Origin: Antedon mediterranea
Lineage: Eukaryota; Animalia; Echinodermata
Direction: 5' to 3'
Length of the DNA stretch: 64,000 nucleotides
Assembly: GCF_964355755.1 (NCBI RefSeq)
Contig: NC_092679.1
Span: 13,747,432-13,811,431, forward strand
The stretch's first letter is position 1; the number at the start of each line of letters is the position of its first letter. The notes beneath the pieces were generated by a model. The model was not told the origin of the DNA and made no database searches. It saw nothing but the letters and a program-made list of their open reading frames with translations. This document shows, in pieces, positions 1 through 64,000 of this stretch. Both the position numbers and the translations under genes were made by a program.

Positions 1-399
1 AGATGCAAGGCATTTCTGCAATTCTGAGTCAATCATTTCTTTCACATCTAAATCATTAATGCATTCCTTTTGTTTTTCAGGCTGGCTGCTGTCTCCAACA
101 GAATCTGCCGATTGCTCGTCGGTATCTGCCTTTTTCTTTTTGCTACCTGCCATCGAGTTAGAATTAAATGGAGATAACACAGCAAAGCAAGTTGAAAACG
201 ACCACAGTCAAGGTATGCACAAGCAAAGTATGCAGTAGTCCGTTGTTTGGTATAGTGTGGGACAGGTGATGCTTAGTAGTTGATCAATACAAGTAAGAGA
301 TAGCTGTATGCCTAGTAGTTGGGCAAGCTTGAATAGGAATTGGCTAACAATGGTAACCCGGAGCGCGTCGCTCAAACACATCCGTTCACCATGAGAGCT
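1..399 (-). mobile_element. 5' end (5'UTR plus ORF1 start) of an L1/Tx1-like LINE, running off the window
   Basis: ATG at 153 on the minus strand opens MAGSKRKKADTDEQSADSVGDSSQPEKQKECINDLDVKEMIDSELQKMPCI, open to the window edge. A basic N-terminus and a short CpG-containing leader (GCTCTCATGGTGAACGGATGTGTTTGAGCGACGCGCTCC) resemble L1/Tx1 5' ends. Confidence 0.45.
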
Positions 400-414
400 T
401 GTGTGAATGTAAAT

Positions 415-799
415 GGCTCAGGCTATATTATTGTGCCAGTTCTGCGGTACATTTCATTTCGAAACCTAAGCTCCACTGACGAGATCTAATAAGATCGAAA
501 CAGTCTTGTCTGCAGATTGGATATTACACTCCTCTACTTTCTGCTATTATACATATGTATGTTGTTTTATAGAGCACTCTTCAGTTTGAAACGGTGCATT
601 TTGTTGTGAATACTATTTGCATTTTGCAAAGCACGCTCGTTGAGCTTGTGCACTCTTTGTGTTTATAATCCGAGTACCATGTCCCACATACCTGGCTCAG
701 CCTTTATATTGTTCCAGTTCTGCGGTACATTTCATTTTGAAACCTGAGCTGCACTGACTAGATCTAATAAGATCGAAACAATACTGTCTGCAGATTGGA
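415..799. repeat. ~105-bp direct repeat pair (415-521 and 693-799)
   Basis: CCAGTTCTGCGGTACATTTCATTT...GATCTAATAAGATCGAAACA...TGTCTGCAGATTGGA occurs twice. Confidence 0.85.
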
Positions 800-1029
800 G
801 AGATTCTAGATGCATAACAAAAACGTAGATCCAGGCTAATGTACTTGCGTTTTATTTATACATCAAATATACATCAACATAATTTTATGATTCGGTGAAA
901 ATACAAAAATGCTACATATTTATATGCAATGCAATTGCAAATTTATATAATCATAAGCTTTCATTTTTATGCCATATATCAATATGTATGACTTTTAAGA
1001 TTGTTTACTAACTTATTTAATACCCGAGT

Positions 1030-1870
1030 ATATATTGTTGTGGCTTAAATGATGTCATTACATTGTTCAAAATATATTTGACATATGTTTGTGTTGTTAT
1101 ACATGTCATAAGTTTTAATTTGATACAAAAATTGACATGTTTATTGTAACTGGGGCCTCACTGGTCACTTATTTGAGTTGAATAGGAGTCAACTAGCCAC
1201 ACTAGCTAGTGAGATTTCTATTATACGTCGCTTGGCATTATGCAAATCAATCCAGGTAAGCATACGTTCAACAATGATTAAGTAATAGTTAGCTCAGTTA
1301 CGCATACTGCCGTTTCATTTTTCACAAAGTTATGTAATTTATTTATTATATATTATAAACACAAGAGGCAAAGAACATTAATTCTAACCCGCCCGGTGAT
1401 ATACTGAACAGCGGTCCGAGTTCGAGTCTCGGTTGGGGCGACTTTTTCTCATTCTCACAGATTTCCTCATCTTTATCGTTTCAAATTTATTATATATTAT
1501 ATATATATCATGTAGTTCCGTGGTGTTTGTACGTCATAAGTTTTAATTTAATACCAAACATGCCATATTAATTTCCCACGAAGTTTTGTAATATATTATG
1601 GATGTGGCTTTGATGACGTCATTATATTGTGAAATTATATTGTTCTTATGATAGTGGTATTGTACATGTCATATGCTTTAATTTGATAACAAACTTGCCA
1701 TATTTAATTATTTGTTTAATTTTTTCACGAAGTTATGTAATATATAATAAGTGTGGCTTTGATGAAGTCATTATATTGGAAAATTATATTTTCTCATGTG
1801 AGTGGTATTGTACATGTAATAAGCTATAATTTGATACTAAACTTGACATATTTATGTAATTTTCTATAGC
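1030..1870. repeat. Degenerate minisatellite (~150-bp unit, 3-4 copies)
   Basis: Recurring TGTGGCTTTGATGAnGTCATTATATTG...CATGTCATAAGTTTTAATTTGATACnAAACTTGACATATTT units. Confidence 0.6.
1375..1490 (+). mobile_element. Short interspersed repeat with a tRNA-like B box; related to 25392-25550
   Basis: GAGTTCGAGTC B-box followed by TTTCTCATTCTCACAGATTTCCTCATCTTTATC, which is shared with the 25392-25550 copy. Confidence 0.55.
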
Positions 1871-1883
1871 TATATAATATATT

Positions 1884-2476
1884 AACAAGGCCATATACAT
1901 GGCTGCAGTCGCGTGCTCAAGTTAGTGTTTACCGACCGACCAACCAACCGACCGAAATTGCTGAACATATTTAAAAATGTTGAAAATGTTTAAAAACATA
2001 TATATACATATATTTTTTTAATTTACACGTGCGTAGCCTGTCACTTTTGACGTGCTCGTATAACGTAATTTCCAGTTGGAAAGTGAATCAAATATCATGA
2101 CATTTATTAAAAGAAAGGTGCAGTGCGCGTGCAAAAATCTGCGCACTTATTGCAATTAAATTATTTTTTTTTAAATTGCCTGAAACGTACTTTAATTTCA
2201 TCGAAAATAAATTTGACATTTTTGAAAATTTTAAGCGCGCGTACGCATGCGTTATATGCGCTACGCACGTTGCCATATGATGAAATATGATCTGAAATTT
2301 ATGAGTACCAAATTTTATTTAATTGTGATTCATGCTTGTGAAGATATATGATTACACGTGATTTCGTTAAATCGTGCGTAGACCGCGTAATTTTTTAGTC
2401 TTGGCCATAAGAAATATACTCTGAAAATATGACTTACCGACCAACCGACCAACCGACCGACATAGTGAGCTGCAGA
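1884..2476 (+). mobile_element. HINE/DINE-1-like non-autonomous element, family A, diverged and internally deleted copy
   Basis: AACAAGGCC start, subterminal AGTCGCGTG, (ACCG)n microsatellites, core homologous to 56127-56965. Confidence 0.75.
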
Positions 2477-2498
2477 ATATTCCCTTCATTTGAGGTAA

Positions 2499-3070
2499 TC
2501 TATAATTATATAAATTTACGTAAGGGCAAAATTCGGTAAATCACGCGTTATTTCTAGAATGTTTACTCGATGGTATATAAAGTTGATTAGAATCTCGGTA
2601 CTGATTTAAACCACCAGATGTAACCATGTTTACTAATTAAATTGAGTTAGATAATTAGTTATTGACAATTAAAACGAATTTAGGTTGAACGATTTGCCCC
2701 AAATAGGGGTGTTTTCCGACCGTAGTATATACTGTCTAATGGATGTCCTCTTAAAAAATACCTGCACACAATAATACGAGGATGATAAATCACGCGTTAA
2801 TTCTAGAATGTTTACTCGATGGTATATATAGTTGGTACGTACTTTCGATACTGATTTTAACCATCTGATGTAACCCTGTTTACTAATTAAATTGAGTTAG
2901 ATAATTAGTTATTGACAATACCCGCATACAATAATACGAGGATGATTCACATTTTCCTATCTCCTCCTACGATAATTGTTTTTAATGGCTGAAAACGGGT
3001 TGAACAGCTCGAGTACAGTATCATAATGTTGAAGACAGGCCGATTTTCTATTTTGATAGATTTAATATAC
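2499..3070 (+). mobile_element. 5' part of a non-autonomous Helitron (same family as 54456-55848)
   Basis: A|TCTATAATTATATAAATTTACGTAAGGGCAAAATTCGG start; 2510-3050 is the reverse complement of about 55370-55845. Confidence 0.75.
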
Positions 3071-4057
3071 GTTTATACAGTACAAATGTACTGATTTGCA
3101 ATGAATGGAACATTCCAAATTAGTTGGTTTAAACATGCTTGCATACCTCCATGGTTTAACACAAGTAGGTAAATTTATGGGCAATTAGAAAATAAACTAA
3201 ATAGTATTGTAATGCTATAGGTATTAACCACTTTTGATCGCCATTTGAATCGCAAATTTCTTATTGTGTGTCTTGATAGGCCTACTGTTAGATAAAATAT
3301 AAACAAATATACTAATAAACTTTATTACTGTGACTGTGGGGTAGTCCCTACTTTTAGATTATAAATATATAATAATAATAATACTTTATTACTGACAGTT
3401 GCTTCTCCACGTTTGTACCTAGTTAAGCTTAGCCTAACTGGTAGGCTCACTGCTCTGTAGGCGCCTAGTGTACGAGGGTACTGTGAAGTGTAATCAGCCT
3501 AGCCTAGTAGGCTTGGTCTAGTCCTGATGACTTTTACATTGCTTATAGTCCAGTATGAAATGTAGCGATATGATAAGTTGCATTTTTTTTGCTATATTTG
3601 GTAAAAATTGGATATGTTGTAGAATACACATCACTGAATCCAAAAAGTATTTGCTCCATTTTTTTTTTCATACGCAAAGGGGGTTGGCAGCCATTTAAAA
3701 ATGGCCGCCATTTTGGACAAAATTGTTTCAAATATTGTAAGTTTATGACATTTAAAGATGTTATTGAGATAGAAATTCAATCATAAAAGTAACAATAAAT
3801 GTTCAAATAATATTTCATATTTGTGTAACAGAAAAGCCAAAATGGCAGACATTTCAACCAAAATGGCCGCCATTTTATCCAACATGGCCGCCATTTTTAT
3901 CTGAAATGGCTACATAATCAAATTGTTTTTTTTAACTTTAATTAAATACATAGGCTATAACATAATGATATTTGTGTTTAATTACTTTAATTATTCGTCG
4001 TCATTTTAGCCATCACTATCACTGTCCGAATCGGATGTAGACAACAATGGTCATATG

Positions 4058-4705
4058 TTGATTTGATTTGTATTCATTTGGAAAATCATCATAAAAAATA
4101 CATACAAAGTGATAACATAAATTACGGACATTACAAATAATACATTTATAAAAGATTTTCCAGGATAGCCCAAAAAGCTTATCAGCTTATTTCCATTGGG
4201 ATCCTTTACAATCTAAAATAAAAACATTACAAAATATTGCATTAAACACGTAAATATAACAAAAACAATAATATAAAAAACAAGTTAAATTAAAGACTAT
4301 GATTGACTTATATAGTTATTTGGTAGAACAGAAATGTGATTTAACATTTTTCTTAAAATTAAATTTGTTTTCTATTTGCTGAATGGAATGAGGTAGGTTA
4401 TTCCATGCCTGTATAATAAAACGTAGATATTTGACTATCAGATTTAGGAACTGAAAATCCATTGACCTTACTTCTAGTCATATAATGGTGGTTAGATGAA
4501 ACTCTTTTAAACTTTTCAGTTAAATAAGATACTGATTTTCCATAAAAAATCTTATGAACATGATTAAGTTTGAGTTGGCAAATTCTATCCTCTAGACATA
4601 ATTGACCGATTTGGTTCAGTTCGTCTTTACCAATATGTGCACGATCATTTTTATTTAATATAAACCTAGTAACTTTATTTTGACTGGTTTGAAGTCTGTT
4701 ATTCA
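4058..4705 (-). mobile_element. 3' fragment of a CR1/L2-type LINE inserted in the left Academ arm
   Basis: RT C-terminus (RLQTSQNKVTRFIL...HHYMTRS...FSVP) plus 3'UTR ending in (CAAAT)n. Confidence 0.75.
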
Positions 4706-5305
4706 CGTCTGCTTCGCATTTACACATCTCGGTACATTATAGATCCATATATTGGCCTGGAGATGTGCACGTAGTATGTGCTGGTGCAACGCTCCAGAAG
4801 TTGGTGGCAATTTTTCCACACCTTGATTATTTGGCAGTGTTTTGAACCACTGACACCCTTTTAGTTCCAAGAAGACTGCACAGAAACTTCTCGCATCCTG
4901 CCTTCCCATTGAAAGATGGCATATTGTCTTTTCCGAGTTTGACTAGAGCTTCTATGATGTGAGGAGGTGACTTCATATACAATCTTAAAAGCTGTTTTTT
5001 TCCTGTGACCCGTAACACCACATCCAGTGATAGCATAGAAACCTGGTAGTCCGGCTGCCTTTTCTGGTCCAAGGTGATCGTATATTGGTTGAAGAGTAAT
5101 TCTTCTTCCTGTTTCAGCTGTGCCTGAGTGTTAAAATTCCAGTATTTTCCCCCAAATGTTGTAGGCGCCTTAGAATTAAAACAAACCAGTCGGTATCTTG
5201 CGTGAAGAAGTCGACTTCATTTCCTGGTGTAGATGCTATTTCAATGCCATGAGGGATCATTAGTGTGTCTACCTCTTCTTGGGTGTTCACGTGACTGTTA
5301 CAATA
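4706..5305 (-). pseudogene. Inverted partial copy of the Academ XPG-like coding region
   Basis: Reverse complement of about 5740-6270 plus 6470-6500; LPPTSGALHQHILRAHLQANIW, GFHAITG, EEVDTLMI motifs. Confidence 0.8.
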
Positions 5306-5335
5306 GGATGATTAATATCACCTCAGCCTGTGAAT

Positions 5336-6558
5336 CGCTATCTCATCATCGATGGAATGGCAGTTGTTCAAACTCTTATGAATGTTCAGACTTTTACCAC
5401 CTGCAAAGATTTTGTGGAGGCATTTGTAGCCTGCATAGATTCTCTACTTAACAAATACATTTATGTTGGTGGACGTGTTGTCTTTGACAATTATGAGAAG
5501 ACACTTTCGCTTAAAGACAATATCCGATATCAATCATCTCCTCCTAAAATTGTGGAAATTATTGTGGAAGATTCCACACTGATTAAAAACAAAGCAATAT
5601 TCTTGTCAAGCAACACGACAAAAGATCAACTCACAATTTATCTTGCCGACAAATCAGTACGAAATTGTAAACATCCTATTGTAACAGTCATGCGACAAGA
5701 TGAACACAAACACACCTGAACATTCCCCAACACCACCTGTGAGCACCCAAAGAAGAGGTAGATATACTAATGATCCCTCATGGTATTGAAGTAGCATCTA
5801 CACCAGGAAATGAAGTCGACTTATTTGTTTTAATTTGAAGGCGCCTACAACAGTTAGGGGAAAATTCTGGTATTTTAACAGGCACAGCTGAAACAAGAAG
5901 AATTGCTCTTTAATCAATATACGATCCCCTTGGACCGGAAAAGGCAGCCAGACTACCAGGTTTCCATGCTATCACTGGATGTACACAGGAAAAAACAGCT
6001 TTTAAGATGTATATGAAGTCATCTCCTCACATCATAGAAGCGTTAGTCAAACTCGGTGAAGACAATGTGCCATCTTTCAATGTGAAGGCAGGATGCGAGG
6101 AGTTTCTGTGCGGTCTTATTGAAACTAAAAGGGTGTCAGCCAAAGATTCATCAACCCTGAGATGGAAACGGTTCAAAACACTGCCAAATAATCAAGGTGT
6201 GGAAAAATTGCCACCAACGTCTGGAGCGTTGCACCAGCACATACTACGTGCACATCTCCAGGCCAATATATATATGGAGCCATGTAACTATTGATCCAAT
6301 AATTCCTGATCCATGCCAAAACTTGACTGGTTTATAGAGAACGGTAAACTAAGACCAGTATTATACGAGAAGCAAACTGCTCCAGAAGCAGTTGTGGAGC
6401 TAATACGGTGTTCATGTTTAAGTACATGTTCCCATAATACATGCACGTGCAAGAAAAACAATCTACAATATACCGAGATGTGTAAATGCGAAACAGACGA
6501 GAATAACTGTCACAATAATTATATGACCATTGTTGTCTACATCCGATTCGGACAGTGA
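5336..6558 (+). pseudogene. Decayed Academ transposase C-terminal region (XPG/PIN-like nuclease plus CXC Cys-rich domain)
   Basis: IDGMAVVQ, VVFDNY, EEVDILMI, GFHAITGC, LPPTSGALHQHILRAHLQ and CSCLSTCSHNTCTCKKNNLQYTEMCKC motifs across frameshifted ORFs 5330-5719, 6007-6294 and 6313-6558. Confidence 0.75.
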
Positions 6559-7878
6559 TAACGAAAGTGACGACGAATAAGTAAAGTAATTAAACACAAA
6601 TATTATTATGTTGTTATGTTGGTTCCTTTATAGCCCATGTATTTAATCAAAGTTAAAGAAAAAACAATTTTATTATGTGGCCATTTCAGATAAAAATGAC
6701 GGCCATGTTGGATAAAATGGAGACCATTTTGGTTGAAATGTCAGCCATTGTTCTGTTACACAAATGATGTGAAATATTATTTGAACATTTATTGTTACTT
6801 ATATGACTGAATTTCCATCTCGATAAAACCCCCCTTGCCTATAAACACAAAATGGAGAAAATACTTTTTGGATTCAGTGATGTCTATTCTACAACATATC
6901 CAATTGTAAATATAGGTGAATAAAAAAATATTTGATTGATATATGTGGCAATTTTAGATAAAATGGTAGCCATATTGGCTAAAATGACAGCCATTTTGGG
7001 CATAATAGCGGCCATTTTGACTTGTTCAGTTACAAATATGGTGTGAAATATTATTTAAACATTTATTGTTACTTTTATGATTGAATTTCTATCTTGATAA
7101 CATCTTTTAATGTCATAAACTTACAATATTTGAAACAATTTTGTCCAAAATGGCGGCCATTTTGAAATGGCTGCCAATCCCCATTGCGTATGAAAAAAAA
7201 AATGGAGCAAATACTTTTAGGATTCAGTGATGTCTATTCTACAACATATCTAATTTTTACCAAATATATGTGAATAAAAGTTTAAAAAAATATTTGATTG
7301 ATATATGTCGCCATTTTAGATAAAATGGTGGCCATGTTGGATAAAATGGCAGCCATTTTGGGCATAATGCCGGCCATTTTGGCTTGTTCAGTTACAAAAA
7401 TGAAGTGAAATATTATGTGAACATTTATTGTTACTTTTATGATTGAATTTCTATCTCGATAACATCTTTTAATGCCATATATACTTACAATATTTTGTCC
7501 AAAATGGCGGCCATTTTGAAATGGCTGCCAACCCCCCTTGCGTATGAAAAAAAAAATTGAGCAAATACTTTTTGGATTCAGTGATGTCTATTCTACAACA
7601 TATCCAAATTTTATCAAATATAGCAAAAAAAAATGCAACTTTCCAAATTATCCTAGACTATTAGCCTAGATTTCCGCATGAATACATTGTTTTTATTGTT
7701 ATTCATTATTATTGTATTCCTAAATGGGATCAGGTGCCGTTTTCGGCCACCTCGACTTGTATGAACTATTCCATTATAAAAGATGGAAAAATAGGGGTGT
7801 CCAATTTATTAGGTGATCATTTAGAATAAAATGATCACCTATTGTTATTGTATGAAATCTTTATTCTTCTTCTTATTC

Positions 7879-10800
7879 TTATTAGTTATCCGCTTAGTAG
7901 CGGATAACTTCTTGTAATCGTCCTGTTACTTTTTTTTTTTTTTTTTTTTTTTCTTATTTCTTTCTCCTCCATTTTTGTGCCTCACGTATCTCAAAAACTT
8001 GTAAACATAACATTTTATAACTTTGTCAACATATGGGCATTTACGTGAAGTTGTGCACCTCCTATTTTTGAATGACGTCAGAGTTGCGCAACGTGACTTA
8101 CGTGCGATTTTATGATTTTTTATGATTGATCATAGACTAAAAACCAAGCATAAATTTGTTTTGACACTTTGTGAAAATTTAAGTCATATCAAGGGCAAAC
8201 TTTTTGTGGATTAAAAATGCCATGTTTTACAAGACGTTACGCGCGCACGCGCATTTCTCCTCTATTTTTGTATCTCGCGTATCTCAAAAACGTGTAAACA
8301 TAACATTTCATAACTTTGTCAACATATGGGCATTCACGTGAAGTTGTGCACCTCCTATTGTGAATGACGTCAGAAATGCGCAACGTGACTTACGCACGAT
8401 TTTATGAATTTCGCGTATTTAACATAGATTTAAAACCATATAACAATTTAAATTGAAACTTAGCAAAAGTTTAATTTATATCATGCGCTAACTTTCTGTG
8501 GAAAAAAAGTGCGTGTTTTACACAAAGTTACGCGCGCACGCGCATTTAAAATTAAAAATGCGCACAATTAATTTTTAATCAACTTTCTATGCTGATCATG
8601 ACATTTTGACCATGTCAAAATTTCCCACGCGCGCAAATAATTTTATGCGCGTGGTGCGCACGTAGCGCTAAAAGTATTTTTTTTTTATTGAATTATGTTT
8701 TTCCAGCCTTTTATAGTAATGTTACCAATTTTAAAACAATTTCGACTTACAATTACGTCATACGGGCACGTTGAATTGGATATTTTACGTGCGTTTTTGA
8801 TGAAAAAGTTCAAAAATTTGTCAAAATTATGCCTTTTTTTAAACAGTCATAGATTCTAAACAACGAGGTGAACTTTTTTTTAATTACATATTCTGGAAGT
8901 TGATGAGTTGTAGAAATCGAATCATGAATCAATATGGCTAACGGGACATTGTGACGTCATCGTATGGCCACACGAATGTAAAATATAGGATTTTTGTCTC
9001 TTTCGTTATTGCTCATCATATTCAATGGAGCGCATCACGCCTATCTGTATTCCTTTTTCTCTGAGATTTTAATATTGTCTAGGTCAATCAACTATCTTAC
9101 GCATGAGTTAAAAATATTTTAATTTTTATGACGTCACCATGCCTAAAAATTTTAATTAACAGCGTCATTAATTTCATCTTTACAGTAAATTTTAATCTGT
9201 TATAGCTCGTAAGAATAAAATGTGATAATCACGATTAAAACGTTTTCAGGAAGCTATGGGTTTGTAGATACGAAATCATGTGAACTTTTCGCCAATCAGA
9301 TGTTGTGACGTCATCATATGGCCAGTTAAATAAACAAAGTCGTATTTTCATCTTTTGCGTCATAGTTCATTACATTTAAAAAAGCGCGCATTAATATTTC
9401 ACGTATTCAAATTTCTTCTAAACGTTAATATGTTGTTGCTGAGATAATTTTCTTCCGAAATTACTACAGTACCTTCGCGTTTCCTTTTGAAAATTAAAAT
9501 AAGATACGGGTCCCGTAATTTCACCTATTTTACACTGTTTGTGACATGTATACAGATTATACTGTGTATACTATATGACAGAAAATATACCGCATTCAGT
9601 ACTAACAACACATCATATTCTTCAGTTCAGGTCATAATGACATAATCTTTTTCGGTGTGCAATATTCCAACGTATGACGTGCACGTGGCGTTTGTCGTGG
9701 TGCGGATAACTAACTCGTCAAAGTGACGAGTTTCATGTCTAGTTCTTCTTTCTTTCCCAGAATTTTGTTGCGCGTGTATCTCTAAATCTTCACAACATAA
9801 CATTATATAACTTTATCAAAAGATTTACCTCTATCTGAAGATGTCGTAATAGGGTTTTCGGTACCGTCCGAGTTGCGCAGCGTAAGTTACGCGCGATTTT
9901 ATGAATTTCGAGAATTTCATTTAGATCGAAAACTATTAAACCATTTAAATTGAAACTTGGCAAAAGTTTAATTTATATCATGCGCTAAATTTCTATGGAG
10001 AGAAAATTGCATGTTTTACAGAAAGTTACGCGCGCACGCGCGTTTAAAATTTCAAAATGCGAAAAATCAATTTCTAATCAACTTTCTACGCGTTTCATGT
10101 CATTTTGAGCATTTCAAAAATTCCCACGCGTGCGCACTTTTCTTACGCGCGCGTGCGCACGTAGCGCAAAAACATCTTTTTTTTGCTTGATTTTTGTTTT
10201 TCCAGCCTTTTCTAGTAAATTTACCAATTTTCAATCAATTTCGACTTAAAATCACGTCATACGAGCACGTAGAATTGAACAATTTGCGCGCGTTTTTGAT
10301 GAAAAAGTTTAAAAATTCGTGAAAATTATGCCTTTTTTAAAAAAGTCATAGATTCTAAACTACGTAGTGAACTTTTTTTAAATTACACATTCTGGAAGTA
10401 GATGAGTTGTAGATTTTGAATCATGCATCAATATAGCTAACCGGACATTGTGACGTCATCGTATGGCCACTCAAATATAAAATATAGGATTTTTGTCTCT
10501 TTCGTCATAGCTCATCACATTTAATAGAGCGCATCTCCACTTATCCGTATTCCATTTCTCCCCATTTTTACATATTGTCTAGGCCAATCAATTATCTTTC
10601 GCATGATATATCGTTTTTAAAATTGTGATGACGTCATCATGTCCAAAAGCGTCAATAACTTTGGTCACTTCTTTTCACCTTTTCTGCACTGTATGTAGTA
10701 CGTATACAGTATATAGTGTATACCGTATATACTTAGACGTGACGCAAAATAGAGGGCACACTAAAATTTTTTTCAATGGCATAATCGTTTTTCTGCGCGC

Positions 10801-10882
10801 AATATTCTAACGTATTACGTGCACGTGGCTTTTGCGCTGCGGATAACCTAACTCGTCCGTAGTGACGAGTTCAAATCTAGTT
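7879..10882 (+). mobile_element. HINE family B inner element(s): one head, two cores and two tails (7879-9744 and 9745-10882)
   Basis: Head AGTTATCCGC...GCGGATAACT; both tails read GCGGATAAC-x-AACTCGTCnnnGTGACGAGTT...CTAGTT. Cores are homologous to each other and to 15450-16877. Confidence 0.75.
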
Positions 10883-11829
10883 ATTTATTTCTCTCTGTAC
10901 AAATTTGTGTAACAAATATCTCAAAAAGTTTAATGTCAATGATTACCAAAATTTCACATTGTCTTTCAAGTACTTTAACTTATAGTAGAGGCTATATATG
11001 GTTTGACCTTGAAAAAATTCTAATAAAAGGTCTTTTGGTATTTTCTTGTAGCTTTAGGTGTCAATAATTACCAAAAAATTTTTGCAGCCTTCTAGTTGCT
11101 GCGTTAGTGAGATATTGAGGGTCAAAGGTCAGTGACCTTTTTGTGGCATTTGATGGCTCATAACTCCTCAACTCCTGGGTTTAAAAAGACAAATGTGGTT
11201 TCTACATCTATGTTTTAGTGGTCAAACAACAAAATAAAGTTTTTGCAAATTTTGGGTTACTTGTGCCATTGGTCAGATAGTCGGGTCAAAGGTCATTGAC
11301 CTTTATTCATTAATAACTACTGCTAGTGTAGGACCTGAGTAAGATTTGTATGCATTCAATTTAGGAGAGAATATCTCAACTGTTATAGGATAATTTGACC
11401 CCAAGGAACAATATGGGATATGTGTCAAATTCGTTATCTGGGGCGAAAATGCCCAAAATCGGGGTCAAGGGTTAGAAATGTGTGGTTCTTATATCTCGAC
11501 AACCACTTGTCATACAGATTTGCTTTTGGTGTCAAATTGTTCAGAATATACATATTTATATTCGGTCTAACACAACTTTTACCCAAAAAAATGACCGGAA
11601 ATGCTTTTACTGACCTTTGACCAAAAAACACATTTTCGGGTTAAATATTTAAAATGTCAATGGACACACTGTATGGTATCAAATGAAAGCATATACAATA
11701 TGCTACCCATTGCTACCCAACTTGTATTTAATTATGTGATGTTATTTTTGGAAAATATGCATATTTTATTAAATTTAGACAAAAATGAGTATAAATTAAT
11801 GTAAGTTTATTTTAGGTGAAATAATTCTA

Positions 11830-12900
11830 GCGTTGTAATGAAATATTTGGTATAAAAAAGAAAAGACTTAGTTGTAGTTTATTAAGTTCTTTATTTGGTA
11901 GACCAAACAAAATGGCATTGCAGTAGTCTAACCGTGATGTTATTAGTGCATGGACAAGTTTAATAACCGAGGAGTGTGTTTGCGAATTGATCTTATGTTA
12001 CGAAGGTGGTAGGTATCAGTTACTAATGTTGTTGATATGTCTGGACATAATCGTTGCTGAGTCAAATACAACTCCGATATATCTAACCTCCAACGATGAT
12101 GTGATTGATGTTTCTAGCAATGGCCAATTTCTTGAAGTGTTTTGAATGAAGAAATAAGATTTCTGTTTTACCAGGTTTAAAAAGAGCATGTTTTTAGTTA
12201 GCCAATCCTGAACATCAACAACACAAGCTTCGATAACCGATTTCGCCTCATTAAACTCTGCTGGATTAAAGCTGGTGTACAGTTGTGTATCATCTGCGTA
12301 CACATGATATTGGACACAATGTCTCTTAATGATATCACTCATGGGCGAGATGTAAACTAAAAACAATACTGGACCCAGTATTGATCCTTGAGGAACACCG
12401 CATTTCAGGTCGATAGAGGTGGATTTGACATTACCAATCCGCACCTGCTGCTTCCTAGAAGACAAATATGACTTGAACCAATTTAGAGCAGATCCACAGA
12501 TACCAATAGACGAGAGTCTTGCAATAAGAATGGAATAGTCCATGGTATCAGAAGCTGCCGACAGGTCGAGGTACACAGAAAAAAGACAATTACCTTTATT
12601 CAGAGTTAAAATAATATCAGTATGCACCTTGAGAATGGCTGACTCTGTACTGTGGTGCTTTCTATATGCTGATTGAAGAGGGTCGAACAGATTATTGTCG
12701 TCAAGAAAATGTATGAGATCTAAAGCAACGCATTTCTCAAGGATCAATTAGATAAAAAAGCGACATTAGAAATAGATCGAAAATTTGCCATGCAAGTATG
12801 ATCCAGTGAAGGTTTCTTTAAAATAAATGTAACTAGACCCAACTTCAAATCATCAGGAAAGGTCGTACCAGTTGATAAAGATAAATTAATAATAATTCTA
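11830..12900 (-). mobile_element. L2/CR1-type LINE reverse-transcriptase fragment
   Basis: ORF 12016-12747: QSAYRKHHSTE, LDLSAASDT, GVPQGSILGP, YADDTQLY. Confidence 0.9.
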
Positions 12901-13074
12901 AATACTGAAGTCAATTATGCACATTTTCCATAAAGTTATATTCCTAATTAAAAATTTCAATACAAGTTGGGTAGCAATGCGTAGCATATTGTATATGCTT
13001 CCATTTTATACCATACAGTGTGTCCATTGACATTTTAAAGAATAATTTAACCAGAAAATGTGTTTTTTTGGTCA

Positions 13075-14790
13075 TTTTTTTCGATCAACCAGCATCGGCC
13101 AACAGCTTAAGATCTGCATGGCAACTTGTCAAACAACTCTAGTCTCAGGGAAGAGATCTCAAAGTGCCTGCATCATGGGAGAGGATCGTCTTCTAGCATG
13201 GAAAACTCACTTCCACAAACTACTATCGGTGGAGACTTCAGTGGTAGATGACATGGATATCATCAAAATCTTCAACTTAACCACCAGATAAGCTCCGAGA
13301 GGTTCTCCGAGGCTGAGGTGTCAATTGCTTGCAAACAGATGAAATCTGGCAAAGCACCTGGTCTTGACGGTCTTCCAATCAAAATATGGAAATTACCTGG
13401 CACCCAGAAAGCTCTCACTTCTTTCTGCAATCAAATTCTTGATGGAAACAGGCCATCAGAATGGGGAATTTCGTTCATATCCCGAAAAAAGGTGATCTTT
13501 CAAAACCAGATAACTACAGGGGTATTTCATTATCACAATTGGCTGCAAAGATCTACAATCGCCTGATTTTAAATAGGATACGTCCTGTGATTAATGAAGT
13601 TTTACGCCCCAACCAGAATGGCTTTCGTCAAGCACGATCAACAACTACGCACATTCTTGCACGAGGAGAATTGTTGAAAAGGTTAAGAACCATCACAAAG
13701 AGGCAGTCATTATCTTTATTGATTTTCGCAAAGCCTTCGATTCCATCAATCGCAACATCATGATGAAGATCCTCTTAGCATACGGCATCCCTCATAAAAT
13801 TGTAGAAGCCATCAGAGTAATGTATATCAATACATCAGCAGTTGTCCTGACTCCAGATGGTGAGACTGATTGCTTCAACATCGACTCTGGCGTAGTTCAA
13901 GGAGACCCTCTTGCTCCATTCTTGTTTATTGTCTGCCTTGACTATGTAGTGCGATCAGCAACTACATCATCAGACGGTCTCACCCTCCGCTGTAGTAGAA
14001 GACATCCAGCTGAAGTACTACCAGACCTGGACTTTGCCGATGACATCGCCATTCTTGAAGATTCCATACATGCTGCCGAAAATCTACTGCACAGAATTCA
14101 ACAAGCCACACAAGCTATAGGTTTATACTTAAACATCAAGAAGACCCAATTCATACATTTACACCCCTCATCACCTTCTATAACTCTCGCACTGGATGGA
14201 TCAGCAATAGAACAAGTAGAGGATTTCAAGTACCTCGGAAGCTACTGTTCATCCACTAACCATGATGTCGAAGCAAGACTTGGTCAAGCATGGGGTGCGC
14301 TGAACAGTCTTTCAAAAATATGGGCATCTCGTATCAACAAGTCCACAAAAATCCGCCTCTTTAAGTCAACAGTTGAAGCCATTCTTTTTTACGGCTGTGA
14401 GACATGGAGTCTTACTTCATCGCTCTCAAAATCATTGGATGGAGCATACACCCGCATGCTGAGGAAAGTCCAAAACATCCCATGGTCCTCACACGCCACC
14501 AACAAGACACTATATGCCAACCTTCCCCGTCTTACGACCATCATTCAAAGACGTCGCATGGGCCTTGCCGGTCATGTTATGAGAAGCTCTGAGCCTGCCT
14601 CAAGAGTTCTCCTTTGGGAACCAGAAGAGAAAAGGAAAGTGGGAAGACCTCAACTGACTTTGCTCGAAATTCTGTTGAAAGATACCAAACTAGACCTGAG
14701 TGAACTGAGAAAGAGCATGCTTGATAGAGATGTGTGGAGACAAATTATCATGGCACCCACTTAATAGTGGGATGACATTAAGTAAGTAAG
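13075..14790 (+). mobile_element. 5'-truncated RTE-clade LINE with (TAAG)n tail and TSD
   Basis: KAPGLDG, PKKGDLS..NYRGISL, QNGFR, GVVQGDPLAPFLF, LDFADD, YGCETW motifs with frameshifts. TTTGGTCA is duplicated at 13067-13074 and 14791-14798 but single in the opposite Academ arm. Confidence 0.9.
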
Positions 14791-17149
14791 TTTGGTCAAA
14801 GGTCAGTAAAAGCATTTCCGGTCATTTTTTGGGGTAAACGTTGTGTTAGACTGAATATAAATATGTATTTTCTGAACAATTTGACACCAAAAGCAAATCT
14901 GTATGATTTGGTTGTCGAGATATAAGAACCACACATTTCTAACCTTTGACCCCGATTTTGGGCATGTTCGCCCCCGATAACGAATTTGGTACATATCCCA
15001 TGTTGTTCCTTGGGGTCTAATTATCCTATAACAGTTGAGATATTCTCTCCTAAATTGAATGCATACAAATCTTACCCAGGTCCTAAACTAGTAGTAGTTA
15101 TTAATGAATAAAGGTCAATGACCTTTGACCCGACTATTTGACCAATGGCACAAGTAACCCAAAATTTGCAAAAACTTTATTTTGTTGTTTGACCACTAAA
15201 ACATAGATGTAGACACCACAGTTGTATTTTTAAACCCAGGAATTGAGGAGTTATGAGCCATCAAATGCCACAAAAAGGTCACTGACCTTTGACCCTCAAT
15301 ATCTCACTAACGCAGCAACTAGAAGGCTGCAAAAATTTTTTGGTATTTATTCACACCTAAAGCTACAAGAAAATACCAAAAGACCTTTTATTAGAATTTT
15401 TTCAAGGTTACATAGGATAAATGTCACATATAGCCTGTACTATTAGCCATAATAAGCTTTTCAGTGTGATCACTCATCCGTGACGTCACGTATACGCCAT
15501 TTTGTGAAATCACATTATCAATCATATCTCCATAATTCATTATCACATATTAATGAAATTCACTACACGTAAACTTCAGATCAAGGTAAAAAATATTAGC
15601 AAATAAAAACTCGCGCGTTTCGAGGTCATGCGCGTGAAATCGCGCGTTGAAATTTTAAAAAGCTCAAAATTTAGTTTTGATCAATTTAGAGCATGAAATA
15701 GGCCATTTGCGTGTTTAAAAAAATTACTGCGCAAAAACACATTTTTGCGCACGCGATTTTTAAAAAGGGTACAAAATAAAATTTGATGTATACATCACAT
15801 TCTACTCACAATCCTTAGTACATTCTTCGACTTTGAGTCCATTCCGACTTAAAATAACGCTGTACGAGCACGTTAAAAATGACAAAATGCGCACATTAAT
15901 TGTACAAAAGTGCTAAAAATGGTAAAAAATAAGGCCTTTTTAAAATAAATATAACTCTTCAGAATGGCAGGTGACCCCCAATTTTTTTAACTTATTATGG
16001 AAGCCAATAAGTTGTAGATATAAATATATATACATATTAGACGTACAAAATAGTATGACGTCATCAAATGGCCACTTGAATTTAAAAATTAGTAATTTTT
16101 ATCTATTTGTGTGGATTAACACATTCAATAGAGCGCATCTCCGTTATTTGAGCTCAATTTTTCGCACACATTTTAGTATGTGCTTGCTCAATTAATTATC
16201 TTTCTCATGAGTTGTCAACATTTTTATTTTGATGACATTATCACGCGTAAAAACTTGAATAACCTAGGTCGTGTAATTTCAGCTACACCATACATTTGAA
16301 TATCTTATAGCTCTTCAGAATTAAAGGTGACCTTGAAGATTATAACTTATTATGAAAGCTGATGAAATGTAGATATGAATTCATATAAAAATTAAGCCTA
16401 TCGGATGTTGTGATGTTATCATATGGCCAGTTAAAGTTAAAAAGTAGTTTTTTAATTTCTTTAGTCGAAGTTATACAAATTTCAAAGAGCGCGCATTGCG
16501 CTTCTACGTGTCAAATTCTCTTCCAATCCATATATTTATTTGCTCAATTCATTATCTTTCGAAATTGTCATCTTCGAGTTTATTTTGATAATTCCATCAT
16601 ACCAAAAATTAGAACATAATGTGGGTCCCGTAATTTCACCTATGCTACACTGTATATAGATATACAGTATATACTGTACATATTGTATACGACACATAAT
16701 AGGTACAACTCAGCACTATAGTGTATGTACAGTATATGCATCATGTCATAGGATGGCGTACATCAACTTTTTACGATCGTATGTTAACGTACATGCATGT
16801 TTAAAAAATGTTAATTTCATTAAAATGATAAAAATGATCACCTATAATTCGTCAAAGTGACGAATTAAATTCTAGTTCATTTTTAGTGTGCTGATTTGTT
16901 AGCATACTGCTGCTTTTGTTCTTTTGTTTAGTGCATTATGTCTCAGCAACAAAGGGAAAACAACTACGCCCTGCATGCTGCAGAATTTATTGCAGTTTTT
17001 CAAGTTAATAGGCATGCTGCAGAATTTATTGCAGTTTTTAAGTTAATACAATATAAAATATATTATATATCAATTATGGCTCTCTTTCTATATCATTTTT
17101 AAGGTATTTCTTCCCTAATACGGATATTAGGTCAATAATTTTTTAACTG

Positions 17150-17712
17150 ATTTATTATTTCTGTATCTACAATCGTTTTATTTATTTACATTTAACATTA
17201 AATGTATCAGGTCAGCAAAACTAAAATACATATCATTATGTCAATTAATTGATTAACATTTTGTTTCTGTATCTGCAATCGTTTCATTTATTTACATTTA
17301 ACAAGTAGGCCTAGTCGTACTGTACTATAGTACAGTAAACAAGGTGATCATTAAAACAAAAATACATATTATTATGTCAATGAATCTATTACCATTTTGT
17401 TTCTGTATCTACGATCGTTTCATTTATTTACATTTAACAAGTAGGCCTAGTCGTACTGTACTATAGTACAGTAAAACAAAGTGATCAGTAAAACAAAAAT
17501 ACATCATTATTTCAATTAATCTATTACCATTTTGTTTCTGTATCTACAATCGTTTCATTTATTTACATTAACAAGTAGGCCTAGTCGTAATTTACTATAG
17601 TATTATAGTACAGTAAACAAGGTGATCATTAAAACAAAATACATAGTATGTCAATGAATCTGTTCCTATGTTGTTTCTGTATCTACAATCGTGTTTATTT
17701 ACATTTAACAGT
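17150..17712. repeat. Tandem repeat, ~125-135-bp unit, 4-5 copies
   Basis: TTTCTGTATCTACAATCGTTTCATTTATTTACATTTAACAAGTAGGCCTAGTCGTA repeats. Confidence 0.85.
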
Positions 17713-20044
17713 AAATGTAAAACCACATACGATTAACAACACCTTTGTTTATTTAAGTTCTATATACTTGTTCTTATGTAAAAGGGTCCTACAAAAAAAA
17801 CACGAAGCTACAGCTTTTTTATGCAGGATCCCTGTTCTCAGTTGTACTGTAATTATGATGTACTGTAATTGATGACTAAATAAATGTGGAATAAACAATT
17901 ATAGTAGTTTACCATTTCGTTAAAATTGCGCCGATTGCAATGTCTCATATCACCATGTCAACAAGTTCCTTTGTGCAAAAATGCGCGATGTTCAAAGCAC
18001 ATCTTGTGAATAAGGTGTTACGGTACGCAAAAGCACAGTACGTGTGGAGCGGCTATCCGTTTGTGGATGAAGAAAACAATGAAATAAAAACTCTCTTTTA
18101 CACACAACACAAATAGGTTAAGCTTCTAAGTTTATTCAGAGTATACATATTTAACAATACATAATATTTATTTCTACTGATCCTGTACAAGCAATGCTAA
18201 AAACTACTAAAGCTTAATAATAAACTACATTTTGGCCTCTTGGGGGCTACCACTCATATGACATCGCTGTATGAAAGGTGTTGTCACAGGAGCCAGTAAA
18301 TCAAATGGTTGTTATTAAGTATATCGGTAAGGATGTAAGTGACATCCGTTAGGTAAGTTGTGGAATTTGGGGGCAAAATAATTCCCCAGAATTATACCAG
18401 CCAAATTAGCGAATAACATGAGTAACATATGAGTAGCGCCTGTGTTGAGTTAGGTGTTGGATGATGCCGGGGGATGGCTGGGTGCGAAAGATTGAAAAGT
18501 TTGTACAACTATCAAACGGCTAATTTAACAATGAAGTGTGCTAGTATGCATCTTAGTAAACAACTGAAAACACACTGAATTCCCATTGGTTGCCAATTAG
18601 AAATTAGCCTATCCTACATTTTTGTGGTTCCACTATTAGATATACCCGTTGGTCTATAGAAATACATTGTCAATTACTGTGGTTGGAACTTTGATAAAGT
18701 GTCTCCCTTGACTAACATTCCGTTTTAATTACCTGTAAAAACAATATACCATTCATCCTAACACTTCTATTACTCTGAAATCTACCCACATTTATATACC
18801 ACATCCTTAGTTAAAAGAAAGTACTTGTGTTGTGTATAAACTATAATTTATTACTTTAAATTTCCTTATAAATTTTGATTACTATTACTTTATACGAAAG
18901 CTATACACCACCAAATATATAAATATGCAGACATGATCTAGCCCAGTTAAGGTTTTAGTTGATTATCGTTGATTTAATTGTATTTTGCAGGTTACGGTTC
19001 AAGTAATTTAATTGAAGAATTTGTAAACAAAATGGCGGCGGCCAGCTCACTTTACTGCAGACTAAGTTCATTTTTCTGTGTATTTTATGCAAGTAGGCCT
19101 AGTACATTTTCATTAAAAATAAAAGATTTTGAAATAATATTTTAGAATAGAATAGTACATGGTAGGCCTATTGAATTATAAACAAAACGAAAATAATAAA
19201 CATTTGTGTTAATTTGAATCAATTTTGTACCTCTGTAAATTTATGTTTAATTTTGATCAATAAAAAAATCATGTGATTTCTTAAATATTTTTTTCTATTT
19301 TGTTTCTGTTTTTTGAGGAAAACCAACTTAAATCGACATTTTGATGTAACCAGATTACCCAACATAGTTGGGTGCTACTTTGCTGCCACCAAAAACTGGT
19401 TAAAAAAAATTCATCAAAAGTTTGGTATTGTAACCCGAAATACCCGGGTAAGCTTTAAACTTTTCCACTTTCCCAAAGGGGGAAATCAAAGTTTATCCCA
19501 TTAATTGGTGGCAGCCTGGTGACACCCACTTTATGGGGTAAACCAAGCATATATTTTTTACAGTGTATTGTTCAAATTTATTCAACATCCTCAGTGCGGC
19601 ACGGCGGAATAGTTCCCATACCAAATAACATTATACTGTATATAATAATTCTTACCATTTATATCAACATTTTTTGTACTTCTTATTTGTACATTTATTG
19701 ATATTCTTGTTCACGATACATTTTTAATTTCAACTGTGATTATGGATATTCTACATTTTTATATTAACAATACCGCCATAACATTAATTTTCCCTTTCCA
19801 CTCTAGAATAATTTATAAAATGTATATACTGTCGAAAATGTTATTCAACTTAAGCCAACTTAAAATATATAATAAGATCCATACTTTCCACAAAAAAAAC
19901 CCTTTTTATAATTCACTATATTCATCAATATCTAAAAAATACCCAAAGTTATAACAAACGCAACACTTCATGTTAACAAATATTTCTGTTTAAATAGAAT
20001 AGATTAACGTATTTATATTTATATATACGATAATGTTACTGAAG

Positions 20045-20163
20045 CTAAATAATAATATTGTTTTCTTCAATCTGCGATTCGTCCGGGTCATCATCGATTT
20101 GGAGAAGCAGTACACCCCTTTCTTGGTGACAGCAGTCTGTTTTGAGTTTCTTTAAAAAATCAA
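20045..20163 (-). CDS. Terminal coding exon (cytoplasmic tail)
   Basis: ttcttag acceptor; phase 1 matches the donor after 20303; VDFLKKLKTDCCHQERGVLLLQIDDDPDESQIEENNIII then stop. Confidence 0.75.
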
Positions 20164-23100
20164 CTAAGAATGAGAAAAACAGATTTAAATTTAATTAAAA
20201 GTACACACAACTTAATTTGTTAAAGCTGTTGACCAAATATGGTTTAATGTGCCAATATTTACACAGTTAGGATATAAACATTATATACGATAGATATCGT
20301 ACCTGTTACCACCAGCATGATAGACATGTTCAGCATAATTAGGATAACGGGAGTTATCTTGTGAAGTAAACCAATGACGTCATCTTCATTGAAACTCTGA
20401 TCCAAGTTTACGATCGCCCCAATGGATAGATTGACAACGATAAAGACAAGAGTCAACAATTGGAATCTCTGCTCTGACTTCTCTTTCATTGGTTCAAGGT
20501 ACAAATGCAATACAATAAATATGACAGTAAAAAATAGAGAGTAAGACAAACTTGAGGACACGTCATCTTTCAAGTTTGCAATGAGTGCCAACAGAGCCTT
20601 GTTGTACAGCTCAAATGATTCCCAAAACCAAAATGTGTGCTTGTATTGTCCACAAAAGAACCTTACTCCAATCATCCACCCTTTACTCTGATTTTTCTTC
20701 TGTTGATCACAACGTACATTTTTATAGTATAGCATAAGAACTATGACCAATGGAAAACCAATGATGTATGTTAAAGCAACGTAAACAAGTGTTTTGTTAG
20801 TTTGATACGTAGATCCACCATTTTGGTTCATATCAATGGAGTAGTCTGACGTTAGTACTGTTTCATTGACCGTCTGCTGTGACGTTAAATACACGAATTG
20901 ACCATGGCCCCACTGCTAATATATCAGCACATGTATTTGCATACGTAAGGTAAAGGAGCAACATGGATATAACAATACATCTATCACGTATGCAACTCTC
21001 AGTTACTGCTCCATGACACTTATTCCAGATGTAGCAAATGAAGTAAATGGTAGACATAGTCAACAGTATGACTAGTGGTGTAGCCATAGCAATATGAAGG
21101 GAGGAATACGCATTCCAAGAGTCGTGTAAACATCTTGGACTTAACATACTAATATATCTTATGACGTCAAAATATTGAAGTATTTGGCCAGCATACTCAA
21201 AGTTTTTAGGCCAATGAATTTCGGTTACTTCTGATAGTATACCTAAGACTTGATAAAAATTAATAGAAATTTTTAAATAGGTAACAAATGAATCTAGGCC
21301 GGTTTGTCTTCGATCCACATTTCTTTCCTGCATTCTCCATAAAAGTAAAATCATTCCAATTATTGCAAAGGCAACACTAAGAAATATAATTACAGTTACA
21401 GCAGCCTTTTGACATTTGTGACATTCGTTAAACAGCTCATAATGTCCATTAGAACATGCTGCACAAAGCCAACCTGTGTATCCTTCGACGCAAGTGTCAT
21501 TAAATTTTAGTCCAATATTACAACTTTTTTCGCCTAGTGGACAAGCATACACTTTTGGTAACGGACTTTTGTATACAGCATCTTTCAGTTGATTTGGGTT
21601 GGTAATAGGAAACATGTCGTTTTTTAATTTAGTTACAAATGTTGTGTAAGCCAATAAACAGTTGTTTTTATATTGTTCTTCGCCTACTCTACAGTCACGA
21701 TGAAAGTCCCACGACCACCAGTAACCTTTTGTTAGATTAAGATATCCTCCTTCACAGTTAATACCCTCTGAGCAGGGCAAGCATGGCCCAAATCGATCAG
21801 TTCGATGGAAATTGTCAAGGCAATAACATGCATTTAGATTGGCAATATTATTGGTTTTGGTTCCTGATGGGCAAGTCTGACAATCGGCAATGGACGCAGC
21901 TCCTGCATTATTTGAAAAACTTCCAAGAGGACATCGTTGACAGGAATCTTTGTAACCACCCTTTTCATTTACTCTTCGTTTATCTTGATAGAAACCACCT
22001 GTAACATTTATTTTTTATTTTTAAGTACCTGTCGTTGTTTTATTGTTATTATATACTTTTACTGTCATAACTAAATTAGAGAGATTATTATATTTTATAA
22101 ATATTGCATCATACCTGGTGGGCATTTTGCACATTCGGTGCTATCATACAAACGGTATGTCCCTTCCTTACACGGACTGCATTTACTCGTCGTCGAATTA
22201 CATGTCAAACCTATTTCTCTACCGATATTTCTTAACAGCTCCCCATCAATTCCTTTTATTTCGATTTCTGTACCTTCTGTAACACAAACACTAGCAAAAA
22301 CAATTAGTTTGTAATTATACACAACATGCAATTATATTTATTCAATTATATCTATTCTGTGTATAGTACTATACATATATTACCTACTTAGAGGTGAATA
22401 TCAGATTTGACATCCACGAGGGAATGATTCATTTTATTGTTTGTTAGGCATGATAGTCAGATGCTCACATCACTATGACACTTGTGAATAAATAGTTAGC
22501 TTGTCTTGACAAGTTAGTGAAACAGTGTTGTGATGTGAGATTCCGTTTTTCGGACTTTTTCTGTTGTCTTTGTCAATTTATTCGGTTTTTAGGCTATTTA
22601 GTGATTTATTTTACATTAACATTTTTTCATTTTCACACTTGTGTTAAACAGCGTATAGAGACTATCTGTATTTTGCGCTATATAAATTTCAAACCATAAA
22701 ACCAAAAACCATATTTTTCTCGAAGGACTATCTATTTCACGAAGCGAAGAATACCCTTCTTTTTCAAATTTTATATTTCACCGAAATAAAAGGTGATATT
22801 TGTTATATTATATAGCCAGATATCAGTTTCCCCTTACCTTGTACATATTAGAAAGGTAACTAAAAAATATAGATAAAATCAATTCATCAAATCTTTTATT
22901 TTAAGTGTATTTACATGTTAATTAATTTCCCGATGTTTGAAGGAATCGATTTCAGTCCACAGCAGTTGAGATATCTAAATAAAAATAACACGATTAATGC
23001 ATATTTTGTAACAAAGCATAGTACCACATTGTTAACACATTGTAATGGTGAATGATGCTGATGAGAATGATGCGACGATCATTGGTGATAAAAAGATTGA

Positions 23101-26100
23101 TAAATATACCGAGGATGATGATGACGGTTCAATCGTGGTGATATTGAAATTATCATTATCTTTTGTAAATTGTTTTTACTTATAAACTAAAAACAATAAT
23201 ATACTAATGTACATACACTGTTCCCTTTTCTATCATATGTGATAGAGCATTTTCCTCGATCTGCATTATTGGATTGTCAAATAGATATCTGAGGGAAAAT
23301 ATGAACTTTTTTGTTATTTTAATACCGTACTTAATTTGAATAATTAAACTGTGATTAAAATGTAATAGAAAAAAGTTTAACTTTAAAGTACCTATCATCG
23401 AGTATTTATTTTAAAAGAAAAGTTTTAAAAGAAAAGTATTTAAAAAAAAAATCTCACATGTATTCCAGTGTTGTGTTTTGGGTTTCCAATGTTTTATACG
23501 TAATGTTGGAAATTTTATTACCATAGAGGAATCTGCAGGTTAGAAAAACAATTATGTTGATATAAATTAAGACATTATCAATGCAATTAGTATTTAATTG
23601 TTTGTCTTTGTATTGTTAGTAAAAAAATGATTTACTTGTTTTAGTGCATGTGTGTAGTAGGCATACTGTACAATTGCATACACCATGGATAGATGGATAT
23701 GTATCGACGGTGACATCAAACGCGCTTGCCTATACTAAAGCACTGCTGCAAACAGGCTCCTTGAACTCCATGTCTCTAATCGCGGCCCTCTATAGAACGC
23801 TGCGAATCAACTTTTGACAACAAAACTTACCCATGTAGAAATCGTATGCGCAGTCTGATTGTTATTATTGGCATATCTGCGTCGAGGATTAATTTACAAC
23901 AAGATGTTGGTATGTTTGAATTTATTAAAGAGTGGAAAATAAACGAAACGAAACGAACATCCATGCATACACATATAGTATTCCACACAAACATTATAGT
24001 GACAACAATGTTGGAGCATACAATGATAGATTCATGCAAACAAAATACTATTTAAAAAATAATTCACATGCTAAAGGTGTAGGCCCGTATGCAATAACAA
24101 TTTAACACGATAGCGTAAGCCTATTTCAGTTACAGTTGGACAACGGAGAGCAAACGTAACATATGTTAGGTAATACATAACATTTGCTTACAGAAAATAA
24201 AGATTAGTTTCATTGAACGCTCCATCTTCTATAAATGTAATGTTGTTGTGTACAAGAAATCTGAAAAATATAACAATTATATTTTAGGTAGATTTTAGAG
24301 CTACACTAGCGGTACAGTGAACATAGTTTTAACATTTATACTTTTTAAATTTAAATTGTTTGAAACAAATGTAAATATGGGGAAATAACCTGCGACAAGT
24401 GAACGGAAGATGAACTTGATTCTTTACAGCTCACACGAGTCAGTGTACACTGAACCACCAGTTTCAAGTCCTTTTCCGAGAATACTTTTCTACAACCAGA
24501 ACAATAATCGAGGATTGCCTTGAACCTTTACCGATTGTATAGTTATTGTTCCGGAGCACCCGCCTTTACCGCTTTACCGAAAACGACCAAATAGTATACG
24601 AAATATCTGTATTCAAAACTTAACTCTAACATATTACACGCAGAATTAGAATATTCTGTTGACTAGAACTTGTGCCTAATTATGTTATAATAAGTATATT
24701 GGCTTGCTTTTCATGATCTGTCACGACACTAGTCTACCATTATCTTTCAATCTGGAACCAGCAACAGACTTCTCAGACTTTTGATTAGTTTTCATAACTT
24801 CTCGTTGGCCATATTTTTACCATAAGATGATCTTTTCTCAGAAACCGTCTGTTCTACATAGATCCAATATTAACGCCTGAGTGAGCGTTACATGCCCCTT
24901 TTTAGTTTCTTATACTTAATTACACAGATGAGGTTAGCAGTTTCCACTTTGTATAGAGTGTATTCTTCTTCTTGATCTTCTAGTTGTGTTTACTTTGATA
25001 CACATATCGATAGTTGGTTCTTGATAGTTTCTGTGGGATACACTTATTCACAGAAGAAAACTCTTTAAAGTAAATAGTTTTCTTCACGAAAACTATAATA
25101 GCAGATGAGAGATGCGAGATAGACTCTGTCCCATCATGATGATTGGGGATAAGTACTACTTTTCCGAGCATTGCACTTTTGTGCTAAGAATCTCATTATT
25201 TACTTTGGTGTATATTACCAAATCACTGGCCAATGTATAATTTTAACTATTGTATGATAGAAAAATGAAATACACAACCATGGTAAGGCTAAAGTGAAAT
25301 GTGAATGCTGTCTATTTTTGTTTGGTTTGTTTTGCTTCTGAATATACGAGTGTTAAAAAGTCACTATCCAATCGAGTTTGAACAACACCATGAATTTGTA
25401 CAATGGTTAGGACATCTACATATCAAGCAGAAGGTTCTCGGTTCAAATCTCGGTTATGGCGACTTTCTCATTCTCACAGATTTCCTCATCTTTATCTTTT
25501 CAAATTAATTAATTGAATTTCGGTATATCACCGGGTGGTTTAAAATACATGTTCTGTGAGGTTGTGCATAATGGTAAAATGTATTGCTGTAGTTGGCGCA
25601 TACATTACATCTGCCAGTCACCACTGCTTCATAGTTATTGTGGTAGAACGAGAATTATTTATGTTGACGCGAGAGCACCCGTATTGGCTTGACCAATACG
25701 GTAAGTGGCGGAGTATATCTGAACGTGAAACCCTCAGTTATAGAAAAGTTTATTCACGTATTAAGAACTTTGAGATTGTACATGCACAGGTGTTTGTGTC
25801 TTTATTTCACAAGGTTTTTAACAATTGTAAGTAGAAACAATAGTTTGTGCACTCATTGTGTAAGTTTAATTCAAAAATTTGTGTTACAAAATGGCCTTCC
25901 CGACATGTAGAATAGGTCTTGTTGGACACTCGTTTGTACGCCGGTTGGAATGCTATACCAGCGAACGCAAATTCTTTGCCTTACGCCTAGATGCAAGTTT
26001 GTACGATGTCAAGTATTATTCACGCGGAGGTGCAACGACATACATATTCCCTGATCTGCTTAAGGGATAGTCTACGCTGAAAGATATCGTTTACGTTCAT

Positions 26101-29100
26101 CTAGGAGAGAATGACATTGTGAAACGATCTAATAATTTTATTGTGAACAAACTCGATAATTTAATTGACTTTCTTGATTTTGGACTGGAGTGTAAACATA
26201 CTGTGGTTAGCCAGCTGTTAATGCGGCACCCCAGTCGGGTAAGCTCTAACTTCAACGACTCTGCTGTGGACATTAACCGTCGACTTCAGGCGAATTATGC
26301 CGAATATGCATGTGTAACATATTGGCGTCACAGAGGCCTGTGGAACGACTGGTCCTATATTCACTCCGATCCGATGGCGTACATCTTAACAGAAGTTCTT
26401 CAAATGGCCGATCGTCATGTATCGGTACGAACGTCGCGTCCGACAAGCTATTCTACACGAAGAAAAAAGTATAAGGCCAGTAGTTTTAATTTAAATGTAC
26501 ATACACATACAGTCGCGAAGGTATTGAAAGCGGGCGAGGCAACTGGCCCATGACACCAGGCGGCAGTCCTCTAACAACTCAAGCCGCTACCACATCCTTG
26601 ACTGTGGATAATGCCACACAGGCTCAGCCATTGGACGCGTCTATAAACTATCTCTTTGAAGGTAAGCCGTCTCGGGACGACATAACAATGACTGACTCGA
26701 TTGCTCTGGGCAGTAATGTGCCACTATAGGTTAAAAATAAAATATGGGCAAATGGATACATTGACCTCAAGACTCTGATCAATAACGATAATGATACTAC
26801 TGGGGTCTTGTTATCAATTATTGATAAACAACTCCGTGTTGAGACAGACAACAGTAAGAAAAACTTAATCACAATTACTGAAAATGGATGCGGGCAATTA
26901 CAATATACATGTCCATATTTGTGGAAGAATCGCCTGCTCAATGTTTGCCTATGCTTAAATATGTCAGCAACATACTAGAATTACATGTTTTGGGGAAGCT
27001 GAACTGGCGGACCTATGACGAAAGCTTTCGCAAAGCACAACAGGGCAGGCTTTTAAATTGGGATGTGCTTCACCCAGAGCTTATGTTAAAACTGGCTTCA
27101 TTGGGGAATGCATCTTCTTTCAGACCTAAGTCTCGTCCACAGGGGCAGCATAATTTTCGTGGCAAACAGATATGTTTTAAAGTGCCGGGAAGCAATGCCA
27201 CGACCCCACATGCCGCTTCTCACATCTGTGTACCGACTGCCGTCAACCACACCCCAGAATCCAATGCAATAAACCACGAACGACAAGTCGTCAAACCGGC
27301 ACGCGAGCAAACCCATCTACCCACGCCAGTGGTAATAAATGAGCTTTCATGGTATTTAGCAGGATAAATAAATAAATAAATAATAACAGGATTTTTATAG
27401 CGCACATACCACTCAAGAGTGCTCAAGGCGCATTCAAAAAATAAAACAAATCATACAAATGCCCCACAAATAAATGCAATTTCTTTGGAGGGTATACACA
27501 AGAATTGTTTAACGAATTATTAGTCGGTTTCTCGTTTGGATTCCGTCTCCTCTGTTTAAAGCCCCCGGTTCCGGGCATCGCCCGCAACCATCCAAGTGCC
27601 CTCGATCACCCGATACAGATAGAAGAATTTATTTCTAATGGTTTACGACTCGGTAGATTGGCTGGCCCTTTCGATTCCCCTCCGTTTGATAAATGTATCT
27701 CCTCTCCATTGGGTGTTGTTCCCAAAGCTGAATTAGGCAAATATCGCATTATTCAGGACCTTCTGTCAACTCAGGGATTCCACATGATGTTTCACATGTC
27801 TCCTACAACACAATCGACGATGTAGTTAGACTAGTATTAAAAAAATGGACCTAGGGCATTATTGTCTAAGACTGATATAGAAGACGCCTTCATGAATATC
27901 CCTATTCACCCGGATGATTACCATTTGCTGGGGTTTTCTTGGGACGGCAGGTTCTTTTATGACCGGTGTCTGCCTATGGGCGCCAGTCGCTCATGCAATA
28001 TTTTCGAATCATTTAGTAAAGCGTTAGTACAGTATGGATACTGCGTAACAAATTTAATGTAAGGGATGTATCCCATATTCTGGATGATTTTTTCTTCGTC
28101 GGCCCTAAAGACTGCCACAACTCACTGTCTCAATTTTGATATCTTTGCGACAAGATCGGGGTTCCTATAAAGGCGTCTAAGACTGTAACTCCGACTAATG
28201 TCATTACAATATACGGGATTGAGTTGGACACAGTCTTGGTGGAATGTCGCCTCCCGTTACCTAAGATTACAAAAACTGTAACAAAAATAAATGAATTTTT
28301 AAATAGAAAAAAAGTCACACTGCGCGATATGCAATCAATGGTTGGCCTGCTTAATTACGCTTGTAGTGTGGTGGTGCCGGGTAGGGCGTTTTTATGCCGT
28401 ATGATAAACCTCCTGTCATTAGCTAAACATCCATCTCATTTCATTCGCTTAACTCATGGAGTTAATGACGATTTGCGGATATGGCTAACATTCCTTGAAT
28501 CTTTTAACGGGAAAGCCCCCTTATCCTTCCAGAAAAATGGCTAAATTCTTCGACACTGCGCTTATTCTCCGATGCAGCTGCGTCTATTGGTTGCGCCGCA
28601 GTATTTTGCGACAGGTGGTTTTAAATTGACTGGGTGGGGGGGGGGGGGTTGGGTCTGACTTTGTAGGTTTTTCGATCGCTGTTTTGGAGTTATTTCCAAT
28701 TTTTATTGCCCTAGAAATATGGAGGCATGAGCACGCTAATCACCGCATTTTGTTTCGTTGTGATAATTCAGCTGTTGTGGCTCAATAAGAAATCTGCTAA
28801 AGACAAAACGCTTATGCGTCTTATTCGGCGGTTAGTTCTAATATGCCTCCAGTATAACATACAATTCCGTACAATGCATATTCCTGGAGTAGATAACGTG
28901 TGGGCGGATCTTTTATCAAGGAAAAAATTTACAGAGGCTCTGGAATCTATTCCTTCTATTAGTCCAAATCCAATTCATCTTCCGTCCTACCACATTTATA
29001 TTTAATTTATTCATATTTACAGGTGTTGTGTGTTCCTGCAAACAACATGGTACCCCTTAGCTGTGAAGCTACAACACTCATTCACTCGTCATTGGCGCCA

Positions 29101-32100
29101 GCCACTATTAAGGCGTATCAATGCAATATTCAAAAGTTGGCATCATGGTTGGGAAAACCCGTTCAGTTCCCTATAAACCCGGCTACGGTATGCAACTTTG
29201 TGGCACATTTACATGGTCTACAATATGCACCTAGAACAATTTCATTTCGTCCGTCTCTTTTATCCACAAACTAGCAGACTTACCCGATCCTTGTAATTCG
29301 TTTTTGGTTGTAAAAGTTATGCTTCGGATCGTCCGGATGTACGCTTGCCTATCACTGCAGAAATTTTGACTAAATTGTTAGTGAGTCTAGAGTCGATCGA
29401 ACCTAGTTTTTCTTATAGATTACTTTTCAGGGCCTTTTTCCTTACCGCGTTCCAAGGGTTCTTCTGGATTGGTGAATTGGCCGTAGGTAAAGAGGACGCG
29501 GATAAGAAGGTCGGGCAACGCAGTGATCTATGTCTTTCTGGTAATTCAGCTTCCTTAACTATATACCATCACAAAACCGGCGTAGGTAAGCCCCCTATCC
29601 ATATTTCATTCAATAGTGCCACGGGCGCCCGGTTCTGTCCAGTAAAATGTTTACATGATTACACCAAACATTTTCGGCATACCTCTGGTCCTTTTTTCCA
29701 ACATATGGACGGTCGGCCGATTGCGGCTCGTTTCATATACGCAAAACTAAAAGAGGCGATTTTTTTCAATGGTCTTGACCCTACATTATATAAAGGTCAT
29801 AGTTTTCATATTGGCGCCGCAACTTATGCTGCTTCCCTGGGTTTAGCGGAGAACACTATAAAAACAACAATTTGGTCGATGGAATTCTAAGGCCGTACAA
29901 AATCCAATCATTTTCCATATAGAAATGCTTTCGTATTTCGGATTGTTCGAGCTTGGCCTCGCGAGACATGTTTGTTTCTGTTGGTCATATCTGTCAAGCC
30001 TAGCTCCAGATATTTTCCGATATTTGTTTGTCTGGGTGGTAACCCTCTTTGTTTGTCGGGTTTGTGGCATGTTCACCCAGCAAACTTGTATTTTAATTAG
30101 TTTTAGTTTAGTAAGTCAAGTTAATCTTTGGATTCTTGATAACCAGGCATATTATATTTAACATTCAATATATATTTATGTGATTTTATGTAATAATCAA
30201 GGTGTTTAGTTAGTAGTAGTTATTGTCCGTACATATACGGTACACTCGATAGGGGCAGCCCATACATTATGTAGGCCTATACGTCTTAGATGGAACTAAA
30301 TTAGTTATGGGCTGCCCCATTATTATTACAACTCTAGTATTATATATGATATTATGTGTTTCGTCATTTAAATAAATATATGACAATTTCCATAACTTGG
30401 TGTTATTGTATTTTTCCGTCTGGCTTCTTGCGGCATAAAGGTATATTTTCGTAGTTACTTTTAATACTCACAGCGTTTGAAGAGATGACATATTTGCAAA
30501 GATTTTTGTTGAGATACTTTGAATATTATTTTTGCCGAGAAACAAATTTTTAACTGCAGGTATTTTACGGTCTTCTAATGAGGTTAGACTGTTCCAACTT
30601 AAATCCCTGAAATACAATATAGTTAGTTATATTATAATCATATTATATTTCAGTGAGCAATACTTAGATAATAACATTACAATTACGCCTTGGTTAGACA
30701 TTGATTTGTCATGTATACAATTACTTTTCAATAACATAATACATACTACACTTCAAGAAAGAGAGATATTACATTACTTGTTATTGCCTTGTTTTTCCAT
30801 ATGGCTTAAAGGCCGGTGCACACTAAATAATTACACACAAAGTGACAAACGTCAAATCGAGGCGAGTCGCGTGAAGCTTGAACAAGTTAGACCATCGCGA
30901 ACAAAGTGTCTCGATCCGAGTATGTTCCATTGGAAGCGAAGCGTCACGCGTCATTTTCGCTAGTTCCGGTTCAATCTGGGCGTAGAGAGAGGCCTAGGCT
31001 GGTAGGCCTAGGCCTAGAGGCATAATAAGCTAGGTAGGCCTAGCCTTGGTATTTGCAAATCTATCTCCAATATACTTGTATTTGTTAATACACACATCCA
31101 CTGAAAATGCATTTTCTTTGATTTGGGAATTTTTATATTCAAGTGCACCTTTTGTCATAAAAAGACGAGAATAGGCCTACTCGTGAATTATGGCCACAAA
31201 ATTGACGTCGCTGACACTACATCCATGTTGAACAAATTATTTTCATCTTCATCTGACTGATGACATCACACATAGCCCTACGATCCTTGTGATTTGATTG
31301 ATCAAATTGAAGCGAATTTGCAAGCGAAAACGAAAAAGTTCCAATGGAGAAACTCTAGCGAATTCACGCGCGGAGCCTTTGCTAGTTCAAAAGGTTCTAG
31401 GACACCTACCCCCTAGACAGTTACCTCCCGGATGTTTACCACCCGGACAACTACCCCCTTAGGACAACTACCCCCCGGACAACTACTCCCCGGACAACTA
31501 CTCCCTTAGGACAACTACCCCTTTAGGATAACAACCCCCCGGACAACTACCCCCGGACAACTACCCCTTAGGACAACTACCCCCTTAGGATAACTACCCC
31601 CCGGGTAACTACCCCCGGGAACCTACCCCCGGTCAACTACCCCCCGGTCAACTACCCCCCGGTCACCTACCCCCGGACAACTACCCCCTCCCTTAGGACT
31701 ATATTTATGTTCAATCTTTTACTTTTGTTTACAATAATGAATAGTAATTCGTCAAAATAACGAATTAAAAAATAGTTATTAATTCCTATTATACACTGTT
31801 GCAGAGTCAGGTTGTTGAATGGTCTGGGTGGTAGTTGTCCATCCGGGGGGTAGTTGTTCCAAAGGGATAGTTGTCTGGGTGGTAGTTGGCCAGGGGTTAG
31901 TTGTCCTACGGAGGTAGTTGTCCTAAAAGATTATTTGCCCTCAGAGTATTGTCCAGGTCCAGGAGGTAGTTGTCCTACGGGGAGTATTGTGTCAGAGGTA
32001 GTTGTCCGCGGGTTAATTACCAGGGTGGGGGGTAGGGGGAATTGTCCGGGGGTAATTGTCAGGGGTAATTGTTCCTAGGGGGTAATTGTTCGGGGGGTAG

Positions 32101-35100
32101 TTGTCCAGGGGTTAGTTGTCCTACGGAGGTAGTTGTCCTAAAAGATTATTTGCCCTCGGAGTATTGTCCAGGTTCAGGAGGTAGTTGTCCTACGGGGAGT
32201 ATTGTGTCAGAGGTAGTTGTCCGCGGGGTAATGACCCGGGGCGGGGGTGGGGGGGGGGGGGTAATTGTCCGGGGGGTAATTGTTCCTAGGGGGTAATTGT
32301 CCGGGGGTAGTTGTCCAGGGGGTAGTTGTCCTAAGGGGGTTGTTGTCCTAAGGGGGTAGTTGTCCGGGGGGTATTGGTCCGGGGGGTAGTTGTCCGATAG
32401 GGGTAGTTGTCCTAAGGGGGTAGTTGTCCAGGTGGTGGTTGTCCGGGGGGTAGTTTTCCGGGGGTAAATGTCCAGGGGGTGAATATCCGGATACGCCGAA
32501 TTCACCGCGTTGAAGTTTAATTTGATGTTCACACTGAAATCGTCTGTCGCGACAAAAGTACGGTTCGATTTAACGCTTGACGCGTGTCGCTTTGCGTGTA
32601 AATTGTTAAAGGCCGGTGCACACCAAACGCGAAGCCGCGAATTTCGCGTTAAAAAGTGACGCACGCGGCAGGCGACGGACGCTTCCAGTGTGAACATACA
32701 AGCGAACAGTGTACGATAGTCAAATTTCAACTTCAACGCGTTGAAAACGACAGCAGCGAAGGCTTCGCAAAGGAATTTTCAAAACCTTGGTCAACTTTTT
32801 GAGGCGTCGCGAGCGCGGTTCGCGTTCGTCAACCAATCAGAAGTCAGGAATATCTCTCATCGACGACGACACCGACGGCAAAAAAATGGTGGCTGACGTG
32901 ACGAGTGAGGTCTTTATGGAAATACTTTGTCATTACCCTTCTTGTCTTTACGATAAGGGAAGTAAGTCATACACAGACAGAAACATAAGGATTAATGCAT
33001 GAAGACAATAATTTCAGACAAACATCTGTGTAGAAGAATGCCAGAAAAACTAGGCCTAAAACGCGTCAGAGATCAATTTGTAAAGTGAGTTGGCAAGCCT
33101 TCTATTTCTACTCTAGCCTACCTAGGTTTAGGGCCTAGGCCATGGGCCTAGCTAGGCCTACCTAGCCTAGGCTACATACACCCTAGTAGGCTAGGCCATG
33201 CCAAGTAGTACTTATAGGCCTACATAATACTTACTAATCCCTACTGTACTAGTCTACTATGTGCTAGGCCAGGCCTAGCCTAGGTTAAGCCTACTACTAA
33301 TGAGTACAGTACTAGGCTAGGCCCAGGCTAGGTCTAGGCCTAGGCCTAGCCTACATATTATTATTAATTAATATCTATAGGCCTAATATTTAGTTGATTT
33401 AGTGTTGTAAGGATAGGCCTAGTACTAGTAGTAATATTAATACATAAATACTGTTGTTTTAGTTTCTTTTAGGTCAATTAGATGAACATTGATAAATTGG
33501 ATCCTTCAGGCTATTACCAGCGTTACAAACTCCACCAATGACCAAGCTAGTAGTTTAAGCGGCCAGTATATTATTGCCATGGAATTAAGAGCAATTGCTC
33601 CTCAAAAACGTGGACTGGCAATTATGAGGCTGATACAGGTTTGTATAGACTTTTTTAAAATGGGTATGTCAGTTGGTGACATACATTGGCCAGAAAAAAT
33701 GATTTGAGCAATATGCCTTACTATAGCAATTTTTTAATACTTGTTTCATTTTTTTTTTTTTTGAAAATAGAAGAGATGTATTGTCCTTTGAAACACAAAA
33801 AATGAAAAAAAAAATATTCTAAATATAAATTGGCCATATCAAAGTAATATTAAAGTTATTCACTTTAAGTCAAAAATTCGAGGCAAAAACAACAAGTTTA
33901 CGTAATTAACAGGTAAATTAATTTGATTACATTTCGTCTGAAAAATCGTCACGAGCGAAAGTAAACAAAGATTTCAAACCACGAGTATGCATTATGCATG
34001 ATGCTAATTAGGATTGTTTACAAATCGTCACGGTTGAGAAGGTGTTTTCACACAGATCGCGAGGAAGTTTTATGATTATGCATACAGAGTAGCCATACAA
34101 GCGCGTTGCATTATGAGATATGTTTGGATCGAAAACGTTGACTGGAAGTCAAAGTTATTTTTTGAACAAAAAAACGTCCGTATTTTGGTTAAATAATTTT
34201 TGTTTCAACTAATTTTTGGTGAAAGTTAATAACTATTATGATACTTCAAAATAACCCACCTTTTTTTCTAAATATAAAAAAAAAAATTTTTTTTAATTAG
34301 TAAAGGGACAATACATCTTTAAGGAGGAGTTGGACTGTAACTAGTATTTATTAAGTGGTTATAGAAGGAAAGCTGAACTGAAAGTCTTTTTTTAGCAATA
34401 GAGAATACATGGAAATAAATATATGTATATGTTTTTTTATACTTCAATACTAAAAAAATAGTCAAATTGGCTGCCAGCTAATGGAATTGTTTTCCTTTTA
34501 TAAGTGAAAACATAAGTGTTTTGGGGTTTTTTTTCTATGTAAGTGATTAACTTTGTTAAAACTACAAAATGGCCTATTCAAATTTGATTTTAATCATCTT
34601 CATTTTTCATGATTCTATGGGACAATACATCTTTAAGTTTAGTGTCATTTTTTGGACAAGATATATTGTCTTCCTGAAAATATATTTTAAAACATTTTCG
34701 TTGTGTGTAATACAGTATAACACTTTAGGGTTAGTTATTCACTTTTAACAATAATAATATTTCTTCAATTTTCATTTTTTTTGGGATGAAACATTTTAAA
34801 TTTATTATTTTGATATTATTTTGCGAAAGTATTCAGGAGTAGTAAAAAAGAAAATCTGGTTGATATTTAATGATACCTTTAAAAACAATTATTCACTATT
34901 TCAATAAGTGTATTTATTTGAAAAAAAGTCATAAGATAATGTACAGTGTAAATATGAGTTTGGGATATTTATTACATTTAATCAAATGAGAAAAAACTGT
35001 ATGTTTTGTCATGAAAAATATAATATTTAATAATAATTAGAAAATGAATGTGAAAACTTTACAATAATATATAGGCCTATAGTTTATATTTGAAAGTGAC

Positions 35101-38100
35101 AAACCCATGAAGATTCCCAGTTCGTGTTTATATGAAATGTTTTATATGGTTATAATAAACCTCTGTTGAAAGATATTTGTAACACCACTAATAAATACAG
35201 TCAGCAGATCACATGTACGTGTAGTCAACATGCAATAAATGCTTTAATTCTTGTAACTGTGTTGATATTGGATACATCTTCTTCTGTCCTTGTGATATAT
35301 ACGGTACATACAATCATGCACATTTCAAGCTTTGGAAAAGGATAACATTTTCCCACCAAAACCAAACACTGTGATTGGTGTAACGGGAAGAGTTAAATTA
35401 CATTTTAATTTAACTCTTCTCTGGTTAAACTTACATAGGAAATACTTCAGAGTCATCTTCTCTGATTATTTTAAATGTAGCATTGTATTGGCGAACCCAC
35501 TCTCTCCTAGGCCTAGAAATCGCGACGAATCAGCACACCGTGACGCGTTTAGTGGGAACCGACAAGAAAAACTAATAGACGCATGACAATTCAACTTTCA
35601 AAGCGATCCGTCGAATGACGCTTGACGCATGACGCTTCGCGGCTTCGCGTTCGGTGTGCACCGGCCTTTAGTGTGTAGGCCTATCGGCCTTTAATATTTA
35701 TAGTTTGAGAATAATTAAACGAAGGCTTCTAATCAATGTTTAATTTACTAATAAGTTAAATAATGATTCATGTAGTAGTCAATACAAATACCCTTTAACA
35801 AACTCTCATTCCATTCATGGATTCATGACAAAGTAGACTAACAGGATTGGTATTATCAATAATAAAGAATATAATTCTTTTAATTTATCAGTATCATTCA
35901 TTATTTCGATAATGTTTATTAGTGAATGATGTAGGCCTAGATACAAAACAAAAAGTAAAACACTCACAGTGTACCATATATGTATCCACGAAATATTGGA
36001 ATTTCCGTAAGTCTATTATAAGCAAGGAGTCTAAATAAGAATAAATAAAACATGACATAACTATAAACATCTACGATTAAAGCAATTACAAATTAAAGAT
36101 ATTATGTTATAGTGAGCATGTTAATTGTAATCAGAAAACTGTTCTTCCTCTAGTAAAACAATAATAGTATTTAATGTGAAGAAGACCCGTGTTACACATG
36201 TGTAAAATCGAAAGTTCGAAATCTGAAAATAACAATAATGTAAGGTGTAAAAAATGACAACAATGTCTAGGCTGACTAGGCAAAGCTGCAATTCATGTCA
36301 CATGATTTATAAAATACAAGCTAGTTAGGCCCATCCCATGACAAACTGCCGTACATTGTAACTTATTTAAGCTATATTCACTATCCTTTATGTACAAGAC
36401 AACGATGTGGCATTTTTTTTTTATTTATTATTTATTTTATTTATTTATTTATAAACTTATTTTACATGGATGACATTTTCATTAAAAATAATGTACAAAT
36501 GGTCCATGATTAAAGAAATGCATGCATAATAGTGAATAGTCATAAGTTACAAACATTTTTTTTTGTTTTAGATTAGGACTATAGAAAGACATACAAGTAC
36601 AATAACATTTAAAATACAGATACAGAATTAATAAACAGTTAAGTAAGTACATCGCAGTTACACCGGTTCTCAAGTTGAGGTTTCTATTTAAATACATCAT
36701 ATTAGTTGTGTTTTGTACTTATATTTAAACGCATTGTAAGAGGTCGCTTCTTGCAATGATATATGAAGGTTATTCCATACTTTCCAACCAGCCACTTGAA
36801 GTGACATATTCATTTTGGTAACATTTATCTTGGGTATAACTACATTTAAGGGTTTTGCCAATCGAGTATTATAACCATGTCTATCAATGATTAATTCAAC
36901 TTGATCTACCAGACTTTGAGGGGCTAGGCCATGAATGCATTTGTACATCATATAAGATATTGAAAATTCACGCCTCTGTTCAAAGGACTTCCAACCCAGG
37001 TCATTGATAATGTCATCCCCTCTGAAGTTTATAAAATCATAGTTTCCTGACGTGATTCTAGCAGCACGTCTTTGTTGTTTCTTTGCGATATCAATAAAAC
37101 AATTCCCCGTAACATATATACAAGTATCATCAGCAAATACATTACATGTTCAAGTTTCCACAGACTGTGAAATATCATTTATAAAAAGAAGAAATAGTAA
37201 CTGTCCAAGGACCGACCCTTGTGGAATTCCAATTTTGATTAGCTCAAAATCAGATTTATTACCATTACAGAACACAAATTGTTTTCTCCCTTTTAAGTAG
37301 TTTCAAACCATTTAACTGATACTGTGTCAAAACCGTATTTGGTTAGTTTATATAAAAGTATATCATGGTTTATTGAAAAAAAACATTTTGAAATAACGAG
37401 AAACATGCACCTATCATTTCTGAATCATTTAAAGCCCCATTCCCTACGTTTTTTAGATCTAATTTAAGATCACAAACTATATTTAATGTAAAAATAATAC
37501 TATATGGTCCTATTGCGATAACTTTTTTCGTCTTTAAACGGTTAAAAATGTGAAAAATAAATCGATTTTAATAATTATAGCGGCCCGCTATAAATCCCAA
37601 AATGCATTGCGCGCGGATTGATATTTTTGTTTTTCACCTGTAATTCGCCCACTTTTCGATCGATCGTGAAGCCAAAACAAATGGAAGACTCCTAACTTTT
37701 CAGCGAAAATACCGGGTGTTCCCCAATTTGTATCAACGGAGTCTGGCAAAAATAGAAAGACAATTAATGCAGCAACTATACAACGTCAGGCTAGGTATAT
37801 AGCTAGCGTACGATGTTCGTACGTTACCGATGTTTACCAGCTAGGCCTACAAAACTAAGCCTAGCTAGGCTAGGCCTGAGACCGTCCACGAGAGTTCGAT
37901 CGCCGCGAGCTACTTAGGTAGTGCATTGTTTCTCACTTTTTATCATAATTTACCATAAAACGTACATTTAAGACAAGGAATGACATGGTTTAATGTTTTT
38001 AAAGTGATATATATGTATTATTTTCCAAAAAACGTCCAAAATTGCAGGGAAGGGGTCTTTAAATATTCTAACCATTCACCAACAACTAGTCCATGGGATT

Positions 38101-41100
38101 TAGACTTTTAACTCACACAAATTGCAAGAAAAGGTTTTTTTGATGAAATGTGTTCTTTAGACCCTACTGAACACATTTATCAACGTTAGGACATTTTTCG
38201 ACAACAGGAAGTAGCCTAATTTGCATAATTAAAAATGGCGGCCATTTTTAATAACGTACTCTGTATCTTGGAAACCGCTAGTCACAGATACTTAATTATG
38301 GTGTCAAAATCGTTAGAATATATGTTTTTATATTCACTTTAATGAAAAAGTTTGTCCAAAAATGAATGGAAGTGCTATTTCTAACATTATTGACCTTTGA
38401 CCTTGATTTATCATATCTTAGCAACCACTAATCTGAGAGACACACAATATGGCTCAAACTGTTTAGAAACTACATATTTATATTTAGTCTAATGGCATGT
38501 TTTTGCAATAAAATGGCCGATTCTAACATTATTGACCTTTGAACTTTGCACTACATAAAATCGCATAACTTTGAAAATATTGTACATATGAAATTATTTT
38601 TAGTGTCAAATTATTCAGAACATACATGTTTCTATAGAGTCCAATGACACATTATGTCCAATAATGACCTATTGTATGGTTATTAACATTTGAACTATAT
38701 TTGAAAAGGATTTTTATCCCGGAATCTTCTTCATGTAGGCATTCATTAGAACATGTGATTTGGCACTACTTGTTTAGAATATGGTGGTAAATTAAATTAA
38801 ATTTAAAAACTGAAATATTCACTTAAAAAAAAAATATTAGACTATGTATACATACATTATAGGTTTGGATTATTAATACATTTTTAATTAGGTCTTACAT
38901 CTTACTCAGGAGAAAGTTGGTGTTGACACTATTAACAGAGCCAACAAAAATGTATTTTTTTTTTATGATATATTGTACATACTTTAAATAGGCCATGCCA
39001 TTTTGCAGGTTTATTAACGTTTTTTTCAAGTTAGTAATTTATTTTTTGATCAAATTAAATTGCCATTAAATGGCATATTCAAAAAACAAATTTCTAAAGA
39101 TTATTTAGTTTATATTTTGCTAAGGATAGCATCACTCTTGAGGGCATTCTTTTAGGTTGAAACATAGTCTTATTAAGAAGGCATTTTCTACTAATAGACG
39201 CATTGTTGACAACTGGAATTTTAAAAGATCGATATTAATGCAACATATTTAGTTTAGTTTAATTAATTGGCTATCGAGACTCATAATTAGGCTGACCACC
39301 ACTTGCAATATTTTCGCCGTATACAGTAAAAACCTCAGTTTCTTATGGAATTTATTTATTTATTTCAATAACCATACAGTACGACTACTAGTCGTATATA
39401 GTTTTTAACCTTTTATAACTTGTTTTTGTACTTTTTTTATGTGAATGTACGTATTGTGTATGTACCATGTTTCTATGTGGTTTAATTTTTACCATTTTTT
39501 AACCATCAATTTTAATGCTTTTAATATTATATAAATATATTGTAATTCAGCTTCAGCTGCGAAAACGATAAGAAATAAAATAAATAAACGTGTAAACTTG
39601 TAGGCAGTTTATGGATGAATGCAATAGTTTATGCTTATAAATTTAATGTATCACGGCCTACTTTAAACTAAACATAATAAGTCAACATTGCAACTCTTAC
39701 ATTTTAGAGTGCCAAATCACATGTTCAAATGGATGTCCACATGAAGAAGATTCCGGGTTTTTTAACATTTGAACTATATTTGAAAAGCCTTTAAAAAGGC
39801 TTTTCAAATATAGTTCAAATGTTAATAACCATACAATAGGCTATTATTGGACATAATACAATATGTATGTTCTGAACAATTTGACACTAAAAATAATTTC
39901 ATATGTACAATATTTTCAAAGTTATGCGATTTTATGTAGTGCAAAGTTCAAAGGTCAATAATGTTAGAATCGGCCATTTTTTGCAAAAACATGCCATTAG
40001 ACTAAATATAAATATGTAGTTTTTGAACAGTTTGAGCCATATTGTGTGTCTCTCAGATTAGTGGTTGCTAAGATATGATAAATCAAAGTCAAATGTCAAT
40101 AATGTTAGAATCCGCCATTTTTTGCAAAAACATGCCATTAGACTGGATATAAATGTGTAGTTTCTGAACAATTTAAGCCCTAATTTGTATATCTCTGATT
40201 AGTGGTTGCTGAGATATGAGAATTCAAGGTCAAAGGTCAATAATGTTAGAAATAGCACTTCCATTAATTTTTGGACAAACTTTTTCAATAAAGTGAATAT
40301 AAAAACATATATTCTAACGATTTTGACACCATAATTAAGTATCTGTGACTAGCGGTTTTCAAGATACAGAGTACGTTATTAAAAATGGCTGCCATTTTTT
40401 ATTATGCAAATTAGGCTACTTCCCGTTGTCGAAAAATGTCCTAACGTTGATAAATATGTTCAGTAGGGTCTAAAGAACACATTTCATCCAAAAAACCTTT
40501 TCTTGCAATTTGTGTGAGAAAAGGGTCATTTTTTAGCTAAATCCCATGGACTAAACCCTATGTAGGGATGTTATTGTTGAGTGACCTTCTTTTAAGAAGG
40601 CAAATTGATCAATGCTAATTAAGTTATGATTTACAAGATATTCAATAACATGTACCTGTACCTCCTTTTCCATTATTTTGCTATGTGGCCAATCACTGAG
40701 ATTGGTCTATAGTTACACATATCGTTTTTAGCAATTTTCCAGTCATCTGGTATAATACCATTGAGTTAAATATTTGGCATAAGGAATATGAGATAAATAG
40801 AGCGGCTAATCGGAGTAATTTGCTATCAAAGTCTATCACATCTATATGTTTTTTTCAGGCAATTTTGAGAGTTTATTTTGTACCGTTTCAACATTAACCT
40901 CATGAAACTTAAATTTATAAAGACAATCAGGATTTTTCCATTTGGGAAAACTATTTTTATCAAAAGAATCGGCCATGTTTGTTTCAATATTAGTAAAATA
41001 TTTATTGCATTTTTCAACAATAACTGTAGTATTCAAATTCTTTTTACCCTTTCCAGTTACTCGATTTATCTCATTCCATAATTCTTTTAGATTATTTTTA

Positions 41101-44100
41101 TAGTTAAGATGAACTGTATCGTAATATTCGCGCTTTGCCTTGTTAATAGTATTTGTAAAGAGATTTCGTAGTCGCATTATATTTATATTTTTTTTTCAGG
41201 ATTTGCCAGTTTAATTTTTGATTTGACATAATCTCGTTCGTACATTAATTTCAGAATACTAGAGGGTGAGCTCGCTTCGCTCGCTCCTCTCTAGGAAGTG
41301 TAGACGCTGGTTCTCGGAATGATAATGTTCTCCTTTTTATACGTTTTCTGTCGGTTACCATTATTGAAAATGCTTGACATTCGTAAAACTAAACTACTTT
41401 GTTTCACAGTGTTTTAGATGATTAATAACATTTTAAAGTATAGTTTTTATTGTTTGGTAGGGCCCTTTGGGGAGGCGGAGTTCATTTGAGGGAGGTGCTT
41501 ATTCGAGGGATATATGTTAAATTTGTTAGTTTTAATAATATGGTAACATTTATAATCAAATGAAATCCTCTAATAGATATGAAAAGTGGTAAAAAAGAAT
41601 AACAAATGCTTGGTAAATTGTAGATAACAGTGCGGTGAATTCTATACAAGTAGTATAATTGTGTTATTATAAATATGCATGTAGATGGACGTTTATTAGA
41701 TAGTTGGGTTGGGGTGGGGGGTTATTCAAAGTGATGTTTTATTGGAGAGGCGTTTATTCAAATGAATACCATCCTAATAATTATTAATACATTATTTAAT
41801 TTAATCATCTTTTGAAACTAACTGCCGTGACAGAGTGGGCCCAAGAAAGAAGACATTACGGCTTGCAACATGGGCAGACATCTCGGTCCTAACGGGAGAC
41901 AGGAAGATAACCTACAGTTATTCCTGCAAGCTTACTCAATAAAACTCAGCTATCCGGATTTCACTCGAAAAAAGTCTTATCATCAAATCTCCCTATGTAA
42001 TTTTATAATACTATTCCCCACAATATATTCTGATTCTTTATGGCGTATATTTAATTTGATCTTTATTAATTTGCAGTATAATTTCTATTATTTAACTACT
42101 GTACCTTCACACACGCGCGCCATGGAGGTATAAAAATACCTCTATTAGTCATAGCAAAGAATATAAATAGGTAAAGAATCAACTGTACGCGCTGTTATAC
42201 ATAGAAGGATAGGAAACGCGGACGCTTATTCGTGGACGCGTAAGAATCCAGCAGCCGAACGACGGCGGGCTCTAGATATGGTTCCCGTCTAATCCCACGT
42301 TTCGATGGATCGTGATGATCTGATGTGTTCTCGCGTCTGTGCTCTACTAATTTTGATATTAATATTTTGATAATCATTTTGATAAATAATCATCGTTTGC
42401 ATTTTTATAGATATTTACAATAAAAGTTTTACCTTACCCACGCCTGAAGGTGGCGCACTTCTTTTGGCGAAAAAGAAATGCGCCACCTTCAGGCGTAGGC
42501 AAATAGTAACCCGGATGTGGTTTACACCGCCAACGGAACTGTTGTATCTTCTCCTTTTATTATCTTTGGTCATAGCCATTTCAGTTTTTTGTTTATTTTA
42601 AAACATACCGCGCGCGCATGTACCTCCATGCGCGCGCGGTATGTTTTAAAATAAACAAAAAACTGAAATGGCTATGACTAATGGCCAACTTAAGCTCCAG
42701 TCCTACTATCTGATTTTTTTTCGTCTTCTAAAGGGACACTGTATTGATGGATGGAAAGTGCCTGTTTCCAGTCACCTTTAGGGTCAAATCTATTATTTTA
42801 ACTGCTCCCTTGTGTATAAAAGAGAGAAAATATTTGAAACCAGGTTGTTGCAAGGTGAACTTATCTTAAACCCGGAAATCACTTTGACCGGGAAGAATTG
42901 AAATTGAGATGAAAATCTAATGTTGAAATCATAAATTTTGTTAAAAAACTCTTTAGAATATCTTCCTAAGATAGAAATATGGAACAATAGCGTCGATGTG
43001 AACACTAATGTTATCAAATCTACGTTTCGTGGTACATCTCAGATAGATAAGGTAGGTATCCAAGGCGGAGATTTGTACCACCGAAGTTTTTGCATTGTGC
43101 TCACCTAGGTCAGAATTAACCATAATTTATATATATAGATTAGGGGTCATCCAGGATGAGCATCTGCGTTTAACTCTGCATGATTTTATTGTAGAGGGAT
43201 GCTCAATTTTTTTTTTATTATTTTGTAATTTGTATTTTTTGTAATTACAGGAAGGTATCAAACTTCTAAACTGAACTTTGAATATAATAATTGTAAAAAT
43301 ATTGATAGATAAACATGTTGAAACATAACTGAAAATTACTCACAGACTAAAAATTCTGTCCAATGCGACGAAGGCGTCTTTGTGTATAAAGCTAATATTG
43401 TTGTTTACAAGATTGCTGAAAACAACAAAACAGACGTACAATATTCTAGTATGTAACTACCTTTACGCTTAAAAGCATTGCTCTATTTTTAAAGCATTGC
43501 TAAATTTTTAAAGACTCCATAGTTCACTATGTCGGTCGGTCGGTAGGTCCGTCGGTCGGTCTGTCGGCAGGTCAGTCGGTCGGTCGGTAAATACTAACTC
43601 AAATTTGAGCACGCCACTGGGCCAGCCATATATATGGCCTTGTATCTCTTAGTGACTGATCATCATGATTGTGTTTATTGAGGTTCAGTAATATCTTGTG
43701 GTTAGAGATCAGATAACAATATTATGACGTAGGGGTTGTCTTTCGCTTAAAATATGTAATAATAATTATAATATTAATCTAGTTTGACAATTCAATTACG
43801 TAGTAGTTTTGCATATAAATGTCTTAAATAGGGAGGTATTTAAATAACAACAAATAAAAATAAAATGTTGACAAAAAATCACAAAAACGTGTGTTCAAGA
43901 TCAGATATTCATTCTTTATACACTACTGAATAAACCATGGCTCTTTTTAACAGCAGAACGTAGCCAAATTGTGCATTTTGCCATTTGAAGAACCATTAAA
44001 TTTTCCACAATTTATTTTTCTATAAGTCAGCACCAGATGCCCACCAGATAGACATATGCAAGGTAATGAAATCCTGACAATAATATAATTGAATGCCATA

Positions 44101-47100
44101 AAGAAATAACATTTGTGTAATTGTAATCCAGCTACATGGCCATTCTCCATATCTTAAGAAGAATTTAAGGTTATTTGGTTTTAAAAAAATAGGCCGTTGG
44201 TGGTATGCCCATCTATGGGAATGTTCGCTTCTTTTATACATAATACTTACAGCACCAATATGTCGCCGCCTTGAAATGCTTTTGATGGGATACTTCGTAG
44301 TTTGTTATTATCAAGATATCTATGGTATGGTATTGAGAAAATAACAGATTAGTCTTAAATTTGACCCGAAGTTACTTTAGAGATGCAACCTTCAATTACC
44401 ACAAAAAACTGGATAATACCAATGAGCAACATATTACAAAAATTATAGATATCATCGAGTTAAATTAAAAAGATATTGACATTATAATAATTTAACATCT
44501 ATCCGGGGGTTGTTTTATAGCATTTTTAAATATGACCCGAAGTTACTTTAGAGATGCAACCTTCAATCACCACAAAAAACTGGATAATACCAATGAGCAC
44601 CATATTACAAAAATTATAGATATCATCGAGTTACATTAAAAAGATATTGACATTATAATAATTTAACATCTATCCGGGGGTTGTTTTATAGCATTTTTAA
44701 TGAATTGTTTTCAATTATATTAATTATGATATAAAAATAAATTAAACATTTGCTTATAATGTAGTAATGTAGTATATAAAAGCCCATATTAAAATTAATT
44801 TAAACAAAACATGTGAATTGATAGTTGATTTTAGGACAAAAAATAGGTCAGTTCATGAGCCCCTTAGTATAGGAAATGAGTTAATTAAAGTTGTCCCAGA
44901 GTATAAATATCTAGGAACTATAATAGACAAAAAGCTGGACTGGTGTAATAACATTAAAAAACTCTATAAAAAAGGACAACAACGGCTATATCTGTTAAGA
45001 CAACTTAGGAAATGTAATGTTAGTAAACAAATTCTTATACTGTTCTACCAGTCAACCATACTTAGTGTTATATCTTGTTGTAGAATTATCTGGGAGGCTT
45101 GTTTATATGAAAAAGATAAGGAACTATTAAATAAAATTACCAGAAGGGCTGGGCGGGTTATTGGAGTTGATGTATCTGTTCTTAATTTCAACTACGATGC
45201 AGGTGTTCTCTCCTTGGTAAAACGTCTACTCTCCCAAACAGACCACCCGCTCCATAAGGAATACATTTTTCTTCCATCAAATATTCGTATCCCTCTGCCT
45301 CGAAGCCGTACTAAACGCTACAATAAATCATTTGTCCCACAGTCTATTGTCACCTATAACAAACTTGTCCAGCGCTAACTCATGGAGAGAACACCTGGAT
45401 CGTAGACTTTTTGATATTTTATTAGTGATTTTCTATATTGACTGTTTTCTGCATGTACGTATATTGTTATTATCTCTGCAGTGTATATAAGAGGAATTTC
45501 TAATGTATTTTTATATTGGACCAAATAAAGAATATATATATAATATATTTTACCATTTTTTATATTTTGTGGCCAGTAAAAATCGTAATTTATATAATAT
45601 AGATCTGTGCCTTAAAAATATATATATATATGTCACATACATTTACATATTTAGTAAATCACGTGTAAATTCTAGAATTTTACTCAATAGTAAGCTGGTG
45701 GTAAATACTTTCGGTACAGTTTTTTCCACATAATGAAAAAATACTACATGAATCAACATTAGTTACTGATGATTAAAACGAATTTATTTTGTTCATTTGG
45801 CACAAATATTTGTCGATACTGAAATATATCCACACACAACAATGCAACGATGCTTCGTTACGAGCTATCTCCGTTTACCATTAGAATTCGCTGGAATTCG
45901 GCACCGCAACCGCAATAACACTTTATGGTAACTGGCAAACAAAGTTTTTATATTTTTAAAATGTAATTTTACTATGTGGAATATACATTGTTCAATTGAT
46001 TAATGACAGTGAATTGATAAAAGTCCTCTTCCACTCATTCATCCGTTACGCTATTCGTCTTGGGTAGACATTGCGTACGCTAATCGTTTCCATGATAATA
46101 ATTTAAAATAAATAAGTGCATCAACCTAGCAACGTGACCGATAAATACAAATAGCCAATAAATAGAAAAAGGTAAGTAGTACAAGGCTATGTATCTTTAT
46201 TACGGAATAAGAGCTAGACTTTCGATCGCCCTCTAGTGAGATCGTATAAACAGAAAACAGTTATATTTATTACTCACATGCTACTTCCTGTTGAGAGTTT
46301 GAAAGTTCCAGTAGATAGTTCTACGACAGATGGTGAAATAAAGCTAAAAAGAATAGAACACAAATTATATCATTAATATATAATTTGTAACTTTTAATAA
46401 TAAAGTATTGTGTGTATAGTTTGGTTCCGCCGAACAACGCCGATATACACTGTACTAGATGGTACGCGAGCGAACTTTGGTATTCGTAAATGACATTTAA
46501 TACAAATGACGTTTAACTATATCACACGTTAATTAAGTTTGTTAGTCTGTAATACTATTCTGCGACTTGTTTACACTTGTGGGTTTACAGAATTTAATTT
46601 ATCATATAATACTCTTAATATATAATATAAAAATTTAATCTGTAACTCTGACAGAGTGTTCTAGATGGCATATAATAAACAATGCCGATTCAAGATAAGC
46701 GAGCCTTCGAGTTGTCTGACCACTCCAACATTTTCGAGAACTTGTTTGAATAACGTGTTTGCATTTCTACCACGCTTCGAGCATTTGTTTGGAAGAATAG
46801 CTTTTTCGTCAAAGATCATTATCGGATCTAATAAAAAAAAATCAGATTTGCAGAATTTCGTTGCTGGGTTTTGATGAATGTAGATAAATCACATGTCTTA
46901 CATATATTGTGAATGTCGACGTTGGTGTAAGACAGTTTATAACATTCATCATCTAAAGTGTTTTTCGCCGATAACCACTACGGATCATTCGTCGTAAAAA
47001 GGTACACCAGGTCGAATCAAGTTTATTTGATTGTGCAGACGTTAGAACCCAGTTTTGACAATTGAATGTCAATCGAGGAATATAAGCTCATAGGAAAATC

Positions 47101-50100
47101 AAACGAGTTTGGAGAAGAATATTGTGATTTAATAAAACATTCTTCATTGACGAAATTTGTTTTTGGCAGATTCGATGCAACTATTGAATTCCCAGTGTCC
47201 TGTGGTATTCTGGTCATGGACGATTTGAAAGCCAAGATAGCGAAACCTGTCGGTGTTTTTAATAGGTTTTCCATAAGGGATATAACACTCTTGGGATAAA
47301 CATCTTCTCCATATGTGAATTTACGATTGGTAGTCATGGTTTCTGTTTTAGTCGCATTTATTTTCAGTTTAAATTGTTTAAAAATGGAATCGATCAGGGA
47401 GAGTGATGATTCGAGTGAAGCAAACGAAAATAGATATAACACGATATCATCGGTGTAACCTGCCCAATCGAGTTGCGATGTACTGCCAACAGTTGGTCCA
47501 CGTTTAATAGTTGCACGATCTTCGCGAGTAGTAGGTATTCGATATTTGAATTGACAGAAATCTAATCTCTGACTGGTTGCGTGATGCATGAAAATTCTCA
47601 TTACAAAGTCAATATATAAATCAAACACCAGCGGTTGTTGGTGGTACGTTTCGTCCTTCAACATCAATCTGTAGTTTTTGAGTACAAATTTTGAAGTATA
47701 TCAATAAGGGTAGTGTTTTCGAGTTCTGGTGGTAAACGAAGGCGTATAGATGTCCAGAGCCAGGATCTAGCGATATGATCAAACGCGGCAGATAGATCGA
47801 CAAAAGAAGATATCCTGTCGTTGATTGATCGTTCGTGATTTGCTGAAAACGTTTGGTGGCATCATTGGTGCCATGATTTTGACGAAAGCCATATTGATTG
47901 TCAGTGAGCTGATGATCGTACCATGATTGAAGTCTTGAAAGTATAATGTTGATGACACTTTTACCAACGATAGAGTCGATGTTGAGTCTACGATACATAG
48001 TTGGGTCACGCTTCGAGCCTTTGCCCTTCCACAATGCTTCAATTTTTCCATTACCCCAACTTTTTGGAACAGTCTTATCTTTCCAAACTTGCTCGACAAG
48101 CTCCATAAAAAGTTCATAAAATTGAAAGACTTTCTCGCATGTTTCAAAATTTCAGGTGGAATGTCATTGGAAGCCTTTCGATTTTTCAGTTTAGCTAAAC
48201 TTTCGATAACTTCGTCCCGAGAGGGAACATCGTTCTTAAACGGATATTGCCGAGAGATTTCTTGGAGTTGTTCAACTAACCCCGGTATATCTGTTGTAAG
48301 TTCAGTAGGAGTTTCGTCCTCTCGAGGTAGTGGTGGATTAAAATGGTTGGTAAAGTGATCGATGAGCTTTTCTGGTGGACAGGACGAAGGTGGATTTTCC
48401 AGTGTTGTTGTTTGCGATTTTGCTTTAGCAAAGAGTTTAGCGATTTCACGATTTATAGCATGAATATTAATCTTAGCAGCCTCAGCTTTGAAAAAGTTGT
48501 TTTTCAGAGTTTTGTGACGGTTTAGAAATCTACGTGATAATATCTTGATGGTTTCTTTAGGATCACCATTTTGACGAGCTTTATCACGCTGTTGAAAAAG
48601 TTCTTTTAATTCGGGATCATTACGCCACGGAGGATCACTTTGATTTGGTACTGCGTTGGGGATCTCGGCATTTGCAATTTCTTTTAGATGTCGAATGAGC
48701 ACAGCATCTTTCTCATCAACCGAGTTAATGGCATTTAGTTGAGAGAATCGTTCTTCAAGTTTGTCATGGAAGTTTCTTTTCGTTATTTCGTCATTCAAGA
48801 AAAAATCCAAATCAAGTTTTTTCTTTTTGGTGTGTTTACAATTTACGAAACGTGCCACTTTAGTTTTCGGAGTTCTAAAAGTGGTTACTAAAAGTTTATG
48901 ATCACTATTAAAATCGAAACTAATTTGTTCGCACACGACAATCGGGGATATATTGACGCAGCCAGTCATTGCACATGAGGTAGTCAAGTGTTTTTAGTCG
49001 CGTGGAAGCGACTCTATAGTTCACTATGTCGGTCGGTCGGTCGGTCGGTCAATCAGTCTGTCGGTCCGGTATCACTATGCGTTTTATCGCTTTCTGACCT
49101 TATCTTGATATCAGTTTAATCTAGCTAGGTCAATTTTTCACAGTATATTCCTTATGGCCAGGAATCGATGTGGTTATGTTTTCACGGTGCGCATTAAAAA
49201 ATTACGCGGTCTACGCACGATTTAACGAAATCACGTTTGTAATCATATCTTCACAACCATGAATCACAATTAAATAAAATTTGGTACTCATAAATTTCAG
49301 GGCATAAATCCTCATATGGCAATACAATACGTGCGTAGCGCATGTAACGCATGCGTACGCGCGCTTAAAATTTTCAAAATTTATTTTCGATGAAAAGAGT
49401 ACGTTTCAAGCAATTTTAAGCGTTTACAAAATTGCCATGAGTGCGCATATTTTTGCGCGCGCACTGCGCGTTAAATGTTATTGCGCACTCTTTTTGCCCG
49501 ATTTCTGTTTTCTTGACTTACTTTTCAACTCGAAATTACGTTATACGAGCACGTCAAAAGTGACAGGCTACGCACGTGTAAATTAAAAAAATATAAATGT
49601 TTTTAAACATTTCAACATTTTTAAACATGTTCAGTAATTTTGGTCAGTATTGTTCACTATGTCGGTCGGTCGGTCTGTCTGTCGGTGGTCTGTCGATCTG
49701 TCTGTCGGTCTGTCTGTCAGTCTGTCTGTCGGTCCGGTATCACTATGCATTGTAGCACGCGACTTAATGGCTGTTGGCCTTGTTCTAGTACCATGCGCAT
49801 CGTTACAGTACCATGTGAATTGGTGATGGTCGGGATGTTTAAACCAAGTGTTCATAATTGAAATTTTATTATCACGAGCAAAATTAATCATACGTTCGCC
49901 ATTTTCATTACTTTCGATGTCAGTTTGTACAGATGATGAGCGAATACAAGCGTGCTTCTTCACTGCTGTTGTTGTTGCATTGAAGTCTCCAAGTACAATC
50001 ACTTGTTGGTGTTTTTTAATTGATAATTGTTGTTCGCATAGTTTTCGATAGAATGAAAGTGTTGCACTGTCAAGAGATTCCTCTGTCGGAGCATAAATAG

Positions 50101-53100
50101 CGATAACTTTTGTCTTACATCCATAAACTGCCACGGATGCTGAAATCATGCGAGGTCCGATATAGGATATTTCATTGATAATTACATTGGGGTCGATTCG
50201 AATTACTAGTGCAACACCGTCTCGTCGGAGTCGTTTGCGGCCACACCAATGAACTTCGTATTCTGCATTACCAACTTTTATGATTGTATTACCCTGTTAT
50301 AGTTTTCGTACTTCTTGTAGTGCACAAAGGGTGAGTCCGCTTCTAACGATCTGACGTACAGCTTCTTCTAGTCTCCTGTCTTCCGAGCCGGTTCGAATGT
50401 TAATTGTGCCAATTTTCCATTGATGAAAGTTTTTTAAAGTTCGATTCGACGTTTTAGGCATGTGTAACAATGATAACGTATTTTGAATTTTTCTATAAGT
50501 TAATTTTATACAGTCGCGGTATTGGATAAGAATAAGGATGTTGTTTAACAACTGCACACTTCCTCTTACATGTTAACAGATCCACCATTTGTAAATGCAA
50601 ACGCATTTTCACCAAGCATTTGAAGTTTCTTGTTATTCTTAATTCGCCTGAAAAAAATGAAGGAGAGGAGAAGATTACTAGTTCGTAGTTCCTTATTAAA
50701 ATACAACTAAAGGACAGTCACACATTTTTAGTCGCGTTGAAGCGACTCTTTAGTTCACTATGTCGGTCGGTCGGTCGGTCTGTCGGTCTGTCAGTCTGTC
50801 GGTCCGGTATCACTATGCGTTTTATCTCTTTCTGACCTTATCTTGATATCAGTTTAATCCAGCTAGGTCAATTTTTCACAGTATATTCCTTATGGCCAGG
50901 AATCAATGTGGTTATGTTTTCACGGTGCGCAATAAAAAATTACGCGGTCTACGCACGATTTAACGAAATCACGTTTGTAATCATATCTTCACAACCATGA
51001 ATCACAATTAAATAAAATTTGGTACTCATAAATTTCAGGGCATAAATCCTCATATGGCAATACAATTACGTGCGTAGCGCATGTAACGCATGCGTACGCG
51101 CGCTTAAAATTTTCAAAATTTATTTTCGATGAAAAGAGTACGTTTCAAGCAATTTTAAGCGTTTACAAAATTGCCATGAGTGCGCATATTTTTGCGCGCG
51201 CACTGCGCGTTAAATGTTATTGCGCACTCTTTTTGCCCGGTTTCTGTTTTCTTGACTTACTTTTCAACTCGAAATTACGTTATACGAGCACGTCAAAAGT
51301 GACAGGCTACGCACGTGTAAATTAAAAAAATATAAATGTTTTTAAACATTTCAACATTTTTAAACATGTTCAGTAATTTCGGTCAGTATAGTTCACTATG
51401 TCGGTCGGTCGGTCGGTCTGTCGGTCTGTCTGTCGGTCTGTCTGTCGGTCCGTTATCACTATGCATTGTAGCACGCGACTTAATGGCTGTTGGCCTTGTT
51501 TTTAAAGATTTTAATACTTAATAACTGTCTAATTGAGTTGTCAACATGTTAGCCTTGACCTCTTCTATTTCTTCCGGTCAATGTTTAATAGTATTTAAGC
51601 ATTAACGTCCTCTATGGTGAATAAGTAACTAGCTTTACAAAGACAAAACACATGACCTAACTAATGTTTCAAAATATGTTGGTATGGATCGATGAACCTT
51701 GACCTACTCTACCTTTGCTACCCTATTTCCGCAATATTTTTTGCATCTAACATCACCCCCCCCCCCAAACGAATAAGTAATTAGCTTTACGAAGGTTATA
51801 ACAGTTGACCTACTTCTTTTTTTTCAAAATATTTTAGTAGGGATCGATGGCCTTTGACCTACTCTACTATTTGCCACCCTAGTTCCGCGAACTTGTTTGC
51901 GTTTACGCCCTCTACGCCGAACATTTACCTACTTAATTTTAATATTGTAACAAAAATTAAAAACTTACAAATTTACTAATTTGCTGTTGTTTGCAAAAGT
52001 AAAAGGTTCAATGATATTTATATCATTAGATGACAGGTATCTGAAGAAAAAAAATCATCATTAGTTTTTAGAATAAATATCTCAAATTATAAAAGTTGTT
52101 AAATAAGAGTGTGGTAGTCGTGGTAGTGACAGGTGGTACCATAGTAGCAGCAGCGGCGGCAGTAGGAGCAGCAGCAGTATAACAGACTGACTAGAACGAT
52201 CGTCAACGTGTATTTTCAGTAACTACATGCAGTACATTATTTATCTTATTCATTCGTGTTATAAAGAAGAAATCACTTAGTGACGCTATGAAATAACAAC
52301 TGATGATCATCTAAATCAAATAAAATATTCTTTTTCTTCATCATCGTTATCATCAACATATAAAGAAAATCAGAAAAATAAAAACAGGTCTATTTATACA
52401 GATATTGACTGCTTAGAGGTTAAATATAAGATTTGACATCCCCGAGGAAATGATATTATATTCGAGGGAATATATATTTCCCGAAGCGCCAGCTTTCCCG
52501 AGTGGATGTAAACGGTGATATCTGTTATATTACATATCCAACAACAATTTAACTGCTGGGTCGGGTGTAGGCCTAGCTAGGCCTCTTTTATGTAATAAGC
52601 CTGCCTAGTTAGGGGTTGCATTCATCTTACCTTGTAAAGAATAATATACAGATAATTACTAATTAATGATTCCTTGGCAATAAAATATTCACTTAGGCCT
52701 AGGCCGTTTAAATTAACAGAATAATTTCTATTAATAATAATAATATTATTATCACTTTATCAGGTAGGCCGAATAAATAATAAGTCTTCTTCTTCGAGGA
52801 GCCGTACCGTGTTACTACTGTGTATTAACCAATCACAAACGGTCTTTCGTCACATCTAGTCAAATCATTAATCAAACTACCATTAATGATCTTATTACTA
52901 AAATTAATTGGAATCCACTTCCACAAATGACACTAATACTAGATATAATATGTTTATTAAAGAAATCCAACATACGATTGAACAAACTATTCCATCTAAA
53001 ACACCTAAACAAAGAAAAAATAATATAAAAAAAAACTATGGATTACTAGAGGTATTCTTAAGTCAGTCAATAAAAAAAATGTATTATATAAAAAACATTT

Positions 53101-56100
53101 AAAATCCTCAACACAATTAAATATTTCAAAATTTAAGAAATACAGAAATATGCTTACTAATCTCAACAGAATTAGTAAACGTTATTATTACTACAAATGA
53201 CGCAAAGCAGACTTGGTCAATTATTAATGATGTGCTTGGCAGAAAGAAACATGTTACTGTCTTACCTGACTCTGAAGGTCATAACAAAGTAGGCCCTAGA
53301 TATTGTCAATAATATTAATAAACACTTAACTTCAATGAAGTAGGAGAAACTCTTGCCAAAAATATTGTCTTGCCTGTAAATGAAAACTACAAGCAATATT
53401 TTCCAAATTAAAGCCCACTGATGATTTAGAAATTATTTCTATTTTTAATCAAATGAAACCATCTAACTCTGAAGGCATTGATGAAATTAGCAGTAAATTA
53501 CTTAAATATATTATTCCATCTGTAGCGTCACCTTTATCATACATCTTTAATTTTATTATATTATGGAAACTTGAATACTATGGCATTATGGGGTCTGCAC
53601 TATCTTGGTTTGAAAAATATATATGTGGAAGAAGGCAATATACAGTCTTTAACGGAATTTCTTCTGAACACACAACTAATAATTATGGAATACCCCAAGG
53701 AAGTATTCGTGGGCCATTATTATTTATCATTATATATAAATTATATTTTAAATTCTTTTTTTTTCTCTTTCGTGGGGGTCACCCACATTTATTCATTCTG
53801 TTATACAAATATATATATATATATATATATTATACATAATTTTTTGTAAAAATATCAAACAATAAAATTCAATAGAGTTGTTAAAAAAGCACTATATCTA
53901 TACATGTACATAAAATCGATGTAGTATGATTTAAAAACGTACATTTTATGGTTATTGCAAGTTATTGTGAAGGTACGCCTATTTACCATTTACTCTATAT
54001 TTTTAAAAAATGTATTCAAAAGTAGCTGTTTCTTTTATTAAATTTTAACTCAATTGTATGTTTCTTGTTTGTTTTGACCTTATATTACATCTATTACAAA
54101 TATATACACTCATACACACATTAATAAACCTATTTATATTCACGAATCATAACATATTATATGCTACAATTTATGTTTTGGCCTTTTATTACATATTTCA
54201 TTACACTATTTCTAAACCTTAAAGTTCTGTTCTTACTATGTTGGCCATTTACATTTGTTGTTTTACCTATATGTTTGACCCTGTGTTTCAGTCTATGTTT
54301 TACACTAATACATTTTTTTCTGTCATATTTGGTTTTAGCATAATGTTTGTTGTCAAATTGTATAATGTATGGCCTCATTATAGGTATGATATTATTTTAA
54401 ACATTATTTCATATATAGCATACTATCATAGCAGCTGTGTTACAATTATGTGTTACTAGATGGTACGCTCGCTTCGCTCGCGTACCATCTAGGTCGTGCC
54501 CCCAGATGGTTCTCGAATACACAGTAGTAATTTCAGCGTAACAAAACTGGCGATTTCAAATGTACTATTATATAATACATTGTCTTATACCCAAGAAACC
54601 CAATTTATTTGTTTTTTGTATGTAACATTAGGTTTGAGGGATGGGAAAGCGGATAGGTACAAACAGGAACAATTTTTAAATATATTCTTTATCCACTCAG
54701 TAACGAAATATTTTTGTAATGTTTTATAGGCCTATAAATAATATACCTCTAAATATAGTAAAACATTTGCGATTTAATACTTTGTTTATTTTATTTATTT
54801 ATTTATTTATTTTAAATATTCATTGTACACTAATTTTCCCCGTGTATGGCAAGAGATTCCTAATTATATTAGAGAACATTCTTTATTTAGTTTAGTTAAA
54901 ACTGTCACTGTCATAATCGATTGAAATATTAAAGTACATGTCACGATACACCACTACGACGTTTATATTTTTGGTAATTATTAATTAATACAAACGTTGA
55001 GAAAGAACTGTCAGTATAAAGTTTATTTGTATATAATAATGTGTTTATATATCTAACAGTATAGAGCCTATCCACAATCTCAGTAATAAAGTTTATTTGT
55101 ATATATTTTTATATTACATTCACAGGAAGAAATGTTCGATTCAAATGAGGACCAAAAATAGTTATTTACAGTATTGTCAAAGTATTGCAAGTTTATTTTC
55201 AAAGGGCCCATATATTTACCTACCGTATGTGTTAAATCAAGGGCTCATAAATTTACCTACTTGTGTTAAACCAAACTCTGGCAGACTGAGAGATTGGGAT
55301 GTTCCATTCATCGCAAATCAATACATTTGTATAATCGTATATTAAATCTATCAAAATAGTATTTTTTTAAGAAAATCGGCCTGTCTTCAACATTATGATT
55401 CTGTACTCTAGCTGTTCAACCGGTTTTCAGCTATTAAAAACAATTATCGTAGGAGGAGATAGGAAAATGCGAAGCCTCCTCGCATTTTTGTTGCGGGTAT
55501 TTTCCAAGATGGACATCCATTAGACAGTGTATACCACGATCGGAAAACACCCCTATTTTGAGCAAATCGTTGAACCTAAATTCGTTTTAATCGTCAATAA
55601 CTAATTATCTAACTTAATTTAATGAGTAAACAGGGTTATATCAGGTTGTTTAAATCAGTACCGAAAGTACGAACCAACTTTATATACCATCAAGTAAAAA
55701 TTCTAGAAGTAAGGCGCGATTTACCGAATTTTGCCCTTACGTAAATTTATATATAAAGTACGAACCAACTTTATATACCATCGAGTAAAAATTCTAGAAG
55801 TAAGGCGCGATTTACCGAATTTTGCCCTTACGTAAATTTATATATAGATGCCTAAACTTAATTCAATTACTTTATTACATTCTTACATAACTTTGTAGTA
55901 AGTACTATTACAGTTATGATTTCCATTATACCTTTAGTATTGAATGTTTATATACACTACAGCCTGTACTAGTTTTATATTTTTCTTATTTTATGAATTC
56001 TAATAATTTAATTTTAACATTATTCCATTTTGTAACTGCTTTATATTGATTACATGCATATTCATTTTCTAAAAGATTTTTTAATTCGAACTTAAAGGGG

Positions 56101-59100
56101 GGGTTCCGGGTTTAAAATGAATAGTAAACAAGGCCAACAGCCATTAAGTCGCGTGCTACAATGCATAGTGATACCGGACCGACAGACAGACCGACAGACA
56201 GACCGACAGACCGACAGACAGACAGACAGAGAGACCGACCAACCGACATAGTGAACTATACTGACCAAAATTACTGAACATGTTTAAAAAATAATGTTGA
56301 AATGTTTAAAAACATTTTTTTTTTTATTTACACGTGCGTAGCCTGTCACTTTCGACGTGCTCGTATAACGTAATTTCGAGTTGAAAAGTAAGTCAAGAAA
56401 ACAGAAATCGGGCACAAAGAGTGCGCAATAACATTTAACGCGCAGTGTGCGCGCGAAAATATGCGCACTCATGGCAATTTTGTAAACGCTTAAAATTGCC
56501 TGAAATGTACTCTTATTTCATCGAAAATAAATTTTGAAAATGTTAAGCGCGCGTACGCATGCGTTACATGCGCTACGCACGTAATTGTATTGCCATATGA
56601 TGATTTATGCCCTGAAATTTATGAGTACCAAATTTTATTTAATTGTGATTCATGGTTGTGAAGATATGATTACAAACGTGATTTCGTTAAATCGTGCGTA
56701 GACCGCGTAATTTTTTATTGCGCACCGTGAAAACATAACCACATTGATTCCTGGCCATAAAGAATATACTGTGAAAAATTGACCTAGCTAGATTAAACTG
56801 ATATCACGATAAGGTCAGAAAGCGATAAAACGCATAGTGATACCGGACCGACAGACAGACAGACAGACAGACAGACCGACAGACAGACCGACAGACAGAC
56901 AGACAGACAGACCGACCGACCGACCGACATAGTGAACTATAGAGTCGCTTCCACGCGACTAAAAATGTAAAATATATTTGTTTGTCTCTTGAACGGTAAA
57001 AGTTTCAATTTATATAAGCGCCCAGTGAAGCAGAACGAAGGCTGTGAAATTAGGCCAGATTACAAGTGCAGCTACGGCAAAATCACACTGTGGTTACAAA
57101 ATAGGAAATTCGTGAAATGGTCCATCTTCCGACGACTCGTTATCATTAACCATATCAATTACTTTTGTAAAATTATACTTATCTGATGTAATTTTAGTCG
57201 GTCTTCCCATTTATAAAGTCATTTTTTTATGAAAATTCATCAAAATAGTGAAAAATTAGATATGTTTGCACTTTACGTTTGCCGATTTTCGCACCGACTT
57301 AGGGAAAAATCAAAATCAATGAAGCGTAACGTATACTGTACATTCCTGCTGAGGATCGAGCGAGACGACGATGCACGTGCTCTCTCTGCTGCCCATGCCT
57401 GGCATCGTCACGTGATAAGCAGATTCAACAATACCAAACTGGTCGTGTCGAGTATACCCCGTCTATAATCACAACATGAACGATATACAGTATTTGATTG
57501 AAGGTCGACTCGACCTACCGGAATGGTATAGATAATATAGCTCGAATGAGAGAGTTGGAATATTTGTGTAGTGCAGCCTATAGTAAAAGGCCTGGTAGTA
57601 TCAATTCGCATAGGGTCTACTACACTAGCTAGCTCAATTTTTAACTGGGCCGGATCGGCTAGGTCTCCTTCCTACTACCTGGTCTACTTGCTTGATGCAT
57701 GAGTATCCGCTTTTTTGGAGACTAAGCCTATTTTATTTTAGACGATCGGGACACCATACGTGTGGACGGCGATCGGACCTTGTTTTGCTTCAATATTTAC
57801 AGCCGATTTTGTAGAACGTTTTAGGTTTAGATTGTTTATGAGTTTGGTTGATAGGATGGGTTTTGTTATTTATGGGCCAATCGTCTAGTAGTAGGCTAGC
57901 TAGGCCTATGGGCCCCACTGTTTTAACGTAGCCATCGTGGCATGGAATCCCTAGTCAGAATGGCTCTCGCCCATTAGGCTAGGCCTCGAGTAGTATTGTA
58001 CGTGAAGCCGATAATACGATCTGGTACTATAGAGGTATAAAAATAGTATAATTTATGACTCCGTAATCTGTACTAAATTTTGTATTTCATTAAATGTCAA
58101 ATAAATATATGCTACTACTGTTATTATTACACTTTAGGCCTAGCTTAGAAAATCTACAAAAAATGAATTTCACAATGATCGGGTGGTCGTCGTTTGACAG
58201 GGGAGAGAGATGTAAATTAGTCGGGAAATTAGTTGACAAAGACAACATACATGACGTCGCGAGTTTGGAATCCACTGGCGACGTGATTTTGTGAATTTCT
58301 CATGAATATTAATGAGCTTCCCTAAGCTGCTGAAAAACAGACTTTCCATGAATTTACCCTAAAATGTATATGAAATTTAATTTTTTTTTAATTTCTCGTT
58401 ATTGCTTCTTCATTCTGACATGTCTATATTGTTATAATATTTTTTATTTAATAAATAAACGATATTTAAAAGCAATTTTAAACCCAGAATCCCCCTTTAA
58501 ACATATTCAAGATATTTTTTGAGTCGTTACCCATCATGTTATCTGATAAACAAAGCTTTATCGGGATTTGTAGATACAAAACGTACAGATAGATGTTAGT
58601 TCATTTACAAGTTTATCTTTGGAACCAGTAACTATATCAAACCAATGTATAGGCGTTTCATTAGGAAAGCATCCAACAATAAGAGTATTGAATTTTCTCC
58701 AAACTGGCTTAATTACTTTACACTTAAGTAACATGTGTTCTTCGTTTTCTATCACATTCTTACATCTATCGCAAATATTAGGTTTAGACAATTTCCAAAT
58801 ATGTAATCTTTTATTACAAACAAGTATGCGATGTAAAAGTTTAAAATTAAATTGCGCAACTTTTACCATAATATGTTTCATATCTTTGACTATATTATTC
58901 CATATTTTTTCCCATACCATAGTCTTATTTAAAAACTCTGTTTCCCATTTTACTTGGGAGACTGGCACTGTCTTTAATTCAATTATGAACTTATCATAAA
59001 AACATGTTTTAACTTTTGATTGGAATAATTCATTTTTAATATCAACATTAACTTGTTCTTTCTCTATTTTTATTTCTTGAAATATTTTAAACATGACTTT

Positions 59101-62100
59101 ATTCGCTGACGATACAAATCTGTTCTTATCAAACCCCAATTTAAAATACACTTATTGATATTGTTAATTCTGAACTTATCAAAATTGATAAATGGCTTAG
59201 GTGTAATAAACTTTCTCTTTACTGTGATAAGACTAGATATATAATTTTAAAAACTAAAAGAAGTAAAATTAATGTTAATAATATATCCATTAAAATTGCT
59301 GATAAATCTATATCCCAAACAAATTACTATAAGTTTTTAGGAGTCTTTGTTGACGAATTTGTTAATTTTAAAACTCATATTGATCTTACTACTTCGAAAA
59401 TATCTAAATAGTTAGTTTACTTTTTAAAATTCGTCACTACCTTCTTTAAGTGCACTCCTTTCAATCTATAAGTCACTTATGCAACCTCTTATCAGCTATT
59501 GTAACATTATTTGGTTTAATTCATATGCTTCTTATACTGATAAACTTGTTAAACTCCAGAAAAAAAAGCAATACTAGCAATAACTTGGTCTGATTATCGT
59601 GCACCAACAATCCTCTCTTCCACATACATAATGAATTAAAAATTGATGATATTCATAATTACCAAATTGGCATTGTTATGTTCCGAATGTTGAATATTTC
59701 TGATTTACGATTTTTAAACCTTAAAAATTGTACTGATGGTAATGGTCAAAAGTAAAATACTAGAGGAAAATGTAAACTTCGACCTCCTCTTCGAAGACTA
59801 GTTTCTACAAGTCATAGTATTGCTGTTTCGGGTCCTTATGTCTGGAACAACTTAGATATGACTATTAAAAATGCAAATTCCATTAATGTTTTTTAAAAAA
59901 ATTTTTAAGTTGAATCTAATTAAGTACAAATCTTAATTTCTGCCGATGTCAATGTTACTTTATATATATATATATAAAGTTAGCTCTGCTAACTTTTCTG
60001 GCTGTTTACTTCATCGTTTTGATTTATCTTTTCGCTTTTTATTTTTGTATCTCCATTGAGATTTAGCCACTGTTACCCACAGCATTGTCATTTTTTTCAG
60101 TAATTTGCCTTTGGATTTATATATATATATATATATATATATTTCAATATTGTATATTTCCTATTTTAGTATTAGCTGTTTTATAGTTGTTTAGTTATTT
60201 TAGGTCTTCAACCCTGTACAAGCTTTTAGCTTTTTGTTGTTGATCCTTTTCATCTTTTATGCATTTTATCTTTGACATGTTTTATAATTATTTATTTGAT
60301 GAATAAAATGAATGAAATGAAAAATTAAAATGACTAATAACAAATGAGGAAGCTATGTATGCATAGTTTAAATAGTTTAGTTGATTAATTTCTTCAAGCA
60401 AGTTGCGTGGTGCATCGGATGAAACATTGTCTTGTGATGGAGTGACAATTCATCGCGGTTCAAGTCTCACTAGATGACTTTTGTTTATTTATCGCCAAAC
60501 GCGAGTGTTGCCACACGAAAATTACACAGTCAATATCATCGTACTCGAGAATTTTCTGGATTTTAAATGTTTGTTTGTTTGTTATGACACGATAATTACG
60601 CGAAAATTATTCAGTCAATATCATCGTACTCGAGGATATATACGATTTACGATCCTCGCAGTGGTAGTCATGTGATGCAGTTTCAACCAATCACGTTCAC
60701 GTATTTACATATGCTATGTAATATAAAGAGATAAAACGGAACACATCAAAACTCTAAATGATCTTGATACCTCAATAACAAGAAAGTTATCAAAAATTAA
60801 AAACTTACAAATGTGCTAATTGGCTGTTGTTTGCAAAAGTAAAAGGTTCAATGATATTTATATCATTAGATGACAGGTATCTGAAAAAAAAATCATCATT
60901 AGTTTTTAGAATAAATATCTCAAATTATAAAAGTTGTTAAATAAGAGTGTGGTAGTCGTGGTAGTGACAGGTGGTACCATAGTAGCAGCAGCGGCGGCAG
61001 TAGGAGCAGCAGTAGTACAACAGACTGACTAGAACGATCGTCAACGTTTATTTTCAGCAGTACATTATTTATCTTATTCATTCGTGTTATAAAGAAAAAA
61101 TCACTTAGAGACGCTATGAAAACTGATGATCATCTAAATCTAAATAGCAGCACCGGCGGCAGTAGGAGCAGCAGCAGAAACAGTACAACAAAGTGACTAG
61201 AACGATCGTCAACGTGTAATTTCAGTAACTAAACATGCAGTACATTCTTTATCTTATTCATTCGTGTTGAAAAGAAAGATCACATCGTTATCATCAAAAT
61301 ATAAAGAATATAAAGAAAGATCAGATAAAGTAAAACATGTCTATGAAGAAATAAAAACGGAAACACATCGAAATTCTAAATGATCTTGATACCCCAATAA
61401 CAAGAAATTATTCAAACTGTTGCCGATTACGGTTATAGAAACTGATTGCTGCGTTTAATTATTATATAACCTAAATTTGCATTTAGAAATTAACAATACT
61501 TATAGTAATCAAATATCGGATATACATTCTCCCATAAAATTACTACTGTAATGCTAATAAATTATGAAACAAGCAATAATTTAAATGATTTTGTTATCGT
61601 TAAGTTTTTTCACTAAAATGATAGACTATTAACTGCTTTTGTTGAATCTGTTTCTGAAACATGGCTATATATAAAGACATTTTACTATATTCAGTCGTTG
61701 AAACAACAATGTCTTTTCAGGTTTAAGTGTGTCATGCAGGAATTGCTGGACCTTTCCATTCTTTGACTATAATAGTATTAAAGGTGCTCGGATACGTTTC
61801 ACATTTTCACATTTATTCCACATTTATTTAGTCAATCAATTACGTGCATTAACAGAACCGTATAATCATCAAATAAACACATGTTTCGTCATCAAGGGTG
61901 ATTTCAACCGAATGAAAAATAAAGCGTTTTCCTCTAAAAGCAAATAATTACTATTTTGTAATAACTGTATATATAATTATATTATAACAATGTAATTGGT
62001 GGTTTCATTTAGGAACAAATAAACAGAACAAAACGCAATGACCAATTTGGATGCACCAAGATGTATACACTGTTGATGCATTTGTATCACTCTTACATGC

Positions 62101-63091
62101 AGCAGCAGCAGCAATGGCAGCAAAAAACAGCAGAAGAAAGAGAAATTGCAGCATCGGCAAGAGAAGCATCGGCAGCAGCAGAAACAATTTTGAAGGTAAC
62201 AATTGAACTTACAAGTTAGATATCACGGTGGATCCTTTAAATGTGGTATTTCTCAATATAGTTATTTTGTTGTTGGTCAAGCTCCTATTATGAAAAAAAA
62301 AATATGTCACTACTTAGGATACTTTATTAAATGCGATTGTATAATAGTAACTTCGTTTTATCATTTCCTATGCTTTATTCATTGACTGTGAAATCTTCAG
62401 AAATACGTTTTATTGTTGTTATTGTTTTAAACCGCAGTGCCGTCCAGTTGTAATTAATAGTGAGACTTTTCATCGCGACGGTAAACGAAAAGAGACGGTA
62501 ATTTAATATATAGAGTCTGGTGCTAAATGCCTTCGAAACAAAAGCAACAACGGTTAGCCTCCTCTAGGCTTAGGCCCCTGATCCTATGCATGCAAGCTCG
62601 GTTGAGCAGGTTCTGCGTTAGTCAGGCTAGGTATTCGATTAGCAAATTTAAAAATATGAACTAAAAAACACATAATCAAAAACGGAGTTTAAAAAAAAAT
62701 AAATCTAGAAGAATAAAAATGAATTTACATCCTACACATACTATATATACACATATGATGTTTTTGTTATGAAAATAAACAACTTGTGCCTATCATGTAT
62801 ACATTTGCTTTGCTTATGGTTTAACAGTTTCAGAAAGACGTCAACTGTGCTGCTTCGTCTGGTTGAATTGTAAGACCGATCTTTAGATCGGCTAAATACA
62901 ATGAACGGAATGTATGCCACCTACTTTCGTTAATTTACCGTCTCGAAGCAAAAGCTCACTACTAAAAGTTAGTTCTACACACGTAAAAGAAGTAACATTT
63001 TCAAATTATATTGTCTACTTACAAAATACGAAGAAATGGAAGATCATTAAAAACTGTGGATATGTCTGTCAGCAAATTTTTGTCTGCATGT
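20045..63091 (-). CDS. Multi-exon host gene: LRR array, Cys-rich (GCC2/GCC3-like) region and ~8-9 TM helices; 5' end not identified; one frameshift near 20866
   Basis: Manually spliced GT-AG exons: 63091-63023, 62284-62213, 60880-60809, 52040-51969, 50647-50570, 46343-46278, 44319-44251, 43415-43344, 36030-35968, 30606-30472, 24260-24192, 23532-23458, 23288-23217, 22974-22915, 22290-22115, 21998-20303, 20163-20045. All junction phases are compatible. Confidence 0.8.
20303..21998 (-). CDS. Large exon: Cys-rich repeats plus multi-pass TM domain, frameshift near 20866
   Basis: GFYQD...CQRCPLGSFS...CQTCPSG, CVEGYTGWLCAACSNGHY..CHKC, LKISINFYQV, HWP, LTSDYSID, FWFWESFEL. ORFs 20863-21780 and 20259-20894 overlap in different frames. 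Confidence 0.85.
22115..22290 (-). CDS. Cys-rich linker exon
   Basis: tttgctag acceptor (phase 2); VCVTEGTEIEIK...CSPCKEGTY...CAKCPPG; gtatga donor (phase 1). Confidence 0.75.
22370..22820. mobile_element. Non-autonomous repeat related to the 5' part of 52394-60726 (class uncertain)
   Basis: Shared CTTAGAGGTnAATATnAGATTTGACATCCnCGAGG and GGTGATATnTGTTATATTA motifs. Confidence 0.5.
22915..22974 (-). CDS. LRR exon (60 nt, phase 2-2)
   Basis: YLNCCGLKSIPSNIGKLIN; ag/gt flanks. Confidence 0.65.
23217..23288 (-). CDS. LRR exon (72 nt)
   Basis: YLFDNPIMQIEENALSHMIEKGTV; cag/gtatgt. Confidence 0.8.
23458..23532 (-). CDS. LRR exon (75 nt)
   Basis: FLYGNKISNITYKTLETQNTTLEY; cag/gtgag. Confidence 0.8.
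24192..24260 (-). CDS. LRR exon (69 nt)
   Basis: FLVHNNITFIEDGAFNETNLYFL; tttcag/gtaagc. Confidence 0.85.
25392..25550 (+). mobile_element. tRNA-derived short repeat abutting the DIRS/Ngaro element
   Basis: A-box-like TGTACAATGGTTAG and B-box GGTTCAAATC; body shared with 1375-1490. Confidence 0.55.
25890..26400 (+). pseudogene. SGNH hydrolase/esterase ORF of the retroelement
   Basis: Block I LVGHSFVRRL, block II SRGGAT, block III DIVYVHLGENDI (about 26083-26118), block V DGVHLN (about 26373-26390). Confidence 0.8.
26650..27260 (+). pseudogene. gag-like ORF of DIRS/Ngaro
   Basis: LGSNVPL*VKNKIWANGYIDLKTLI, W...AITIYMSI, MLKYVSNI, WRTYDESFRK, WDVLHPEL, then Cys/His-rich C-terminus. Confidence 0.75.
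27315..29005 (+). pseudogene. RT/RNase H of DIRS/Ngaro
   Basis: LPTPV, ISSPLGVVPK, SKTDIEDAF, LPMGA, HILDDFF, LGIELDT-like, FSDAA, LELFPI, CDN, NVWADLLSR. Confidence 0.85.
27365..27490 (-). mobile_element. L2-type 3' tail (SINE or LINE end) inserted in the RT ORF
   Basis: Reverse strand reads GCGCCTTGAGCACTCTTGAGTGGTATGTGCGCTATAAAAAT followed by (TTAT)n; it interrupts WYLAG|YTQELF. Confidence 0.6.
29070..29905 (+). pseudogene. Tyrosine recombinase (inactive)
   Basis: SLAPATIKAY, RLPIT, GFFWIGE (catalytic R to W), KT, CPV, GHSFHIGAAT (R to H), frameshifted GRWNS. Confidence 0.85.
30472..30606 (-). CDS. Double-LRR exon (135 nt)
   Basis: DLSWNSLTSLEDRKIPAVKNLFLGKNNIQSISTKIFANMSSLQTL; tttcag/gtgagt. 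Confidence 0.85.
31393..32494. mobile_element. Foldback/MITE-like element with arms of tandem GGACAACTACCCCC repeats
   Basis: Left arm 31400-31700 is C-rich tandem; right arm 31826-32493 is the reverse-complement GGGGGTAGTTGTCC tandem; AT-rich spacer between. Confidence 0.75.
32610..35667 (+). mobile_element. PIF/Harbinger element (inner) with a MADF/BESS-like ORF remnant
   Basis: TIR AGGCCGGTGCACACCnAACGCGAAGCCGCGAA with TWA flanks. MADF-like FMEILCHYPSCLYDKGSKSYTDRNIRINA* (32886-33002) and BESS-like GQYIIAMELRAI..KRGLAIMRLIQV (33540-33660). Confidence 0.8.
33771..34322. mobile_element. MITE with AGATGTATTGTCC TIRs (TTAA-type, Kolobok-like)
   Basis: AGATGTATTGTCCTTT ... AAAGGGACAATACATCTTTAA; another end copy at about 34619-34637. 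Confidence 0.6.
35968..36030 (-). CDS. LRR exon (63 nt)
   Basis: LLAYNRLTEIPIFRGYIYGTL; tttag/gtgagt. Confidence 0.8.
37429..38062. mobile_element. TTAA-flanked MITE (Kolobok-like)
   Basis: TTAAAGCCCCATTCCCT ... AGGGAAGGGGTCTTTAA; removing it plus one TTAA restores the LINE frame. Confidence 0.8.
38087..40553. mobile_element. Non-autonomous Academ with ~700-bp TIRs
   Basis: TAGTCCATGGGATTTAG ... CTAAATCCCATGGACTA with AAC TSD; arms about 38087-38770 and 39710-40553. Confidence 0.9.
41259..43139 (-). mobile_element. Non-autonomous Helitron
   Basis: Minus strand: A|TCTATATATATAAA ... hairpin CTAGAGAGGAGCGAGCGAAGCGAGCTCACCCTCTAG|T, no TSD. The empty site restores the LINE codons CCT AAT ATT. 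Confidence 0.9.
43344..43415 (-). CDS. LRR exon (72 nt)
   Basis: NLVNNNISFIHKDAFVALDRIFSL; ttttcag/gtgagt. Confidence 0.85.
43513..43642 (-). mobile_element. Minimal HINE family A copy (ends plus microsatellite only)
   Basis: ATAGTTCACTATGTCGG(TCGG)n ... ATATGGCCTTGT. Confidence 0.65.
44251..44319 (-). CDS. LRR exon (69 nt)
   Basis: YLDNNKLRSIPSKAFQGGDILVL; tag/gtaagt. Confidence 0.85.
44362..44702. repeat. Near-perfect ~171-bp tandem duplication
   Basis: TGACCCGAAGTTACTTTAGAGATGCAACC...TTTTATAGCATTTTTAAAT occurs twice. Confidence 0.9.
44790..45535 (+). mobile_element. 3' end of an L2/Rex-Babar-type LINE
   Basis: ORF 44818-45378: MIVDFR, YKYLG, KKGQQRLYLLRQL, HPLH, RTKRYNKSFVP. Confidence 0.85.
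45640..46475 (+). mobile_element. Diverged, partial Helitron of the 54456-55848 family
   Basis: GTAAATCACGTGTAAATTCTAGAATTTTACTC near the start and a truncated CTAGATGGTACGCGAGCGAA hairpin at about 46455. Confidence 0.4.
46278..46343 (-). CDS. Degenerate LRR exon (66 nt)
   Basis: FISPSVVELSTGTFKLSTGSS; ttttag/gtgagt, phase 2-2. Confidence 0.6.
46550..50500 (-). mobile_element. Near full-length decayed single-ORF APE-RT LINE (RTE-like)
   Basis: KIGTINIRT, ALQEVR, IYAPT, LGDFNA, FTWY, RTLDYL, SDH, QYGFR, YTDD; no ORF1 seen; multiple frameshifts. Confidence 0.85.
48991..49784 (-). mobile_element. HINE/DINE-1-like family A, full copy
   Basis: TTTTTAGTCGCGTGGAAGCGACT hairpin end, (GTCG/GTCT)n, subTIR CACGCGACT, GGCCTTGTT end; inserted at TT without TSD. 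Confidence 0.9.
50570..50647 (-). CDS. LRR exon (78 nt)
   Basis: RIKNNKKLQMLGENAFAFTNGGSVN; tttcag/gtaaga. Confidence 0.8.
50725..51500 (-). mobile_element. HINE family A, full copy
   Basis: Near-identical to 48991-49784. Confidence 0.9.
51618..51900. repeat. Two diverged ~150-bp tandem copies
   Basis: GAATAAGTAAnTAGCTTTAC...GGATCGATG...GACCTACTCTAC..TTTGC.ACCCTA.TTCCGC occurs twice. Confidence 0.6.
51969..52040 (-). CDS. LRR exon (72 nt), duplicate copy B
   Basis: YLSSNDINIIEPFTFANNSKLVNL; ttcag/gtaagt. Confidence 0.85.
54456..55848 (-). mobile_element. Non-autonomous Helitron, complete
   Basis: Minus strand: A|TCTATATATAAATTTACG ... CTAGATGGTACGCGAGCGAAGCGAGCGTACCATCTAG|T; ~90-bp tandem duplication at the 5' end. 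Confidence 0.9.
56092..58500. mobile_element. TTAA-flanked DNA transposon (Kolobok-like, non-autonomous)
   Basis: TTAAAGGGGGGGTTCCGGGTTTAAAA ... TTTTAAACCCAGAATCCCCCTTTAA; TTAA TSD shown by restoration of the L1 frame. Confidence 0.85.
56127..56965 (+). mobile_element. HINE family A, full copy
   Basis: AACAAGGCC..AGTCGCGTG, (ACAG/ACCG)n, AGTCGCTTCCACGCGACT-AAAAA. Confidence 0.9.
60398..60490 (+). mobile_element. tRNA-derived SINE-like head
   Basis: GTGGTGCATCGG A-box-like and GGTTCAAGTC B box, followed by a T-rich tract. Confidence 0.45.
60809..60880 (-). CDS. LRR exon (72 nt), duplicate copy A
   Basis: YLSSNDINIIEPFTFANNSQLAHL; tttcag/gtaagt. Confidence 0.85.
62213..62284 (-). CDS. LRR exon (72 nt)
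   Basis: SLTNNKITILRNTTFKGSTVISNL; tag/gtaagt. Confidence 0.85.
63023..63091 (-). CDS. LRR exon (69 nt)
   Basis: HADKNLLTDISTVFNDLPFLRIL; tttcag/gtaagt. Confidence 0.8.
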
Positions 63092-64000
63092 CTGAAATGT
63101 TTAGATAAATTAAAATTATTATTAATAACTAAATATAACTCAATACATTACATAGTGTATCTTTTAATGTATGCGTATCATTGCTATAGAGTTCTGCGTT
63201 GCTGACGTCACGACGGTAGATGGCGCTGCGTGGACGGTATGTACAGAGCCATATTATATTTAAAGAGTTACGACATTGGATTATAGTCACGTGATATGCA
63301 GATCAATTTGTGTCAAACTTGTCTCCGTTAATTCATGTAAAGTGTAGGAGCAAGAAAATACTTTAAACATTTTCTTATATTTAAACAAAATGTAATTGCA
63401 CATTTAACGGTGAAATATCGATGTGCACAGCGTACAGATTTAAGTACTTGCGGCAAAGAATATTGCGCGCGCATGCGCTAGTACATTATAAAGTTCGAAT
63501 GATTGATTTTGGAACGAAACATCCCATAACTACGTCCTATTATTATAACAATTATGTAATAATATTTTCAATTCATAATGCATGCTTTGATGACTAAATG
63601 AATAATAAAGTGTCGTGGATATATTTGTTAATATATTGAATAGGGTGTGAACAATATGAAAATAATAAAGGCAAATTATTACAAATGAAATAATGTACGA
63701 GTCTCTGAAAGTTAGTATTAAAAACACACGGAGAGCATATACTGTATAAAAAGAGGGGTGAATTTATATTGGTTCATGCTTTGATGTATCCTGACTTGCA
63801 TGTAGGCCCTAGCATATATTATTTTGTTATTATAGACACAATATATATATATATATATATGTTGCCAAATTAAAACCATTAATAAAATTAATTACTAAAA
63901 CAAAAAAGGAATATAAGCGTTATTTCATAGACAAAAAAATCTAAAAATAGTGCATGAACTACAGGAAAACGCTATACAAAATAGACGCGCGCGCCCTCAA

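What the first reader, a model, noticed from the sequence alone, without database searches (positions are those of the whole stretch)
20045..63091. Hidden 43-kb gene: LRR ectodomain, Cys-rich repeats and ~8-9 TM helices - an atypical receptor architecture
Seen: 17 GT-AG exons splice in compatible phases into about 15 LRRs, then CxxCPxG (GCC2/GCC3, ephrin-receptor-like) repeats, a CxxGYxGxLCxxCxxGxY motif, and a multi-pass domain (KISINFYQ, HWP, DYSI, FWFWE..L..K) with a short acidic tail. Known: Toll-like receptors are single-pass with a TIR domain, and LGRs have a rhodopsin 7TM with DRY/NPxxY-type motifs; none of these is visible here. From recall, the Cys-rich plus TM part resembles poorly characterised 'GPCR-related' multi-pass proteins that are expanded in protists and some marine invertebrates. 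Inference: a candidate non-TLR, non-LGR recognition receptor or gated channel class.
Basis: partly seen in the sequence, partly recalled or inferred. Interest (0 to 1): 0.85.

Follow-up and report, generated by a model that had tools for sequence, protein, structure and literature searches.

The report
Broken copy of LRR nine-helix receptor
This feather-star gene is a frameshifted copy of a multi-copy marine-invertebrate family that joins a fast-varying leucine-rich-repeat arm to a predicted nine-helix membrane domain related to parasite secretion triggers (CRMPs) and fungal calcium-handling proteins, so its intact sister copies likely act as recognition receptors of a kind other than Toll-like receptors or GPCRs.

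Summary
The gene is real but broken in this assembly. All 17 minus-strand GT-AG exons are there and align to Antedon mediterranea RefSeq proteins (95.7% to the intact 1100-aa XP_071963739.1). It causes a stop at 20865 and removes predicted helices 5-9. XP_071962196.1 (680 aa) matches this locus and ends at that stop. The signal peptide and first ~110 residues lie outside the window. Intact paralogues are predicted to have 16 LRRs, a Cys-rich stalk, a DUF7630 module and nine TM helices. They lack TIR, 7tm and GAIN domains and DRY/NPxxY motifs. The TM core matches the apicomplexan CRMP core motif by motif (by eye). It is also linked to fungal Flc/Pkd2 proteins (PF06011) through relatives. The LRR-bearing form occurs in crinoids, starfish, sea cucumbers, jellyfish, corals and a sponge, with lineage-specific expansions. 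Among near-identical copies, changes cluster on the LRR concave face (31/81 against 21/174 positions). Best reading: a birth-and-death recognition-receptor family that signals through the 9-TM core, likely by Ca2+ entry or triggered secretion (inferred). No paper describing it was found. No RNA evidence was available.

The parts
63023..63091 (-). First exon inside the window; LRR, matches P0002 residues 111-133; not the gene start (acceptor AG before it)
62213..62284 (-). LRR exon, phase 2-2
60809..60880 (-). LRR exon, copy A of a duplicated exon (block 60788-61146)
51969..52040 (-). LRR exon, copy B of the duplicated exon (block 51948-52322, 92.8% alike); 3 of 72 nt differ from copy A, all changing a residue
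50570..50647 (-). LRR exon; holds the Met at which RefSeq model XP_071962196.1 begins
46278..46343 (-). LRR exon
44251..44319 (-). LRR exon
43344..43415 (-). LRR exon
35968..36030 (-). LRR exon
30472..30606 (-). Exon with two LRRs
24192..24260 (-). LRR exon
23458..23532 (-). LRR exon
23217..23288 (-). LRR exon
22915..22974 (-). Last LRR / capping exon
22115..22290 (-). Linker and first Cys-rich repeat (phase 2-1)
20303..21998 (-). Large exon: ephrin-receptor-like Cys repeats, DUF7630 module and nearly all of the nine predicted TM helices; 1696 nt, out of frame
20863..20872 (-). Frame break: 5 nt missing near 20869 against the laid contigs, then TGA at 20865-20863, 560 nt before the last exon junction; falls in the loop between predicted TM4 and TM5
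20045..20163 (-). Last exon: end of TM9 and short acidic tail, stop

Best explanation
This is a frameshifted, likely dead copy in a multi-copy crinoid gene family whose intact members are predicted to be cell-surface recognition receptors: a leucine-rich-repeat arm on a Cys-rich stalk, joined to a predicted nine-helix membrane domain of the CRMP / Flc-Pkd2 (PF06011) superfamily. Shown: the exon structure, the break, intact paralogues, and the concentration of changes on the LRR concave face. Predicted: signal peptide, 16 LRRs, Cys-rich stalk, DUF7630 cap, nine helices, N-terminus out and a short disordered acidic tail inside. Inferred mechanism: a variable outside ligand, most likely microbial or other non-self, binds the concave LRR face. 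The stalk passes the change to the 9-TM bundle. Since the tail carries no TIR, kinase or other signalling domain, the output has to come from the bundle itself or from a partner it recruits. By analogy with fission-yeast Pkd2 and with CRMPs, the most likely output is local Ca2+ entry and/or triggered exocytosis. Copies are born by duplication, diversify on the binding face, may skip single-repeat exons, and die by frameshift, as this one appears to have. My odds by step: kinship with the CRMP/PF06011 9-TM group 0.9; this copy non-functional 0.75; non-self recognition role 0.5; Ca2+ conduction by the bundle itself 0.35.
For: Gene and break. XP_071962196.1 matches the window from the Met in exon 50647 to the premature stop. 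Of the 6 members of its 90% cluster, 3 are full length and 3 are short (324, 680, 705 aa), and 5 of the 6 list the same 25-Mb contig length. Fold: nine helices at mean pLDDT 87.9, pTM 0.88 for the DUF7630+TM part; same in the full-length model (mean pLDDT 85.4, pTM 0.61). Superfamily: relative P0090 passes the PF06011 cut-off (36.3 against 28.5 bits), and P0057, P0165, P0142, P0037 and P0040 hit below it. The best Foldseek hit among viral models is named a TRP ion channel (E 2.9e-4, TM 0.44). The TgCRMPa and PbCRMP1/2 cores in supplement S2 of PMC9815656 show the family's conserved motifs in the same order (by eye). CRMPs and Pkd2 are both described with nine TM helices. Diversifying face: variable positions among four close copies are 31/81 concave, 21/174 other LRR, 13/103 other polar LRR, 6/68 core and 32/370 TM (p 3.7e-6 against other LRR, 9.7e-5 against other polar LRR). 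Expansions: crinoid, Antedon-only, holothurian and asteroid clades with SH-aLRT 99-100 in a quick tree of 52 rows. The same core carries a C-terminal kinase in P0039 and a weak TIR hit in P0040, which fits use as a receptor module. Reconstituted Pkd2 passed Ca2+ under stretch (PMC9727806 passages). CRMPs are proposed sensors that trigger rhoptry and mucocyst exocytosis (PMC9670195 passages).
Against: No RNA, expression, localisation or ligand data for any family member here. P0002 itself has no PF06011 hit at E<=0.1, so the link runs through relatives. The CRMP match is by eye; no alignment or tree included a CRMP. Concave-face variation is measured on proteins only (no dN/dS), positions are not independent, and surface positions vary for neutral reasons too. 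The function of the known relatives is itself unsettled: Singer et al. allow that CRMPs act as trafficking escorts, and in the passages I read Pkd2 conduction rests on vesicle and cell Ca2+ imaging. The runs laid differ from the window at positions where all their contigs agree (for example 20828), so they are not the source individual and cannot show that the deletion is real. The tree is the quick one and its sampling is biased by my queries.
Confidence: 0.55

Rival explanations
1. The deletion is an assembly error, and this locus is an intact member with one extra LRR.
For: No listed contig from four runs has the window's version; in X1 the depths of the +5 forms sum to the whole depth there (2685). 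The rest of the copy looks undecayed: canonical splice sites, no other stop, 358/370 TM residues as in P0002.
Against: A 5-nt loss outside a homopolymer is not a typical long-read consensus error (own knowledge). The window has other private letters beside it, so the runs are other individuals or relatives. RefSeq models the locus as truncated, and two more cluster members are short. One contig of organism B is net +7, so out-of-frame copies may exist elsewhere too (X6 piece 20, X7 piece 27).
Confidence: 0.2
2. The family recognises something other than microbes (gamete or conspecific surfaces, chemical or settlement cues, matrix), or serves as an adhesion or escort protein, with no ion flow of its own.
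For: Fast-evolving surfaces and expansions also mark gamete-recognition and chemosensory genes (own knowledge). CRMPs may act as escorts for partners. No pore-like similarity to a solved channel was found.
Against: LRR concave-face variation, tandem copies, broken copies and independent expansions in several invertebrate lineages is the pattern known for plant LRR receptors, sea-urchin TLRs and NLRs (own knowledge). The family is kept from sponge to echinoderm.
Confidence: 0.3
3. The truncated product (LRRs, stalk, four helices) is made and acts as a membrane-anchored decoy or regulator of intact paralogues.
For: The ectodomain exons are intact, and a sister model (P0015, 705 aa) also ends in the same loop between predicted TM4 and TM5.
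Against: The stop is 560 nt upstream of the last exon junction, which predicts nonsense-mediated decay (own knowledge). Half a helical bundle is unlikely to fold (inference). The deletion was not seen in other individuals.
Confidence: 0.07
4. It is a highly divergent LGR-type or adhesion-type GPCR that signals through G proteins.
For: LRR ectodomain on a multi-pass domain as in LGRs. PANTHER labels TgCRMPa 'GPCR-like' (PMC9670195 passage).
Against: No 7tm_1, 7tm_2 or GPS/GAIN Pfam hit in 11 of 11 proteins at E<=0.1. No DRY, NPxxY, CWxP or GPS motif in the TM region of four of five proteins checked; one DRY-like match lies in the tail of P0006. Nine helices predicted. The authors of PMC9670195 state that CRMPs are not bona fide GPCRs.
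Confidence: 0.04

Closest known systems
Cysteine Repeat Modular Proteins (TgCRMPa/b, Plasmodium CRMP1-4, Tetrahymena CRMP1/2)
   Same: Ephrin-receptor-like Cys repeats, a Cys module directly before nine TM helices, N-out and C-in topology. The conserved motifs occur in the same order by eye: Cys module, K-I in TM2, Cys in the loop before TM3, Y in TM4, L-x-x-[DA]-x-S-x-x-C, P in TM5, Y/F...W-x-W-E-x5-[RN]-K.
   Different: Animal protein with an LRR solenoid instead of MAR, Kringle or lectin domains. Much shorter, with a short acidic tail. Multi-copy and variable rather than a conserved essential pair. PMC9815656 calls CRMPs apicomplexan-specific, though it notes Dictyostelium homologues. No animal partner or secretion role is known.
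Fungal Flc / S. pombe Pkd2 family (Pfam PF06011 'TRP')
   Same: Nine predicted TM helices under an extracellular domain. PF06011 hits the TM region of relatives, one above the cut-off. Foldseek links the model to a viral protein with this name.
   Different: No ML-like TRP_N domain; LRR plus Cys-rich stalk instead. P0002 itself has no PF06011 hit. PMC9600462 calls the FLC family fungal-specific and finds almost no identity to human TRP channels, so this is not a canonical 6-TM TRP either.
LGR / glycoprotein-hormone receptors
   Same: Signal peptide, LRRNT and LRR solenoid on a multi-pass membrane domain; roughly one repeat per exon (recalled for LGRs).
   Different: No rhodopsin 7TM hit or motifs; nine helices; long Cys-rich stalk.
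Toll-like receptors and other variable LRR immune receptors (sea-urchin TLRs, plant RLPs; recalled)
   Same: LRR ectodomain, multi-copy clusters, broken copies, variation focused on the concave face.
   Different: Nine-pass rather than single-pass; no TIR or kinase; intron-rich.

Membership tests
Toll-like receptor | Single TM helix followed by a cytosolic TIR domain | tested here: not met
   No TIR hit in P0002, P0013, P0006, P0007 at E<=0.1; nine helices and a short tail
LGR (rhodopsin-class GPCR) | 7tm_1 domain with DRY / NPxxY / CWxP-type motifs | tested here: not met
   No 7tm_1 hit; motifs absent from the TM region
LGR (rhodopsin-class GPCR) | GPCR fold by structural search | tested here: inconclusive
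   Foldseek PDB gave no match at E<=0.001, listed GPCRs TM-score <=0.22; VIA-align best Z 8.7 on generic helical bundles
Adhesion GPCR | GAIN/GPS domain and 7tm_2 | tested here: not met
   No such Pfam hit; no GPS motif
CRMP | Cys-rich ephrin-receptor-like repeats in the ectodomain | tested here: met
   PF07699 hits, E 2e-4 to 3e-4, just under the cut-off in the window and P0002; above it in P0007, P0009, P0090
CRMP | Conserved core: Cys module plus nine TM helices | tested here: met
   DUF7630 27.2 bits; nine helices predicted; motif order matches TgCRMPa and PbCRMP1/2 by eye. Met by intact paralogues, not by the window's truncated product
CRMP | Orthology to the CRMPa or CRMPb clade | not tested
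   No CRMP sequence was available as a stored protein; none in the tree
CRMP | Complex with a second CRMP and TSP-domain partners; needed for triggered exocytosis | not testable with these tools
   Needs pull-downs and knock-outs
Flc/Pkd2-like (PF06011) | PF06011 over the TM domain | tested here: inconclusive
   Absent in P0002; above the cut-off in P0090 and below it in five other relatives
Flc/Pkd2-like (PF06011) | N-terminal ML-like TRP_N (PF14558) domain | tested here: not met
   No such hit; the ectodomain is LRR plus Cys repeats
Flc/Pkd2-like (PF06011) | Ca2+ permeation or control of Ca2+ homeostasis | not testable with these tools
   Needs reconstitution or patch clamp
Intact protein-coding member of its own family | Open frame through TM5-TM9 with the W-E...K motif | tested here: not met
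   Stop at 20865-20863

The most novel reading that the evidence does not exclude
Marine invertebrates from sponges to echinoderms have an undescribed class of variable immune receptors in which an LRR solenoid directly gates a CRMP/Pkd2-type nine-helix Ca2+ channel. The solenoid is diversified by gene duplication, concave-face change and cassette skipping of one-repeat exons. These would be surface 'sensor channels' that link non-self binding to degranulation without TIR, kinase or G protein, descended from a protist trigger for secretion on contact.
Probability: 0.2. Interest if true: 0.9.

Novelty: new variant of a known kind. Interest (0 to 1): 0.6.

Why it matters
If the intact paralogues work as inferred, invertebrate immunology has missed a receptor family. 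Databases list it as 'uncharacterized' or under unrelated LRR names such as IGFALS or carboxypeptidase N subunit 2. It would also connect two literatures that did not meet in my searches: apicomplexan and ciliate CRMPs, and fungal Flc/Pkd2 proteins. Both are described there as largely lineage-specific, and my searches found no solved structure for this core. A compact 1100-aa animal member with a modular LRR arm is a practical object for asking what this nine-helix core does. The window's own copy matters less: it is probably one casualty of birth-and-death evolution.

Tried and rejected
No whole genome was held, so paralogues were counted from protein databases only. No RNA holder was listed; X5, guessed as RNA, covers introns like the DNA runs, so junction support could not be tested. 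Solved-structure searches gave nothing clear: sequence profile best E 0.068, Foldseek none at E<=0.001, VIA-align best Z 8.7 on short helical bundles. That absence is not evidence of a new fold. Homodimer prediction of the TM core gave no verdict (score 0.06); it is not used either way. A 13-nt GT-AG 'intron' over the break would put the frame back, but I rejected it as far too short for splicing (own knowledge). Earlier-findings look-ups were empty. Literature searches found no paper describing this animal family: PTHR11319 0 papers (the accession was recalled); LRR/ephrin/multi-pass/cnidarian 0; crinoid LRR expansion 4, none relevant by listing; CRMP/Pkd2/Foldseek 8; 'cysteine repeat modular' 77, of which 40 were listed, all apicomplexan by title; DUF7630 0; PF06011 8; LRR/nine TM/invertebrate 57, of which 25 were listed. 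Subscription papers are not in the library. The trypanosome DGF-1 preprint (passages) also describes 7-9 C-terminal helices, but I did not test kinship. PMC3251606 and PMC11682238 (passages) were not relevant. The careful tree did not finish; only the quick tree is reported. One search had one repeat mis-registered by one residue; one search is the corrected count.
Full report
Observation. A motif scan and a splice-site scan of the minus strand found 14 phase-2/phase-2 LRR exons between 63091 and 22915, one of them with two repeats. They are followed by exons 22290-22115, 21998-20303 and 20163-20045. All 16 introns are GT-AG and the exons total 3035 nt. The model built from them is 95.7% identical over 987 residues to Antedon mediterranea XP_071963739.1 (P0002, 1100 aa), and tblastn of P0002 recovers each exon. 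So the gene is real and the window is almost certainly from this feather star.

Corrections. First, the large exon is out of frame. Translation stops at TGA 20865-20863, and the DYSI and FWFWE motifs lie in another frame. In four DNA runs, the listed contigs that bridge the place carry extra letters, nearly all a net +5. In X1 the depths of those forms add up to the full depth. One contig of organism B is net +7. None listed has the window's version, though the tables are cut (13 indel rows and 90 pieces not shown). Those runs also differ from the window where all their contigs agree, so they are not the source individual. RefSeq XP_071962196.1 (P0014, 680 aa) matches the window from a Met in exon 50647 to exactly this stop. 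That model joins exons 5-16; I cannot tell whether it rests on transcripts or on homology. The stop falls in the loop between predicted TM4 and TM5 and lies 560 nt before the last junction. Second, 63091 is an acceptor, and P0002 residues 1-110 (signal peptide, LRRNT, first repeats) are not in the window. Third, exons 60880 and 52040 are a local duplication of about 370 bp (92.8%) of an exon that is single in P0002, P0013 and P0016.

Anatomy of the intact protein. AlphaFold2 on P0002 gives an N-terminal helix (the likely signal peptide), 16 LRR strands, a Cys-rich region and nine long helices (691-718, 724-750, 789-821, 826-853, 891-929, 955-970, 976-997, 1003-1029, 1036-1078), with a disordered acidic tail (mean pLDDT 85.4, pTM 0.61). 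The DUF7630+TM part alone reaches pLDDT 87.9 and pTM 0.88. Pfam finds LRRs, ephrin-receptor-like repeats and DUF7630, and no TIR, 7tm or GAIN domain. In a 100-row alignment, polar positions inside or at the edge of the membrane are conserved: K735 and Q742 in TM2, Y845 in TM4, D881, W955-E956, E959 and K963 in TM6, Q1009 in TM8 (its printed numbers are one too low and are corrected here). That suggests a polar cavity or a conformational switch (inference).

Kinship. A profile of the Cys-module plus TM region hits 25,073 clusters at 50% identity (E<=0.001; 1,692 at 1e-30). I scanned 42 of the 51 hits of 950 aa or more among the best 150; 39 of 42 have LRRs. The profile was built mostly from LRR-bearing members, so this share is biased. 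Named members come from crinoids (Antedon, Anneissia), starfish (Acanthaster, Patiria, Asterias), sea cucumbers (Apostichopus, Holothuria), jellyfish (Rhopilema, Sanderia), coral (Montipora) and a sponge (Oscarella). I did not test absence from other phyla. ESM Atlas neighbours agree: Echinodermata and Cnidaria clusters for the whole protein; Porifera, Cnidaria, Chlorophyta and Haptophyta clusters, some with PF06011 on 10-15% of members, for the TM part. PF06011, the fungal Flc/Pkd2 domain, passes its cut-off in P0090 and hits weakly in five other relatives but not in P0002. The best viral fold match is named a TRP ion channel (E 2.9e-4). The CRMP cores printed in supplement S2 of PMC9815656 (first ~400 residues of each visible) show the family's motifs in the same order, by eye. 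CRMPs have nine TM helices (PMC9815656, passages and section 6), as does Pkd2 in AlphaFold (bioRxiv 2022.08.11.503631, passages). No solved structure matched.

Evolution. The 90% cluster has six RefSeq proteins, three full length and three short, five listing one 25-Mb contig length. A quick tree of 52 TM cores shows a crinoid clade (20 rows), an Antedon-only clade (8), a holothurian clade (11) and an asteroid clade (4), each with SH-aLRT 99-100; long-branch joins elsewhere are unreliable. The LRR region diverges faster than the TM region (0.57 against 0.84 identity to P0003). Among four close copies, variable positions are 31/81 on the predicted concave face, 21/174 in the rest of the LRR, 13/103 in its polar subset, 6/68 in the core and 32/370 in the TM region. 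The three intact copies alone give 30/83 against 19/174. The two duplicated exons differ at 3 of 72 nt, all non-synonymous (small numbers). In 9 of 16 comparisons of RefSeq isoform models from Apostichopus, Montipora, Oscarella and Asterias, the difference is a clean loss of one to three repeat-sized blocks at the same register as the window's exons; the other seven are N-terminal, short, or another locus. These are predicted isoforms; their read support was not seen.

How it most likely works. Inferred: intact copies sit in the plasma membrane with the LRR arm out. A variable ligand, most likely non-self, binds the concave face, and the Cys-rich stalk and DUF7630 cap couple binding to the nine-helix bundle. 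With no cytosolic signalling domain, the bundle or a recruited partner is the effector. The two studied branches point the same way. Pkd2 passed Ca2+ in vesicles under stretch (PMC9727806, passages). CRMPs are needed for contact-triggered exocytosis in Toxoplasma and Tetrahymena (PMC9670195 and PMC13739732, passages). Cryptococcus Flc1 controls Ca2+ homeostasis (PMC9600462, title and passages). In other eukaryotes the same core carries a kinase (P0039) or a weak TIR hit (P0040) at its C-terminus. Against this: no expression, ligand or channel data exist here, an escort role for CRMPs is open, and the variation test is protein-level only. The window's copy would lose TM5-9 with the most conserved motif and is probably dead.

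Verdict. The architecture is real for the family, and it is not a TLR, LGR or adhesion GPCR. It is an LRR-armed animal variant of the CRMP / PF06011-like nine-helix superfamily, which eight paper searches did not find described; subscription literature was not searched. This locus is a broken copy already modelled by RefSeq as an uncharacterized truncated protein. Novelty: new variant of a known kind. Interest 0.6, carried by the family rather than the locus.

Noticed in passing
window 26071-29887 (+), inside intron 30471-24261: A run of broken ORFs that look like a DIRS-type retrotransposon (gag-like, RT, RNase H, tyrosine-recombinase-like; identification recalled from motifs). Pfam found nothing at E<=0.01 on six fragments.
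   Followed up: partly
window 47026-50572 (-), 44773-45375 (+), 58561-59151 (-), 53384-53836 (+), 36700-37149 (-): LINE-like fragments inside the long introns (endonuclease, RVT_1, zf-RVT and ALKBH8_N hits for four fragments; two had no hit). Such insertions account for part of the gene's length.
   Followed up: partly
window 12019-12747 (-) and 13598-14761 (+): Two reverse-transcriptase fragments downstream of the gene (RVT_1, E about 1e-22).
   Followed up: partly
window 25351-25514: Very high-copy short repeat (depth about 1000-fold its surroundings in X5, with many loose ends) whose start resembles a tRNA A-box (recalled); probably a SINE.
   Followed up: no
window 22448-22811 and 23720-23863: High-copy interspersed repeats in the small introns near the Cys-rich exons.
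   Followed up: no
window 31400-32480: Arrays of a 15-17 bp C-rich unit followed by its G-rich reverse complement, i.e. a large imperfect inverted repeat; possibly a foldback-type element.
   Followed up: no
window 22020-21999 (-): The acceptor of the large exon has an A-rich upstream stretch with no polypyrimidine tract, yet the junction matches all paralogues.
   Followed up: no
window 4706-6589: Two partial copies of Cys-rich ORFs on opposite strands sharing a stretch; look like decayed DNA-transposon remnants (recalled); no Pfam hit for 5312-5716.
   Followed up: no
P0039 and P0040: The same nine-helix core fused to a C-terminal protein kinase (with a beta-helix ectodomain) or to a weak TIR domain in non-animal or environmental eukaryotes.
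   Followed up: partly
BFVD A0A5J6VHI1, A0A5J6VI06, A0A5J6VLW6: Environmental Megaviridae proteins appear to share this TM fold.
   Followed up: no
P0086 (Montipora), P0132, P0140: Family members with extra or alternative ectodomains: CUB or SRCR ahead of the LRRs, or HYR without LRRs.
   Followed up: no
window 20700-21060, runs X1 and X5: The contig closest to the window has about 3-4 times (X1) and about 7-8 times (X5) the depth of most other paralogue contigs, hinting at several near-identical copies and copy-number differences between samples; contig depth is a poor measure.
   Followed up: no
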